A stretch of 64,000 nucleotides of DNA, from NCBI GenBank assembly GCA_963846575.1, contig CAWJWJ010000002.1, positions 1,216,001 through 1,280,000 on the forward strand, written 5' to 3'. Numbering within the stretch: position 1 is the first letter of the stretch; every line of letters starts with the position of its first letter. The notes under the pieces were generated by a model, which saw only the letters and a program-made list of their open reading frames with translations, did no database searches and was not told the origin of the DNA. This document shows positions 1-64,000 of the stretch, piece after piece. The position numbers and the translations under genes were made by a program. This DNA comes from an uncultured Nitrospiraceae bacterium. Its GTDB lineage: Bacteria > Nitrospirota > Nitrospiria > Nitrospirales > Nitrospiraceae.

Positions 1-327
1 GCTCCGTCAGCGACCATCGCGGAGGGACAGGACGTGTCGGAGCAGGAAGTGGCCCGGCTCTGGCAACAGTTGTTGGGCATCGATCGGGTGGGGGTGGACG
101 AGGATTTTTTCCGATTGGGTGGGGAGTCCTTGAGCGCGCTGCAGATCTTGAATCGCGTCCAGGAACGCTTCGGGGTCGAACTGTCGCTGAGGGATTTTTA
201 CGCCGCGCCGACCGTGCAGGGCTTGACGCAGCAGATTCGCGGGGCACGCAGCGCCGGGGAACAGCCTGAAGTGAAACTCCTGCCGCTCCCGCGAGAGGCC
301 CGGCGTCTACGGGGAGCCTCCGTATGA
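1..327 (+). CDS. C-terminal end (5'-truncated by window) of an NRPS/PKS protein ending in a carrier (PCP/ACP) domain
   Basis: Frame is open from base 1 (APSATIAEGQDVSEQEVARLWQQLLG...). Phosphopantetheine motif DFFRLGGESL. Stop at 327. Confidence 0.85.
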   Translation, partial: APSATIAEGQDVSEQEVARLWQQLLGIDRVGVDEDFFRLGGESLSALQILNRVQERFGVELSLRDFYAAPTVQGLTQQIRGARSAGEQPEVKLLPLPREARRLRGASV

Positions 328-367
328 CGCAGTGCATGAACGAATGTGCAGCGGGAGACGGGATGCG

Positions 368-2104
368 ATGAGCCTTTTCCGGTTTCTGATTCGGATTTCC
401 TGGCGGCTGCTGCTCTGTTCCATGGCGGCTGGCGTGGTCAGCGGTCTGGCGGGCGCCGCCATCATCGCGGTCATCCATAAGACCATGAACGGAAGCGACG
501 TCTCGTCCTCGCTGGCGTGGGGGTTTGTCGCACTGGCCCTCCTGGTGGCTGCGTCGAAAGCGCTCTCTGAAATCCTGCTGACCAGACTCGGCCAAAGCAC
601 CATTGCGCACGTACGGATGCAACTCAGCCGCGGCATCCTGGAGGCGCCACTTCGCCAGGTCGAGGAGCTGGGCCATCCTCGATTGCTGGCTGCCCTGACC
701 GACGACACGGATGTCATCGCGCAGGCCTATGTGCAACTGCCGCTGATCTGCGTCAACGTGGCGACGACGGTCGGCTGCCTCGCCTATCTGGGGTGGCTCT
801 CGTGGCCGATGCTCCTGCTCGTCCTGGCCTGTATGCTGCTCGGCACCGTCACCTTTCAGCTGCAGGAACGACGCGCCTTACGGTTCTTCACCAGCGCGCG
901 CGACACCAACGACAGCCTCTTCCGGCATTTCAGGTCCATCATGGCGGGGATCAAGGAACTCAAGCTGCACCGGTCACGGCGGCGCGAATTTCTCGACCTG
1001 GCGCTCCAGCGGACGGTCGACTCCTACCAGCGCGACTTCACGCGCGGGATGACCGTCTATTCCATCGCGTCAAGCTGGGGCGCGTTGCTCTTCTATGCCG
1101 TCATCGCAGTCGTCCTCTTCATCTGGCCATCCTGGCAGCCACTGCCCCTGGAGACCGTCGTCGGTGCCGCCCTGGTGCTCCTGTACATGATGGGTCCGTT
1201 TTCGCAGATCGTCGAATTGCTGCCGGGCGTCGGACGGGCCAACGTCGCGCTGCGGAAAATCGAAACGCTCGGATTGTCGCTGGCCGCCTCCAGTGTGGCC
1301 GGAGGTGACGGGGAGCGGCAGCGCCGCGCGCCGGGGATCGATCCGGTCGGATGGCGGAGGCTCCAATTGTCCGGCATCACGCACCGGTATGCCCGTGAAG
1401 CGGAGGACTCCAGCTTTTCCATGGGACCGGTCGACCTCGATTTTGCTCCCGGTGAAGTGACGTTTCTCATCGGAGGAAACGGCAGCGGCAAGACCACGCT
1501 GGCCATGGTGCTGCTGGGACTCTATTCACCCGAGTCGGGGACGATCCGCCTCGACGGTGTCGAGATCGATGAGTCCAACCGGGACGAGTACCGGCAGTTG
1601 TTTTCGACGGTGCTCTCGGATTTTTACCTGTTCGAGAGTCTGCTGGGAATCCGGAAAGCCGCACTCGATGCGGAAGCCCTCGCCTATTTGGAGCGATTGC
1701 AGCTGCGATCCAGGGTGCGGATTGAACGGGGTGTGTTCTCGACCCAGGCGCTTTCCCAGGGACAGCGGAAACGGCTCGCCCTGTTGACGGCCTATGTCGA
1801 AGACCGGCCCTTCTACGTCTTTGATGAATGGGCGGCTGATCAGGATCCATTGTTTCGCAGGGTCTTTTATACGGAACTGCTGCCTGACCTGAAAGCACGA
1901 GGCAAGACGGTGCTCGTGATTACGCACGACGATCAATATTTTTCGGTCGCCGACCGGTGCGTGCGGATGGATTACGGCCGGATCGTGACGGTGTCCAGGC
2001 CCGGCGGCACGTTTGACGAGCCGGACTGTGTCCTGTCGCATCCCGGTCATGCGGGCCCCGATCCGGTGCGCCGGGATTCATTGTCAAAGGAGAAGCAGTT
2101 ATGA
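368..2104 (+). CDS. Cyclic-peptide/siderophore ABC exporter, PvdE/SyrD family (TMD-NBD fusion)
   Basis: N-terminal TM helices. Walker A GGNGSGKTT, signature LSQGQRKRLAL, family-typical FDEWAADQDPLFRRVFY. Start moved to ATG 368 after GGGAG. Confidence 0.9.
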   Translation: MSLFRFLIRISWRLLLCSMAAGVVSGLAGAAIIAVIHKTMNGSDVSSSLAWGFVALALLVAASKALSEILLTRLGQSTIAHVRMQLSRGILEAPLRQVEELGHPRLLAALTDDTDVIAQAYVQLPLICVNVATTVGCLAYLGWLSWPMLLLVLACMLLGTVTFQLQERRALRFFTSARDTNDSLFRHFRSIMAGIKELKLHRSRRREFLDLALQRTVDSYQRDFTRGMTVYSIASSWGALLFYAVIAVVLFIWPSWQPLPLETVVGAALVLLYMMGPFSQIVELLPGVGRANVALRKIETLGLSLAASSVAGGDGERQRRAPGIDPVGWRRLQLSGITHRYAREAEDSSFSMGPVDLDFAPGEVTFLIGGNGSGKTTLAMVLLGLYSPESGTIRLDGVEIDESNRDEYRQLFSTVLSDFYLFESLLGIRKAALDAEALAYLERLQLRSRVRIERGVFSTQALSQGQRKRLALLTAYVEDRPFYVFDEWAADQDPLFRRVFYTELLPDLKARGKTVLVITHDDQYFSVADRCVRMDYGRIVTVSRPGGTFDEPDCVLSHPGHAGPDPVRRDSLSKEKQL

Positions 2105-3507
2105 CGGCTCATGTCGACGAGATGTGGCAGGCAATTCCGACCGGCGTCACGCCTCCCATCGAACAGCCCGGGACCAATCCCTATTTGGAGCGGCAGGCCC
2201 TGAGAGAATCGAATGCGCGCAGTTATCCCCGGCGGCTGCCGTTGGCGCTCAGCAAGGGCAAAGGCATTTACGTTCAGGATGTCGAGGGCCGGACCTATAT
2301 CGATTGCCTGGCTTGCGCCGGAGCCCTGGCCCTCGGGCACAACCATCCCGTCGTGGTGGAGGCGATCAATCGAATGCTGCGGGACGGCCTGCCGTTCCAA
2401 ACGTTGGATTTGACGACTCCCGCCAAGGATCGCTTCGTCGAGCGGCTGTTCGGCTCCCTGCCGGAGAAATTCGCCGACGGCGCGAAAATCCAGTTCTGTG
2501 GTCCGTCCGGTGCGGACGCCGTCGAGGCCGCGATCAAGCTGGTCAAGATCGCGCGTGAACGGCGGTCCATCCTCGCCTTCCAGGGCGCCTATCACGGGAT
2601 GACGCATGGCACGTTGGGACTGACGGGTCATCTGGCTCCGAAACATGCCGTGAGCGGGCTCATGCCCGATGTTCATTTCCTGCCCTATCCCTATGCCTAT
2701 CGTTGCCCGTTCGGCGTCGGCGGCGAAGAAGGGTCTCGTCTTTCCAGTGCCTATATCGAACGATTGCTGGACGACCCCAACAGCGGAATCGTCGAACCGG
2801 CCGGCATGATCCTGGAGGTCATCCAGGGCGAAGGAGGTGTCGTGCCCGCGTCACTGAGCTGGCTGCGGGACATCCGCCGTATCACAGGGGAACGGGGGAT
2901 TCCGCTGATCGTGGATGAAGTGCAAACCGGCTTGGGCCGCACGGGCTCGCTCTACGCATTCGAGCAGGCCGACATCGTGCCGGATGTCGTCGTGTTGTCG
3001 AAGGCGATCGGCGGCGGCCTGCCGTTGAGCGTGGTGGTGTACCGGCCGGAACTGGATCGGTGGACGGCGGGGGCCCATGCGGGCACCTTCCGGGGAAACC
3101 AACTGGCCATGGCCACCGGAGAGGCCACCATCGAATTCGTCTGCCGCGAGCGGTTGGACGTTCATGCGGCCAGGATGGGTGAACGCTTGATGAGCCACCT
3201 GCATCGCATCCAGGCAGAGGCGCGAAGCCTCGGTGATGTGCGGGGCCGCGGCCTGATGATCGGGGTGGAGATCGTCAATACCGGCGAGTCGCCGGATCGA
3301 TCGGGGGCGTTCGCCGCTGCGCCGGCAGTGGCGAGCCGCATCCAGCAGGAAGCGTTGCGCCGCGGGCTGATTCTCGAACTCGGCGGCCGGAACAACAGCG
3401 TGGTGCGATTCCTGTCGCCGTTAATCGTGACGGCGGATGACATCGACAGGATCTCGACGATCTTTTCCGAAGCCGTGAGAGCGGCGGAGCGGGAGTGCGC
3501 TGCATGA
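2101..3507 (+). CDS. Diaminobutyrate--2-oxoglutarate aminotransferase (PvdH/Dat/EctB-like, class III PLP)
   Basis: ESNARSYPRRLPLAL, DCLACAGALALGHNHP, DEVQTGLGRTG, LSKAIGGGLP, HAGTFRGNQLAM. ATGA overlap with upstream gene. Two Dab-coded A domains lie downstream. Confidence 0.92.
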   Translation: MTAHVDEMWQAIPTGVTPPIEQPGTNPYLERQALRESNARSYPRRLPLALSKGKGIYVQDVEGRTYIDCLACAGALALGHNHPVVVEAINRMLRDGLPFQTLDLTTPAKDRFVERLFGSLPEKFADGAKIQFCGPSGADAVEAAIKLVKIARERRSILAFQGAYHGMTHGTLGLTGHLAPKHAVSGLMPDVHFLPYPYAYRCPFGVGGEEGSRLSSAYIERLLDDPNSGIVEPAGMILEVIQGEGGVVPASLSWLRDIRRITGERGIPLIVDEVQTGLGRTGSLYAFEQADIVPDVVVLSKAIGGGLPLSVVVYRPELDRWTAGAHAGTFRGNQLAMATGEATIEFVCRERLDVHAARMGERLMSHLHRIQAEARSLGDVRGRGLMIGVEIVNTGESPDRSGAFAAAPAVASRIQQEALRRGLILELGGRNNSVVRFLSPLIVTADDIDRISTIFSEAVRAAERECAA

Positions 3508-5897
3508 CGATCGTTCGTCTCCTGTGCATGGCCATTGCGGTGATCCTGACCGGCGGGATCGGGTGGGGCGTGATGGTGCTATGCGGCTCACTGCCGGCTC
3601 TGGACGGCCGGATCACGGTGGCGGAACTGCAGGCGGCGGTGACGGTGACGTCCGACGACCGGGGCATTCCCGTGATTGCGGCCGGCTCCCGGAGCGATGC
3701 CCTGAGGGCGCTGGGATTCGTGACCGCGCGCGATCGACTGTTTCAGATGGACCTGTTGCGTCGAAGCAGCGCCGGACGGCTGGCGGAGATATTCGGACAG
3801 CCGGCCCTCGACATGGATGTGAAGCAGCGCACGATCGGGTTCGCGCAGGTGGCGGAGGGCATCATGCGTCGCCTCCCGGGCGAGCAGCAAGCGGCATTGG
3901 AGGCCTATGCAGAGGGCGTCAACGCATTCCTCACGGGGATGAACAGGCCTCCGTTCGAGTGTGTGATGCTCGGGTATCGGCCTGCAATGTGGCGGCCGGA
4001 AGACAGTTTGCTGGTGGTGCTGGGCATGTTTCAAATGCTGAACGGCTCGGACGACGACGAACGCATGCGCACCATCATGCACGCGACCCTTCCAGCCGAC
4101 GTCTCGACCTTTCTGATCCCCACCATTGATCCATACACGGACCGCCTCCTGCATGGAACGGATACGCCACTCGTGCAGCGCCCGGTGCCGGTGCAGAGTC
4201 TGGCAGGGCTGCGGCGGCCCGCCGATCAGATTCGTTCGTCTCAGATATCGGTGGTCCGGCTGGATACACCCGTCGCGGGATCGAATGCCTGGGCGGTCGG
4301 GGGAGGCCGGACGACTGACGGGCGCGCGATTCTCGCCAACGACATGCATCTGGATGTCGCCGTGCCCAATATCTGGTACCGCGTGCAGCTTCGTTATCAG
4401 GATGTCGAGATGGCCGGGATGGTCGTGCCGGGCATTCCCGTGATGATTGCGGGCTCGAATGGTCACGTGGCCTGGGGATTGACCAATGTGGAAGGGGATT
4501 TTCTGGACTTGGTGCGGCTGGAACTCAATCCCCACCAGGACCAGGAATACGCGACGCCGGACGGGTGGCGGCCCTTCGCGATCCGGCGGGAGACGATTAC
4601 CGTTAAGGGCGGTGAGACCCGGGCTCTGGAGGTGAAGGAGACGATCTGGGGTCCCCTGTCAGCCGAACCGCTGCTCGGCCGGCCGGTGGCGATGCACTGG
4701 ACCGCCCTCGATCCGGAGGCGGTGGATGTGGGGTTGGTACATATGGATCGCGCCCGCTCGCTGTCGGAAGCGCTCTCCGTCCTCAACCGCGCCGCGGGGC
4801 CCGGCAATAACGTGTTGCTGGCGGACGCCGATGGTCACATCGCATGGACCTATACCGGTCGCATCCCCATCCGCCGGGGATTCGACGGTTCCGTCAGTGT
4901 GTCCTGGGCGGATGGCCGAGCCGGTTGGTCCGGATTCATCGCGCCGCATCAGATGCCGCGCATCGTGGATCCTCCCGCCGGCTTCCTCGTCAGCGCGAAC
5001 CAACGCATGCTGGCGGAGGACTCTCCCTATCTCATCGGCCATGCATTCGCCGGTGGCTACCGGGCCTATCGTATTACGGAGCGGTTGCGCATGCTGCGGC
5101 CGGCCCGCGAACCGGATCTTCTGGCCCTTCAATTGGACACGACCACGGAGGTCTATGAATTTTACCGGGCGCTGGTGGAGCGGTTGCTGAGCCCGGACGT
5201 GCTGCGGGAGAAACCCCATCTGGCGGACGTCCATCGCGTTGTCCGTGCATGGAGTGGAAGGGCTGATGCGGACAGCACGGGGTTCGGGCTGTTGGTGGCC
5301 TTCAGAAAATCATTGGCGCAGTCGGTCTTCACGCCCTTTTTGGCTGTGTGCCGCGAGCAGGACGAGCGATTCGTCTACGACGGTGATCTGGACACCCCCT
5401 TGCGAGCCATTCTGGCGGCGCAGGCGCCGCCGCTCCTGCCTGATCCTGAACAGTACCGGGACTGGAATGCATTTCTTCTGCACGTCCTGGAACGACGAGT
5501 CGAGGAGTTGATGGCGGAACATGGCGCCCCGACCGTGGATGCATTGACCTGGGGATCCATGAACCGCGTGCAGATCACGCACCCGTTGGCCGAGGCGCTC
5601 CCGGGGCTGGGCCTGCTGTTGAACATGCCGCAGGAGGACGCTCCGGGCTGCAGTCAATGCGTGCGGGTCGTGAGCGGAAGCCTGGTGGCCAGCCAACGCA
5701 TGGTCGTGTCTCCCGGTCGTCACGGAGATGGAATCCTCCATATGCCGGGCGGGCAGTCCGGGCACCCCTTGTCGCCGCACTATCGTGACCAGCATCCCTA
5801 TTGGAGCCAAGGCCTTTCTTCACCGTTATTGGCGGGACCGGCGGTCCATCACCTCGTGCTGACTCCCGCCTCCGCGCAGGCCCTGCAATCGATGTAA
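3504..5897 (+). CDS. Penicillin acylase family Ntn-hydrolase (functional analogue of PvdQ siderophore deacylase)
   Basis: N-terminal hydrophobic anchor. [11 protein letters not shown], beta-chain nucleophile motif [33 protein letters not shown] overlap with upstream stop. Confidence 0.88.
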
Positions 5898-5920
5898 CCC
5901 TAACCCGAGGAGGAGACGCC

Positions 5921-6160
5921 ATGGTACAGGACGAACGCGAAGACACGACGATCTACAAGGTAGTGGTGAATCATGAAGAGCAATATTCCATCTGGCCCTC
6001 CTATCGGGACAATCCCCTCGGGTGGACGGACGCGGGGAAAACCGGGCTCAAGGATGAGTGTCTGGAATACATCAAGGAGGTCTGGACGGACATGCGGCCG
6101 TTGAGTTTGCGGAAGTGGATGGCGGAGCAGGCGGACGATAAGACGGCCTCCTCATGCTGA
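5921..6160 (+). CDS. mbtH: MbtH-like protein
   Basis: [13 protein letters not shown]...GW...[18 protein letters not shown]. Strong RBS GAGGAGG before ATG 5921. Confidence 0.95.
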
Positions 6161-6978
6161 GCGCCGCGCGAGCACAACCCTGGATCGTCACCTGCCGCGA
6201 AGCGGCGGGGCCTCGATTGGTCTGCATCCCGTACGCCGGCGGGGGACCGTCGGTGTTCCGTGGGTGGCCGCAGCATCTTCCGGAGGACATCGAACTCTGC
6301 GCCGTGCATTTGCCCGGCCGGGAGGCGCGCATGGGCGAGGCGCCGATCAGAGATCTCACACGGCTGGTCGGGGACCTCGCGGAGGTGATCGAGCCCTGTC
6401 TCGACAGGCCGCTCGCGTTCTTCGGGCACAGCATCGGCGCGCTGATTGCGTTCGAACTCGCGCGCGAAATCCGCCGCCGTTACGGAGCGACGCCGGTGCA
6501 TCTCTTCGTGTCGGGCTGCCCCGCGCCGCACCTGCCCGATCCGGACCCGCTTCATGATCTACCGGAGGACGACTTTCTGGAGCGCATGCGCCGATTCAAC
6601 GGAACTCCACGGGAGGTGCTGGAACATCCGGAAATGATGCAACTCATGCTCCCGGCGCTGCGAGCGGATTTTTCCTTGCGCGACACCTATGCGCATGCCG
6701 CGGAACATCCCTTGAGCTGTCCGATTTCCGCCCTGGGCGGAATGCGTGACGACTGCGTCGGCACGGAACAGATGGACCCATGGAGGGAGCATACCTCCGG
6801 AACATTTCAGTTGTGGTTGTTCCAAGGCGACCACTTCTTTCTGCGGACCGCTCAGGCCGCCGTGGTCGAATGCCTGGCTGCGGCATTGCGCCATCAAGGG
6901 AAGGAGGAGGGGATCGTCCTGCAGACAGGGACTCTGCCGCAGGCGGCGAACAGCGAAGGAGTGCGTCAACCGGGCTGA
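6154..6978 (+). CDS. Type II (editing) thioesterase
   Basis: PYAGG, LPGRE, GHSIG nucleophile elbow, LRADF, GDHFFL. Confidence 0.92.
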
Positions 6979-7003
6979 GGAGTATGAACGATGATCGGGA
7001 GGT

Positions 7004-8047
7004 GTGGACATGCACGATGAATCTCGCGCGGCCTTTGCCGCGACCGCGTCCTCTGATGCCGACAGCCAGGTGGAATCGCGTTTCTCGACGAGTTTCCTGG
7101 ATTCAGGGCGCCGGCTGCCGTTGGTCCTGACGGCGACCGCGGGGCGTGAGATCGGTGCGTTTCTGCCGGCGGCTCATCGCGCCGCGGAGCGGTCCCTCCA
7201 TATCCATGGCGGGCTGTTGTTCCGAGGGCTGCCGCTGGCGACCGCCTCCGATTTCGAGTTGTTCGTGAAGGCGTTCACCCCATCGATGATTGCCTATGAG
7301 TTCGGATCGACCCCGCGCTCTCAGGTACAGAACCAGGTCTATACGTCCACGGAGTATCCTCCCCATCAACATATCCCGTTGCACAATGAGCAAGCCTATA
7401 CGACCGAATGGCCGATGAAGATCTGGTTCTACTGCGGACAGCCTGCCGCGGAGGGCGGCTGTACGCCCATTGCGGACAGCCGCGAGGTGTTCGCGAGGAT
7501 TCCGGCCGCCATTCGGGAGCGGTTCATCCGGAAGCGGGTGATGTACGTGCGGAACTACGGCAACGGTCTCGATGTGCCCTGGCAGAAGGTGTTCAACACC
7601 GGGGATCCTGGTGCGGTGGAACGGTTCTGCCGGAAGAATCAGATTCTCTTCGAGTGGAAGGCGGATGGGGAACTCAGGACGAGGCAGATTGCGCAGGCGG
7701 CGGCCGTACATCCTCATACCCGTGAGCAGGTGTGGTTCAACCAGGCGCATTTGTTTCACGTGTCGAATCTGGAGCCAGCCGTTCGAGAGGCGCTGCTGGG
7801 CGCCGTAAGCGAGGAGGATCTTCCTCGCCATGCCTATTATGGAGACGGGACCGCGATCGAGACCGGCCTGTTGGATGAAATTCGGGAGGTCTATCGCGGC
7901 GCATGCGTCCAGTTCGCCTGGCGGCGAGGCGATGTCCTGATGCTGGACAACATGCTGGCGGCGCATGGTCGGACGTCCTTCACGGGCAAGCGGCAGATCC
8001 TGGTGGCGATGGCGGAATCGTCGGAGGCGTCGCAGGCATGCCGATGA
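7004..8047 (+). CDS. TauD/TfdA (SyrP-like) Fe(II)/2OG dioxygenase, probable stand-alone aspartyl beta-hydroxylase
   Basis: VYTSTEYP, IPLHNEQAY (HxE), VWFNQAHLFH, DNMLAAHGR. The cluster has an Asp-coded A domain. Confidence 0.85.
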   Translation: MDMHDESRAAFAATASSDADSQVESRFSTSFLDSGRRLPLVLTATAGREIGAFLPAAHRAAERSLHIHGGLLFRGLPLATASDFELFVKAFTPSMIAYEFGSTPRSQVQNQVYTSTEYPPHQHIPLHNEQAYTTEWPMKIWFYCGQPAAEGGCTPIADSREVFARIPAAIRERFIRKRVMYVRNYGNGLDVPWQKVFNTGDPGAVERFCRKNQILFEWKADGELRTRQIAQAAAVHPHTREQVWFNQAHLFHVSNLEPAVREALLGAVSEEDLPRHAYYGDGTAIETGLLDEIREVYRGACVQFAWRRGDVLMLDNMLAAHGRTSFTGKRQILVAMAESSEASQACR

Positions 8048-11000
8048 ATGACGAGAGCGCCGTCAACGAGACGCCATGCACCGGCGCGACGGAAGTCGAC
8101 CAGTACGTCTTTCCGATGAGCTGTGCCCAACGCCGTTTGTGGTTTCTCTCGCAGCTGGAGCCTGAGAGCGCCGCCTACAACACGGCGATCGCCGTGCGGA
8201 TGCGGGGATGTCTCGACCGGGAGGCTGTGGCGAGTGCGTTCAATGCCATGGTGCGCCGCCACGAAGTCCTGAGGACGACCTTTGCCACGCATGAGGGCGA
8301 GCCCGTCCAGATTATCGCCGCGGAGGGTGCGGTGGATCTCGACGTGGTGAGCCGGTCCGGCGATCGAGGCGGAATCGAGCAGGCTGTTACCGAAGAAGCG
8401 CGACGTCCGTTCGATCTGTCGCGTGGTCCGTTGATTCGCTTGTGCCTGCTCCCACTGCATGAAGACGATCATGTCCTGGTGGTCACGCTCCATCATATCG
8501 TCTGTGACGGATGGTCGGCGCAGATCCTGGCGCGGGAATTCGTCTCGTTGTATGGAGCCGCGATCACGGGGTCGACGTCGCCCTTGCCGCCGTTGCCGAT
8601 CCAATATGCGGACTATGGAGAATGGCAGCGTCAGTGGCTGCAAGGGGCGGTGCGGGAACGCCAACTGGCCTATTGGAAGCGACAGTTGAGCGGCGAGCTG
8701 CCGGTGCTGGAACTGCCCACGGACCGCCCGCGAGCGGCAGTCCAGGACTCGTCCGGCGGCCGGTCAGTCTTTACCGTCCCTCCCGGGCTTGCGAGGGAAC
8801 TGTCGGCGCTGAGCCGACGGGAAGGCGTGACGTTGTTCATGACGCTGCTGGCGGCCTTCCAGGTATTCCTGCTCCGGTATACGGGTATCCACGATATCTG
8901 CGTCGGCACGCCGGTGGCATGCCGGACAAAGCGTGAGACGGAAGACCTGATCGGGTTTTTTGCCAATACGCTCGTCCTGCGCACCGACCTCTCGGAGAAT
9001 CCGTCATTCCGGGAACTGCTCGCGCGGGTCCGGGAGGTGGTCCTTGGCGCTCAAGCGCATCAGGACCTTCCGTTCGAAGAACTGGTGGAGTTGTTGAAGC
9101 CCGCCCGCGCCTTGAGCCACCACCCGCTCTTTCAAGTCCTGTTCGTCCTACAGACGGCCTTGACTCAGGCCGTTCGGCTTCCACAGCTGTCCGTCGACGT
9201 GCAGGAGGTGGATGTCGCGGCAGCGAAGTTTGATCTCTCGCTCGACATGGCGGAATCGGAACAGGGGTTGGAAGGAGCGTTCGAATACAGCCGCGATCTG
9301 TTTGCGCCGTCCACTATCGAACGCATGACGGACCAGTGGCTGCGGCTGCTTGAAGGAGTCGTCGATGATCCGGAGACACGGCTGAATGAACTGCCGTTGA
9401 TGTCAGAGGCGGACTACGACCGGAGCGTGGGGGAAATGGACGAGTGCGATTCCTCCGTCCCCGGCAGGGCCGGATTCGCAGAACTGTTCGAGGCGCAGGT
9501 CGAACAGAGTCCCGATGCCGTTGCGGTCGTCCGGCAGACTCACTCCATGACCTACCGTGAATTGAACGCCGCCGCCAATCAGGTGGCCCACGCCCTGACC
9601 GAAGCCGGAATAGGGGCAGATTCGATCGTGGCGGTGCTGGAGCCGCGCGGCATTCCCTTACTGACGATGATAGTGGGAATTCTCAAGGCGGGAGGCGTCT
9701 ATCTGCCACTTGATCCAGCCCACCCTCCGGCCCGCTGGAGTCACCTCATCGAGCTGAGTCAGGCGAGAGTCGTCCTGACGGCGGAATCATACCGGGGAGA
9801 GCTGCTCGGTGCATGCACCGGGCTGTCGGAATCGGGCGGCACGCCGGTGCTGACGATGGACCGGATCCTCGCCGTGCGCCCCGCTCATGGCAACCCGCGT
9901 CGGCCGTCATCGCCGGATCAACTGGCCTACGTCATCTATACCTCGGGTTCCACCGGCCTGCCGAAAGGCGCCATGGTGACGCAGAGTGGGCTCATCAATC
10001 ATCTGATGAGCAAGGTTGAGATCTTGGGATTGAACGCCGACACGGTGATCGCACAAACCGCCTCCTGCTGTTTCGACATTTCGGTCTGGCAATTTCTTGC
10101 CGCGCTGGTGAGCGGCGGCCGGACGTTGATCGTTCCCGATGACATTGCGCGCGATCCTGCGGCCCTGTTGTCCTGTCTCGAGCAAGGCGGGGTGACGGTG
10201 GCCGAAACCGTTCCCGTGCTGCTGCAGGGGATGCTGGATGCGCTGTCGAATTCCACCGTGCCCGGGTTGCATAGACTCGGATGGATGCTGCCGACGGGAG
10301 AGGCGCTTCCGCCGCAGCTCTGCCGTGCCTGGTTACAGCGGCTTCCGGATGTCCCCCTGATGAATGCCTATGGGCCGGCCGAATGCGCGGATGACGTGGC
10401 CATGGCTCCCATCATTTCGTCGCCCGCCCCCGAACAATTGTGGATGCCGATCGGCAGGCCTATCCGGAACGTCCGGCTCTATGTCGTCGACCAGTGGCTG
10501 GCGCCGGTGCCCGCGGGTGTTCCCGGAGAGCTCTGCGTCGGGGGCATCGCGGTGGGACGGGGGTATTTGCAGGATCCCGCGCGGACCGCCGTCTCGTTTG
10601 TGCCGGATCCGTTCGGCACCGTGGCCGGGGCTCGCCTCTATCGAACGGGTGATCGGGTCCGCCGGCGCGCCGACGGAAACCTGGAATTTCTCGGACGGTT
10701 CGATCACCAGGTCAAACTGCGGGGCGTGCGCATCGAGTTGGGCGAAATCGAGTCCCGCCTGCGCGACCTCCCGGACATTCGGGATGCCGTCGCGGTCCTG
10801 CGCGAGGATAGCCCGGGCCACAAACGGTTGACTGCCTATGTGGTGACGTCCGCGGCACAGGAGCATCAGACTGACCTCTGGCGGGCCGCCCTGTGCAAAC
10901 ATCTGCCCGATGCGATGGTGCCGGTTTGTTTCGTCATTCTGGAGGCGCTGCCCCGTACGGCCAACGGCAAGGTCGATCGTTCGGCCTTACCTGTCCCCGA

Positions 11001-14000
11001 ACGGGAGAGCAGGCGCGGGTATGTCGCGCCGCGGACGGCCGAAGAACAGACCCTGGCCGGGATCTGGGCCGACCTGTTGGGCATCGACCGGGTCGGAGTC
11101 GAGGATAATTTTTTTGAACTCGGCGGAGATTCCATTCTCAGTCTGCAGGTAGTCCACCGGGCCAGACAGCAACAGATTCATCTGACTCCACGAGATCTTT
11201 TCCAATATCAAACGGTGGCGGAGCTGGCTGCCTGTGGATCCTCACGGCAGGACCGGGAGGAGGCGTCTCGAAAACCTGCCATGGTCGGCGAACTGGTTCA
11301 GGAGGACACCCTCGCCATAGCCCGGCGTACCTGTCCCGATCTGGAGGATCTGTATCCGCTGAGTCCATTGCAGCAGGGGCTTTTGTTTCACAGCCTCTAC
11401 GCGCCGCAATCCGGCGTCTACATCGAACAGATGCATTGCCGATTGCGGGGAGCCCTGGATGGCTCCTCGTTCGCGCTGGCCTGGCGGCGTCTTCTGGACA
11501 GGCATGCGGTGCTTCGTACGAGATTCATGTGGCAGAACGTGACCTCGCCGGTGCAAATCGTACTGCCGTCGGCGGACCTCCCCTGGCTGGAACTGGATTG
11601 GCAGGACTGCCCCCGTCACGAGCAGGAGGTTCGCCTGCGAGAGTTGATCGAACATGACCGGCGGCTCGACTTCGATTGTGAACGTGCTCCGCTGATGCGT
11701 CTGGCACTGATCCACGTCGCAACGGACAAATATGAGGTCGTCTGGACCCACCATCACATCCTCATGGACGGTTGGTGTCTCCCGATCCTGTTGAAGGAGG
11801 TTCTGAACGACTATCACATGATCCGGTCCGGCGGACATCCGGCGCCGGTTCGTCCCTCGCCCTATCGGGATTATATCGCCTGGCTCCAGCGACCGGATCA
11901 CAGCGGTTCGGAAACGTTCTGGCGGGCCACCCTCAAAGGATTTACCACTCCCAGCCGGTTGGCTGATGACACGCCTGCCGATGCCTCCCATGAACCACAG
12001 GACCAGGGGCTGTTCACCCTGACGATCACGCCGTCGGTCGCTGCCGCGATCCGTACCAGTGCCCGGCGATGCCATGTCACGGAAAACACCCTGGTGCAGG
12101 GAGCATGGGCGCTTCTGCTCAGCCGGTACAGGGGTGAGACGGACATCCTCTTCGGCACGACGACCTCCGGACGATCGGCCGATATCCCCGGCATCGAATC
12201 GATGGTCGGTCTCTTCATCAACACGCTGCCGCTTCGCCTGTCCGTGCCGCCGGATGCGGTCGTCGATCAATGGCTGAGAGGGATCCTGAAACGGAATAGC
12301 GAGTTGCGAGAGCATGAACAGAGTGCTCTCGCACAGGTTCAAGGATGGAGCGAGGTAGCTCGCGGACAAGCGCTGTTCGAGAGTCTGATCGTGTTCGACA
12401 ATCACCCGACCGATGGCACGTTGGAAGAAGGTTCCTCCGGACTGGTCGTCGAGCAGACCACGCTGCGTGGACAAACGAACTATCCGTTGACGCTCAACGT
12501 ATGGCCTGGAGCTGAACTGACCGTGGCCTTCTCGTATCAACGGCCACGGTTCCGGGCTGAGGTCATCACCAATATCGCACGTCACTTCGAGACGTTGTTG
12601 ACGGCCCTGGTCGAAACGCCGCAGGCACGCCTGGCGGACCTTCCGTTGCTGGGGGCGGCCGAGCGGGCGCAGGTGGTGAAGGAGTGGAACCGCTCGGCGC
12701 GGGCCTATCCCACGGCGCGCCCGGTGCCGGCCCTGATCGCGGCGCAGGCGGAGGCGACCCCGACGGCCGTCGCCCTGCGGGCCGATGCCGGCGCGCTCAC
12801 CTATGGCGAGTTGCTGGCGCGCTCGAACCAGGTCGCGCAGCTGCTGCGCCGGCAGGGGGTAGGGCCGGAGACCCTGGTCGGGATCGCGATGGAGCGTTCG
12901 CTGGATCTGGTGGTGGGGCTGCTGGGCATCCTGCAGGCGGGGGCCGCCTACGTGCCGCTCGATCCGGGTTATCCGCCCGAGCGGCTGGCCTACATGCTGG
13001 CCGACAGCCAGGTCAAGACCGTGCTGACGCACGAAGCCCTCCTGCCGCAGCTCGGCTTTGCCGGGCCGACCCTCTGCCTCGACCGCGACGCGGCACTCCT
13101 GGGCCGGCAGCCGACGACCGCGCCGTCGGGCCATCTCACTGACCGGCACCTGGCCTATACCATCTATACCTCCGGTTCGACCGGCCGGCCCAAAGGCGCC
13201 GGGAACACCCACGGCGGCCTGCGCAATCGGCTCCAGTGGATGCAGGAGGCCTATCCCCTGACCGCCGCCGACCGGGTGCTGCAAAAGACCCCGATCAGTT
13301 TCGACGTCTCCGTGTGGGAATTTTTCTGGCCGCTCATGGTGGGCGCAGAACTCGTGCTGGCCGCACCCGGCGAACACAAGGACCCCGCCGCCCTGATCAC
13401 CCGCATCGTAAACCAGGGAGTGACCACACTGCATTTCGTGCCGCCGATGCTGCAGGCCTTCGTGGAGACGCCGGGCGTCGAGCGCTGCCGCTCGCTGCGG
13501 CGGATCATCTGTAGCGGCGAAGCCCTGCCGGCGTCCCTGCCGCCGCAGGTGGCCGGGCGGTTACCGGCCGCACGGCTGGAGAATCTCTACGGGCCGACGG
13601 AAGCGGCCATCGACGTGACCGCCTGGAGTTGTCCGCCGACGGAAGCCGTCCTGCCCGTGCCCATCGGACGGCCGATCGCTAACACGCAGATCTACGTACT
13701 CGACCACCAGGGCCATCCGTTGCCCGGTTGGGGTGCCGGGCGAACTCTACATCGGCGGGGCCGGGGTGGCGCGCGGGTACCACCGCCGGCCGGAGCTCAC
13801 GGCCGCGCGGTTCGTGCCGGACCCGTTTGCGGAGACCCCCGGGCAGCGGCTCTACCGGACCGGCGATCGCGTGCGGTACCGGGCGGATGGCGCGATCGAG
13901 TATCTGGGGCGGCTGGATCACCAGGTGAAGATCCGGGGGTTCCGGATCGAGCTGGGGGAGATCGAGCAGACGCTCCGGCAGCAGGCGGGGATTCGCGAAG

Positions 14001-14575
14001 CCGTGGTGGTGGCGCGAAACGAGGGAGCGGGGACGAGCCGGCTCGTCGCCTATGTGACGCTGGAGTCCGGGGCGACCTGTGAGGCGGCCGCCTTGCGGCA
14101 GGCGCTGGGTCGCCGGTTGCCGGACTATATGGTGCCGGCAGTCATCGTGCCGCTCGCGCAGCTGCCGTTGAGCCCGAACGGCAAGGTGGACCGGCGGGCC
14201 TTGCCGGAGCCGGAGGCGGAGCGCCAGGCGCGGACGGTCTATGTCCCGCCGCAGACGGAAGTGGAAGAAACCCTGGCGGCCATCTGGGCGGCGGTGCTCG
14301 GGCTGCCGGAGGTCGGCCGCGACGACAACTTCTTCGAACTCGGCGGGGATTCGATCAACAGCCTGCAGATTCTGGCCAGGGCCCATCGAGCCGGCGTGAC
14401 GCTGACGCCGAAACAGCTCTTCGACCATCCGACGATTGCGGCTGCCGCGGCTGTGGCGGTGGTCGCCGATGGCGATGCGCAGGGGGCGTCGACGGACGCG
14501 GCCGAAGCGTCCCGTCTGGCTGATGTCGAGTTGACGGACGAGGACATGGAGAACTTACTCGAAGAAATCGGATAG
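8044..14575 (+). pseudogene. NRPS 1, C-A(Dab)-T-C-A(Ser)-T, interrupted by a +1 frameshift at about 13723-13727 (true lesion or sequencing error)
   Basis: ORF 7903..14082 loses NRPS sense after DHQGHPLP, and ORF 13733..14575 continues with (V)PGELYIGG. Paralogous modules read PVPVGIPGELY, so one extra base is present in ttgcccggttgggg. Removing it gives a 2176-aa ORF from ATG 8044. A codes DIWELTADDK and DVWHISLIDK. Confidence 0.85.
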
Positions 14576-14584
14576 GGGAGACAC

Positions 14585-21070
<6,486 letters not shown>

Positions 21071-21071
21071 C

Positions 21072-24000
21072 GTGGGTGGATTGTCTCGACGTAGCGCACC
21101 GCCTGACATGATCCATATCGCCAAGCGGCTGGCGGCTCTGCCGCCGGACAAGAAGATCACCTTTGAGGCCGCCTTGCGTGAGAAGGGGATAGACCGCTGG
21201 GATCTCCCGATCGTGTCTCAACCGAAGACGCTACGGCCGGTTCCGCTGTCCTATGCGCAGCAGAGACTGTGGTTTCTGGAACAGCTCGAGCCAGGGAAAT
21301 CCCTCTATAACCTGTTTTTCGCACTCCGGCTCACGGGCCCCCTGGATCTCCGGGTATTGGAGCAGGCGATCAACGCGATCATTCATCGGCACGACATTTT
21401 GCGCACCAACGTTGTGAGCGCGGACGGTGAGGGCGCACAGGTGGTGCAGCCGTTCGAGCCTGTTCCTGTGCCGTTCGAGGACCTGACGTCTGCGGACCCG
21501 GCAACAAGACCATCGCGGCTTCGTGATCTGGCCAAAGAGGAAGCCGAAACGGCGTTTGATCTGGCCCGGGACCGTCTTTTCAGAGTCCGAATCGTGGCAT
21601 GCAGTCCATCGGAACACGTGCTCATGTTGACCGTGCACCATCTTATTTTTGATGCCTGGTCGCAGGCGCTGATCACAGACGAATTGGGATATTTCTACGA
21701 GGTCCTTCGTGCCGGATCAGCAACTGCACTGGACCCGCTTCCGATTCAATATGCCGACTTCGCCTTATGGCAACGCGAGTGGATGGAAAGTGAACATGTT
21801 GAGGTCGAACGTGCCTATTGGATGCAGCAGTTGCAAGATCCGCCGGTCCTCATGCTCCCGTGTGATCACCCACGGCCTGCGAAACCCACGTTTGAAGGCG
21901 GCCATGCGACACTCACCCTATCCCCAACCCTCACACGAAAGATTTATGCGCTCTGTCGCCAGCGCGGGGCCACGCTGTACATGGTCATGCTGGCAACGTT
22001 CAAGGTCCTGCTCGCCCGGTACAGCGGGCAAGACGACATTTGCGTTGGAACGTCCATCGCGAACCGGCCGCGGCCGGAGACAGCCCACCTGATCGGGTTT
22101 CTCGTCAACACGCTTGTCATGCGCACCAGATTGACGGGGGATCCGGCCTTTCTGGATTGTGTGGACCGTGTGAAAGAGGTGGCGTCGCAAGCCTATGTGC
22201 ACCAGAACATGCCCTTCGAAATGCTGGTCGATCTCTTGGGTCTGAAACGGAATCCGGTCTACTCGCCGTTATTTCAAGTGTTCTTTGTGCTGGAACACGT
22301 GCCGGACCGGGGACACATGAACCTGGCCGGCGTGACGGTGGAGCCACTGGATGTCGAGCAGGGCATGGCCCGATTCGATGTGACCTTACGCATTGCCGAA
22401 ACCGAGGCGCACGACACATTGCACTGCGACCTTGAGTACAGCACGGATCTTTTCACGCGGTCGACGATCGTCCGCATGCTGCAGCGGTATGAGATCCTGC
22501 TGGAGGCGTTCACTGAAGATCCTCAGGCCCGCCTCTCGGAAGTGTCCCTCCTCAGCGAGGTCGAGAGGCAACAGCTGTTGCCCGGGGGGATACTGTCCGA
22601 CGACCTCGGATCCTCGCGTCATTGCATCCATCAGTTGGTCGAGGCACAGGCTCTGCGAAACCCCGATGGTGCCGCCGTGATCTCTGACGATCTGGTGCTG
22701 ACGTACGGTGAACTGGACCGGCGTGCGGCTCACTTGGCGGGTTATCTGCAGACGTTGGGAGTAGGTCCCGAGGCGCGGGTCGCTCTCTGCCTCGAACGAT
22801 CGGCTGACATGATCATCGGGCTCCTGGGTGTGTTGAAGGCCGGCGGTGTCTATGTGCCGTGCGATCCGGCATTTCCCGATGCGCGCATCGCGTACATGCT
22901 GGCGGATAGCGGGGCTCGAGTGGTGCTCACTCGCGAGCAATGGACGGATCGTTTTAGCAGGCTGGAAGCTCAGGCTATCGCTCTCGATCGTGAATGGCCG
23001 GCGATCGAAGCGCAGGCATCTGAATCCGTCGCCCGCATGGTTCGTCCGCAGAACCTTGCCTATATCATCTATACCTCCGGTTCGACCGGCCGCCCGAAGG
23101 GCGTCGCGGTCGAACACCGACAATTGGCCTGCTATGTTGCCGCGCTATTGGAACGGGTGCCGTTGAGCGCCGACGCCAGTTTTGCCGCGATTTCAACGGT
23201 TGCCGCTGATCTCGGCCATACCTCGATCTTCGGAGCGCTCTGTTCAGGACGTCCCCTCCACATCATTTCAGAGGAGAGGGGGTTCGATCCGCACGCGGTG
23301 GCCGACTATCTCTCGACCCATCAAGTCGAAGTGCTGAAGATTGTTCCGGGCCACTTGTCCGCGCTCCTGGAGGTCATGAGGCCAGAACGGGTGCTGCCAC
23401 GCCATTGCCTCATCCTCGGCGGCGAAGCCCTGAGGCCGGCTTTGGCCGGGAGGATTCGAGCCCTGGCCCCCGCCTGCACCATCGTCAATCACTACGGGCC
23501 GACCGAGGCGACCGTGGGAGCCCTGACGCACCGGGTGACCGATAATGATGCGATGGGGACGACCATTCCCGTAGGACGGCCGCTGTCGAACGTCGAGGCC
23601 TATATTCTCGACCCATGGCACCAGCCGGCGCCGGTTGGTGTCCCGGGCGAACTCTACCTGGGCGGAAGCGGGCTGGCGAGAGGGTATCTGGGACGTCCGG
23701 ATCTGACTGCCGAGCGCTTTATTCCCAACTCCTTCAGTGAGCAGCCGGGGAGCCGATTGTACCGAACGGGTGATCGGGCACGGTACCGGTTGGACGGAAC
23801 GATCGAATTCCTGGGACGGCTCGACAATCAAGTCAAGGTGCGCGGGTATCGCATCGAGCCGGGAGAAATCGAAGCCCAGCTGCGGCGCGACATCAGTATC
23901 AAGGATGCGGTGGTGGTCGTGCGTGACCGGGCCGATGAGGCGAAGGAACTGATTGCCTATGTGGTAGGGATGGACGGGGTGGACCCCGCAGCCCTGCGGT

Positions 24001-27000
24001 CCCGATTGGCCGGTCAATTGCCGGACTACATGATCCCCCATGCGTTCGTGACTCTCCCGGCGTTCCCACTGACGACGAATGGAAAGGTCGATCGGGCGGC
24101 GCTTCCGGATCATACGGGACAGCACGTCCTGCGAAAGTCGGAGCATGGTGCGCCCCGTAATCCGACTGAGGAGCGCTTGGCCGAGATCTGGCGAGAGGTG
24201 CTCCATGCGGACGAAGTCGGAAGAGACGATAATTTTTTTGACCTTGGCGGCGATTCCATCTTGAGCCTGCAGATCATTGCGCGGGCACGCAAACGAGACA
24301 TCCTGCTGACGCCGAAACAGCTCTTCGAGCACCAGACCATTGCCTTGCTGGCCGCTCTGCCGGGAATACACACACTTGATTCGCAACCGTCCCTGGCCTC
24401 AGCCGATCACGGGCGGCGAGCGCCCCTCTCCTATGCCCAGCAGCGACTGTGGTTTCTCTGGGAGATGGACCCGACGAATGCCGCCTACAATGTGTGGCAT
24501 GCGGTGCGGTTGAAGGGAACCCTCAAGGTGGAGCGACTGCGGCGCACCTTCGATGCGATCGTGTCCCGCCATGCAACCTTACGAACGACCTTCGGCACGG
24601 ACGGCGGGCAGCCGTATCAAGTCATCCATCCCGCGGAGCCCGTCGATATGGTCGTGACGGATCTCACCGATGGTCCCCCGGCCGAGCGAGAACAGCAGGC
24701 CAGGGCGATGGTCGAGGATGAAGGGCGGAAACCGTTCGATCTCAAACGCGGCCCCCTGCTCCGGGTCACCGTCCTGAAACTCGATGAGGGCGATCATCTT
24801 CTCACGGTCGCGATGCACCACATCGTCTCGGACGGTTGGTCGATGAATATCATCATGGAGGAGTTTGCCTCTCTCTACGAAGCCTACGGCTCCGGTCGTG
24901 AGCCGGCCTTGCCTCCCCTGCGTATTCACTATGTGGATTTTGCGGTCTGGCAGCGACGGTGGCTGGAAGCAGGGGAATTGGACCGGCAGCTGCAATATTG
25001 GAAAGGTCGGCTTGGAACGGAACATCCTCCGATGCCGTTGCCCGCCGATCGTCCGAGGCCGGCGGTGCAGCGCTATGAGGGCGCAAGTTCCCAGTTTGAA
25101 ATCGAACCAGACCTCACGAGCCGGCTGAAGGCATTGGCCAAATCACAGGAGGCCACCCTGTCCATGCTGTTGCTCACGGCCTTCAACATTCTCTTGTACC
25201 GTTACACGGGCGAGGTCGACGTACGCATAGGGATGCCGGTGACCAACCGGACTCGGGTCGAGTCGGAGGGATTGATCGGCTGCTTCGTGAATACGCTGGT
25301 GATACGGACCAATCTATCGGGCAATCTGACTGTCGCCGAATTCCTGCAGCGGGTCAAAGCGGAGGTTCTGGAGGCGCAATCCCACCAGGATCTGCCGTTC
25401 GAGCGATTGGTCGAGGCGCTGAACCCGCAGAGAAGTCTCGCCAGTCATCCGCTCGTTCAGGTGGTCTACAACCATCAATGGCGGAAGTACGACGTGCTGC
25501 AGACGTTGACCGATCTGAGCATCGAGAGCCTTCCCTATGAGGGCGACCGCACTCAGTTTGATCTCGTGCTGGATACGGAAGAGACGGCGGGACAGGTGTT
25601 CGCGTCGCTGACATACAGTACGGCCCTCTTCGAGCGCAACACCATAGAGCGTGTGGCAAGACACTGGATCACCTTGCTGGAGGGAATGGCGGAGAACCCG
25701 TGCGAGCGGATTGATCGGGTGTCGATCCTCACGAGAGAAGAGTCCGCTCATGTGATGCAGGAGTGGTCCGCACCATCCTGTGACCTGTCCGGTGCGCCAT
25801 GTCACCAATTGATCGAGGCGCAAGCCGCTTCTCAGCCCGATCGCCCGGCGGTGGTCTTTGAGGAGACGGTGCTCACGTACGGTGAGCTCAATGCCCGGGC
25901 CAATCAACTCGCGCACCTCTTGCTCCGTCACGCTGTCGGTCCGGATGTGCTGGTGGGCATCTGCCTGGAGCGTTCGCAGGATCTGCCGGTGGCCATGCTG
26001 GCGGTCTGGAAGGCGGGCGGGGCATACGTGCCACTCGATCCCTCGTATCCAAGAGAACGACTGGCCTACATGCTCGACGATGCACGCATGCCGGTGGTGC
26101 TGACCCAAGAGAAACTACGCGACGCCGTGGCCAGACCGGGCGTGCACCCGGTCTGCCTGGACGATCCGGAGCAATGGGCGTCGGAATCACGGAGCAACCC
26201 TGCCGCCCGGCGAAGTTCTAACGCCCTGGCCTATGTCATCTACACCTCGGGATCGACCGGCCGGCCCAAGGGGGTCATGATCCGGCACTCGAGCCTGGTG
26301 AATTTCCTGCTGAGCATGCAGGCGACGTTACGTCTGACTGCCGACGAGGTGGTGGCGGCCACGACGTCGGTCTCCTTCGACATCGCCGTGCTGGAACTCT
26401 TCCTGCCTCTATTGGCCGGGGCCAGGACGGTCGTGCTCAGTCGAGAGGTGATCGTCGATGGAGAGCGGCTGTCTCAAGAACTGGTCCGGGCCGGTGCGAC
26501 GCTCATGCAGGCGACCCCGTCGGGTTGGCGCATGTTGCTCAACGCGGGGAGCAGCCCCCGGCTGCGCGTGCTCTGCGGCGGGGAGGCATTCCCGCGGGAG
26601 TTGGCCCGGGAGTTCCTGGCGAATGATCTCGAGACGTGGAATCTCTACGGCCCGACGGAAACGACCGTGTGGTCGATGATGACCCCTGTGACCGGGGCGG
26701 GGGAGGCGGTACCCCTCGGCCGCCCGATCGCCAACACCCAAATCTATCTCCTCGATGCTGCCTTGAACGTGGTTCCGGTCGGGGTGCCCGGGGAGCTCTA
26801 TATCGGCGGGGACGGGTTGGCGCGAGGCTATTGGCAGCGGCCGGACCTGACCGCGGAGAGATTCGTGCCCGACCCCTTCGGGCGCGAACCGGGCGGCCGG
26901 CTCTATCGAACGGGCGATCAGGCACGGTATCGATCGGATGGGACGGTGGACTTTCTCGGGCGTGTGGATCACCAGGTCAAACTCCGTGGCCATCGCATTG

Positions 27001-29063
27001 AATTGGGAGAGATCGAGTCCTGTCTGAACAGCCATCCGCAGGTGGAGCAGAGTATCGTCCTGGCGCGGCGGGACGATGAGGACACTCGCCTGGTCGCCTA
27101 TGTGCAACCGGCGCCGGGCTCACCTGTGTCGGAACAGCATCTGAGGACGCTGCTGCAGGCCCATCTGCCCGGGTACATGGTTCCCTCGATCTTCGTGTTC
27201 CTGGAGGCATTCCCCCTTACCCCGAACGGGAAAGTCGATCGGAAGGCCCTGCCGCCTCCCGGTCGTGCCCGAGCCGTCGATCGACAGGCCGCACCGCAGG
27301 GCGCGGTGGAAGACATGTTGGCGGGGATCTGGGAGGAGGCCCTCGGGGTGACGCCGATCGGTCGCCATGACAACTTCTTCGACCTCGGCGGCCATTCGAT
27401 GGTTGCCACGCAGGTCATCTCCCGGATCAGGACGGCATTGCAGGTCGAACTCCCCTTGCGTCGCTTGTTCGATGCTCCGACGCTCGCGGGGTTGGCGGCC
27501 GCCGTGGAGAGCGCTCAGGCAGCCGCCTCGGGAACACACCTCCCGCCGCTCGTCCGGTGCGATCGCGGAAGCCCTGCCCCATTGTCGTTTGCCCAACAGC
27601 GCCTGTGGTTTCTCTGGCAAATGGAACCGGCGAGCCCCCTCTATAACATGGCCATGGCCCTCCGGTTGACCGGTACCCTCGATGTGCCGGCCCTGCAACA
27701 GAGCCTCGATCAGCTGGTGCGCCGTCACGAGTCGTTGCGCACGATCTTCGTCATGGTCGGGAGCGAGCCACGGCAACTCATCATGCCTGAACTCGCGCTC
27801 CCGATTCAGACGGTCGATCTCCGCCACGTTCCGATCGACGATCGAGCCGGCCGGGTTCAATGCCTGGCTGAGGAGGCGACCAGACAACCCTTCGACCTGA
27901 CGACCGGTCCGCTGCTCCGGTTGTCGCTGTTACGGGTCGGCGAAGAGGAGCATGTGCTGCTGTTCACCCTGCATCACATCGTCTCGGACGGCTGGTCGAT
28001 GAACATCCTCATTCGAGAGATCACCCGCTCTTATCGCGGGTTCTTTGCCGGCGACCGGCCGTCGCTACCGCCGTTACCGATTCAATATGCGGATTATGCG
28101 TTGTGGCAGCGGCAGTGGCTTCAGGGCGCCATTCTGGAGAACCAACTCGGCTACTGGACGCAGCAATTGAAAAACAGCCCAGTGCTGTCCCTGCCCACGG
28201 ATCGCCCGCGTCCGGCGGTGCAAACTTATTCCGGCGCGACCTGTGGCGTCGCGCTATCGTCAGCAGTGACAGAACCGTTGAAGGCATTCAGCCGTCGGCA
28301 TGGGGTCACGCTGTTCATGACCCTGCTGGCCGGGTTGAAGGTCCTGCTCAAGTATGAAACGGGCCAGCATGACATCGTGGTCGGGACGGATGTCGCCAAT
28401 CGTCATATCGGGGAGACAGAGAATATCGTCGGTTTTTTTGTCAACCAACTCGTGCTGCGCACGTCGGTCGATGAGGAGTTGACGTTTCCTGCATTGGTTG
28501 ACCGCGTTCGAGACGTCACCTTGGCGGGGCATGCTCACCAGGACGTGCCGTTCGACCTTGTGGTGGCGGCAGTGCAGCCCAAGCGCGATCTGTCGTACCC
28601 GCCGTTATTCCAGGTCAAGCTCGTCTTGCAAAACATGGCGCCACCACCGGTCGACCCGGCCGGGCTGCAGCTGAGTCAGCTTGAGGTCGAGAAGCAAACC
28701 TCGGAACTGGATCTGGTGCTCACGCTCGAGGAGTCTTCCGACGGACTCAGCGGATGGTGGGAGTACAACACCGATCTGTTCGACCGCGCGCGCATCGAGC
28801 GGCTGGCCGGACATTTCACGCTCCTTGCGGAGCGGATCGCCGCCGGATCCGACCTCTCCCTGAAAGCGCTTGAGGAGAGGTTGGCTGAATCAGACAGCCG
28901 GGAGCAGAGCCGGAAACACGAACAGCGTCATGAGGCGAATCACCTGAGATTGAAACACATCAAACGCAAAGCCGTCGATCCATCTCCCTATGACAGAGCG
29001 AGGTTCACCGATGACAGACGTGACGCGACAGAGCCACGACATCAGAACGTTCACAAGAGCTGA
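21072..29063 (+). CDS. NRPS 3, C-A(Asp)-T-C-A(Gly)-T-C (ends in a C domain)
   Basis: Codes DLTKIGHVGK (Asp) and DILQLGLVWK (Gly). T motifs GGDSI and GGHSM. Three C domains (HHLIFDAW, HHIVSDGW x2). N-terminal docking-like helix IAKRLAALPPDKK. Start is GTG 21072 or ATG 21108. Confidence 0.92.
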   Translation: MGGLSRRSAPPDMIHIAKRLAALPPDKKITFEAALREKGIDRWDLPIVSQPKTLRPVPLSYAQQRLWFLEQLEPGKSLYNLFFALRLTGPLDLRVLEQAINAIIHRHDILRTNVVSADGEGAQVVQPFEPVPVPFEDLTSADPATRPSRLRDLAKEEAETAFDLARDRLFRVRIVACSPSEHVLMLTVHHLIFDAWSQALITDELGYFYEVLRAGSATALDPLPIQYADFALWQREWMESEHVEVERAYWMQQLQDPPVLMLPCDHPRPAKPTFEGGHATLTLSPTLTRKIYALCRQRGATLYMVMLATFKVLLARYSGQDDICVGTSIANRPRPETAHLIGFLVNTLVMRTRLTGDPAFLDCVDRVKEVASQAYVHQNMPFEMLVDLLGLKRNPVYSPLFQVFFVLEHVPDRGHMNLAGVTVEPLDVEQGMARFDVTLRIAETEAHDTLHCDLEYSTDLFTRSTIVRMLQRYEILLEAFTEDPQARLSEVSLLSEVERQQLLPGGILSDDLGSSRHCIHQLVEAQALRNPDGAAVISDDLVLTYGELDRRAAHLAGYLQTLGVGPEARVALCLERSADMIIGLLGVLKAGGVYVPCDPAFPDARIAYMLADSGARVVLTREQWTDRFSRLEAQAIALDREWPAIEAQASESVARMVRPQNLAYIIYTSGSTGRPKGVAVEHRQLACYVAALLERVPLSADASFAAISTVAADLGHTSIFGALCSGRPLHIISEERGFDPHAVADYLSTHQVEVLKIVPGHLSALLEVMRPERVLPRHCLILGGEALRPALAGRIRALAPACTIVNHYGPTEATVGALTHRVTDNDAMGTTIPVGRPLSNVEAYILDPWHQPAPVGVPGELYLGGSGLARGYLGRPDLTAERFIPNSFSEQPGSRLYRTGDRARYRLDGTIEFLGRLDNQVKVRGYRIEPGEIEAQLRRDISIKDAVVVVRDRADEAKELIAYVVGMDGVDPAALRSRLAGQLPDYMIPHAFVTLPAFPLTTNGKVDRAALPDHTGQHVLRKSEHGAPRNPTEERLAEIWREVLHADEVGRDDNFFDLGGDSILSLQIIARARKRDILLTPKQLFEHQTIALLAALPGIHTLDSQPSLASADHGRRAPLSYAQQRLWFLWEMDPTNAAYNVWHAVRLKGTLKVERLRRTFDAIVSRHATLRTTFGTDGGQPYQVIHPAEPVDMVVTDLTDGPPAEREQQARAMVEDEGRKPFDLKRGPLLRVTVLKLDEGDHLLTVAMHHIVSDGWSMNIIMEEFASLYEAYGSGREPALPPLRIHYVDFAVWQRRWLEAGELDRQLQYWKGRLGTEHPPMPLPADRPRPAVQRYEGASSQFEIEPDLTSRLKALAKSQEATLSMLLLTAFNILLYRYTGEVDVRIGMPVTNRTRVESEGLIGCFVNTLVIRTNLSGNLTVAEFLQRVKAEVLEAQSHQDLPFERLVEALNPQRSLASHPLVQVVYNHQWRKYDVLQTLTDLSIESLPYEGDRTQFDLVLDTEETAGQVFASLTYSTALFERNTIERVARHWITLLEGMAENPCERIDRVSILTREESAHVMQEWSAPSCDLSGAPCHQLIEAQAASQPDRPAVVFEETVLTYGELNARANQLAHLLLRHAVGPDVLVGICLERSQDLPVAMLAVWKAGGAYVPLDPSYPRERLAYMLDDARMPVVLTQEKLRDAVARPGVHPVCLDDPEQWASESRSNPAARRSSNALAYVIYTSGSTGRPKGVMIRHSSLVNFLLSMQATLRLTADEVVAATTSVSFDIAVLELFLPLLAGARTVVLSREVIVDGERLSQELVRAGATLMQATPSGWRMLLNAGSSPRLRVLCGGEAFPRELAREFLANDLETWNLYGPTETTVWSMMTPVTGAGEAVPLGRPIANTQIYLLDAALNVVPVGVPGELYIGGDGLARGYWQRPDLTAERFVPDPFGREPGGRLYRTGDQARYRSDGTVDFLGRVDHQVKLRGHRIELGEIESCLNSHPQVEQSIVLARRDDEDTRLVAYVQPAPGSPVSEQHLRTLLQAHLPGYMVPSIFVFLEAFPLTPNGKVDRKALPPPGRARAVDRQAAPQGAVEDMLAGIWEEALGVTPIGRHDNFFDLGGHSMVATQVISRIRTALQVELPLRRLFDAPTLAGLAAAVESAQAAASGTHLPPLVRCDRGSPAPLSFAQQRLWFLWQMEPASPLYNMAMALRLTGTLDVPALQQSLDQLVRRHESLRTIFVMVGSEPRQLIMPELALPIQTVDLRHVPIDDRAGRVQCLAEEATRQPFDLTTGPLLRLSLLRVGEEEHVLLFTLHHIVSDGWSMNILIREITRSYRGFFAGDRPSLPPLPIQYADYALWQRQWLQGAILENQLGYWTQQLKNSPVLSLPTDRPRPAVQTYSGATCGVALSSAVTEPLKAFSRRHGVTLFMTLLAGLKVLLKYETGQHDIVVGTDVANRHIGETENIVGFFVNQLVLRTSVDEELTFPALVDRVRDVTLAGHAHQDVPFDLVVAAVQPKRDLSYPPLFQVKLVLQNMAPPPVDPAGLQLSQLEVEKQTSELDLVLTLEESSDGLSGWWEYNTDLFDRARIERLAGHFTLLAERIAAGSDLSLKALEERLAESDSREQSRKHEQRHEANHLRLKHIKRKAVDPSPYDRARFTDDRRDATEPRHQNVHKS

Positions 29064-30105
29064 TCGGAAGGCGATCAGCCTCTCTCAGGAAGATCTTGTC
29101 ACGGCCACACCTCTCATGCCCGGACAGGTGGTGCCGCTGCTGATCCAACCATCGGTGAAGGGGGTCAGTCTGCTGGCCTGGGCCGGGCAGAACCGGGATC
29201 GGATCCAGGAACTGGTGCTTCGGCATGGCGCAATATTATTCCGGAACTTCAACCTCGCGGGCGTCGCTGAGTTCGAGCAATGCGTCAAGGCGGTCTCCGG
29301 CGGGGCCCTCGAATATAAGTTCCGCGCCTCGCCGCGGACGCAGGTGGGGAAGAATATTTATACGGCTACCGACTATCCGGCCGACCAGAGCATCTTCCCT
29401 CACAATGAACATGCCTTTTCCGCGATGTTTCCCCTGCAGCTGTACTTCTACTGCGCCGTGGCGGCGCCGGAGGGCGGGGAGACACCGATAGGCGACACGC
29501 GCGCGCTGCTCCGCGGACTGGATCCCCGCATCAAGGAGCGATTCCTGCGAAGGAAGATCATGTACGTACGAAATTATGGCGACGGGTTTGGGCTCCCCTG
29601 GCAAACCGTCTTCCAGACGGAGGACAGAGGGGATGTCGAAACCTACTGTCGCAATATCGGCATCGAGGTGGAGTGGAAGTCCGGGAATCGACTGCGGACC
29701 CGCCAGGTCGGCCCGGCGATCATGCGCCATCCGCGCACGCAGGAGCCGCTGTGGTTCAACCACGGCACGTTCTTCCATGTCTCGACATTGGAACCGGCAA
29801 TCCGCGAGGCGCTGCTGAAAGAATTTGCCGAGGAGGATCTTCCGCAGAATACCTATTACGGAGATGGCACTTCGATCGAGCCGGACGTGCTCGAGCATCT
29901 GCGTGCCCTCTATCAGCAGGCCATGGTCCTGTTTCCCTGGCAGCAGGGGGACGTGGTGTTTCTCGACAACATGCTGGCCCTCCATGCCCGCAGGCCTTTT
30001 GCCGGACCCCGGAAGGTCCTGGTGGCCATGGCCGAAGCCTGCCGGAGTGCCGATCTTGAAGTAAGTCTAAAGGAGGAACTGTCATGTCCGGATCCGAAAC
30101 CGTGA
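29011..30105 (+). CDS. TauD/TfdA (SyrP-like) Fe(II)/2OG dioxygenase, probable histidyl beta-hydroxylase
   Basis: IYTATDYP, IFPHNEHAF, LWFNHGTFFH, DNMLALHAR. Lies between the terminal C domain of NRPS 3 and the degenerate C domain plus His module of NRPS 4. Start is 29011 (GAGG RBS) or 28990. Confidence 0.82.
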   Translation: MTDVTRQSHDIRTFTRADRKAISLSQEDLVTATPLMPGQVVPLLIQPSVKGVSLLAWAGQNRDRIQELVLRHGAILFRNFNLAGVAEFEQCVKAVSGGALEYKFRASPRTQVGKNIYTATDYPADQSIFPHNEHAFSAMFPLQLYFYCAVAAPEGGETPIGDTRALLRGLDPRIKERFLRRKIMYVRNYGDGFGLPWQTVFQTEDRGDVETYCRNIGIEVEWKSGNRLRTRQVGPAIMRHPRTQEPLWFNHGTFFHVSTLEPAIREALLKEFAEEDLPQNTYYGDGTSIEPDVLEHLRALYQQAMVLFPWQQGDVVFLDNMLALHARRPFAGPRKVLVAMAEACRSADLEVSLKEELSCPDPKP

Positions 30106-33100
30106 AGCATACAGTCCAGGGCTATCGCCTGTCGCCCACACAGGAACGGCTATGGCTTCTGGAACGGAGCAGCCCACAGGCGCGCCTTGAGGGCCATTGC
30201 ATCGTCGCGGTCACGGGGCCCCTGGATCCGGGGGTGTTGAGAACCGCTGTCCGGCAGGTCGTTCAACGCCATGAGATTCTCCGGACGACCCTCCGGAGCA
30301 TTCCCGGCATGATGTTTCCCGTGCAGGTCATTGCCGACGAAAATGTCCTCGCCTATGAGGAGCAGGACCTGACCGCGAACCGGACGCGAGAGCGGGACGC
30401 CGTGATCGGCCCGCTCCGGCCGGCCACCTGCGACGACCGGCCGGATGCGGCGGGTACGCCGGTGGTGCGCATCATCGTCAAGAGAATCGAGGCGGCCAGG
30501 CATGAAGTGCAGATCAGCCTGCCGGCATGTTGTGCCGACGGAATCACCTTGAAGAACCTGGTGCGCGAAATCAGTTCAGCGTACCGGTCTCGTCTCCGGG
30601 CTGAAGCGGTAGAGATGGACGAGCCGCTGCAGTATGCCGATGTGGCCGAGTGGCAGCAGGCGCTACTGGAGGATGAGGCCGGGGCTGCCGGACGGGACTA
30701 TTGGCGCAAGCAGGCCGGGCCGATTGCTGCCTGGCTCGAAACCCGGCTGCCTGGCGAGCATCCGGCGGCCGAGAGGACGGTATTTACTCCACGAGAGGTC
30801 CCTGTTCCCGTCTCCCGGGAGTCGGTTGAACGCCTGGATGATCTGGCCGCACGGCAGGGCATCTCCGGTTCGAGCTGTTTGCTGGCCTGCTGGGGCATCC
30901 TGCTCCAGCGTCACATCGGACAGGCGGACGTTCTCATCGGTGTGGCGAGTGACGGCCGACCGCACGGGGAGATGCAGGACGCTTGCGGCGCCTTCGCGAA
31001 GTACCTGCCGCTCCATCACGCTTCCGAACCAGGCACGCAATTTGATGCGTATGCGCAGACTCTGCAACGACGGTGGCTCGAGCTTGACGAATGGCAGGAG
31101 TATTTCAGCTGGAAGGATGTCCAGGACCTGGTGGATCCCGCTCACGATCCCTTCTTCCCCTTCTGTTTCGACTACGGCGACCTGGCGTCGTCCTGCTCCG
31201 GCGACGAGGGTCTCTCGTTCAGGGTCGAGCAGAGCCATGCCTATATCGATCGCTTCAAAATACGTTTCCGGTGCGCGCGAAAGGGCGACGTGATCGAGGC
31301 AGCTTTGCATTATGATGCCGGGCTTTATCAGGAGCCCATGATCGCCTGCCTGGCAGGACAGTTGGCCACGTTGCTGGATCATGCCGCGCGGCACCCGGAA
31401 AAGGCCGTCGACGATCTGGAGATGGTGAGCGAGGCGGAGCGTCATCGCGTGCTCGAGATTTTCAGCCGGGAAGGCGTCGGGGCGGGCGGCGACGACCGTT
31501 GCCTGCATCACCTGTTCGAGGCGCAGGTTGAGCGGACACCGGAGCGCATCGCCCTTCTCCATGAGGGCCGGTCAGTGACCTATCGCGACCTGGATCGGCG
31601 GGCCAATCAAGTTGCGCGCTATCTGACCAGCCGGGGAGTCGGCGCGGGAACCATGGTCGGACTCTGCATGGAACGCTCGCCCGACCTGATCGTGGGGATC
31701 GTGGGTATTCTGAAGGCGGGCGGCGCCTATGTCCCGATCGATTCGGCCTATCCCAAGGAGCGCATCGTCTATCTCCTCCAGGATTCCCGGGCAGCTCTGG
31801 TTCTGACTCAGGCAAGGTTTCAGGAAGGGCTGACCGAACTCGGCGCTGTCGTCCTGAGCCTGGATGGAGAACGCGAGACCATCGAGGAACACAGCGGGAC
31901 GACTCCCTCGATTCCTTTCACTGCGGCCGGCGCGGCCTACATGATCTATACGTCCGGTTCGACGGGGAAACCGAAAGGCGTGCCGGTGAGCCACCGGAAC
32001 GCGGTGCACTCCACGCGCGCGCGGCTCGGCTATTACGACGGTGCCGTCTCCTGTTTCCTGCTGCTGTCTTCCGTGGCATTCGACAGTTCCGTCGCCGGCA
32101 TTTTTTGGACTTTGAGCGGAGGCGGCACGTTGTGTCTCCCCGGGGAGGGAGTACAAAAAGCTCCCGTCGAACTCGGCGTCCTTATCGAACGGGAACAGGT
32201 GACGCATGTGCTGTGCCTTCCCTCTCTATATTCATCGTTACTGGGGGAGGTGCCGGTACACCAACTGCGCTCGCTCCGGACGGTCATCGTGGCCGGCGAA
32301 AGCTGCCACCGCGATTTGGTGGCGCGGCACCATGCTCATCTGCCGGGGACGCAGCTCTGTAACGAATACGGCCCGACGGAAGGGACGGTCTGGAGTAGCG
32401 TGTACCAGTGCCGGCAGCCGGAAGGGAATACGACCGTGCCGATCGGCCGGCCGATTGCCGGAGTAAGCATCTATCTCCTGGATCATGGCTTGAGACCGGT
32501 TCCCATCGGGATTCCCGGCGAATTGTGTATTGCCGGAGCAGGCCTGGCCTCGGGGTACCATAACCGGCCGGCCCTGACCGCGCAGAAATTCATCCCCGAC
32601 CCCTTCGGATCGGCTGCCGGAAGCCGTCTGTACCGGACCGGTGATCTGGCACGCTACCGGCCGGATGGAAACATTGAGTTTATCGGACGCCGCGATCAGC
32701 AGGTGAAGCTCCGCGGCTATCGCATCGAACTGGGGGAGATCGAAGCACGGCTGCTCGAGCATCCGGAGATAGAGGAAGCCGTGGTGCTTCTCCGCGAGAG
32801 CCGCGCCGGGGAAACGCAGCTGGTGGCCTATCTCGTCTCCAAACAGGCGGCACTCAAGGCTCCGGTGGTGAAGGAGTATCTGAAGGCCAGCCTGCCGGAA
32901 TACATGGTTCCCCCGACGATCGTCTTCCTGGGTGCCTTGCCACTGAGCCCCAATGGCAAGGTGGATCGAAACGCGTTGCCCGCGCCGGATGCCGGGACTG
33001 CCCTGCTGGAAAGGTACGAGGCACCTCGCACGACGACGGAGGAACTCCTGGCCGGGATCTGGGGCGATGTGCTGCAGGTGCCCCGGGTGGGGGCGGGTGA

Positions 33101-36100
33101 CAATTTTTTCGACCTGGGCGGCCATTCCCTGCTTGCGACGCAAGTGATGGCGAGGGTGCGGGAGGTGTTTCAGATGGAGGCGCCTGTGCGCCTCCTCTTC
33201 GAGACGACTTCCGTGGCGGAGCTGGCCCGGGTGCTGGACTCGTTCCGCTGCCGGAGGCCGGGCCTCGACGCGCCGCCGCTCGTACCGATCAGGCGAGAGG
33301 AAGCAGCGCCGCTCTCCTTTGCGCAGCAACGCCTGTGGATCCTGGCTCAGTTGGATCCGGAGGGGACGGCCTACAATATTCCGATCGCATTGCGCGTCAC
33401 GGGCCCATTGAATCTGGCCGCCCTGGAATGGAGCTTTCATGAACTCGTCGCACGCCATGAGGTGCTGAGAACGACCTTTCAGACCACGAAGGCCGAGGCA
33501 GTCCAAGTCATCGCGGCCTCTCTCAGGGTTCCGCTACCGGTGATCGATCTGCAGCACGTCCCCGAACAGACTCGCCTCGAAGCGGCGATGCGTCTGTCTG
33601 AAGCGGAGGCGAACCGGCCGTTCGAGTTGCAATATGGTCCGCTTGTGCGGACCAGTGTCATTCGGCTGCAGCCGGAAGAACACGTCCTGCTGGTGAGCCT
33701 GCACCATATCGTGTCGGATGCCTGGTCTGCCCGGATTCTGGTCCATGAAATGAGCCTGCTTTACGAAACGTCTCTTCACGGCGGGGCATCGACGCTGCCG
33801 GAGTTGCCGATTCAGTATGCGGATTTCGCCATCTGGCAACGCAGCTGGCTGTCGGGCGATGTGCTCGAACGGGAGTTGTCGTATTGGCGGCAGCTGTTGG
33901 GAGGAGATCTGCCGCAACTGGAGTTGCCCACGGATCGACCGAGGCCTGCGGTTCACAGGACCCACGGAGCCACCCTGTCATCGCTGCTGCCCGGAGATCT
34001 ATCAGCCGCCCTGAGAGAACGTAGCCGCCGTGCCCGCGCGACGGTGTCCATGCTGTGCCTGGCGACCTTCTCGTTGTTGCTCTCGCGCTATTCAGGACAG
34101 GAAGACCTCGTTGTGGGGACGCCGGTGGGCAATCGCACTCGCCGCGAGCTGGAGCCATTGATCGGGTTTTTTGTGAATACCCTGGCCCTGCGCATCAACC
34201 TGTCCGGCAATCCGACGGTCGACGAGGTCGTGGCGCGGGTGCGGGACGTGTGCCTCGGGGCCTATGCGCACCAGGAGGTCCCCTTTGAAAAGCTGGTAGA
34301 AGTGTTACAACCAGCGCGACAGCTCGGCGCCTCCCCGATCTTCCAGGTCATGTTTGATTTTCAGCATGCTTCCGCTGAACCGCCGGAAGTGCCCGGGTTG
34401 CGGTTTGCACCCTTGGCCGCCGTCACGCACACCGCCAAATTCGATCTATCAATGACCGTCGCGGACCGGGGCGCGGAGTTTGAGGTGAGCCTCGAATACA
34501 ACACCGATTTGTTCGAACCCTCCACCATCGGACGTATGGCCGCTCACTTCCAGTCGCTCCTCGACGCGGTCGTGACCAGGCCGCAGCAGCGACTGAGCGA
34601 GCTCGCGCTGATGGGGGCGGAGGAGCGGGTGACGGTGGTGGAAACGTGGAATCAGACGGCGCGCGCCTATCCGACCGACCGGACGGTGCCGGACCTGATT
34701 GCCGCCCAGGCGGTGCGAACCCCCACGGCAGTGGCCGTCCGGGATGGCGAGAAGACGCTGACCTACGCGGCGCTGCTGGAGCGGGCGAATCAGGTGGCGC
34801 AAGCCATTCGGGCCCACGGGGTCGGGACGGAGTCCCTGGTTGGTATCGCGCTGGAGCGGTCGCTGGATTTGGTGGTGGGTCTGCTGGGGATTTGGCAAGC
34901 CGGGGCGGCCTATGTGCCGCTGGACCCGAGCTATCCGTCGGAACGGCTTGCCTACATGCTGGCCGATAGCGAAGCCGCGCTGCTCCTGACGCAGACGGGG
35001 CTGGGCGTACGGGTGTCCTTCGCCGGGCCCACCTTGTACGTGGACCGGGATTGGCCGCGCATTGCCACCTATCCGCCGGTGGCTCCCGACGGCGAACGCC
35101 CGGACGAGGCCCTGGCCTATGTCATCTATACATCGGGGTCGACGGGGTTGCCCAAGGGGGCCGGTAACACGCACGGGGCGCTGCGCAATCGTCTTCAGTG
35201 GATGCAGGAGGCCTATGGGCTGACGGCGGCCGACCGGGTGTTGCAGAAAACCCCGATCAGTTTCGACGTGTCCGTATGGGAGCTCTTCTGGCCGCTGCTC
35301 GTCGGGGCCGAGCTGGTTCTGGCCGCCCCGGGCGAACACAAGGATCCGGCGGCGCTGATTGAACGCATCGTGCGGACCGGGGTCACGACGTTGCATTTCG
35401 TGCCGCCCATGCTGCAGGCGTTTCTCGAGTCGTCCGGGGTCGAGCGCTGCCGGTCGTTGACGAGGATCATGTGCAGCGGTGAAGCCTTGCCGGCGGATCT
35501 TCCGCCGCTGGTGCATCGGCTTTGGCCAGGGGCGGGATTGCACAACCTCTACGGGCCGACCGAGGCCGCCATCGATGTGACCGCCTGGGCCTGTCCGCTC
35601 CAGGCGGGGAGCACCGTGCCCATCGGGCGTCCGATCGCTAACACGCAGATCTATGTGTGTGATGCAGAGGGAGAGCCTGTTCCCATAGGGGTACCGGGCG
35701 AGCTTTATATCGGGGGCGTGGCCGTCGGGCGGGGTTATCACCGGCGGCCCGCGCTCACGGCGGAGCGTTTTGTGCCGGACCGGTTCAGTGCGAACCCGGG
35801 CGCGAGGCTCTATCGCACCGGCGATCTGGTGCGATCCCGGCCAGATGCCGCCATCGAGTATCTTGGCCGCCTGGATCACCAGGTGAAGATTCGAGGAGTC
35901 CGGATCGAGCTGGGGGAGATCGAGCAGACGCTGCGTCAACAGCCGGGGATTCGAGAGGCCGTGGTTGTGGCGCGTGGCGACGGGCCTAAGCAACTGGTGG
36001 GGTATGTGACGACGATCCCGGAGACGGCCGTGGACTGTGCGGCGCTGCGGCAGGCATTGGGGCGGACGTTACCGGACTATCTCGTGCCGGCGGTGATCGT

Positions 36101-37280
36101 TCCGATGCCGCACCTGCCGCTGAGTCCGAACGGCAAGGTGGACCGCAAAGTCTTGCCGGCTCCGGATCTGGGGAGTGCGCTCACGAATCGTTACGTGGCC
36201 CCGCGGACTGTCCGGGAAGAAATGCTGTCGACACTATGGGCTGAGGTGCTGGGACTGTCCCGTGTGGGGATTCATGACAACTTCTTCGATCTGGGCGGGC
36301 ACTCTCTCTTGGCGGTGCGACTCGTCTCTCGATTGCAACAGTCGATCGGTCGCCCTATCTCATTGATGTCGGTCTTCCAACATCCGACCGTAGCGACATG
36401 GGCGGACTACTGCGACGGTCTCGAGGACGAACGTCCCTCGCCGTTACGATCCATACAGCCAGCTGGTTCTCGTCCCCCGTTGTACTGCATCGACCCCACC
36501 GGGACGCATGTGCTCGCGTACCGGCCCTTGGCCTATGCGCTGGGGGAGGATCAACCGGTCTACGGCATCACCCTGAGCCGGATCTTTTCAATGTCGTGGA
36601 CTGACCTTTCGATCGCGCGGATGGCGGCGGAGTTCGCGCGTGAGATCCGACATCATCAACCGACGGGGCCCTATCGATTGCTGGGATGGTCGAATGGCGG
36701 GGCCATGGCCCTGGCAATCGCTCAGGCGTTGGAATGTCAAGGAGAAGTGATCGAGTTCCTCGGGCTTCTGGATACGCAGCCCCCTCTGGAGACTCATGCC
36801 GGCGGGCATGTCGAGATCATCGATGAAATGATGGCTTACATTTCGCGCGAACGCCGCGAAACGTTTTTTTCCCTGCCCGACACAGAACGGCAGGCGCTTC
36901 GCACGCAGTTAATGCAGCTCAACGAGGAAGATCGGCTCGTCCACGCGATTCGATGGGCGCTCGCCCACGGATTATTGTCTGCCGAAGAATCACAGGCCTC
37001 GGTTGAGGCGCTCAAGATCGGGTACGCCCTGGGAAGGAGCACAATCTGCTTCCTGCAGGCATTCCAACCCGGAACCCTTCACGCCCCGCTCTCGGTTTGG
37101 TGGACCAGCGACACGCTCGGGCGGCATGGCCGGGCTCCGATCGACTGGCAGCGATACACCCGTGGGGAAGTATCCAGTTACTCCGTTACCGGTGATCACA
37201 GGGATGCGGTGCAGAGCATTCAGGTGCATCAAAAGATCGACGAGATTCTGCGCGGGCTCCGCGCGGAGGAGTGTGAATGA
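30084..37280 (+). CDS. NRPS 4 (terminal), interface-type C*-A(His)-T-C-A(Ser)-T-TE
   Basis: The first C-like domain lacks the catalytic His (LPACCADG). Codes DSALIAEVWK (His) and DVWHMSLIDK (Ser). TE motif GWSNG with late GDH. RBS AGGAGG. Confidence 0.92.
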   Translation: MSGSETVKHTVQGYRLSPTQERLWLLERSSPQARLEGHCIVAVTGPLDPGVLRTAVRQVVQRHEILRTTLRSIPGMMFPVQVIADENVLAYEEQDLTANRTRERDAVIGPLRPATCDDRPDAAGTPVVRIIVKRIEAARHEVQISLPACCADGITLKNLVREISSAYRSRLRAEAVEMDEPLQYADVAEWQQALLEDEAGAAGRDYWRKQAGPIAAWLETRLPGEHPAAERTVFTPREVPVPVSRESVERLDDLAARQGISGSSCLLACWGILLQRHIGQADVLIGVASDGRPHGEMQDACGAFAKYLPLHHASEPGTQFDAYAQTLQRRWLELDEWQEYFSWKDVQDLVDPAHDPFFPFCFDYGDLASSCSGDEGLSFRVEQSHAYIDRFKIRFRCARKGDVIEAALHYDAGLYQEPMIACLAGQLATLLDHAARHPEKAVDDLEMVSEAERHRVLEIFSREGVGAGGDDRCLHHLFEAQVERTPERIALLHEGRSVTYRDLDRRANQVARYLTSRGVGAGTMVGLCMERSPDLIVGIVGILKAGGAYVPIDSAYPKERIVYLLQDSRAALVLTQARFQEGLTELGAVVLSLDGERETIEEHSGTTPSIPFTAAGAAYMIYTSGSTGKPKGVPVSHRNAVHSTRARLGYYDGAVSCFLLLSSVAFDSSVAGIFWTLSGGGTLCLPGEGVQKAPVELGVLIEREQVTHVLCLPSLYSSLLGEVPVHQLRSLRTVIVAGESCHRDLVARHHAHLPGTQLCNEYGPTEGTVWSSVYQCRQPEGNTTVPIGRPIAGVSIYLLDHGLRPVPIGIPGELCIAGAGLASGYHNRPALTAQKFIPDPFGSAAGSRLYRTGDLARYRPDGNIEFIGRRDQQVKLRGYRIELGEIEARLLEHPEIEEAVVLLRESRAGETQLVAYLVSKQAALKAPVVKEYLKASLPEYMVPPTIVFLGALPLSPNGKVDRNALPAPDAGTALLERYEAPRTTTEELLAGIWGDVLQVPRVGAGDNFFDLGGHSLLATQVMARVREVFQMEAPVRLLFETTSVAELARVLDSFRCRRPGLDAPPLVPIRREEAAPLSFAQQRLWILAQLDPEGTAYNIPIALRVTGPLNLAALEWSFHELVARHEVLRTTFQTTKAEAVQVIAASLRVPLPVIDLQHVPEQTRLEAAMRLSEAEANRPFELQYGPLVRTSVIRLQPEEHVLLVSLHHIVSDAWSARILVHEMSLLYETSLHGGASTLPELPIQYADFAIWQRSWLSGDVLERELSYWRQLLGGDLPQLELPTDRPRPAVHRTHGATLSSLLPGDLSAALRERSRRARATVSMLCLATFSLLLSRYSGQEDLVVGTPVGNRTRRELEPLIGFFVNTLALRINLSGNPTVDEVVARVRDVCLGAYAHQEVPFEKLVEVLQPARQLGASPIFQVMFDFQHASAEPPEVPGLRFAPLAAVTHTAKFDLSMTVADRGAEFEVSLEYNTDLFEPSTIGRMAAHFQSLLDAVVTRPQQRLSELALMGAEERVTVVETWNQTARAYPTDRTVPDLIAAQAVRTPTAVAVRDGEKTLTYAALLERANQVAQAIRAHGVGTESLVGIALERSLDLVVGLLGIWQAGAAYVPLDPSYPSERLAYMLADSEAALLLTQTGLGVRVSFAGPTLYVDRDWPRIATYPPVAPDGERPDEALAYVIYTSGSTGLPKGAGNTHGALRNRLQWMQEAYGLTAADRVLQKTPISFDVSVWELFWPLLVGAELVLAAPGEHKDPAALIERIVRTGVTTLHFVPPMLQAFLESSGVERCRSLTRIMCSGEALPADLPPLVHRLWPGAGLHNLYGPTEAAIDVTAWACPLQAGSTVPIGRPIANTQIYVCDAEGEPVPIGVPGELYIGGVAVGRGYHRRPALTAERFVPDRFSANPGARLYRTGDLVRSRPDAAIEYLGRLDHQVKIRGVRIELGEIEQTLRQQPGIREAVVVARGDGPKQLVGYVTTIPETAVDCAALRQALGRTLPDYLVPAVIVPMPHLPLSPNGKVDRKVLPAPDLGSALTNRYVAPRTVREEMLSTLWAEVLGLSRVGIHDNFFDLGGHSLLAVRLVSRLQQSIGRPISLMSVFQHPTVATWADYCDGLEDERPSPLRSIQPAGSRPPLYCIDPTGTHVLAYRPLAYALGEDQPVYGITLSRIFSMSWTDLSIARMAAEFAREIRHHQPTGPYRLLGWSNGGAMALAIAQALECQGEVIEFLGLLDTQPPLETHAGGHVEIIDEMMAYISRERRETFFSLPDTERQALRTQLMQLNEEDRLVHAIRWALAHGLLSAEESQASVEALKIGYALGRSTICFLQAFQPGTLHAPLSVWWTSDTLGRHGRAPIDWQRYTRGEVSSYSVTGDHRDAVQSIQVHQKIDEILRGLRAEECE

Positions 37281-37384
37281 CGTTAAGCAAGGTTTTGTGA
37301 CGAGCCTCGTCTTTGGAGGCCTGCTCTAAGCCGGCACTCACGAGAATCCGGAACAGGGGGCTTTATGACAAGTAGCCAATTCGA

Positions 37385-37460
37385 TGGTGCGCCCGACAGG
37401 ACTTGAACCTGTAACCCCCAGATCCGTAGTCTGGTGCTCTATCCATTGAGCTACGGGCGC
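37385..37460 (-). tRNA. tRNA-Arg (anticodon ACG), CCA encoded
   Basis: Reverse complement GCGCCCGTAGCTCAATGGATAGAGCACCAGACTACGGATCTGGGGGTTACAGGTTCAAGTCCTGTCGGGCGCACCA: 76 nt cloverleaf, anticodon arm CCAGA-CTACGGA-TCTGG, T loop GTTCAAG. Confidence 0.97.
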
Positions 37461-37475
37461 GATCGGTACTGTGGA

Positions 37476-37512
37476 GAGCCCGCTCGAAGAAGGAAGTCTT
37501 CGGAGCGGGCTC
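37476..37512. other. Strong inverted repeat/hairpin in the tRNA leader
   Basis: GAGCCCGCTC-GAAGA-aggaag-TCTTC-g-GAGCGGGCTC. Confidence 0.7.
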
Positions 37513-37521
37513 CAAGAAGCA

Positions 37522-37557
37522 GCGCCCGTTATACAGGCTTGAGGGAAGAACGGTCAA
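37522..37557 (-). promoter_or_regulatory. Putative sigma70 promoter of the tRNA with GC-rich discriminator
   Basis: Minus strand TTGACC-18nt-TATAAC-GGGCGC, about 60 nt upstream of the tRNA 5' end. Confidence 0.65.
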
Positions 37558-37579
37558 GTCTCACGTGTCAGTTACGTCG

Positions 37580-39268
37580 TTAAAAGATGCTCCTACTCAA
37601 TTCTCCGGATGGTGAGCTTTCGTTTCCGCTCCTGTCGTAGGCAGTCACCACGAAGAAGTAGGTCGATCCCAACGGCAACGTCAGTCGCGTCGTTGTAACA
37701 TTTCCCACATCGAACATTTGAGCGCGCGAGCCCGAGGACGTCCCTACGTACACCCGATACCCTTGAAGATCGCCTTCACTGTTCGCACTCCATGTGACGG
37801 TGACCGTTCCGGTTCCCGTCCCGGAAGGTGGCGGCGGCGGCGTGGCACTGCCGATCGGCGGCGGTGATGACGGCGGCGTGGTGCCGGTTGCAGAGACCGT
37901 GGCTGTCACCGGGATGCGCAACATGTTTGACCCGTTGGGGCCGCTTTCGCTGATATAGACTACGGCGGAATAGGTGCCGACATTCAACGCCGCGGTGTTG
38001 ACCGTGACGGTGATGGGATCGACTTCGGAGGTAATCGTCTGGGTGCTGCCATAGGGCGGGTTGAGCGTGATCCAGGACTGGTTCGTGCTGATGCTATAGG
38101 CGCTCTGACTCGAGCCGGATTTTTGCAGATTAAAAATACCTGTCGCGGGTGAGCCTTTGGGGGCCGAGAGCGAGAGGGCGGCAGGGAAGGCCTGGATCAT
38201 GGGCGTCAAGGATCCGCTCGGGGGTGGGGGCGGCGGCGTCGTGGATGGCGGCGGCGGCGTGCTCGACGGCGGCGGGGGCGTCGTGGATGGCGGTGGCGGC
38301 GTGCTTGACGGCGGCGGCGGGGTCGCTGCTGGCGGCGGCGTGGTGCCGGACGCGGCGACCGTGATCGCGACGGGGATGCGCAACATGTTCGACCCGTTAG
38401 GGCCGCTTTCGCTGATATAGACTACGGCGGAATAGGTGCCGACATTCAACGCCGCGGTGTTGACCGTGACGGTGATGGGATCGACTTCGGAGGTAATCGT
38501 CTGGGTGCTGCCATAGGGCGGGTTGAGCGTGATCCAGGACTGGTTCGTGCTGATGCTATAGGCGCTCTGACTGGAGCCTGATTTTTGCAGATTAAAAATA
38601 CCTGTCGCGGGTGAGCCTTTGGGGGCCGAGAGCGAGAGGGCGGCAGGGAAGGCCTGGATCAAGGGTTTCAAGGAGCCGCTGGGCGGTGGGGGCGGCGGCG
38701 TCGTGGATGGCGGCGGCGTGCTCGAGGGCGGCGGCGGGGGCGTCGTGGATGGCGGTGGCGGCGTGCTTGACGGCGGCGGCGGGGTCGCTGCTGGCGGTGG
38801 CGTGCTCCCGGCTGCGGTCACGGTAGTGGTCACCGGAATGCGCCACGTGGTCGAGACACCAGGACCGGATTGTCCGATATAGATGACCCCCGAATAGGTA
38901 CCAGCCGAAAGTCCCATCGAAGCGGTATTCACCGTCACCGTAATGACGTCGGTTTCGGTGGAAATTGTTTGAGTGCTGCCATAGGGGGGATTGAGCCAAA
39001 TCCAGGATTGGTTTGCGCTGATGAAATAGGTCTGTTGTGAGGCGTCTGTCTTTTTGAGGGTGAGGGTTCCGGTGCCGGTGCTTCCCTGTGGGACCGTGAT
39101 CGATACGGCGCCCGGCGTAAACTGAATATTCTGTCCGAAGGCCAGTGACCCTCCTGCCGCACATTCCATCAGTCCGAACATGAGCATCAAGGCGAGTATA
39201 TGTCCGGTCGCACGAGAGCGGACGCCTTGAATTGGATGTGCGTTGAGTGATGCGGGTAGGCCGATCAT
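37580..39268 (-). CDS. Secreted/surface protein: three BACON/Ig-like repeats joined by Pro/Thr/Ser linkers, C-terminal fibronectin type III domain
   Basis: Signal-like N terminus. Repeated S(T/A)NQSWI(T/W)LNPPYGSTQTI...ITVTVNTA...GTYS. TPPPPSS linkers. C-terminal VTWSANSEGDLQGYRVYVG...YFFVVTAYDRSGNES. RBS AAGGGGG. Confidence 0.82.
   Translation of the reverse strand: MIGLPASLNAHPIQGVRSRATGHILALMLMFGLMECAAGGSLAFGQNIQFTPGAVSITVPQGSTGTGTLTLKKTDASQQTYFISANQSWIWLNPPYGSTQTISTETDVITVTVNTASMGLSAGTYSGVIYIGQSGPGVSTTWRIPVTTTVTAAGSTPPPAATPPPPSSTPPPPSTTPPPPPSSTPPPSTTPPPPPPSGSLKPLIQAFPAALSLSAPKGSPATGIFNLQKSGSSQSAYSISTNQSWITLNPPYGSTQTITSEVDPITVTVNTAALNVGTYSAVVYISESGPNGSNMLRIPVAITVAASGTTPPPAATPPPPSSTPPPPSTTPPPPSSTPPPPSTTPPPPPPSGSLTPMIQAFPAALSLSAPKGSPATGIFNLQKSGSSQSAYSISTNQSWITLNPPYGSTQTITSEVDPITVTVNTAALNVGTYSAVVYISESGPNGSNMLRIPVTATVSATGTTPPSSPPPIGSATPPPPPSGTGTGTVTVTWSANSEGDLQGYRVYVGTSSGSRAQMFDVGNVTTTRLTLPLGSTYFFVVTAYDRSGNESSPSGELSRSIF
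37911..38834. repeat. 462-bp tandem duplication (two near-identical units, third diverged unit from 38835)
   Basis: gggatgcgcaacatg at 37911 and 38373, and ggaatgcgccacg at 38835, give an exact 462-bp (154-codon) period. Confidence 0.92.
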
Positions 39269-39323
39269 GGCAGGTATCCCCCTTAGGTATGTTCAAATGG
39301 AAAATGCAATCGCCTGTTGGTTG

Positions 39324-39338
39324 GCAACAGGCGTGCCA
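39324..39338 (-). promoter_or_regulatory. Sigma54 (RpoN) -24/-12 promoter for the repeat surface protein
   Basis: Minus strand TGGCAC-GCCTG-TTGC is a perfect TGGCAC-N5-TTGC match, 55 nt upstream of the start codon in an AT-richer intergenic region. Confidence 0.75.
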
Positions 39339-39773
39339 CCGCAAGTACAGCAGGTGTTGCGCTTATTTGTTTGTCGGGAATCACTCAGCAGAATTCGGTG
39401 AGATTCCGGACAGGACGAAGATCAGGGCTGACCCTAACCAAAGAACTTCGATTAGGCAAGTAAAAAATTCGTAACGGTCAGGTACGCTGTTCACCGAGGT
39501 CAGGTAGAACGGCTCTATCCGGAGACGACCAACGGTTTGAATGAGTCACCGGATGGCACAAACCCGCCGGAGTTTCCTCGTCGATTCACATCACAGCGTT
39601 GGAATGAGGCTCGGAGCCGGGGATCGCCGGTTGTCGCATCATATTGCGGCTCAGAAACTTGTTGACCGGTGCCCATAGGTAGGGTATCTGTGTGCCGCCC
39701 TTTAGATGAGGTACGTAGTCGATCAAATGTGGCACGGCAAAAAGTGACCGGAATATAGAGGAGTCTTGAGACT

Positions 39774-40808
39774 ATGATCGCGCTCCGATCTCTGGCCTGG
39801 GTGTTCGTGCTGTGCCTTGCCGTAGAGGGTGTATCGTTCGCCACAGAGGAAGCCGCGCCTCCTCCTCGCCCATCCTCGAGCCCCCGGGTGGATGTCAGCC
39901 TGTCCGAATGGTTTAGCCAGGGTGAAACGGTCTGGAGCCATAACGCCTCCGGTCTGGACCCGAACCTGGGCAACCCCAGTTCAAAACTGAAGTACAAGGA
40001 TACCGGCACCAACGTGACCGAACTCACCGCGCGGGTGCACCTCAAGAACAAGGTCTTCGTCCGGGGCGCGTTCGGATACGGCGTCGTCGGCGGTGGGCGC
40101 CTCACGGACGATGATTTTCTGAGTGCTCAGGGCGCGGCAAGCCAGGGCGCGAGCGTCAGCGGCGCACATCGATTTTCACGCACCTACAGCGACATTAGCG
40201 GCGACAACCTTTGGTATCTCAACGGTGATCTGGGCGTGACGGCATATACGTTTCCAAACAACAAGGGCAGTCTCGGGTTGTTCGTGGGATTGCAGTATTG
40301 GCGGGAGCGGCACACTGCAACCGGGGTGACGCAAGCCGAATGTACCACAGCGTCCTCTCCGAGCTCGGATTTCCGCTGTTCTCCGGCGGGTACGGTCGGA
40401 TTCCGCAATCAAACGGTGATTACCAATTCCGTGACCTGGGTTTCGGCGCGCTACGGAGGCGAGCTCGAGTACAAGCTCGACTCACGCGTCAGTATCGACG
40501 CAAAAGCTGCGCTGTTGTTCTCCTATCTGAACAATGAGGATGTCCACCACCTGAGAACCGATCTGGCGCAGGATCCGAGTTTCCGGATGACGGGTCTTGG
40601 CGTCGGAACGAATACAGATGTGAACCTTCGCGTCAGAATCTGGGATCGCTTATATCTGACGGGTGGCTATCGCGTCTGGTGGAATCGCGTGCTCACGGCT
40701 GATCAGTGGAAAATCTACGGCGCGAATGGATCGTCGGCGACGGCTCCTCTGACTGAATTTCAAACCCTTCGGCATGGACCCACTGTCGGACTGATCTATA
40801 CGTTCTAG
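39774..40808 (+). CDS. Outer-membrane beta-barrel, omptin-like (OmpT/Pla-like) protein
   Basis: Signal peptide, alternating beta-strand pattern, C-terminal aromatic GLIYTF. SKLKYKD, RLTDDDF and NEDVHH resemble the OmpT SQLDW, DQDW and DEH motifs. Confidence 0.65.
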   Translation: MIALRSLAWVFVLCLAVEGVSFATEEAAPPPRPSSSPRVDVSLSEWFSQGETVWSHNASGLDPNLGNPSSKLKYKDTGTNVTELTARVHLKNKVFVRGAFGYGVVGGGRLTDDDFLSAQGAASQGASVSGAHRFSRTYSDISGDNLWYLNGDLGVTAYTFPNNKGSLGLFVGLQYWRERHTATGVTQAECTTASSPSSDFRCSPAGTVGFRNQTVITNSVTWVSARYGGELEYKLDSRVSIDAKAALLFSYLNNEDVHHLRTDLAQDPSFRMTGLGVGTNTDVNLRVRIWDRLYLTGGYRVWWNRVLTADQWKIYGANGSSATAPLTEFQTLRHGPTVGLIYTF

Positions 40809-40939
40809 GCGTCGGCAAAACCGGGTGATCGCTGAACGGTCCGACCTGCACGTTTGCCTTCGAGGTATCACGCCGGCAGCACACGCAGACCGTTCTGCTG
40901 CGCGGAGGCTTCAAGGTCGGCGGGCCTGGAGTGGAACGG

Positions 40940-42013
40940 TTATCGGGACCGGGAGGGACCGGTTTCATCTTCGTACTCGGCGAACAGCCGTTTGGCCTCC
41001 GGGTGGAGTAGATGGGGTTGCCCATAGGGGATGCCGGCGGTTCGAAACAGCGGGGTCAGCTTTTCGTTCGGGTGCAGGTATCCCGCCCGCAGGGGGACGG
41101 ACCGTTTCGTGTGACGGATAAGCGAGCAGGGGGTTGGACGGATGGCCGTCAACCAATCGGCAATATCCTGGGGGTTTCCGATGGAAGCGGAAAGCAGCAG
41201 GAGACGGGCTTGCGCTGGACAGAAGATCAAGGTTTCTTCCCAGACGACACCACGTTCCGGATCGGCTAAATATTGGGATTCATCCATGATGACCAGCCCC
41301 AGGGTATCCAGGCGAACGTCGATTTCCCCGCCCGCTGCATCATAGAGCAGATTGCGCAAAATCTCGGTGGTCATGATCAACAGGGAAGCCTGAGCGTTCT
41401 CGCGGCGATCACCCGTGAGAATTCCCACCTGCTCGGGGCCGAAGATGCGCGAGAATTCGGTGAATTTCGTGTTCGAGAGCGCCTTGAGTGGCGAAGTGTA
41501 AATCACCGTGCGATTTTCACGTATCGCCCGCGCAGTGGCCTCGATAGCGACATATGTTTTCCCGCTTCCCGTAGGCACGCTGACCACGACGTCCGTTTCG
41601 GCGAGCCGTGCCAGCGCGTCAATCTGCCAGGCATCCGGCACAAAGGGTTGCGGCGGCGGCACCCCGATGCCCGATAACCATTCGTGCAGTGAAACGGGCG
41701 GGTCATGGTGATGGCCAGGCTCTTCGGTCTTTGCCGGACGCTGCGGCTGGTGGGGCGCGAGGGGTCGGGGTTTGATTGGCGTCCGGGCCGGGGTTTCGGC
41801 GGTTGCAGCGGGCCGGCGATGAGTCTGTTCTTCGATCAAGGCGAGGAGATCAGACTCCAGGCCGGGACGGTTTTCCGGCGAGGCATGCAAGAGTAGATCG
41901 ACGAGTTTACGTTTGCCTGACCGGAAGTGCCGGCTGATGCGTCCACGCGCCAGGCGATGGAGCAGTGAGACCGGTTGTTTCAACAGAAGCTGTTCGAGTT
42001 CGTGTGTCGTCAT
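40940..42013 (-). CDS. Ski2/HelY-like helicase, N-terminal (RecA1/ATP-binding) half as a separate gene
   Basis: Q motif PDAWQ, Walker A PTGSGKT, SPLKALSN, MTTEILRNLLY, motif II variant DESQ, RGVVWEE, motif III LSAS. Ends before motif IV. Confidence 0.85.
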   Translation of the reverse strand: MTTHELEQLLLKQPVSLLHRLARGRISRHFRSGKRKLVDLLLHASPENRPGLESDLLALIEEQTHRRPAATAETPARTPIKPRPLAPHQPQRPAKTEEPGHHHDPPVSLHEWLSGIGVPPPQPFVPDAWQIDALARLAETDVVVSVPTGSGKTYVAIEATARAIRENRTVIYTSPLKALSNTKFTEFSRIFGPEQVGILTGDRRENAQASLLIMTTEILRNLLYDAAGGEIDVRLDTLGLVIMDESQYLADPERGVVWEETLIFCPAQARLLLLSASIGNPQDIADWLTAIRPTPCSLIRHTKRSVPLRAGYLHPNEKLTPLFRTAGIPYGQPHLLHPEAKRLFAEYEDETGPSRSR

Positions 42014-42116
42014 GCGGACCTTGTGCCTGTAGAGGCAGCCGTTTCCGCAGGTCCTCCTGATGGCCGACAGGCCACCAGCGTGGCTGACCGGCTGCTACGA
42101 ATCATGCGGTACGTCC

Positions 42117-43979
42117 TCACGGTAATTCCTCCAGTACCCCTCGCCGCATCGCCTCGATGGCCTTGGACGCCGACTCCGCAAGGGAGGGGTGCGTCCCTTT
42201 CAAGGTTTTGAGTTGCGACAGAAACTCGATCGTGCGCGCAAACAGCCTGAACATGTCGCCCTCGGCCATCGTCGTGAGACGGGCCAGCCCGATCCAGGTG
42301 AGGGTTTGGTCCGCCACCCATCGTTCCGTCAACGCCGCGACGTCGGCCCGAAGCATCGGTGGCTCCTCGTGGGGGAGGAGGCTCTCTGCCAGTTTACGGA
42401 CTTGAAACAGCAGCGTGACGAGCCCCGTGCTACCCCGGGGAAAGGACCCCGGACGGTCGTCATCATGGGCGATACTGGCCATGATGGCGGCAAGCAAGGG
42501 CGGGTCGATCGCACCAAACGCTTCAGCACGGATGAGTTCAGTGATCAAGAGGGAATGATCGATGCGGATGAGCCTCGCCCATTCGCCGTCGGCGGTGAGC
42601 TGGGCATTGGCGTTGAGGTAGCCGAATCGCTCCAAGACATCGATTCGTTCCTGGAAGCGATGCCACAAACTCGTTTGAAGGGCCTGGATGGACTTCGTGT
42701 GCCGGAGAATTTCCTGACGGATCCGCGACGCCTTGGGGAAATCCCGCTGGCAGGCCTGCCGTGAAGGGCAGGACGGACAGGGGAAATCACCCAGGGTATG
42801 AATAATGGAGCTGTCGAGCGGCGCGTCCTCTTCGGGTTGGGCCAGGATCGGCAGGATCGGCAGCCGCGGCGGCAGGTCCACCAGGTGCTGAGTTAATTGT
42901 TCCATTGCTTGCGGAGTCGTCCACGGGTAGGTGGACGATTCCTCGAAGTCATACGTGCGGTCGAACACCTGCGTGACGATCGAGGCGGGACACTCGCTCA
43001 GTGCGCCGCCTTCCCGCATAAGCGTCAGCATGGGCGCGTGCTGGCCCTTGCTGCGGTACTGGCGGAGGATGATGCCGCGCCCCCGTACCAGTCCGATGAC
43101 CCGTCCCGGTGTGAGAAAATTCAAGCGCGCCGCGACGTCCGGCGGTTCCTGCCTGGCTGCGGGCCCCCGGGGTTTCTTTCGTTTACGGGCCTGGTCAAAA
43201 ACCTGCCACTGCGTGATCCAATCCGAGCAGACCCGCGGGCCGAAAGGCTCCATCTCCACGCGGAGGGCGTCGAGTTTGGTTTCGAGCACGGCGGTGCGCT
43301 GGTTCAACTGGAACTGGGCAAAACTTTTCGCCAGGATCGACTGAATCTGTTCGCGCGGATGCGCCTTGAGCAGGTTCAACACCATCGGATAGCTGATCAC
43401 GAACTGGCTGTGGATCGGTTCCGGCTGTCCCGTGAGTCCCTTGGTCAGGACGGTCAGGTCGATGTAGGGCGATGGGGTGATGACGGCAAATCCCACGAGG
43501 TCCTTGCCCCGGCGGCCGGCGCGGCCGGCCAGTTGCTGAATTTCACTGGCCGTCAAATCAGTGAAATCCCGGGCCTTGCGGATGCTGGACTGAGTCACGA
43601 CCACGGTGCGCGCGGGGAAGTCGACACCGGCGGCAAGCGTGGTGGTTGCGAACACGGCGTCGAGAGAGCCGGTGCGCATCAGTTCTTCGACCGCGATCTT
43701 CCAGGAGGGCAAGTGCCCGGCATGATGTGCCGCGACACCGATACGTTGGACGGTGTCGATCAGGGGATGTTCCGCGATGCTGGGAAACTGTGAGGTGACG
43801 TGGGTCAGGACCTCGGCAATTTGCGCCTGGCGGGTCTTGGGAAGGACGACCTGACTGCGCTCGAAGGACTGCATAGCCTCGTCGCAGGCCCGTCTCGAGG
43901 TAAGGAAAATAATCGCGGGAGTGAGATTTCTTTGGCGGAGAGTCGCGACCAGATCAACCGGATGAATCGACGGCGGCAT
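42117..43979 (-). CDS. Ski2/HelY-like helicase, C-terminal half (RecA2, winged helix/arch, DSHCT-like) as a separate gene
   Basis: Starts at motif IV PAIIFLTSRRACD. HHAGHLP, FATTTLAAGVDFPARTVV, motif VI QLAGRAGRRGKD, C-terminal EGDMFRLFARTIEFLSQL...MRRGV. No Walker A/B. Confidence 0.87.
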   Translation of the reverse strand: MPPSIHPVDLVATLRQRNLTPAIIFLTSRRACDEAMQSFERSQVVLPKTRQAQIAEVLTHVTSQFPSIAEHPLIDTVQRIGVAAHHAGHLPSWKIAVEELMRTGSLDAVFATTTLAAGVDFPARTVVVTQSSIRKARDFTDLTASEIQQLAGRAGRRGKDLVGFAVITPSPYIDLTVLTKGLTGQPEPIHSQFVISYPMVLNLLKAHPREQIQSILAKSFAQFQLNQRTAVLETKLDALRVEMEPFGPRVCSDWITQWQVFDQARKRKKPRGPAARQEPPDVAARLNFLTPGRVIGLVRGRGIILRQYRSKGQHAPMLTLMREGGALSECPASIVTQVFDRTYDFEESSTYPWTTPQAMEQLTQHLVDLPPRLPILPILAQPEEDAPLDSSIIHTLGDFPCPSCPSRQACQRDFPKASRIRQEILRHTKSIQALQTSLWHRFQERIDVLERFGYLNANAQLTADGEWARLIRIDHSLLITELIRAEAFGAIDPPLLAAIMASIAHDDDRPGSFPRGSTGLVTLLFQVRKLAESLLPHEEPPMLRADVAALTERWVADQTLTWIGLARLTTMAEGDMFRLFARTIEFLSQLKTLKGTHPSLAESASKAIEAMRRGVLEELP

Positions 43980-45192
43980 TCAGTTTCATTCCCTTTGAGA
44001 TAACGACCAGCCCGGAGTCGGTGACTTTGAAGCGTTGGCGGTCCGTGACCGGGTCGTAGCCGATCTCGGTTTTGGGTGGGATGATGACGTCTTTGTCGAT
44101 GATTGCGCGTCGGATGCGGGCATGCTCGCCGATCACGACGTTTTCCATCAAGACGGACTCCCGTACGTCGGCATGGTCGTGAACGCGCACGTTGGGGGAG
44201 AGAACCGAGTTCTGCACGCGCCCGCCGGAAATGATACAGCCTCCGCAGACGATGGAATCGAGCGCGACTCCCATCCGGCCGCCCTGGAAATCCTGGGCAA
44301 AGACGAACTTGGCGGGAGGGAATTGTCCCTGATAGGTGCGAATGGGCCATTCCTGATCGTAGAGGTTGAAGAGCGGATCGACCGCCACGAGGTCCATGTT
44401 GGCTTCCCAATAGGCATCCAACGTGCCGATGTCGCGCCAGTACTTCACCGCTTTCTTGTTCTCGTCCTGGAATTTGAACGCGTACACGCGGTTTTCATTG
44501 ATCATGCGCGGAATGATGTTCTTCCCGAAATCGTGTTTGGTCCCTTCCTTGGCGTCCCGGATGAGCTGCTCGCGGACGACCTCGGTCCGGAACAGGTAGA
44601 TGCCCATGGAGACAAATGCCTGTGTCGGATCGCCGGGAATGTGCGAGGGCTTTTCCGGTTTCTCATCGAAGCTCAATATCCGCCGGTCTTCATCCACTGC
44701 GATGACGCCGAATCGGTTGGCATCGGCCAGCGGGGTTTCGATCGCACCCACGATTGCATCCGCCTGCTTCTCGATCAGCAGGTTGTACATGTCGGCATAG
44801 TTCATCTTGTAGATGTGATCTCCGGCCAATATCAGAAGGAACTCAGGGAGATCATTGTCCAGCAGGAACAGATTCTGAAACACGGCGTCAGCCGTGCCTC
44901 TGTACCAGTCTTCGCTGATGCGTTGCTGCGGAGGAATTGAGGCAATGTATTCGCCCAGCTCGAGATTCAGAATATTCCATCCGGTGCGGATATGCCGGTC
45001 GAGCGAATGGGATTTGTATTGGATCAGGACGGCGATCTGGCGCAGCCCGGAGTTCAGGCAGTTACTGAGCGTGAAGTCGATGATGCGGTATTTGCCGCCG
45101 AACGGAACGGCTGGTTTCGCGCGCTGATCGGTGAGAGGATTCAAGCGCTCGCCCTTTCCTCCCGCCAGCACCATGGTGAAGATCTTTGGCAT
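43954..45192 (-). CDS. glgC: Glucose-1-phosphate adenylyltransferase
   Basis: LAGGKGERLNPLT..RAKPAVPFGGKYRIIDF, WYRGTADAV, AGDHIYKMNY, SMGIYLF, YWRDIGT. Start is 45192 or 45201. Confidence 0.96.
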   Translation of the reverse strand: MPKIFTMVLAGGKGERLNPLTDQRAKPAVPFGGKYRIIDFTLSNCLNSGLRQIAVLIQYKSHSLDRHIRTGWNILNLELGEYIASIPPQQRISEDWYRGTADAVFQNLFLLDNDLPEFLLILAGDHIYKMNYADMYNLLIEKQADAIVGAIETPLADANRFGVIAVDEDRRILSFDEKPEKPSHIPGDPTQAFVSMGIYLFRTEVVREQLIRDAKEGTKHDFGKNIIPRMINENRVYAFKFQDENKKAVKYWRDIGTLDAYWEANMDLVAVDPLFNLYDQEWPIRTYQGQFPPAKFVFAQDFQGGRMGVALDSIVCGGCIISGGRVQNSVLSPNVRVHDHADVRESVLMENVVIGEHARIRRAIIDKDVIIPPKTEIGYDPVTDRQRFKVTDSGLVVISKGMKLNAAVDSSG

Positions 45193-45253
45193 ATTAGGCA
45201 TAGATGGGCGGGATTGTATCAGGACGATGACGGAATAGAAAGCACGCAGAATG

Positions 45254-45282
45254 TTGACTTCATCTCGAACTGGGACGATACT
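45254..45282 (+). promoter_or_regulatory. Putative sigma70 promoter
   Basis: TTGACT-17nt-GATACT upstream of the ORF at 45335, in the divergent intergenic region. Confidence 0.5.
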
Positions 45283-45334
45283 ACGAATCGGCGGGCCTCC
45301 CCGGCCTCAGGTCGGTCTCAATCAAGGAGCAGAC

Positions 45335-45613
45335 ATGAAAAAAGTCAATGCGCAGCCGGTCGGTATCAAGTCTGGAACCGAGGCGGCCAATCCGATGATG
45401 GAAATGGTCTGGCGACTCGGACGGTTGGAGCGGCAGGTGCAACGCTTGTCCGAACTGGTACGGAACCATGCCGAAGACAATGACCGGTTGGTGCGGATTG
45501 TGGCGGAGGATCGTGACGTGATTCGACGCGAACTGTTGCGGAAGCACGAACATCGGGTGCGGGTGCGCAAACATCTGCGCGATGTGAGTTCCAAAGTCGG
45601 CATGGAACACTGA
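45335..45613 (+). CDS. Small hypothetical coiled-coil protein (92 aa)
   Basis: RBS AAGGAG before ATG 45335. Heptad-like LGRLERQVQRLSELVR. Fills the gap before potA. Confidence 0.65.
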   Translation: MKKVNAQPVGIKSGTEAANPMMEMVWRLGRLERQVQRLSELVRNHAEDNDRLVRIVAEDRDVIRRELLRKHEHRVRVRKHLRDVSSKVGMEH

Positions 45614-45652
45614 CCGTTGTCTTCCGGTATGCCGCGGTGAACCCAGCCTCTG

Positions 45653-46792
45653 ATGGCGACGCTTGCCACTCCTCCTTTATCCGCATCTGACGGTTCCACC
45701 CTCCCTTCAGGTCCCACGATCGAGATCCGCGGAATCGGGCGGCGCCATGGGTCCGTCATGGCCGTCGATCACGTGAGCTTTGACGTTCGTCGCGGCGAAT
45801 TTTTTTCCATTCTCGGTCCGAGCGGCGCGGGGAAGACGTCTTTGCTGCGCATGATGGCCGGTTTCGAGGACCCCGACGAGGGCGATCTGTTGATTGAAGG
45901 TCGGTCGATGCTCGGGGTGCCGCCGAATCGACGGCCCGTGAATCTGGTCTTTCAATCCTACGCGCTGTTTCCCCATCTGACTCTATTTGAGAATGTCGCC
46001 TTCGGCTTGAGAATGCGGGGGATACGCGCGTCCCTTCTCCATGAGAAGGTGCAGCAAGCCCTGGTAATGGTCAAGCTGACCGGTAAGGAGGCGCGACTGC
46101 CGGCGCAGCTCTCGGGCGGCGAGCAACAGCGGGTGGCCCTGGCGCGCGCGTTGGTCAATAAACCGGCGGTGGTGTTACTCGATGAACCGCTGGCGGCGTT
46201 GGATCAACAATTACGGCAGGAGATGCAGGTCGAACTGAAATCCATTCAAGAACAGGCGGGACTGACGTGTGTGTGCGTCACGCACCATCAGGAAGAGGCC
46301 ATGATGATGTCGGACCGCATCGCGGTGATGCATCAGGGACGCATGTGGCAGATCGGGCCTCCCCGGGAAGTCTATGAGCGGCCCGCCAATCTGTTTGTGT
46401 CGAGATTTCTTGGCGTGTCCAATGAACTGCCCGGCAAGATCCTTGGCAGCAGGGGGGGAGAGACAGCCTTTCAGCCTGCCGCGGGTGAGCAACCTCCCTT
46501 GCTGGTGCGATGGCGTAGCGGCGCCGAGAATGGCCGGTCGGCCACCTTGTCTCTCCGACCGGAGCACCTTCGCATGACGACTGAACGGCCTTCGGTGTCC
46601 GACCAGGTCGTCCCGGGTCGGATTGAAAAGGTGCTTTTCGTCGGGAGTGACACGAAATATCTTGTTCGAGTGAGCCAGGATCGACGATGGGAAGTCCGGC
46701 TGGCCTCGACGGCCCACTCGGCATCGTTCGTTCCGGGAGCGTCGGTGTTTCTTCAATGGTCCCTGTCTGACGGGCGGCTCTTCCTGGAATGA
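45653..46792 (+). CDS. potA: Spermidine/putrescine ABC transporter ATPase
   Basis: GPSGAGKT, VNLVFQSYALFPHL, LSGGEQQRVALARAL, LLDEP, C-terminal TOBE-like region. Confidence 0.9.
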   Translation: MATLATPPLSASDGSTLPSGPTIEIRGIGRRHGSVMAVDHVSFDVRRGEFFSILGPSGAGKTSLLRMMAGFEDPDEGDLLIEGRSMLGVPPNRRPVNLVFQSYALFPHLTLFENVAFGLRMRGIRASLLHEKVQQALVMVKLTGKEARLPAQLSGGEQQRVALARALVNKPAVVLLDEPLAALDQQLRQEMQVELKSIQEQAGLTCVCVTHHQEEAMMMSDRIAVMHQGRMWQIGPPREVYERPANLFVSRFLGVSNELPGKILGSRGGETAFQPAAGEQPPLLVRWRSGAENGRSATLSLRPEHLRMTTERPSVSDQVVPGRIEKVLFVGSDTKYLVRVSQDRRWEVRLASTAHSASFVPGASVFLQWSLSDGRLFLE

Positions 46793-47685
46793 CGATGCCA
46801 GCCCGCCACCTCCAGCCTCTCCGCAGGGTTCCCCGGTTGTCCTGCCGCTCCTGTTGGCTCGCTGCACCCGGGTTGATCTGGATGGCGCTGTTCTTTCTCG
46901 TGCCGCTCGGGATGGTGTTTGCGATCAGCTTTGCCTCGCGGGGGACCTATGGCGGCATTGTCTGGGACTTCACGGCGGCGAACTACCTCGATCTCCTACA
47001 CCCGCTGTACGGCAAAATTCTCGCTCAATCGCTGTGGTACGCGACGATCACCACAGCACTCTGCTTTCTTCTGGGATTCCCGCTCGCGTATGTCATTGCC
47101 CGCAGTCCCGCCCGCTGGCAACCGGTGTTCCTCCTGCTCGTCATGTTGCCGTTCTGGACAAATTTTCTCGTGCGGACCTATGCCTGGATGATTCTGCTTC
47201 GCCATGACGGCCTGATCAACCGGGTGCTGACCACAACGGGGATTGCGGATGGCCCGTTGGAACTCCTCTATACGCCGACCGCGGTCGTGATCGGGCTGGT
47301 CTACGGATATCTCCCGTTCATGGTGTTGCCCTTGTACGTGGCCATTGAGCGTCTGGATCCACTTCTGGTGGAGGCGGCCTGGGATCTTTACGCCTCGCGC
47401 TGGGCGGTCTTTACGCGCATCATTCTCCCGCTGACCAAGCCGGGCATCGTCGGCGGCTGCATCCTGGTCTTCGTTCCGTCGATCGGCTCCTTCATCACTC
47501 CGGATCTCCTGGGCGGGGCTCGAAGCATGATGATCGGCAATCTCATCCAGCACGAATACCTCGTGGTGAGGGACTGGCCGCTGGGTTCCGCTGTATCGTT
47601 TGTGTTGATGGCGGTGGTCATGGCAGCGGTCAAGCTCTATTACCGGAGCGCCTCTCAAGCCGAGGGGCCCCTGGAGGCACGATGA
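46789..47685 (+). CDS. potB: Polyamine ABC transporter permease
   Basis: LPFWTNFLVRTYAW, YLPFMVLPLY, EAA loop, DWPLGSA. Confidence 0.9.
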   Translation: MTMPARHLQPLRRVPRLSCRSCWLAAPGLIWMALFFLVPLGMVFAISFASRGTYGGIVWDFTAANYLDLLHPLYGKILAQSLWYATITTALCFLLGFPLAYVIARSPARWQPVFLLLVMLPFWTNFLVRTYAWMILLRHDGLINRVLTTTGIADGPLELLYTPTAVVIGLVYGYLPFMVLPLYVAIERLDPLLVEAAWDLYASRWAVFTRIILPLTKPGIVGGCILVFVPSIGSFITPDLLGGARSMMIGNLIQHEYLVVRDWPLGSAVSFVLMAVVMAAVKLYYRSASQAEGPLEAR

Positions 47686-48455
47686 AACGTGGATCGACCG
47701 GTCTGACCGCGATCAGTCTGCTCTCGATGCTGTTCCTCTACGGGCCGATCTTCGTGCTGGTGCTGTATTCGTTTAATGCCGCTCATCTGTCGATGGCCTG
47801 GGGCGGGGCGACGCTCAAATGGTATGAGGCGCTTCTGCACGACGAGGCGTTGCTGACCGCGACGGCAAACAGTCTGCTCATTGCCGTGGTCTCCACTATC
47901 GGGGCTACCGCCCTGGGCGGGCTCCTTGCGCTCGGGATGGACCGCATGTCTCATCGCCGGCAACAGACCATCGAAGGCGGGCTGATTCTGCCATTGGTCA
48001 TTCCCGAAGTGATGATGGGCGTCGCGCTGATGCTCTTTTTCGTGATGTTTCGGATGCCACTCGGCCTCACCACGGTCATCCTCGGGCATATTGTTTTTAA
48101 TATTCCCCTTGTCACGATCATGCTTAGAACGCGACTGCGCAAGCTGGATCCCGCGTTGGGAGAAGCGGCGTCCGACTTGGGCGCCAGCGACTGGCAGGTG
48201 TTTCGTTATGTCACCTTGCCGTTGTTGCGGCCGGCCCTGTGGGGCGCCATGCTGGTGGCCTTCACGGTATCCCTGGATGATTTCCTGGTAACCTTTTTCA
48301 CAGCCGGTCCGGGGGCGACGACCTTGCCGCTCAAGGTCTATTCGATGATCAAGTCCGGCGTCACCCCGGAGATTAATGCCCTGTCGGCCCTGTTGCTGAT
48401 GATCTCCATGGGCTGCGTGGCCCTCTCCCTGCATCTGCAGCGTCGTGAGGTATAA
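47682..48455 (+). CDS. potC: Polyamine ABC transporter permease
   Basis: FLYGPIFVLVLYSFN, EAASDLGAS, SLDDF, TTLPL, TPEINAL. Confidence 0.9.
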   Translation: MKRGSTGLTAISLLSMLFLYGPIFVLVLYSFNAAHLSMAWGGATLKWYEALLHDEALLTATANSLLIAVVSTIGATALGGLLALGMDRMSHRRQQTIEGGLILPLVIPEVMMGVALMLFFVMFRMPLGLTTVILGHIVFNIPLVTIMLRTRLRKLDPALGEAASDLGASDWQVFRYVTLPLLRPALWGAMLVAFTVSLDDFLVTFFTAGPGATTLPLKVYSMIKSGVTPEINALSALLLMISMGCVALSLHLQRREV

Positions 48456-49526
48456 GTGCCGTCACCCTTCCTGCGCATGGTGCTCTGTACGATCTGCCTT
48501 GTCGGGCCGATCGGAGGGCTGTCCGCCTGCGGGCCATCTTCCTCAGACCATACGACGGCGGCCCGACCGGTTCTGCACTATTTCACCTGGTCCGATTATG
48601 TGGGACCGGAAATCATCCAGGAATTTGAGCGGCGTGAGCAGGTCAGAGTTGTCGTCGATACCTTCAGCAGCAATGAGGAGTTATTGGCGAAACTCCAGAG
48701 CGGTGCGACGGGCTACGACGTGGCGGTCCCGTCTGACTTCATGGTGGCGATCATGATGCAGCAGGGTCTGCTCAGTGAGTTGGATCTGCAGGAATTGCCC
48801 AACGCCTCTCTGCTGGAGCCGCATCTGCAGGCGCTCCCTTTTGATCCCGAGGGCCGGTATTCGGTCCCGTACCTGTGGGGGACCGTGGGGATTGGATACG
48901 ATTCCGACGTCATTCCCGTCGCGCCGGATAGTTGGTGGATTCTCTGGGACCCTCGCTTTAGAGGTCGGATCAGCATGTTGAACGATCAACGGGAAGTGTT
49001 CGGTTCCGTGTTGCGAGCCATGGGCCAGTCTATGAACACCACGCAACCCGAAGTGATCGAGGCGGCAAAGGAGCAACTGTTGCGCCAGAAACCGCTGGTG
49101 AAGACCTACACGAGCGATCATTACGACCAGCTGCTGGCTTCGGGGGAGGTGGTCTTGGCGCAGGGGTGGGGGGGACCGATGGCGCGCGCGATGGTTGAAC
49201 GGCCGTCTATACGGTATGTGGTGCCGAAAGAAGGGGCCACGCTATGGGCCGATTGTCTGGTGGTTCTGAGGTCCGCACCGCAACCGCGGCTGGCCATGCG
49301 ATTCATCAACTTTTTAATGGCGCCTGAGATCGCGGCGCGTACTTCGGAGCGGTTGCGTTTCGCGTCCGCCTCCCGCGGAGCCCGTGATCATGTGAGTGCC
49401 TCGACCAGAGAGAACCCTGCCATCTATCCGCCCCTCGATCAGTTGGACCGGCTGGAATGGATGCGGGATGTGGGCCGGGCGATACGTCTGTACGACCGTG
49501 CCTGGACGGAATTGAAGATGCAGTGA
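48456..49526 (+). CDS. potD: Polyamine ABC transporter substrate-binding (lipo)protein
   Basis: Lipobox LSAC. TWSDY, SNEELLAKL, YDVAVPSD, PYLWGTVGIGY, PKEGA. Confidence 0.88.
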   Translation: MPSPFLRMVLCTICLVGPIGGLSACGPSSSDHTTAARPVLHYFTWSDYVGPEIIQEFERREQVRVVVDTFSSNEELLAKLQSGATGYDVAVPSDFMVAIMMQQGLLSELDLQELPNASLLEPHLQALPFDPEGRYSVPYLWGTVGIGYDSDVIPVAPDSWWILWDPRFRGRISMLNDQREVFGSVLRAMGQSMNTTQPEVIEAAKEQLLRQKPLVKTYTSDHYDQLLASGEVVLAQGWGGPMARAMVERPSIRYVVPKEGATLWADCLVVLRSAPQPRLAMRFINFLMAPEIAARTSERLRFASASRGARDHVSASTRENPAIYPPLDQLDRLEWMRDVGRAIRLYDRAWTELKMQ

Positions 49527-49613
49527 TCGCGATGCGGCTTGCCGTGGTTTCAAATGCCTGGGAGAATCAGTATAATCATCGCCCTGTCCTCCGTTGTTTG
49601 ATTTTCCCTCACG

Positions 49614-50960
49614 ATGCGTGACGACATGTTCCAACACAGTGGTAGTCCACGATGCGGTTTGCGCAGGGCAACCGGATCGCTCCTTGTCTGCGTCCTGCTC
49701 TGCACGATGGCGATGCTCCCCACGGGGGGCGCGCAGGCCGTTGAACCAGTTCCGGGCGGTTCGTTGCCTCCACCGGCGGTCCGCCTGAATTTATCCGAGG
49801 CCGTCGCTCTTTTTCTGCGACAGAACCTGGATCTGATCATCGCCAAGTACGGCATCGAGTACAGTAAGGGGCAGCAAATCACGGCCCGTCTTTTTCCGAA
49901 TCCTGTGCTCCAGATCGGCACCAGCGCCGCGTTCACCCAGGGCAATACCGTCGGCAATTCGGGTGCGCTCACGACACAGCTGCTGCAACTCTTCGAACTG
50001 GCCGGCAAGCGCGGGTACCGGATCGAGAGCGCCGGGTTCGGGGTGCAATCGGCCGAGGCGGACTTCGAGGATGCGGTCCGCCAGTTGGGCTTCACGATCA
50101 AGGACGTGTATTACCGTGTGCTCGTCGCGCAACGTCGCTTGGCGCTCGCCGAAGAAAACCGGGATCGCTTCGCGCGGATTCTGGACGTCAACACGATTCG
50201 TTTTAAGAAGGGGTATATCGCCGAAGTCGATCTCATCCGCATCCGGCTGCAGGTCGTCGATTTTCAATCGCAGGTCATCGAGGCCATTCAAGACGGTGAA
50301 TCCGCAAGGGGTGATTTACGTCAGCTCCTGCGGTTGTCCCCGGCGACCAAGCTGGAGCTGACGACGGAAATGGACTATCGCCGTGTGGATCCGGACATGG
50401 GAAAACTCCGCACGGTAGCGATGGAGGTTCGCCCCGACATTCGAAGCAAGCGGGCGTCGCTGCTGCAGCGTGAATCGGATCTGAAGCTGGCCAAAGCGTT
50501 TCGCATACCGGATGTGACCATCGGCGCCGGGTACTCGGTGCAAGGCCCACGCGGCCCGGATAACCAGCAAATGGCCATCCTGAACCTGGGCGTGCCACTA
50601 CCGCTCTTCAATCGCAATCAGGGTGGCATCCTTCAAGCAGAAGTCGGCCTGCAATCCGCGCAGGCGGACCTGGACCGCACGGTGAATCAGGTCGAAAACC
50701 AGGTCGACGTCGCCTATCGCAATTTGCTGCAGAGCCGCCGACTGGTGGAGGCCTATCTGGCCGGCGTCCTGGACGATGCCCGCTCCACCTTTACGATCGT
50801 CGAACGTGCCTACGAGCGGGGAGGCGCCACCATCCTTGATCTGCTCGATGCGGCCCGCACCTCTCGCACGATTCAGCAGAATTTTATCGAAGCCTTGTTT
50901 TCCTATCAGCACAATCTGTTTCAATTGGAAAGTTCCGTGGGACAGGAGATCGCGTCATGA
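49614..50960 (+). CDS. TolC/CzcC-family outer-membrane efflux protein
   Basis: Signal peptide, PNPVL, ELAGKRGYRI, RPDI, IPDVTIG, PLPLFNRNQG, AYERGGATILDLLDA. First gene of a C-B-A operon. Confidence 0.88.
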   Translation: MRDDMFQHSGSPRCGLRRATGSLLVCVLLCTMAMLPTGGAQAVEPVPGGSLPPPAVRLNLSEAVALFLRQNLDLIIAKYGIEYSKGQQITARLFPNPVLQIGTSAAFTQGNTVGNSGALTTQLLQLFELAGKRGYRIESAGFGVQSAEADFEDAVRQLGFTIKDVYYRVLVAQRRLALAEENRDRFARILDVNTIRFKKGYIAEVDLIRIRLQVVDFQSQVIEAIQDGESARGDLRQLLRLSPATKLELTTEMDYRRVDPDMGKLRTVAMEVRPDIRSKRASLLQRESDLKLAKAFRIPDVTIGAGYSVQGPRGPDNQQMAILNLGVPLPLFNRNQGGILQAEVGLQSAQADLDRTVNQVENQVDVAYRNLLQSRRLVEAYLAGVLDDARSTFTIVERAYERGGATILDLLDAARTSRTIQQNFIEALFSYQHNLFQLESSVGQEIAS

Positions 50961-52105
50961 GGCCGGGCTGGATCCCGTTGGTGTCTTTGGCAGGGGTCCT
51001 CACTCTGTGGGCCTGTAGCCAAACGCAGGAGTCGAACTCCTCCTCGTCGTCCGCCTCTTCCAACGGCGTGTCTTCACAAGAGGTACCCTCGGCTGCAAGT
51101 CAGATCGAAACGGCCGTGGTGGACTTCAAACCGGTCCAGCCCGAGCTGATACTGGTCGGAAAAGTGGCCTATGGCGAAGATCGCTACTCGCGAATTTCTT
51201 CTCCCTTGCAAGGCCGTGTCGTGGAGGTACGGGCCCGCCTTGGCGATCACGTGGAGGCCGGTTCCACCCTTCTGGTCATCGACAGCTCCGACATCACGGC
51301 GGCCTATTCCGAATTCGTCAAAGAAGCGTCGGAGATGGAATACTCGAGCCGCGCCCAGGAATTGGCGAAGGAGCTCTACGCGACCAAGGCGCTGGCGCTC
51401 AAGGATCTCAAACAAGCCGAAAATGATTTGATCAAAGCGCGTGCGGAGTTCCGACGAGCGAAGGAACGATTGTTGTCATTGCGCATCCCGTCCGCTGAGT
51501 TGGAAAAACCCCTCGCGCAGCAACGCATCACTTCCCGTTTCGAGATGAAAAGCCCGTTGACCGGTACGGTGGTTGAGCGGGCCGTGACGCCGGGGCAATC
51601 GGTCGGGGGTGACGCGAGTCAGGTGTTGTTCACGGTGGCCGATTTGGATCGACTGCAAGTCGTAGCCGATGTCTACGAGCGAGACCTGGCGCTGGTCAAG
51701 GTCAGCCAGGTGGGTCGTATCAACGTGGAAGCCTACCCTGGAAAGGATTTCGCCTCCGTGGTGGCCTCCATCGGCGACGTCGTGGACCCCAACACCAGGA
51801 CGATCAAGGTCCGGGCCTGGGTAGACAATCAAGAGCAGCAGTTGAAACCAGAAATGTTTGCCCGGCTGAGGCTGGACATCGGGGACGCCAGCCCATTCTT
51901 GACGATCCCCAAAGAAGCGGTGGTCGAAATCGACGGGCGCCACTTTGTGTATGTGGTCGACGCGCCCAATCACTACCTCAAACGCGAGGTCGTCGTCTCG
52001 AATGTCTCCACTGATCAGGTCCGAATTCTCAAGGGACTGACGGCCAGTGAACGGATCGTCACGAAGGGGGCGGTGCTAATTAAGGGGCAAGAGGTGAAAG
52101 GATGA
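50957..52105 (+). CDS. RND membrane-fusion protein (CzcB/CusB family)
   Basis: SPLQGRVVEV..LGDHV, SPLTGTVVER, LFTVADL, DPNTRTIKVR, LKPEMFA. Confidence 0.9.
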   Translation: MRPGWIPLVSLAGVLTLWACSQTQESNSSSSSASSNGVSSQEVPSAASQIETAVVDFKPVQPELILVGKVAYGEDRYSRISSPLQGRVVEVRARLGDHVEAGSTLLVIDSSDITAAYSEFVKEASEMEYSSRAQELAKELYATKALALKDLKQAENDLIKARAEFRRAKERLLSLRIPSAELEKPLAQQRITSRFEMKSPLTGTVVERAVTPGQSVGGDASQVLFTVADLDRLQVVADVYERDLALVKVSQVGRINVEAYPGKDFASVVASIGDVVDPNTRTIKVRAWVDNQEQQLKPEMFARLRLDIGDASPFLTIPKEAVVEIDGRHFVYVVDAPNHYLKREVVVSNVSTDQVRILKGLTASERIVTKGAVLIKGQEVKG

Positions 52106-52162
52106 CACGATGATCGTGGCGATGGCTCCGACCCTCTCTGACCGGCACAGGTCCCCAGGCCC

Positions 52163-55100
52163 ATGATCGTTCGTATCGTCGAATTGTCGCTCGTTCAACG
52201 GTTCCTCGTCTGCGCCCTCGGATTCTGTCTCCTCTTCGGCGGGCTCTACGCGTTTCAACAGCTCGACATCGTGGCCTATCCGGACCCTTCCCCTCCCATG
52301 GTTGAGGTCATTACGCAGTTTCCGGGCTGGTCCGCCGAAGAAATCGAGCGCCAAATCACCATTCCCATCGAAGTGGCGCTGAATGGGGCTCCGGGACTGA
52401 CTGATATCCGATCCCTTTCGATCTTCGGGCTGAGTGATATCAAGGTCTACTTCGACTTCAACACCCAGTACTTTTTTGACCGGCAGGAGGTCATCAACCG
52501 CCTGGCCACGATCACCCTTCCTCAAGATGTACAACCATCCCTGTCCCCCTGGTGGGCGATCGCGGAAATCTATCGCTACGAGCTGGCCAGCGACGGGAAG
52601 ACGAATCTGACCGACCTCAAAACCATTCAAGATTGGCAACTGCGCCGGGAATTTCGACGGGTGCCGGGCGTGATGGATGTCACCGCGTTTGGAGGCACGA
52701 CCCAGGAGTATCACGTCGATATCGATCCGGGAAAACTGATCAGCTATGGGGTCAGCCTGCCGCAGGTCATGGAAGCCTTGACCAACAGCAATGCCAATGT
52801 CGGCGGCAATTACCTCACCCTGGGCGCGCAAAACTACAACATCCGCGGGCTGGGCCTGATCAATGGGCTGGAGGATATTCAGAACGTCATGGTGGCCGAA
52901 AAGGAAGGCACCCCTATCTTTGTGAAGACGCTGGGAACTGTGTCGGTCGGCCATCGGGTGCGGCTGGGCAAAGTCGGGATTGATGATAATGACGATGTGG
53001 TGGAAGGGGTCATCTTATTGCAACGCGGCTATAAGGCGCTGTCGGTGCTCGAACGGGTGCGCCAGAAAGTCGATGAGCTGAACAAGTGGAAGTTGCCCGA
53101 CGGGGTGAAGATTAAAACATTTTATGACCGGACCGCTCTGATTCATACCACCGTCGAAACGGTCACCGATATTTTGATCAGCGGCATGGTGCTGGTCTTC
53201 ATTATCCTCTTTGTCTTTCTCGGCCACTTGCGCGCCTCGATCATCGTGGCCCTGACCATTCCGATGTCGCTGCTGTTTACCTTCACCATGATGGTCGTGA
53301 TCGGGCAGTCGGCCAATCTGATTTCGCTCGGCGCCATCGATTTTGGCATCATCGTCGATGCGACGCTGATCATGGTAGAGAGCATCTTCTTTCATTTGGC
53401 CCATGACCAACGCCTCGGGTTGACGGTGCCGCAACAGATCGTGCGGGCTTCACGCCAGGTGGGGCGGCCGATCTTTTTTTCCACCGCCATCATCGTGGTC
53501 GCCTTCATTCCGTTGTTCACGATGACGGGCGTCCCGGGAAAAATTTTCGCGCCGATGTCCATCACGTACGGATTTGCGCTGTTCGGGGCGCTTCTCATGG
53601 CCTTTACGCTGGCACCCGTGCTCTGCTCGTTGTTCCTGACCGAAGCCGTCAAGGAAGAAGACACGCGTTTCGTCGGAGCGATCCGCCGGAGCTATCTCGC
53701 CGTCTTGCGGTGGGCCTTGAACAACAACATGAAAGTGATCGCGGCCTCACTGCTGCTGCTGGTGACCGCCTTTGGCGCCATGCAATTTGTGGGTGGGGAG
53801 TTCATGCCGGCGCTGGAGGAAGGGAATCTCTGGGTTCGCGCCACGATGCCGGTCGATATCTCGTTCGATGAGGCCGCGCGGCTGACGGGCGAAATCAGGC
53901 AGATGTTCCGCCGATCACCCGAGGTCGTGACGATCGTCTCACAACTGGGGAGACCCGACGACGGAACCGACCCCACCAGCTTCTTCAACGCGGAATTCCT
54001 CGCCAATCTCAAACCGCGGAAGGGCTGGCGGCCGGGTTTGGACAAGGATCAGCTGGTGGAGGAAATCGAAGCGCGCGTCAAGACCATCCCCGGCGTCATC
54101 TTCAACTTTTCGCAAGTGATCCAAGACAACGTCGAAGAGGCCATGTCCGGGGTAAAGGGCGAGAATTCGATCAAGTTATTCGGCACGGATCTCAAGACGA
54201 TGGAAGCGAAGGCGGTGGAAATCGAGACCGTCATGAAGGGCGTACGGGGCGTCAAAGATCTCGGGATCTTCCGGTTGGTGGGGCAGCCCAATCTTTTGAT
54301 TCAGGTCGACCGGGAAGCCAGCGCCCGGTATGGGTTGCGGGTCTCCGACGTCAATGCCGTGGTGCAGGCGGCTGTGGGCGGACAGGGTGTGACGCAGGTG
54401 TATGAAGGCGAGCGGCTGTTTGATCTCGTGGTCCGGTTTCTGCCCGAGTTCAGGAGAGATGCCGAAGCCATTGGGAATATTCTCGTGAGTACGCCAAACG
54501 GGGCGCGGATTCCCTTGAAGCAGGTGGCGACGATCAAGACACACACCGGCGCCTTCATTATCTATCGTGAAAACAACGAACGGTATATCCCCATCAAATT
54601 CAGCGTCCGTGACCGTGATCTGGAGAGCACCGTGAAAGAGGCCCAGGCCAAAATGGCGAAGACCGTGTCGCTTCCTGAGCGATACCGGATCGAATGGGCA
54701 GGTCAGTACGATCAACTCACCGAAGAACAAAAGCGGTTGACGATGATCGTACCGGTGAGCCTCGTGTTGATCCTCTTCCTGCTCTACACGACCTTCAATT
54801 CGCTCAAGAATGCGCTGCTGGTCTTGGTGACCGTGCCGTTTGCGCTCATCGGCGGTATCTTTTCCCTCGTGCTGACCAGCACCAATTTCAGTATTTCCGC
54901 CGCGGTCGGGGTTATCTCGACTCTGGGAGTGGCGATTCTCGGGGGAGTCCTGTTAATCTCACGTATCGAAGATTTCCGGCGCGCCGGCGCGACGCTGCGC
55001 GAGGCGGTCCTGAAGGGGGCAGATGTTCAGATGCGCCCCATTCTCATGGCCACCCTGGCAGCCGCCATTGGACTGCTTCCCGCAGCCTTGGCGACGGGGA

Positions 55101-55267
55101 TCGGATCGCAGGCGCAGAAACCCCTTGCCCGGGTGGTCGTAGGGGGGATGCTGACGGCGGCGGTGCTCATTCTGGTCGTGCTTCCCGTGCTCTACGAAGT
55201 GGTTCATCGCCGTAGCGCGACCGAGCAACCGGTTGAGGGGGAGCCTGAATCAGCGGACCCCCAATAA
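52163..55267 (+). CDS. Heavy-metal efflux RND permease (CzcA/CusA family)
   Basis: 1034 aa. PGWSAEEIERQITIPIE, FYDRT, SLGAIDFGIIVDATLIMVE, GGEFMPALEEG, MRPILMA, PLARVVVGG. Confidence 0.92.
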   Translation: MIVRIVELSLVQRFLVCALGFCLLFGGLYAFQQLDIVAYPDPSPPMVEVITQFPGWSAEEIERQITIPIEVALNGAPGLTDIRSLSIFGLSDIKVYFDFNTQYFFDRQEVINRLATITLPQDVQPSLSPWWAIAEIYRYELASDGKTNLTDLKTIQDWQLRREFRRVPGVMDVTAFGGTTQEYHVDIDPGKLISYGVSLPQVMEALTNSNANVGGNYLTLGAQNYNIRGLGLINGLEDIQNVMVAEKEGTPIFVKTLGTVSVGHRVRLGKVGIDDNDDVVEGVILLQRGYKALSVLERVRQKVDELNKWKLPDGVKIKTFYDRTALIHTTVETVTDILISGMVLVFIILFVFLGHLRASIIVALTIPMSLLFTFTMMVVIGQSANLISLGAIDFGIIVDATLIMVESIFFHLAHDQRLGLTVPQQIVRASRQVGRPIFFSTAIIVVAFIPLFTMTGVPGKIFAPMSITYGFALFGALLMAFTLAPVLCSLFLTEAVKEEDTRFVGAIRRSYLAVLRWALNNNMKVIAASLLLLVTAFGAMQFVGGEFMPALEEGNLWVRATMPVDISFDEAARLTGEIRQMFRRSPEVVTIVSQLGRPDDGTDPTSFFNAEFLANLKPRKGWRPGLDKDQLVEEIEARVKTIPGVIFNFSQVIQDNVEEAMSGVKGENSIKLFGTDLKTMEAKAVEIETVMKGVRGVKDLGIFRLVGQPNLLIQVDREASARYGLRVSDVNAVVQAAVGGQGVTQVYEGERLFDLVVRFLPEFRRDAEAIGNILVSTPNGARIPLKQVATIKTHTGAFIIYRENNERYIPIKFSVRDRDLESTVKEAQAKMAKTVSLPERYRIEWAGQYDQLTEEQKRLTMIVPVSLVLILFLLYTTFNSLKNALLVLVTVPFALIGGIFSLVLTSTNFSISAAVGVISTLGVAILGGVLLISRIEDFRRAGATLREAVLKGADVQMRPILMATLAAAIGLLPAALATGIGSQAQKPLARVVVGGMLTAAVLILVVLPVLYEVVHRRSATEQPVEGEPESADPQ

Positions 55268-55292
55268 TGGCAACGCTTTTGAGAAGGTGGTC

Positions 55293-56099
55293 ATGATGAT
55301 GAAACTAAAGCAGCGGTGGTTCTATCGTGTATTCGTTTCCAGCTGTGCCTTGATGGGAGTGGCGGGAATGGTCCTGGGCGAGGCCCGGTCTGCTCCCACC
55401 GTCTGGCCGGTCCAGATGCCCTATGAGGCCCCGCCCAAATCCGAACCGGTGCCCGATGTTTCCGTGCCCCCCAATACCAATCCCCTCACTCCGGAAGAAT
55501 TAAAGCGGGCAGAGGCGTTGCTGCCCTTGCTGGAGGGCAAACAGGAGTTTTGGGCGATGGGAGAATTTGTCCATCTGGGCGAGTCGGTTATTCCGGTGGT
55601 GACGAAGGCATTGACGATGCCTGGCCCTCGGATCCGGTACAACGCGATTGAGACCATATCGATGATCAAGGCCCCGAGGGCCGTGCCGGCGTTACTGGAC
55701 ACGGCCAAGCAGAGTGACGAGATTCCACGGATCAGGGAACATGCCCTCCGGGTGGCCGTGCGCCTCGATCCGCTTCAAACCCCGCCCGCCATCGAATTGA
55801 TGGCGAAAGACCCTAATTCGATGATTCGAAAGGCGGCGGCGTTCGAAGCGCGGTACGTCCGCCATAAAGACGTGATTCAACCGCTGATCGATATGATCGG
55901 GGACGAGGAGCGATTTGTGGCCATGTCCGCCGTGCAGTCGTTGTGGATGCTCACAAGGCATGAAACGGAATTTCACGACTGGGACGCCTCCAGCAGGCAG
56001 GATCGGCAGGCTTGGGCGCAGGAATGGACGGAATGGTGGACTCAGTCGAAAGAGTCGTTTGAATTGCCGGAGCCCAGGGTTCGGCGACGGCCCTCCTGA
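55293..56099 (+). CDS. Exported HEAT-repeat protein
   Basis: N-terminal signal/TM segment and repeated helical units (IRYNAIETI..AVPALL; IRKAAAF..IQPLIDMIGD). Start uncertain. Confidence 0.7.
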   Translation: MMMKLKQRWFYRVFVSSCALMGVAGMVLGEARSAPTVWPVQMPYEAPPKSEPVPDVSVPPNTNPLTPEELKRAEALLPLLEGKQEFWAMGEFVHLGESVIPVVTKALTMPGPRIRYNAIETISMIKAPRAVPALLDTAKQSDEIPRIREHALRVAVRLDPLQTPPAIELMAKDPNSMIRKAAAFEARYVRHKDVIQPLIDMIGDEERFVAMSAVQSLWMLTRHETEFHDWDASSRQDRQAWAQEWTEWWTQSKESFELPEPRVRRRPS

Positions 56100-56309
56100 G
56101 AGTTGGCCGGGCAGGCAGAGTCCCGGGCCGGTCAGCACAGAGCTTTTCGGAGTGAACGGTGCCGGTGTGAAGGCCGCCTGCTGAAGCGGGTGGCGGAGAA
56201 CCTTCGACGAGCTGGTTGCGGTTTTTTCAGAGGTCGTGGTAGGAATAAAAAGATCGGTGGTGCCGCTGACGTCGGTGGCGCGGCGGGGAACATTACACAA
56301 GGGTGCAGC

Positions 56310-56840
56310 ATGGCGATACTGGCAATAAGCAAACTCGGCAATCCTATTCTCCGGCAAAAGGCCTTGCCGATGAGCCCCGGCGATATCAAGAAAGCATCCT
56401 TCCAGCAACTCATTGATGACATGTTTGAAACCATGTACGACGAGCCGGGCATCGGATTGGCCGCTCCGCAGGTGGGGCGCTCCCAACAGCTTGTCGTCAT
56501 GGATTGCCCCGGGGAGGGTGGTTTTCCCAAGACCGTGCTCATCAATCCCACCATTCTCTTTTACGGGCCGGATCAGACGGAGGGCTGGGAGGGATGTCTG
56601 AGCGTCGATGGTCTCCGCGGCAAGGTGACGCGTCCATCGAGCGTCCGCGTTACGGGATTGGATCGTGATGCGAAGCCCGTGGATTTCGAAGCGAGCGGGT
56701 TATACGCCGTGTGCATCCAACACGAAATCGATCACCTCCTCGGGAAGTTATTTCTCGATCGCATGAGTGATTTCTCCACGCTGACGCAGATGGATGAGTT
56801 TCAGAAGTACTGGCAAAAAGAAACCGCCAGTGTCATCTAA
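56310..56840 (+). CDS. def: Peptide deformylase
   Basis: GIGLAAPQVG, EGCLSV, QHEIDHL motifs. True start is ATG 56310. Confidence 0.96.
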   Translation: MAILAISKLGNPILRQKALPMSPGDIKKASFQQLIDDMFETMYDEPGIGLAAPQVGRSQQLVVMDCPGEGGFPKTVLINPTILFYGPDQTEGWEGCLSVDGLRGKVTRPSSVRVTGLDRDAKPVDFEASGLYAVCIQHEIDHLLGKLFLDRMSDFSTLTQMDEFQKYWQKETASVI

Positions 56841-56864
56841 TCTCTCCCGGATCGACGGGTCGTC

Positions 56865-58589
56865 GTGAATTCTCTCCTGCGCGTACTCTCCTACCTCAAG
56901 CCGTTCCGAATGCTGGCCGCAGTCACGTTCCTCTGCGCCGGCCTTGCCACGGCGTTGGAACTGGTCCCGCCCTACCTGATCAAGATCATCATCGACGACG
57001 TCATCCAGTCGAAGCGTCCCGAGATCCTGTCGTGGGTCCTGGGAGCACTGCTCGCATCGTACATCCTACGAAACCTGGTGAGTTCGATGCGGGTCCGGTT
57101 CAACAATCTGCTTGAACAGAAGGCCGTTCACGCACTACGCATGCAGGTGTTCGGGGCGCTCCAACGTTTGTCGTTAAGCTACTTTGAGAACCGGTCGACC
57201 GGAGAAATCATGACCCGGGTAACGAGCGACACCGAACATGTCGAGCGAATCTTCGTCGACGGCCTCGAAGGGTTATTGACCGCTTCGTTGACGTTGATCG
57301 GGATCATGATCATGTTGTTTGTGTTGAATTGGAAACTGGCGCTGCTCTCGCTGTTGCCCATTCCTATTCTGGCAGTCTGTGCCGCCTGGTTTACCCGGAG
57401 GGTCCATGGGTACTACGCGCAAATGCGCAAAAGCGTGGCAGAACTCAATGCGTACCTTCAGGACGCCCTGTCCGGCATCAAGGAAACGATCGGGTTCAAT
57501 CAGCACGAGTATGAGCGGAAGAGGTTTGAAAATTTGAGCCAAGCCTACAGCCGCAGCAGTTTACGCGCCATGTATTTGTGGTCCTGGTATTGGCCGGGCA
57601 TGGTGTTCGTGGGCAGCACCGGGACGGTGTTGATTTTGTGGTATGGCGCAGGAGAGGTCCTGGCAGGACATTTGACGGTCGGTGAGTTGGTGATGTTCCT
57701 CTCCTACCTCGGCCTGTTTTACACCCCGATCAACGAAATTCACTCGCTCAATCACATGTTGCAACATGCCTTGGCGGCCAGTGAGCGCGTGTTCGAGATT
57801 CTCGACACCAAATCAGAAGTCGAAGACCGGCCAGGCGTTACGGCGCCGGCCGAGCGGTTGAGCGGCGCGGTCGAGTATCGAGAGGTGAGCTTCGGGTACC
57901 GGCAGGACGGGATCGTATTATCCGACGTCAACCTTACGGTCAAGCCTGGCGAGCGAATCGCATTGGTGGGGCCGAGCGGAGCCGGAAAGACCTCCCTGCT
58001 GAAACTCTTGATGCGGTTTTACGACGTGGGTAGTGGCGCGGTGCTGGTGGATGGGCATGATGTCCGGGATCTACCGGTGGCGTTTTTGAGAGGTCAGGTC
58101 GGTCTCGTTCAGCAGGAACCCTTTCTTTTCAACGGGACGGTCCGCGAAAACATCGTCTATAGCGATTTGTCGGCCGGTCACGAACGCGTCGAGGCGGCGG
58201 CCCGCGCGGCCCGGGCCCATGACTTTATCACCCGCTTGCCTGACGGGTATGATAGCTGGATCGGCGAGCGCGGCGTGAAGTTGTCGGTGGGGCAGAAACA
58301 GCGGGTCTCCATTGCGCGGGTGCTGCTGAAGGATCCGCCGATCGTGATCTTTGACGAGGCGACGTCCAACATCGACACCGAGACGGAGGTGAAGATTCGC
58401 GAGGCCCTGAACGATCTGACCAAGGGCCGGACGACCTTCATCATTGCCCATCGCTTGGCGACGCTGCACGACGTCGATCGCATCCTGGTGGTTGAGCAGG
58501 GCAGCATCGTCGAAGAAGGCAATCACGAGGCTCTCATGCGCGTAGGAGGTGTCTATGCCGGCCTCTACGAAGCTCAGTTTAAGATCTAG
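56865..58589 (+). CDS. ABC exporter, TMD-NBD fusion (MsbA/MdlB-like)
   Basis: Six TM helices. GPSGAGKT, LSVGQKQRVSIAR, FDEATS, IAHRL. Confidence 0.9.
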   Translation: MNSLLRVLSYLKPFRMLAAVTFLCAGLATALELVPPYLIKIIIDDVIQSKRPEILSWVLGALLASYILRNLVSSMRVRFNNLLEQKAVHALRMQVFGALQRLSLSYFENRSTGEIMTRVTSDTEHVERIFVDGLEGLLTASLTLIGIMIMLFVLNWKLALLSLLPIPILAVCAAWFTRRVHGYYAQMRKSVAELNAYLQDALSGIKETIGFNQHEYERKRFENLSQAYSRSSLRAMYLWSWYWPGMVFVGSTGTVLILWYGAGEVLAGHLTVGELVMFLSYLGLFYTPINEIHSLNHMLQHALAASERVFEILDTKSEVEDRPGVTAPAERLSGAVEYREVSFGYRQDGIVLSDVNLTVKPGERIALVGPSGAGKTSLLKLLMRFYDVGSGAVLVDGHDVRDLPVAFLRGQVGLVQQEPFLFNGTVRENIVYSDLSAGHERVEAAARAARAHDFITRLPDGYDSWIGERGVKLSVGQKQRVSIARVLLKDPPIVIFDEATSNIDTETEVKIREALNDLTKGRTTFIIAHRLATLHDVDRILVVEQGSIVEEGNHEALMRVGGVYAGLYEAQFKI

Positions 58590-58670
58590 CGCGAGAAGGG
58601 TCGGTAGAATGGTTGCGGCCATCGAACGAAGGTCGGTATACTTTGTCACCAATCAGAGGATGTCATACCA

Positions 58671-58865
58671 ATGGTGCTGATTTACGAGAATGATCCGCTC
58701 GACAATGAGGACGCCCGAGGGCGTTTCTATCATGTGTGTCGTGGCCGTATTGATCGAACTGAAATTCAACTGCCCGCGGGTCAGTCGATCTATGAGTGCG
58801 GGGTTTGTGGAGTGGATCTGGAGCCGGAAGATTTTTGGATCGCGCGGCAGAAGGGGTCGGTGTAA
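58671..58865 (+). CDS. Small hypothetical protein with HxC...CxxC (zinc-ribbon-like)
   Basis: RBS GAGGA, putative promoter TTGCGG-18-TATACT (58613-58642), motifs YHVC and ECGVCG. Confidence 0.6.
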   Translation: MVLIYENDPLDNEDARGRFYHVCRGRIDRTEIQLPAGQSIYECGVCGVDLEPEDFWIARQKGSV

Positions 58866-58867
58866 CC

Positions 58868-59077
58868 ATGGCTGGAAGTGTAGGCCGAAAGACAGTATCT
58901 GTTTCACGTGGGCTCATGATGTTGTGTGAAACCTGTTACGATCAGGTGTATCACGAGAATCTTCCTGACGCCCGGAACTTTATCGCGAATCACGAAGCAT
59001 TGTTCGATACCATCTGTATGGGTTGCACCGACATCAATCGTCCACTGATCGATGACATGCTCGGCAGTTCGGAATAA
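58868..59077 (+). CDS. Small hypothetical protein with CxxC...CxxC
   Basis: ATG 2 nt after the previous stop (alternative start 58916). Motifs LCETC and ICMGC. Confidence 0.55.
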   Translation: MAGSVGRKTVSVSRGLMMLCETCYDQVYHENLPDARNFIANHEALFDTICMGCTDINRPLIDDMLGSSE

Positions 59078-59488
59078 CTGTCAGGCGGGTCTCGTCCCTG
59101 AGAGCTGTCACAAAGCACGCTCAGCTTCGACCCTCCCGGCTAAGGCGTACCGCCTGTGGGGCGGACCATGCCGGACGCCTCATTTCTCTTAACTTTCTTA
59201 CAGTACGCCACAGTTGATGGGGGGCCGGTTGGCCCTGGTCGCCTTTGATGGTGTTGTCCGGACTCCCGCTGAGAAAGCAACCATTTGCGGGGTTTCTTGA
59301 ATCAAGGCGCTTGACGAGTCTCGGAATTCGGCCGAAAATCTGCCCGTTTCAGAAGTGATGTGGTCGGATACAATCACCTTACGGCTACGGCAGGACTGAC
59401 CGAATGTCCGATGAGGAGCGAAAGCGGAGGCCCAGTTTGCCGCGCTCAAACGCTATCTCGAACGCGACAGAAGCAGGTCGATCGCGAG

Positions 59489-59935
59489 ATGCCCGGCGCC
59501 ACGCAGCAGGAAAAGTCTGCGACGATCGGCAGGCGATTGAGCGACAACCTGCAAGCCTCGCGTGAAAAAGCAACGCGTGAGACCCTTACCTCGATTTTGC
59601 GTGGAAAGAAATTACAGCGTGAGGCGAACCAATCTGATCGCGATGATTCCGGCGGGGGATATTATTCGGAGAGGTCGGAGAGTATTTATTTGTTTGTGGA
59701 TCACACGTTCCGCCACGAAATACGGAGCTTCAGTTCCGTCTCCGGCGGCGGGCTGTCTCTCCCATCGGAGCGCAAGAGTGTCTCGTCAGGCACCTGGGCG
59801 GTGGAGATGGTGGCAGGCGACGCGCATCTCGTGCTGAGAACGGACGAAGCAATTGTGGAGAGCTGGAAAACCCGCGACGGTGGGGTTGGAGTGCAGTACC
59901 TGAATGGAGCGCGATGGAACCGGTACACACTGTGA
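59489..59935 (+). CDS. Hypothetical protein (beta-rich)
   Basis: Protein-like composition (SGTWAV, YLNGARW) and putative promoter TTGACG-17-GAAAAT at 59311-59339. Start uncertain (59360-59489). Confidence 0.55.
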   Translation: MPGATQQEKSATIGRRLSDNLQASREKATRETLTSILRGKKLQREANQSDRDDSGGGYYSERSESIYLFVDHTFRHEIRSFSSVSGGGLSLPSERKSVSSGTWAVEMVAGDAHLVLRTDEAIVESWKTRDGGVGVQYLNGARWNRYTL

Positions 59936-60160
59936 CTTGTAGGTTAGGTCGTTCTAGAGGATACGGCTGATCGACATATCCCTCCTTCATCGATGCGTGG
60001 TGGTGGCATTCAATCGATTGGTCGGGGAGATCACGGAAGGGCTGGCAGTATCGCTTCGGACCCACGAGGGGGCTGGCAGGATGCTCCGGTCAGAGACTAG
60101 GCTGATCCCTACGAGGGCATGACGGACAGCTTTGAAAGCCCTCCACTCTGTCGGGCGCGG

Positions 60161-60490
60161 TTATTTACAGGCTTTCCCGTCGAAAATCAGGCAGGTGGAT
60201 TCTCCGGACTTGACCTTCCAGCTTTTCAGTAACGGGGGCTGGCCCTCGCGGGTTTCGACCACAATGTCCACCAGCCCGGATTGCGGCAATTTGTCCATAT
60301 GGGGTCGACCTGCTTCGGGTATTTCTACCCAAAACACCGCCCCGAGAGTCGAAATCAGAATGCGGCTGTTTTCGACGTCTACATTGATAATCGGACTGTA
60401 GTAGCTCTTCTCCGCGGCGGATGCGTTTCCGGAAAGCGTCATACAGCCAAGGAACAGAATGAGTGCGAAGCGCAAGAGGATAAGCCGCAT
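60161..60490 (-). CDS. Small exported hypothetical protein
   Basis: Signal peptide ending ASA-A, RBS GAAGGGAG, C-terminal Cys pair. Confidence 0.7.
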   Translation of the reverse strand: MRLILLRFALILFLGCMTLSGNASAAEKSYYSPIINVDVENSRILISTLGAVFWVEIPEAGRPHMDKLPQSGLVDIVVETREGQPPLLKSWKVKSGESTCLIFDGKACK

Positions 60491-60591
60491 CGATCGCTCC
60501 CTTCATGATAGATCAGGGCGCGATTATGCCATCGTTGCCGATCGATTGGTAGAGGGGGGAGCGCAGAATCGACGGACCGGTTGGGGGGAGA

Positions 60592-61104
60592 TCAGACAAT
60601 ATGGACGTCGGCGGGGCGAACCTTACCGCCGGTAATCCAATAGGTACGAATATCTGCCGCGGGGGCATGCATGAGCGAGACGAGGAGGTAGGCAGGGACA
60701 GGCAAGTTGATTCGCTGCCAGATCTCCTCATAGTCGGTGGCGATCTTGATGTCCGTGTGGGAAGGTCGGGCCGGGTCCTTGGGATGGGAATGGTACACCA
60801 CCTGAAGGTCGAGACCCTGCTTACGGATGTCCTTCTTGGCCGCTGAAAAGTCCTGCATGTCCATCACAAAGGCGATTTCGGCCCGTTCCTCCGGTGACAG
60901 TCGTTCGAGGTGGGCGACTTTATCATCGTCGAAGGTGGACAGCTTTTCTGCTCCTTCGAGGGCCACGATATTCGTGATGCGGTAGAGATGTGTCACCGCC
61001 TTGTTCGTGCCGGCGAGCAGCCCGCAGCATTCGAATGGAGCCAGTTCCCTGGCGTGGGCGACGATTTGGTCCAGTATGTGCTGCGGGATCGAAAGGTCTG
61101 GCAT
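60592..61104 (-). CDS. JAMM/MPN+ (Mec+-like) metalloprotease
   Basis: PFECCGLL and YHSHP...PS.TD JAMM motif. Lies in an operon with a ubiquitin-like sulfur carrier. Confidence 0.88.
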   Translation of the reverse strand: MPDLSIPQHILDQIVAHARELAPFECCGLLAGTNKAVTHLYRITNIVALEGAEKLSTFDDDKVAHLERLSPEERAEIAFVMDMQDFSAAKKDIRKQGLDLQVVYHSHPKDPARPSHTDIKIATDYEEIWQRINLPVPAYLLVSLMHAPAADIRTYWITGGKVRPADVHIV

Positions 61105-61105
61105 G

Positions 61106-61909
61106 TCAGATGGTGCAGGCGACGCTGTAATCCCCGCCCAGGTCTTTGATGGTCGGGGTAGCGCTGCACAGGGGGCAGCGCGGGTCTTTCGGTCGTGAGA
61201 CTTTGCGGAATTTCATCTCCAACGCGTCGTAAATCACGAGCTTATCTGCCAGAGTTTCGCCGATGCCGAGGATTTCCTTGATCGCTTCCGAGGCCTGCAG
61301 CACGCCCATGGTTCCGGCCAACACTCCCAGAACACCGGCTTCCTGACAATTCGGGACCAGTCCTGCCGGCGGTGGCTCCGGATAGAGGCATCGGTAGCAG
61401 GGATGACCGGCATGCGGCTTGATGGTCGTGAGTTGTCCTTCGAAGCGAAACATACTTGCCGAGATCAGTGTTTTCCTCGCGAAAAAGCAGGCATCGTTGA
61501 CCAAAAATCTGGTGGTGAAATTGTCAGACCCATCCAGCACGATATCGTAGTCTTTCAACAGCTCCAGAATGTTCGCAGTGTCGACATTCAGTTGATAGGT
61601 CTTGATCATGATATCGGGGTTGATGGCCGATAGCATCCGTTGACCGGATTCCACCTTGGGAAGGCCGACGGTCGCAGTGGTATGCAGAATCTGCCGCTGG
61701 AGATTCGATAAGTCCACCACATCGCCATCTACCAGGCCGATGGTGCCGATGCCGGCCGCGGCTAGATAGAGAGCTGCGGGTGACCCGAGACCACCGGCGC
61801 CGATGAGCAGGACTTTAGCTTTGGAAAGTTTGACCTGTCCCTTGCCGCCGACTTCATTGAGAATGATATGCCGGCTGTAACGCTGAATCTGTTGTTCGGT
61901 GAATTCCAT
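61106..61909 (-). CDS. moeB: ThiF/MoeB-family adenylyltransferase (E1-like), no rhodanese domain
   Basis: RYSRH, GAGGLGSP, DVVDLSNLQRQ, DGSDNF, CYRC, NCQEAGVLG, CPLC. Confidence 0.88.
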   Translation of the reverse strand: MEFTEQQIQRYSRHIILNEVGGKGQVKLSKAKVLLIGAGGLGSPAALYLAAAGIGTIGLVDGDVVDLSNLQRQILHTTATVGLPKVESGQRMLSAINPDIMIKTYQLNVDTANILELLKDYDIVLDGSDNFTTRFLVNDACFFARKTLISASMFRFEGQLTTIKPHAGHPCYRCLYPEPPPAGLVPNCQEAGVLGVLAGTMGVLQASEAIKEILGIGETLADKLVIYDALEMKFRKVSRPKDPRCPLCSATPTIKDLGGDYSVACTI

Positions 61910-61993
61910 GCGACCTATCTCTCGTCCTGCGTGAAACGTGACGTTCGTCGGTTTACCTGGGAAGAAGGGTCGCGCGACCCGTTGCGTCTAGTC

Positions 61994-62233
61994 CTATTCG
62001 ACCACGTTCAATTCAATCGGATCGACGACGCAGCCCTTGATTCGGATTCCATCGATGGCGCGTTCAATTTCTTCTGTCTCGCCGGTGAGTTCCAAATCCA
62101 TCCAACCGGTCGTCTCCCGCACATCTGCACGGCGCACGTTTGTGACGACCTTGAATTCATGTCCGATTTGATAAATGATCGGCTCCTTGATCTTGTTCTC
62201 GGGAAAACGAATGTGAAAGCGTAGACTGGTCAT
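61994..62233 (-). CDS. Stand-alone NIL-domain protein
   Basis: FP..IKEPIIYQI...VTNVRRADV...GWMDLELTG pattern typical of NIL domains. Confidence 0.8.
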   Translation of the reverse strand: MTSLRFHIRFPENKIKEPIIYQIGHEFKVVTNVRRADVRETTGWMDLELTGETEEIERAIDGIRIKGCVVDPIELNVVE

Positions 62234-62235
62234 GG

Positions 62236-62508
62236 CTATCCTCCGGCGATCGCAGGAACAATGGACACTTCATCGCCGTCCTTCAGGGAGGTCTCTTTTC
62301 CGTTGAGGAATCGGATGTCTTCCTCATTGACGTAAATGTTGACGAAACGCCGCAGGTCACCCTTGTCGTCGCACAGACGATTCTTCAAGCCGGGATAGGC
62401 GGCATCAAGCGAACCGATCATATCGACAATATTGGCTGCTGCGGATTCAACTTCTCCCTGGCCTTTCGTCAGCGGCCGCAAGGGAGTCGGAATACGAACC
62501 TTGATCAT
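62236..62508 (-). CDS. MoaD/ThiS/CysO-like ubiquitin-fold sulfur carrier
   Basis: VRIPTPLR, RRFVNIYVNEEDIRFL, C-terminal PAIAGG. Confidence 0.92.
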   Translation of the reverse strand: MIKVRIPTPLRPLTKGQGEVESAAANIVDMIGSLDAAYPGLKNRLCDDKGDLRRFVNIYVNEEDIRFLNGKETSLKDGDEVSIVPAIAGG

Positions 62509-63755
62509 GAGTCACCACCACCGTTCTTTCCCATTTTGAATGTTTTCTGGAAACTGACCAGGCTGGGCTGGATGCGGAACGGACGCCCCACGGCATCCAC
62601 GACCGCTTCCTGGGTCTTGAGCCCGTTTCCAGTAATATAGGCGACGGTCACGTCGCTCTTCTTGATCAGCCCCTGTTTCACGAGTTTGCAGAGCACACCG
62701 ATGGTCACACCGCCTGCCGTCTCGGCAAAAATACCTTCAGTCTGAGCCAGCAGTTTAATGCCTTCGACCACCTCCTCATCGCTCACGGCGTCCATCGCGC
62801 CTTTGCTCTCTGCCGTGGCTTTCAACGCATAGTACCCGTCTGCCGGGTTGCCGATGGCGAGCGACTTGGCGATGGTCTTCGGCTTGACCGGTTTGAAGAA
62901 GTCCCGTCCCGCCTTAAACGCGGTGGCAATCGGGGAGCAACCTTCGGCCTGCGCGCCATTGATCTTAGTCCGAACCTCATCGACCAATCCGAGCGCGTGC
63001 ATTTCGTGCAATCCCTTCCAGATCTTTGTCAGCAGCGAGCCGGAGGCCATGGGAATCACTGCTTGATCTGGGGTGCGCCATCCGAGTTGTTCGACAGTCT
63101 CAAAGGCCAGGGTCTTGGAGCCTTCGGCATAGTAGGGTCGAATGTTGATGTTGACGAATGCCCACCCGTGTTCACCGGCGATTTCGCTGCAGAGCCGGTT
63201 CACGTCGTCGTAATTACCCTCGACCTCCACCACATTCGGCTTATAAATCAGATTGCCGAGGACCTTCGCCGCTTCGAGGTCGGCCGGGATAAACACATAA
63301 CACTTCATTCCCGCTGCCGCCGCATGCGCTGCCACGGAATTGGCGAGATTGCCGGTTGACGCACAAGCCACCGTCTCGAATCCGAGTTCGCGCGCGCGGG
63401 TCAGGGCCACCGAGACGACCCGATCTTTGAACGACAGGGTCGGATGGTTGACCGTATCGTTCTTGATATACAGCTCATCCAACCCCAGGTAGGCGGCCAG
63501 GTTCTTTGCCCGCACCAGCGGCGTCAACCCTGCATGGGGTCCGATAAACGAGGTGCTCTCCACCGGCAGCAAGTCGACATAGCGCCACATGCTCTGGGGA
63601 CCCTGTTCGATCTTTTTCCGCGAGATCGTGCGTTTGATCTCGTCGTAGTTGTATTTCACTTCGAGCGGGCCGAAGCACATCTCACAGACATGGATGGCTT
63701 TGGGAGGATATTCCTTCCCGCATTCCCGGCACACGAGCGCTTTCATTTTTGCCAT
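62505..63755 (-). CDS. thrC: Threonine-synthase-like PLP enzyme with N-terminal Zn ribbon
   Basis: CRECG..CEMCFG, PLP lysine PTLSFKDR, ASTGNLA, EGSKT, TGNGLK. True start is ATG 63755. Exact reaction uncertain given the context. Confidence 0.8.
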   Translation of the reverse strand: MAKMKALVCRECGKEYPPKAIHVCEMCFGPLEVKYNYDEIKRTISRKKIEQGPQSMWRYVDLLPVESTSFIGPHAGLTPLVRAKNLAAYLGLDELYIKNDTVNHPTLSFKDRVVSVALTRARELGFETVACASTGNLANSVAAHAAAAGMKCYVFIPADLEAAKVLGNLIYKPNVVEVEGNYDDVNRLCSEIAGEHGWAFVNINIRPYYAEGSKTLAFETVEQLGWRTPDQAVIPMASGSLLTKIWKGLHEMHALGLVDEVRTKINGAQAEGCSPIATAFKAGRDFFKPVKPKTIAKSLAIGNPADGYYALKATAESKGAMDAVSDEEVVEGIKLLAQTEGIFAETAGGVTIGVLCKLVKQGLIKKSDVTVAYITGNGLKTQEAVVDAVGRPFRIQPSLVSFQKTFKMGKNGGGDS

Positions 63756-63768
63756 GGAGACACCTTCG

Positions 63769-64000
63769 CTACAAGTTACGTTGACCCGGAAGCGCACAGG
63801 TCGGCCCGACGTCGCCGTCTTCAAACAGCTCGGTAATCGTGGGCCGCTCACCGCACAGCGGACACTCGGGGTTCCGCTTGATGCGGATTTCTCTGAACTG
63901 CGTACGTCGCGCATCGAAGTCGAGGAGGCGATCGGTCAGCGGACGGCCGATGCCGAGGATCAATTTGAGCGCCTCGGTGGCCTGGATCGTTCCGATGATT
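63769..64000 (-). CDS. Second ThiF/MoeB-family protein, C-terminal part (extends beyond window)
   Basis: Open frame reads IIGTIQATEALKLILGIG...RNPECPLCG, the C terminus of an E1-like adenylyltransferase. Confidence 0.82.
   Translation of the reverse strand, partial: IIGTIQATEALKLILGIGRPLTDRLLDFDARRTQFREIRIKRNPECPLCGERPTITELFEDGDVGPTCALPGQRNL

Follow-up and report, generated by a model that had tools for sequence, protein, structure and literature searches.

A hybrid FAAL-NRPS-PKS-NRPS gene cluster in an uncultured Nitrospiraceae bacterium that probably directs an iron-binding peptide

Introduction

Nitrospira, a major group of nitrifiers, have enzymes rich in iron. Which product is assembled by the large NRPS locus found in a 64,000-nucleotide stretch of DNA from an uncultured Nitrospiraceae bacterium (the window, to which all positions refer), and would this product bind iron? 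The original prediction, drawn from the window, was an octapeptide siderophore, uncharacterised and from a Nitrospira-like host. The host is borne out by the named near homologs (70-83% identity), which belong to Nitrospira, Nitrospirales or Nitrospirota. "Uncharacterised" holds for the residue order, shared by none of the 20 annotated relatives; the eLife supplement lists 78 reference BGCs, not one of which is from Nitrospira, and no structure for a Nitrospira siderophore was found in the literature searched. It does not hold for the family-wide group, already flagged in print: passages of Reitz et al. (bioRxiv 2022.12.14.519525; eLife PMC12971057) predict a novel OHAsp siderophore for N. japonica, a prediction alone, of the same genus-level group and chelator chemistry, and flag 15 of 307 Nitrospirota genomes. 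According to a section of PMC12781328, Nitrospira is one of the genera that dominate as siderophore producers in treatment-plant MAGs.

Results

The gene cluster covers about 48 kb. Its assembly line starts 10.6 kb upstream, with the starter outside the window, and its right boundary is a tRNA gene at which the GC content drops from 63.5% to 58.6%. The features are as follows.

Upstream of the window, before the PKS gene: FAAL-T-C-A(Arg)-GAMT-like MT, followed by A-subdomain-T on a gene of its own
1..327, plus strand: C-terminal ACP of a PKS (KS-AT-KR-ACP) encoded from 4,241 nt before the window
332..2104, plus strand: cyclic-peptide export ABC transporter, PvdE/SyrD type (TIGR01194, 495.6 bits against a cut-off of 286.2)
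2101..3507, plus strand: diaminobutyrate-2-oxoglutarate transaminase, PvdH-like, Dab supply (NF005393, 756.8 against a cut-off of 671)
3495..5897, plus strand: Ntn-hydrolase acylase (PF01804, E 7.5e-168) with hydrophobic N-terminal stretch; removal of the acyl tail is its predicted role
5801..6160, plus strand: MbtH-like protein (PF03621), true start probably further 3'
6154..6978, plus strand: type II thioesterase (PF00975)
7004..8047, plus strand: stand-alone TauD-family hydroxylase, predicted Asp beta-hydroxylase (PF02668; tree support 0.99)
8044..14575, plus strand: NRPS-A, C-A(Dab)-T(GGDSI)-C(DCL type, no E)-A(Ser)-T(GGDSI), with a +1 frameshift near 13723-13725
14585..21070, plus strand: NRPS-B, C*(HHILLDEW, 14642-15949)-A(Dab)-T-C-A(Ser)-T; C* in the Dab-accepting clade, predicted amidine-forming
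21108..29063, plus strand: NRPS-C, C-A(Asp)-T(GGDSI)-C-A(Gly)-T-C, with terminal C domain; start codon approximate
28990..30105, plus strand: stand-alone TauD-family hydroxylase, predicted His beta-hydroxylase (tree and neighbouring A code)
30084..37280, plus strand: NRPS-D, degenerate interface-type C (30108-31421; HH motif lacking)-A(His)-T-C-A(Ser)-T-TE
37385..37460, minus strand: tRNA-Arg(ACG), 3' end towards the cluster, right boundary

The A-domain codes, extracted by motif and by profile alignment with the same result, are in order DIWELTADDK, DVWHISLIDK, DIWELTADDK, DVWHISLIDK, DLTKIGHVGK, DILQLGLVWK, DSALIAEVWK and DVWHMSLIDK; all eight are those of the original prediction. Also as predicted, a TE (motif GWSNGG) follows the last Ser module, Dab supply is encoded by a transaminase above its profile cut-off, and there are two TauD enzymes (7004-8047 and 28990-30105). 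The claimed lack of an Orn hydroxylase extends to the 99.9%-complete genome, in which PF13434 (Lys/Orn monooxygenase) and PF04183 (IucA/C) had no match and the positive controls were detected; no hydroxamate or NIS siderophore route was found in the genome. A genome-wide search returned a single TauD-bearing NRPS cluster, the present one. An AMO search gave no match, but neither did its positive control. What the original prediction overlooked is the upstream starter and PKS, the NRPS-A frameshift, the Tyr to Ser change in the KR and the absence of E domains throughout the cluster. The siderophore reading and the residue codes stand; the plain octapeptide gives way to an acyl-Arg-polyketide-peptide hybrid in which one Dab is likely part of an amidine ring.

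The starter contains a ninth A domain, split, whose code DVENVGSITK is predicted to select Arg. Its best single-domain PDB match is ApnA A1 (407.7 bits), an Arg/Tyr-activating domain. For the MT, the PDB yields GAMT sequences only, four in all (best E 7e-27), and GAMT Glu45 and Asp134 align with an E and a D of the MT. The methyl acceptor is uncertain, because the MT homologs follow non-Arg codes in about 30 of the 69 scored proteins. The arrangement is that of corallorazine Crz1/Crz2, in which an MT inserted behind A8 closes the first part of the A domain, the following gene supplies A9-A10 and T, and the split A domain was demonstrated to be active (PMC11342130); the corallorazine MT is a type I backbone N-MT acting on Gly, whereas here it is GAMT-like and predicted to act on Arg. 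An embedded GAMT-like MT is not among the six M types given in a section of PMC8341866. In the PKS, the AT carries an HAFH motif, read as malonyl-type, and the catalytic Tyr of the KR is replaced by Ser, a change private to the present genome among 19 family KRs. KR loss recurs: two relatives, G084 and G098, have the domain deleted, and the Sorangium homolog likewise lacks the Tyr. Since the KR lacks its catalytic Tyr, a 3-oxo unit is predicted here, most relatives being predicted to make the 3-hydroxy form.

Is the present copy functional? In NRPS-A, a one-base insertion in a CCC run (13723-13725) puts the subdomain and carrier of the second Ser module in another frame; if it is real, the line stops after Dab1. 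The single secA copy of the genome is likewise frameshifted, so the assembly contains indel errors and an error at 13723 is plausible but unproven. A frameshift screen flagged six sites, namely that at 13723, two in the secA region, one gene junction and two on antisense frames only. Among the contigs of four soil DNA runs, none listed spans 13723 (five DNA runs, with shares of at most 0.10, and no RNA run are listed). A siderophore cluster by descent, recently inactivated, whose receptor has been retained for foreign siderophores, would account for both the frameshift and the KR change, and the genome indel rate is low (1 ambiguous case among 159 orthologous genes over 200 kb), so that an error within 48 kb is not strongly expected. 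This reading is nevertheless doubtful in view of the secA errors, the intact state of all remaining cluster ORFs, the recurrence of KR loss, and the number of private changes at otherwise invariant columns (45), which lies inside the range of 4 to 86 across 14 genomes. We consider it fairly likely that the present copy is functional.

The question of the amidine ring rests on the C domains. A tree of 61 sequences places 22 of the 23 DCL-type C domains that accept Dab in a clade of their own (SH-aLRT 99.8). To it belong the second-Dab C domain of the window, two last modules of PvdL type and Dab modules of corrugatin type; the remaining one, from G084, falls outside. The clade carries an altered motif, HHxxxD-(A/E/D)-W, which sets it apart from other E-less DCL-type domains. 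For a corrugatin-type order with two clade C domains, in which we assumed a C8 tail and Orn, the computed MH+ after subtraction of two waters is 1012.469. The mass reported for ornicorrugatin in a passage of PMC12971057 is 1012.46, a match that requires two dehydrations and counts for ring formation by the clade C domains; a passage of PMC9569983 ascribes a tetrahydropyrimidine to the Tyr-Dab step of PvdL. One Ser-Dab amidine ring is likely in the predicted product, at the second Dab. A plain linear all-amide peptide, devoid of ring and methyl, in which the DCL-type domains are relics of lost E domains, would agree with the E-less DCL-type domains that also precede Ser and Gly in the cluster family, with the E domain at the first module of G266, which has no counterpart in other relatives, and with the missing MT in 8 of the 18 relatives whose starter is in view; it is unlikely, given the separate clade and motif of the Dab-accepting domains and the two dehydrations that the ornicorrugatin mass needs. 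The C domain after Dab1 is of DCL type though no E domain supplies a D donor, which counts against the scheme proposed below.

The TauD enzyme at 7004..8047 groups with the stand-alone enzyme of a corrugatin-type cluster (support 0.99). In 63 of 80 loci with a homolog of the second TauD, the A domain that comes next carries DSAL(I/V)AEVWK; in 7 it has another code, and in 10 none is within reach. Tree position and neighbouring code agree with the predicted Asp and His types, which upholds the beta-OH-Asp and beta-OH-His of the original prediction. The interface-type His beta-hydroxylation cassette, reportedly defined by Reitz in 2019, is complete and in order: terminal C, TauD, degenerate C-like domain, His A domain. 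The stereochemical rules of that work are said to assign L-erythro Asp to the stand-alone enzyme and the L-threo form to the His enzyme.

Divergent genes beside the assembly line, upstream of the window, encode AraC, TonB, an ECF sigma factor, FecR, a TonB-dependent receptor and PepSY; the receptor with its STN domain, FecR and TonB were identified by Pfam, the ECF sigma factor and AraC read from sequence. With regard to the NRP metallophore rule of Reitz et al. (antiSMASH), a CDS with C and A domains and linked TonB-dependent uptake genes are both present; with its hydroxylase element (TBH_Asp, IBH_Asp or IBH_His), the tree position and the adjacent A codes of the TauD enzymes are consistent. 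A Fur-like palindrome precedes the transport operon, its consensus having been picked after the site was seen. Upstream of FAAL such a palindrome was found in one of 16 relatives and not in the other 15, and a conserved Fur box was dropped as support.

Of 371 family genomes, 42 (about one in nine) have a hydroxylase match, and four of the 42 have the His form; most relatives have two OH-Asp in place of OH-His. All 20 annotated relatives keep the PKS, ABC exporter, acylase, Dab transaminase, stand-alone TauD and Asp module, the PKS count including G080 and G138, which show PKS ends only. In its commonest form the Nitrospira peptide has the same D-Xaa-OHAsp-Dab-OHAsp end as a corrugatin-type cluster (in G373). 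Gene conversion among the Ser A domains is absent from the present cluster (78% DNA identity, no repeat of at least 95%); it is seen in G063, G066, G080 and G103.

Discussion

The locus resembles several known systems and coincides with none. It shares with corrugatin, ornicorrugatin and histicorrugatin of Pseudomonas (BGC0002422, BGC0003174) an NRPS peptide primed with a fatty acid and containing Dab, Ser, OH-Asp and OH-His, the C / TauD / interface-A cassette, the stand-alone Asp hydroxylase and Dab-clade C domains, here at one of two Dab modules. It differs in its Arg-PKS starter, acylase, Gly spacer, extra terminal Ser and lack of E domains, and in having two hydroxylated residues, from one Asp and one His module, instead of three, with OH-His near the C-terminus; an N-terminal acyl-OH-His-Dab is absent, the starter being acyl-Arg-PKS-Dab. 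Direct corrugatin membership was rejected on the starter and the number of hydroxylated residues. Variochelin (Variovorax; BGC0002417) and crochelin (Azotobacter; BGC0002001) likewise have a fatty acyl-amino acid that a single PKS module lengthens into a gamma-amino acid, and contain OH-Asp; variochelin has an acyl-Arg-PKS starter (PMC10999976), and crochelin chelates iron via its gamma-amino acid, according to a passage of the review PMC7947814. The FA-Arg-PKS starter is present here, whereas the methylmalonyl extender and hydroxamate-Orn are absent (HAFH motif; no PF13434 match in the genome), and the embedded GAMT-like MT, likely inactive KR, Dab and OH-His are further differences. The pyoverdine pathway (PvdL, PvdH, PvdE, PvdQ, MbtH, TE II) offers the same accessory gene set and pre-Dab C-domain clade, the acylase scoring far below the PvdQ equivalog profile (49 against a cut-off of 950). 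Pyoverdine itself was rejected for want of a PvdL-type Glu-D-Tyr-Dab starter, and no chromophore is expected, since no PvdP/PvdO-like gene is among the annotated cluster ORFs. Finally, Sorangium sp. So ce1078 (locus L106) has FAAL-C-A-T, KS-AT-KR-T, acylase, stand-alone TauD, Asp-T-C*-Dab, TauD and interface-A(His)-TE; it differs by an Asp-type starter, E domains and an end at His, and no product was found for it.

The order of the domains, their codes, the neighbouring genes and the distribution across the family are observed; the biosynthetic steps that follow are inferred. FAAL would load a fatty acid and the split A domain Arg, whose guanidino N-delta would be methylated by the GAMT-like domain, and the PKS would add malonyl to give a 4-amino-7-guanidino-heptanoyl unit, 3-oxo here. 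Eight modules would follow, in the course of which the second-Dab C domain would likely dehydrate Ser-Dab to a tetrahydropyrimidine ring, the stand-alone TauD would hydroxylate carrier-bound Asp, and the second TauD, docked via the interface-type domain, would hydroxylate His. The TE would release a linear acid, to be exported by the ABC transporter and deprived of its tail by the acylase, and the ferric complex would re-enter by way of the TonB receptor coupled to FecR/ECF. OH-Asp and OH-His would hold Fe(III), and the third site is most likely the polyketide-extended unit; that no more than two canonical bidentate ligands are encoded counts against the scheme.

A siderophore-type product is very probable for the cluster family as a whole. 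That the present cluster is a hybrid FAAL-NRPS-PKS-NRPS line making an acylated, then likely deacylated, iron-binding peptide is, in our judgement, probable, and the exact structure, acyl-[methyl-Arg extended by two carbons]-Dab-Ser-Dab-Ser-beta-OH-Asp-Gly-beta-OH-His-Ser with likely deacylation and likely one amidine ring, is put forward tentatively. For the deacylated product with methyl, 3-oxo group and one amidine, the computed MH+ is 1015.455; it would be 1017.471 for the reduced form and 1033.466 in the absence of the ring, and lower by 14.016 in the absence of the methyl, while the C12, C14 and C16 acyl forms would lie at 1197.62, 1225.65 and 1253.68. It is quite improbable that the product mainly binds Cu, Zn or Ni or serves, as a cationic lipopeptide, as an antimicrobial or surfactant. 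Such a role would fit the limit of two hard O/N ligands, the cationic character conferred by Arg, Dab and His, the inhibition of Gram-negative bacteria by variochelins, and a CusA/CzcA-type RND system found 12 kb downstream, but this system is beyond the tRNA boundary, most relatives replace OH-His by a second OH-Asp, and the FecR/ECF/STN-type TonB receptor, PepSY and PvdE/PvdH/PvdQ-like genes fit siderophore loci.

In conclusion, for the iron-binding peptide that we favour, a photoreactive ferric complex is expected from OH-Asp, as OH-Asp ligands confer this property (PMC10999976). The cluster family would extend OH-His chemistry past the Proteobacteria, to select members of which a passage of bioRxiv 2022.12.14.519525 limits it among the genomes mapped. 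Could Nitrospira make shuffled PKS-NRPS siderophores, with a deacylated gamma-amino-beta-oxo/hydroxy unit from N-delta-methyl-arginine as third ligand and OH-Asp/OH-His cassettes swapped between genera, and could the Dab-accepting, DCL-derived clade close the tetrahydropyrimidine of pyoverdines and corrugatins without an E domain? We offer this as a speculative possibility. The study names two candidate enzymes, a guanidino-type methyltransferase embedded in an A domain and, for closing the amidine ring, a clade of C domains; the cluster family offers natural module swaps about a fixed core and supplies exact masses to seek in cultured Nitrospira.

The assembly line and its starter

The eight A-domain codes reported in the original prediction were all recovered (8/8) by motif reading and by profile alignment, and a TE domain follows the eighth A domain in the four NRPS genes (8044-37280). 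The translation of these codes into Dab, Ser, Asp, Gly and His, which we take from reference codes, is backed by PvdL-type and corrugatin-type modules, where identical codes occur. The Dab transaminase and the two TauD genes attributed to the cluster are present, together with an ABC exporter, an acylase, an MbtH and a type II TE, and the proposed Nitrospira-like host is borne out by the named near homologs, which are from Nitrospira, Nitrospirales or Nitrospirota. What had been overlooked is a frameshift in NRPS-A, the upstream start of the line and the lack of any E domain in the entire cluster. Despite this lack, GGDSI motifs occur in three carriers, and two of the C domains that come after them are of the DCL type.

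The genome (4.2 Mb, 2 contigs, completeness 99.9%) carries the starter and transport genes upstream of the window:

FAAL-T-C-A-MT protein, 1919 aa, upstream of the window
A-subdomain-T protein, 216 aa, between the FAAL-T-C-A-MT gene and the PKS gene
KS-AT-KR-ACP (PKS), immediately before the window
araC, tonB, ECF sigma gene, fecR, TonB-dependent receptor and PepSY gene, divergently oriented

The starter A domain carries an Arg-like code, DVENVGSITK, and its best single-domain PDB match is ApnA A1. In corallorazine, an A domain divided over genes in the same way is reported to be active (PMC11342130). The only PDB matches of the starter MT are guanidinoacetate methyltransferases, of which it retains the equivalents of Glu45 and Asp134; a guanidino type is not among the six M types in the available part of PMC8341866. 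The AT motif HAFH of the PKS predicts malonyl. The KR has Ser in place of the Tyr found in solved KRs and in 18/18 other family KRs; a Sorangium homolog likewise lacks the Tyr, and G084 and G098, two relatives, have no KR. The genome also has another NRPS of two modules that begins with FAAL (G000:C2:1088410-1100412, a frame of 3171 aa); it lies near the only PF01648 PPTase of the genome, and resembling frames of ~3090 aa are widespread in the family.

Integrity of the cluster

Compared with every paralog and ortholog examined, NRPS-A is one base longer in a CCC run (13723-13725), and this insertion splits its second module. The only secA copy (G000:C1:1195207-1197919) is also frameshifted, near 1197170, probably by an assembly error, so that the assembly contains indel errors, but they are infrequent, with one ambiguous case among 159 genes. 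Private substitutions are not in excess (45, against a range of 4-86 over 14 genomes). We lean towards an assembly error for NRPS-A as well.

The Dab C domains and the predicted product

In two Pseudomonas genomes, the top hit of the first C domain of NRPS-B (motif HHILLDEW) is the final C domain of a FAAL-led NRPS of 4350-4380 aa with the PvdL architecture. Of 23 Dab-accepting DCL-type C domains, 22 form one exclusive clade (support 0.997 in a 158-domain tree; SH-aLRT 99.8 in a 61-domain IQ-TREE run), two LCL-type Dab domains and the exception from G084 having been left out before its common ancestor was taken. The Tyr-Dab step of PvdL is reported to yield a tetrahydropyrimidine (PMC9569983). 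Two members of the clade belong to the corrugatin-type cluster of a Pseudomonas genome, G373. With a C8 tail and Orn, both assumed, the order of that cluster gives a computed MH+ of 1012.469 only with the loss of two waters, in agreement with the 1012.46 reported for ornicorrugatin from another strain. Taken together, the clade placement, the PvdL ring and this mass make one Ser-Dab ring likely in the Nitrospiraceae product, whose first Dab is accepted by an ordinary LCL domain. We infer that the Dab-clade C domain itself catalyses the ring closure.

The product would be acyl-[Me-Arg+C2, 3-oxo]-Dab-Ser=Dab(amidine)-Ser-OH-Asp-Gly-OH-His-Ser-OH, with all residues L because E domains are absent, and it would be exported and then deacylated, as reported for pyoverdine and cyanochelin C (bioRxiv 2026.07.24.740629). 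The cluster encodes two canonical ligands only. Since the PKS unit is kept in 20/20 relatives, and since crochelin is reported in a review to chelate through a gamma-amino acid, there are moderate odds that the PKS-extended unit provides the third iron site; the residue of this unit and the terminal residue vary. Two weak regulatory hints are a palindrome before the transport operon, whose consensus was picked after the site was known, and TGCAAG-N14-GCGTCT, a motif shared by this genome and 4/16 relatives, which lies 70-74 nt upstream of the FAAL domain.

Distribution and module orders in the family

The second TauD (28990..30105, plus strand) has a match in 42/371 family genomes, the source genome counted (31/224 high-quality), and the MT in 23/371. 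Clusters annotated from 20 of the 41 other TauD-matching genomes follow a common template, Arg[±MT]-PKS-Dab-Ser-Dab-X-Asp-Y-Asp/His-Z, in which X, Y and Z differ; G091 and G101 have two modules fewer, G084, G098 and G266 are rearranged, and none of the 20 has the residue order described here. An E domain follows the residue preceding Asp in 19/20, G242 being too fragmented to read; in the present cluster this E domain is missing, and the carrier and the next C domain have been replaced by L-type parts. Ser A-domain copies of ~1.7 kb, 99.7-100% identical within each genome, occur in G063, G066, G103 and G080 (L033-L038, L044-L046, L082-L083); G242 has copies of Arg type, and G084 has repeats in the Dab region.

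The cluster ends in the window at a tRNA-Arg, where the GC content drops. Because this tRNA-Arg is absent from every relative's stretch examined, the cluster has probably moved to its present place. Other genes at or past the boundary are:

37580-39268, minus strand, protein of 562 aa containing two BACON domains, beside the tRNA-Arg
40940-42013, minus strand, DEAD half of a DEAD/Helicase_C/DSHCT helicase
42117-43979, minus strand, C-terminal half of the same helicase
45653-55267, polyamine ABC transporter (PotABCD-like) and CusA/CzcA-type RND efflux system
60592-63914, minus strand, consecutive threonine-synthase-like, MoeB/ThiF and JAB protease genes, resembling a sulfur-carrier pathway

The two helicase genes (40940-43979) thus stand in reverse, with the C-terminal half ahead of the DEAD half. 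Split and order are identical in 5/5 family genomes tested, so the arrangement is a natural one and no assembly error.

The His form and the hydroxylases

The His form is found in 4/42 family genomes, the source genome, G197, G198 and G259. With four candidates scored per genome, the His A domain matches the other three at 67% identity and all others at 54% or less, and none was found in the 38 same-genus genomes. The TauD proteins of the His-form genomes group in a tree, as do their interface domains, the degenerate C-like domains before A(His) (supports 0.995 and 0.999), which suggests that a single His cassette moved between genera. Of 80 loci with second-TauD homologs, 63 have DSAL(I/V)AEVWK as the code of the next A domain and 7 a different one, while 10 show no A domain within reach. 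These loci extend to Nostoc, Chloroflexia and Acidobacteriota, whereas the mapped genomes in the available part of the Reitz preprint confine OH-His to select Proteobacteria. Related acylase-bearing clusters outside Nitrospirota, in Sorangium sp. So ce1078 (L204-L206) and a Methylotetracoccus MAG (L210-L211), carry Dab-clade C domains and a His-type TauD. The first TauD (7004..8047, plus strand) is predicted to act on Asp, since it clusters with the stand-alone enzyme of the corrugatin-type Pseudomonas cluster.

Standing of the cluster

No characterised Nitrospira siderophore was found in the literature searched, where most subscription papers fall outside coverage, and none of 78 reference BGCs is of Nitrospira origin. 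According to a prediction by Reitz et al., N. japonica makes a novel OH-Asp siderophore; the same authors flagged 15/307 Nitrospirota genomes. In conclusion, the cluster is real and uncharacterised; it is a new combination of known parts, and belongs to a family-wide group already flagged in print.

Follow-up and report, generated by a model that had tools for sequence, protein, structure and literature searches.

The window analyzed here, a 64,000-nucleotide stretch of a contig from an uncultured Nitrospiraceae bacterium, contains two adjacent minus-strand genes that together cover a single helicase of superfamily 2 (SF2), the gene for the C-terminal half preceding the gene for the N-terminal half (Table 1). 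As in the original prediction, both are clean open reading frames (ORFs) with ATG starts of their own and without internal stops, and their coordinates and domain contents are confirmed. In Pfam searches, the upstream ORF (C-half) matches Helicase_C (78-158) and DSHCT, and the downstream ORF (N-half) matches DEAD (130-283). In alignments to the intact homolog P0136 (913 aa), N-half residues 113-341 correspond to positions 44-269 and C-half residues 10-613 to positions 284-906; the two alignments do not overlap, and hence the halves tile one intact helicase. Neither an intact copy nor any other DSHCT-type match was found in this genome, and a promoter and terminator scan of the locus remained at chance level. 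In nitrifier genomes, annotations list the C-half as 'hypothetical' or 'helicase-related'.

Table 1. Features of the split helicase locus (coordinates refer to the window; aa, residues of the respective ORF).
Feature	Position	Strand	Description
glgC (glucose-1-phosphate adenylyltransferase)	43954..45201	-	upstream neighbor, outside the helicase; 26-nt overlap with the C-half start; passes NCBIfam TIGR02091
C-half gene	42117..43979	-	620 aa; most of RecA2 (motifs IV, IVa, V, VI), winged helix, arch insertion, DSHCT helical bundle
Motif VI, QLAGRAGRRG	43506..43535	-	C-half aa 149-158; arginine-finger motif
C-half strand GFAVIT	43476..43493	-	aa 163-168; predicted partner of N-half strand 308-313
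C401/C404/C410	42750..42779	-	C-half arch; with C251, a probable zinc site
DSHCT domain	42132..42605	-	C-half aa 459-616; PF08148, E 7.8e-23
Spacer between C-half and N-half genes	42014..42116	-	103 nt
N-half gene	40940..42013	-	357 aa; N-terminal four-helix domain, low-complexity linker, RecA1 (Q, I, Ia, Ib, II, III), RecA1-RecA2 linker, first strand and hairpin of RecA2
N-terminal four-helix domain	41816..42013	-	N-half aa 1-66; pLDDT ~90; dN/dS 0.063; lineage-specific; absent from family f4
Walker A/motif I, PTGSGKT	41555..41575	-	N-half aa 147-153; in 103/103 N-half ORFs outside f4
Motif II, DESQ	41273..41284	-	N-half aa 244-247; DEAH at this place in intact homologs
N-half tail	40958..41113	-	aa 301-352; linker RSVP, strand LRAGYL (308-313), hairpin, end helix; predicted to complete the C-half RecA2 sheet

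The split is a property of the entire order Nitrospirales. The C-half is present in 159 of the 161 genomes of this order and the N-half in 157, each as a single copy. Among 110 loci, 101 show the C-before-N order, and contig ends interrupt the remaining nine. The longest open frames among the matches listed have 769 and 626 aa. The dN/dS values (0.039 for the C-half and 0.047 for the N-half) are close to that of glgC (0.035), so the checks on conservation and selection came out in favor of the earlier view that the split is rearranged and selected, which also draws on the intact catalytic motifs and the model of the complex. Given that the same layout recurs in many independent assemblies, several of which are single-contig genomes, the split results neither from chance nor from mis-assembly. 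The spacing is flexible: in 25 of 96 loci the stop of the first gene overlaps the start of the second by 4 nt, and elsewhere the spacer reaches up to 256 nt; the relative frame is distributed 43/34/19 over the three possibilities, and in some genomes the halves lie 7-25 kb apart or are unlinked. The upstream boundary is constant, with the 26-nt overlap between glgC and the C-half kept in 95 of the 95 loci scored. This overlap had been taken to suggest co-translation, and its conservation suggests translational coupling, but no more than that: families f2, f3, and f4 have neighbors other than glgC, so the overlap is no sign of a functional link between the helicase and glgC, which is unsupported outside the family of the window.

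The SF2 motifs, the roles of which are described in PMC9023267, are preserved on both polypeptides: motifs I, Ia, Ib, and III show little or no variation across 103 N-halves, motifs IVa and V are invariant across 107 C-halves, and the arginines of motif VI are retained. Motif II is the exception and departs from the DExH signature of the Ski2-like branch, which counts against an active motor. It reads DESQ in 103 of 103 N-halves and DEAQ in 3 of 3 members of f4, with the catalytic DE retained; at the same position, DEAH is found in 119 of 120 longer homologs and in all 53 N-halves of an Acidobacteriota-like split form. A glutamine in motif II is shared with Suv3, in which each motor is a single chain and the C-terminal architecture differs; the resemblance is confined to the motif II change, and the Pfam model DEXQc_Suv3 gives a weak match. 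The Ski2-related Suv3 is described as active with DEIQ, where Q replaces H (PMC13261141). In the C-half arch, the cysteine motif that had been noticed earlier is present as CPSC-x5-C. None of the 38 Nitrospirales rows lacks any cysteine of the putative site, and matching cysteines occur in 58-59 of 86 intact homologs. Because a literature search found no source for a zinc site in Ski2, the conserved cysteines are the basis on which C251, C401, C404, and C410 are considered to form a probable zinc site. The four-helix domain has SAP/Rho_N-like look-alikes with scores of 0.76-0.82 (Atlas matches all below 0.9), which are no more than a weak lead. In another fold search, with the whole N-half chain, RecA1 matches filled the list, so that this domain was barely probed.

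The break itself, which the original prediction placed in the RecA1/RecA2 linker, is located further downstream. It falls within RecA2, in a variable loop that comes after the first strand of this domain, approximately 35-45 residues beyond the linker motif RSVP (304-307). Thus, the N-half keeps the linker along with the following strand and hairpin, and its tail (aa 304-350) evolves under particularly strong constraint (dN/dS 0.020). A model of N-half residues 301-352 with C-half residues 1-200 scores 0.82, above a mark that is met by 116 of 157 solved complexes and by 2 of 215 mismatched pairs, whereas the best of three controls scores 0.00. The runs share at least 85% of contacts, the pLDDT of the partners is at least 79, and strand 308-313 pairs with 163-168. 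The modeling that had been proposed as a check therefore backs binding of the halves, with the N-half tail predicted to complement the RecA2 sheet of the C-half, although the pass may reflect likeness to the solved one-chain structures of Mtr4 and Ski2. The C-half start (MPPSIHP-like) is kept in 38 of 38 rows and sits in the modeled interface; no extra conservation of the predicted interface relative to the surrounding core was seen (N-half, 0.80 vs 0.79; C-half, 0.81 vs 0.77).

The relationships of the pair are with the eukaryotic Ski2-like DExH RNA helicases Mtr4 (Dob1), FRH, and Ski2, with which it has in common the domain set RecA1-RecA2-winged helix-arch-DSHCT. The best sequence matches in the PDB are Mtr4/Ski2 proteins (E 4e-31 for the C-half and 5e-38 for the N-half), the RecA1 model superimposes on Mtr4 (4qu4) with Z 24.3 and an rmsd of 1.4 over 178 residues, and the model of the intact homolog retrieves Mtr4/FRH/Ski2 first (E 1e-51). 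The RecA1 motifs of the Ski2-like branch reside in the N-half and the RecA2 motifs in the C-half, the first RecA2 strand being on the N-half; the winged helix, arch, and DSHCT are recognized from the PF08148 match above cut-off, the alignment to Mtr4 from RecA2 into the arch, and collinearity with the intact homolog, the model of which matches Mtr4 along its length. Unlike Mtr4, FRH, and Ski2, the Nitrospirales helicase consists of two polypeptides cut inside RecA2 and encoded C-before-N, has DESQ as motif II and an extra N-terminal four-helix domain, and occurs in a bacterial host. With its RecA domains on two polypeptides, it is a variant of the Ski2-like branch rather than a plain member. 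The nearest intact homologs found have about 700-940 aa; the named ones, mostly from Desulfobacterota, are 45-56% identical to the N-half where the two match, and others are Acidobacteriota-like. Many homologs and one member of a C-half cluster carry the JGI label 'ATP-dependent RNA helicase HelY', and the putative kinship with HelY is suggested by such source labels. HelY (Mycobacterium smegmatis MSMEG_3885/Rv2092c), a single chain, is a DSHCT-containing Ski2-like helicase that is likewise bacterial.

SF2 helicases form the ATP site between two RecA domains of one chain. Helicase-containing enzymes encoded as two subunits have a precedent in the split reverse gyrases of Nanoarchaeum equitans and Methanopyrus kandleri, described as active heterodimers (PMC4117796). 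There, the split either separates the helicase module from the topoisomerase module or falls within the latter, leaving the SF2 motor on one chain, whereas in Nitrospirales the ATP site itself is distributed over two chains. A literature search covering titles and abstract openings found no published account of this split.

The same cut occurs in Acidobacteriota-like contigs, in the N-before-C order and with intact sisters alongside. The reversed order does not seem to be required for function, because the halves are separate from each other in f4 and a few further genomes and stand N-before-C in the Acidobacteriota-like lineage. A single clade for the Nitrospirales and Acidobacteriota-like split forms is rejected (AU p=1.1e-5, 34 rows), and a single origin of the Nitrospirales form and a third, Bdellovibrionota-like split family, known here from the C-half only, is not (p 0.19, 38 rows, C-half only), both tests being based on quick trees with hand-reduced row sets and deep branches without resolution. 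The cut site is probably tolerated in this third lineage as well.

Taken together, these observations make a two-subunit SF2 helicase of the Mtr4/Ski2/HelY type, with one gene for each subunit, highly likely; it would work as a 3'-5' RNA helicase heterodimer. The fission of an ancestral single gene would have taken place at the variable surface loop of RecA2. Besides RecA1, with ATP binding and the catalytic DE, the N-subunit would contribute the hinge that covalently joins RecA1 to RecA2 and the strand and hairpin with which RecA2 begins. What remains of RecA2, with the arginine-finger motif VI, would be supplied by the C-subunit, together with the winged helix, the cysteine-liganded arch, and the DSHCT bundle. 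Insertion of the N-subunit tail strand into the RecA2 sheet of the C-subunit would then rebuild a normal, hinged motor. The heterodimer may act as HelY and Mtr4 do, as an RNA-stimulated ATPase that travels along a single-stranded RNA tail in the 3' to 5' direction and unwinds RNA duplexes or RNA:DNA hybrids, and could thus be a housekeeping enzyme of RNA metabolism; the activity described for HelY (PMC8931766) is the model for this function. Heterodimer formation in vivo, the RNA substrate, and the polarity are expected from knowledge of the family, identity to Mtr4 being low outside RecA1 and the last two therefore only inferred. After the fission, the genes would have been free to relocate, and C-before-N in Nitrospirales would be a fixed historical arrangement, mostly close enough for co-transcription.

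It is unlikely that such a heterodimer acts on DNA, in repair or defense of the Hel308 or Hachiman kind. The top NCBIfam matches are to Hel308-type models, and PADLOC yields weak HamB/SngC matches of up to 59 bits, in both cases limited to the shared RecA motifs; however, the Hel308-type scores are 63-76 bits per half against cut-offs of 887-1216, so that these equivalog thresholds are missed by far and membership in Hel308/Hjm is not supported. Moreover, the DSHCT domain and arch place the helicase with Mtr4/Ski2/HelY, and the pair is single-copy and near-universal in the order, with varied, non-defense neighbors (38 ORFs, Pfam scan).

Still less likely is that the halves have become independent, the C-half as an RNA-binding scaffold or partner of another ATPase and the N-half as a stand-alone RecA1 module with a new N-terminal domain. 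Such divergence would fit the altered motif II, the domain gained by the N-half, the unlinked halves of f4 and the separated ones of genomes G279, G224, and G227, as well as G251 (99% complete, 30 contigs), where the C gene lies mid-contig and no N-half was found. In the SF2 mechanism, however, motif VI and Walker A/B meet across the ATP site between two RecA domains, and the conservation of the former in the C-half and the latter in the N-half makes sense only if they face each other across that site. The constraint on the RecA2-completing tail and the near-perfect co-occurrence of the halves also argue against independence.

The 4-nt overlaps, and a C-before-N layout from which circular permutations arise, could be read as signs of one chain after all, produced by read-through or frameshifting from C to N as a circularly permuted helicase, or by protein or RNA trans-splicing in the normal order. 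This is highly improbable given spacers that vary between -4 and 256 nt and occupy all three frames, genes that are distant or unlinked in some genomes, the variable basic residues at the N-half end, the absence of intein family matches for either half (Pfam, NCBIfam), and an Rfam scan of 39000-46000 that gave no match up to E 0.1. A screen of longer homologs flagged no permuted C-then-N chain, and the one apparent C-N fusion (L093, 1 of 101 loci) was discarded because its junction contains a run of N. Mis-assembly or a decaying pseudogene, to which a split and reversed gene bears a superficial resemblance, is refuted by the order-wide layout including single-contig genomes, the open frames (no internal stops in the C-half matches listed), and purifying selection at dN/dS ~0.04.

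Beyond the two-subunit helicase, a rather doubtful extension is that the loop after the first RecA2 strand is a recurrent natural breakpoint used in two or three independent fissions, and that the Nitrospirales ATPase subunit, with its DExQ motif and its four-helix, possibly SAP/Rho_N-like nucleic-acid-binding domain, is detachable and serves as a separately supplied plug-in by which the RNA-binding C-subunit is switched or targeted, the motor being regulated by assembly. Probably no new biochemical activity is to be expected from the split helicase. As an order-wide SF2 motor with the ATP site over two chains, it marks where such a motor opens without loss, and would provide a ready-made two-component system for studying how the ATP site forms and how RecA1 and RecA2 are coupled in trans, along with a natural split site to try in Mtr4 and Ski2. 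It would further document repeated gene fission at one site and the later states of the genes: adjacent, interrupted, unlinked, or reversed. For the nitrifiers themselves, the annotation of the C-half implies that a core RNA helicase may easily be overlooked in their genomes.

The Mtr4/Ski2/HelY-type helicase of this bacterium is encoded by two minus-strand genes, the first of which specifies the C-terminal half of the protein (P0001) and the second, 103 nt further on, the N-terminal half (P0002). Both halves align with the intact one-chain homolog P0136 (913 aa), P0002 residues 113-341 with 44-269 (45% identity) and P0001 residues 10-613 with 284-906 (32% identity), so that two genes cover one helicase in reversed order. 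Open reading frames, domains and alignments thus agree with the original prediction of a C-half gene preceding an N-half gene, and the overlap with the end of glgC measures exactly 26 nt in 95 of 95 loci scored. The best solved-structure matches of both halves are Mtr4, Ski2 and FRH. In the bacterium's own genome (4.2 Mb, two contigs searched), a second match to P0001 is absent and P0002 has weak motif-level matches elsewhere, nothing more. The loci nearest to the window pair show 90-94% identity and bear mostly Nitrospira titles, from which the order is taken to be Nitrospirales.

Features of the helicase region and its surroundings in the window
Feature	Coordinates	Strand	Remarks
C-half gene (P0001, 620 aa)	43979-42117	minus	Helicase_C and DSHCT domains
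N-half gene (P0002, 357 aa)	42013-40940	minus	DEAD domain
P0002 four-helix N-terminal domain (aa 1-66)	41816-42013		nearest Atlas look-alike: 102-aa hypothetical cluster, commonest phylum Nitrospirota, score 0.82
glgC	45201-43954	minus	26-nt overlap with C-half gene start
Pro/Thr-rich protein (562 aa)	37580-39268	minus	probably exported; BACON_2 domains as near-identical tandem repeats with PPPPSSTPPPP linkers between them
ORF (2398 aa)	30084-37280	plus	translation resembles two-module NRPS with terminal thioesterase
Outer-membrane beta-barrel-like protein (344 aa)	39774-40808	plus	weak Pom match; convergent with N-half gene

A search of related genomes shows that the split and the order are conserved. 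Both halves are present in 41 of 41 relatives and, in an order-wide draw of 161 Nitrospirales genomes, 159 have a C-half match and 157 an N-half match. Layouts were read by eye from the best 150 matches listed per half; among these matches, both halves occur in 146 genomes, adjacent and C-before-N in 143, C-before-N but apart in two (G279, 25 kb; G224, 7 kb), on different contigs in one (G227), and N-before-C in none. An intact gene in close relatives, together with reads showing a mis-assembly, had been named as evidence against the split; with open frames of at most 769 and 626 aa, the matches listed include no intact one-chain gene. In a draw of 151 genomes from the phylum, full-length matches are limited to Nitrospirales, with weak partial matches in 543-983-aa frames outside the order.

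Across 110 loci (30 from relatives, the window's own included, and 80 from a second search, with some genomes represented twice and kin not independent), the genes lie C-before-N on one strand in 101, and the remaining nine loci end less than 400 nt from the C gene. At the short extreme, stop and start overlap by 4 nt, as in 25 of the 96 loci scored; the longest spacer is 256 nt, and all frames are represented. An apparent C-N fusion at locus L093, one of the 101, was rejected: a run of N (6837-6902) hides the C-half stop and the N-half start.

In family f4 (five genomes) the halves are never adjacent and in four genomes lie on different contigs; the N-terminal domain is absent from all three f4 N-halves recovered whole. 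The neighbours in the f2, f3 and f4 family loci examined are unrelated to the glgC setting. In G251 (99% complete, 30 contigs), the C gene lies mid-contig, followed by sugar-nucleotide-type genes, and a search of this genome found no N-half; in G072 the C gene is at a contig end, and neither half was found in G177 and G188. As judged from ORF starts, a sugar-nucleotide/polysaccharide-type cluster directly follows the C-half gene in genus g7 (G251, G227, G279; L207, L208, L210-L211), and in G279 this cluster accounts for the 25 kb between C and N. The 102-aa look-alike cluster of the N-terminal domain may represent a free-standing relative or pieces of N-half genes.

Both halves are under purifying selection, with dN/dS values, approximate because dS is 0.8-1.6, of 0.039 for the C-half and 0.047 for the N-half, near that of glgC (0.035; Nei-Gojobori, 29 genus-level loci, those of 31 distinct loci that had glgC; saturated-dS pairs dropped, 391-406 of 406 pairs kept for whole genes). 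Within the N-half, the ratio is 0.020 for RecA1, 0.020 for the tail (304-350; 318 pairs), 0.063 for the N-terminal domain and 0.23 for the low-complexity linker (219 pairs). Motifs I, Ia, Ib and III vary little or not at all across 103 N-half ORFs, motifs IVa and V are invariant across 107 C-half ORFs, and the motif VI arginines are retained. Motif II reads DESQ in 103 of 103 N-half ORFs, DEAQ in three of three from f4 and DEAH in 119 of 120 longer homologs; this change need not be inactivating since Suv3, according to a passage in PMC13261141, carries DEIQ. Cysteines C251, C401, C404 and C410, invariant in 38 of 38 Nitrospirales rows and common to 58-59 of 86 intact homologs, form a putative zinc site. 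Order-wide conservation, dN/dS and retained motifs agree with a rearranged split maintained by selection: the two-gene helicase is real, old and selected.

The position of the cut differs from that originally predicted. Residues 123-308 of the N-half model superpose on Mtr4 147-325 (Z 24.3, rmsd 1.4, 178 aligned), and the N-half extends ~50 residues beyond the part aligned with Mtr4 RecA1, which we take to end near residue 325. In the AlphaFold model of the intact homolog P0049 (pLDDT 91.6; top fold matches Mtr4/FRH/Ski2), an RPVP linker (232-235) leads into a strand (236-241), after which come a hairpin, a short helix, a loop, a helix (276-285) and motif IV; the N-half carries the linker, strand and hairpin, and the C-half begins at the helix preceding motif IV. 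The stretch corresponding to P0049 250-275 varies from 25 to 53 residues in 86 intact homologs, is poorly conserved at 261-273 and is not disordered in the P0049 model. The cut therefore lies in a variable loop inside RecA2, not in the RecA1/RecA2 linker.

A model of the N-half tail (301-352) with C-half residues 1-200 scored 0.82, versus 0.00 for the best of three controls, with at least 85% contact agreement between runs and partner pLDDT of at least 79; of the solved complexes, 116 of 157 attain the mark applied, as do 2 of 215 mismatched pairs. In this model, residues 308-313 of the N-half form a strand paired with C-half residues 163-168, and the first residues of the C-half are in the interface. 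The modeling supports binding of the tail to the C-half RecA2, but the score may stem from resemblance to Mtr4/Ski2 structures solved as single chains, and no extra conservation was detected at the predicted interface relative to the surrounding core.

The two gene products probably form a heterodimer. In such a complex, the N-half tail is predicted to complete the RecA2 sheet of the C-half, RecA1 motifs Q, I, II and III with RecA2 motif VI would rebuild the ATP site, and the RNA path would run over Ia, Ib, IV, V and the helical bundle (motif roles as in PMC9023267). By analogy with HelY, a 3'-5' RNA helicase according to PMC8931766, the heterodimer would unwind RNA in the same direction.

Split forms are not confined to Nitrospirales. 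Intact homologs of ~900 aa were recovered from 1.84 billion representatives, along with several proteins that consist of the C-half alone. One of the latter, P0135, leads to a large family whose best 120 matches are 612-673 aa long and without Walker A; taxon names are given for two rows, in both cases Acidobacteriota. Among 80 Acidobacteriota-like metagenome loci, a separate N gene lies directly upstream of the C gene in 53 and past a 2.1-2.4-kb insert in five; none was found within at least 1.5 kb upstream in five, one locus is intact (L199), and 16 are too short to judge. One split locus (L132:1898-3208) carries a reverse-transcriptase ORF (RVT_1, 437 aa) between the N and C genes. In five of six loci scanned (L130, L132, L144, L161, L168), ispH/lytB is located 3' of the C-half gene, in two of them with an intervening Uma2 gene.

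The Acidobacteriota-like cut is in the same place as the Nitrospirales cut. In trees, the Acidobacteriota-like split forms cluster with the intact L199 and P0152 (support 97-100), separate from the Nitrospirales split clade (support 100), and a single clade of both was rejected by an AU test (p 1.1e-5; 34 rows hand-picked from 62, themselves picked from 199), which implies that fission occurred twice or more, or once with subsequent re-fusions. A third, probably split family, that of P0173 (best 120 matches, 467-529 aa, without Walker A; named rows include Bdellovibrionota and Oligoflexia) has motif IV 16-25 residues from the start in 100 of 103 rows where the pattern matched; its common origin with the Nitrospirales split was not rejected (p 0.19). 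The C-half-only P0128 (554 aa, JGI, 15-kb contig) starts just before motif IV, belongs in trees to none of the three split families and is possibly a fourth split or a one-off break.

The reversed order possibly arose by fission, separation and later re-clustering, a route that fits because interrupted or unlinked states occur in Acidobacteriota-like loci and in f4; f4 branches first in one tree and not in three others. Also possible is a tandem duplication in which the outer halves were lost, a route that would yield C-then-N in one step. Function does not seem to depend on gene order.

Natural splits have been described for reverse gyrases (PMC4117796), but these keep the helicase motor on one chain, whereas the Nitrospirales motor is encoded in two. 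No description of this helicase split was found in the literature searched, a full-text collection that lacks most subscription journals. The two-gene helicase would work like Mtr4/Ski2/HelY yet lacks two of their defining features, the single chain and DExH, and is accordingly a variant of this group, not a plain member. The split probably adds no new biochemical activity; its interest is for specialists in helicases and in gene evolution.
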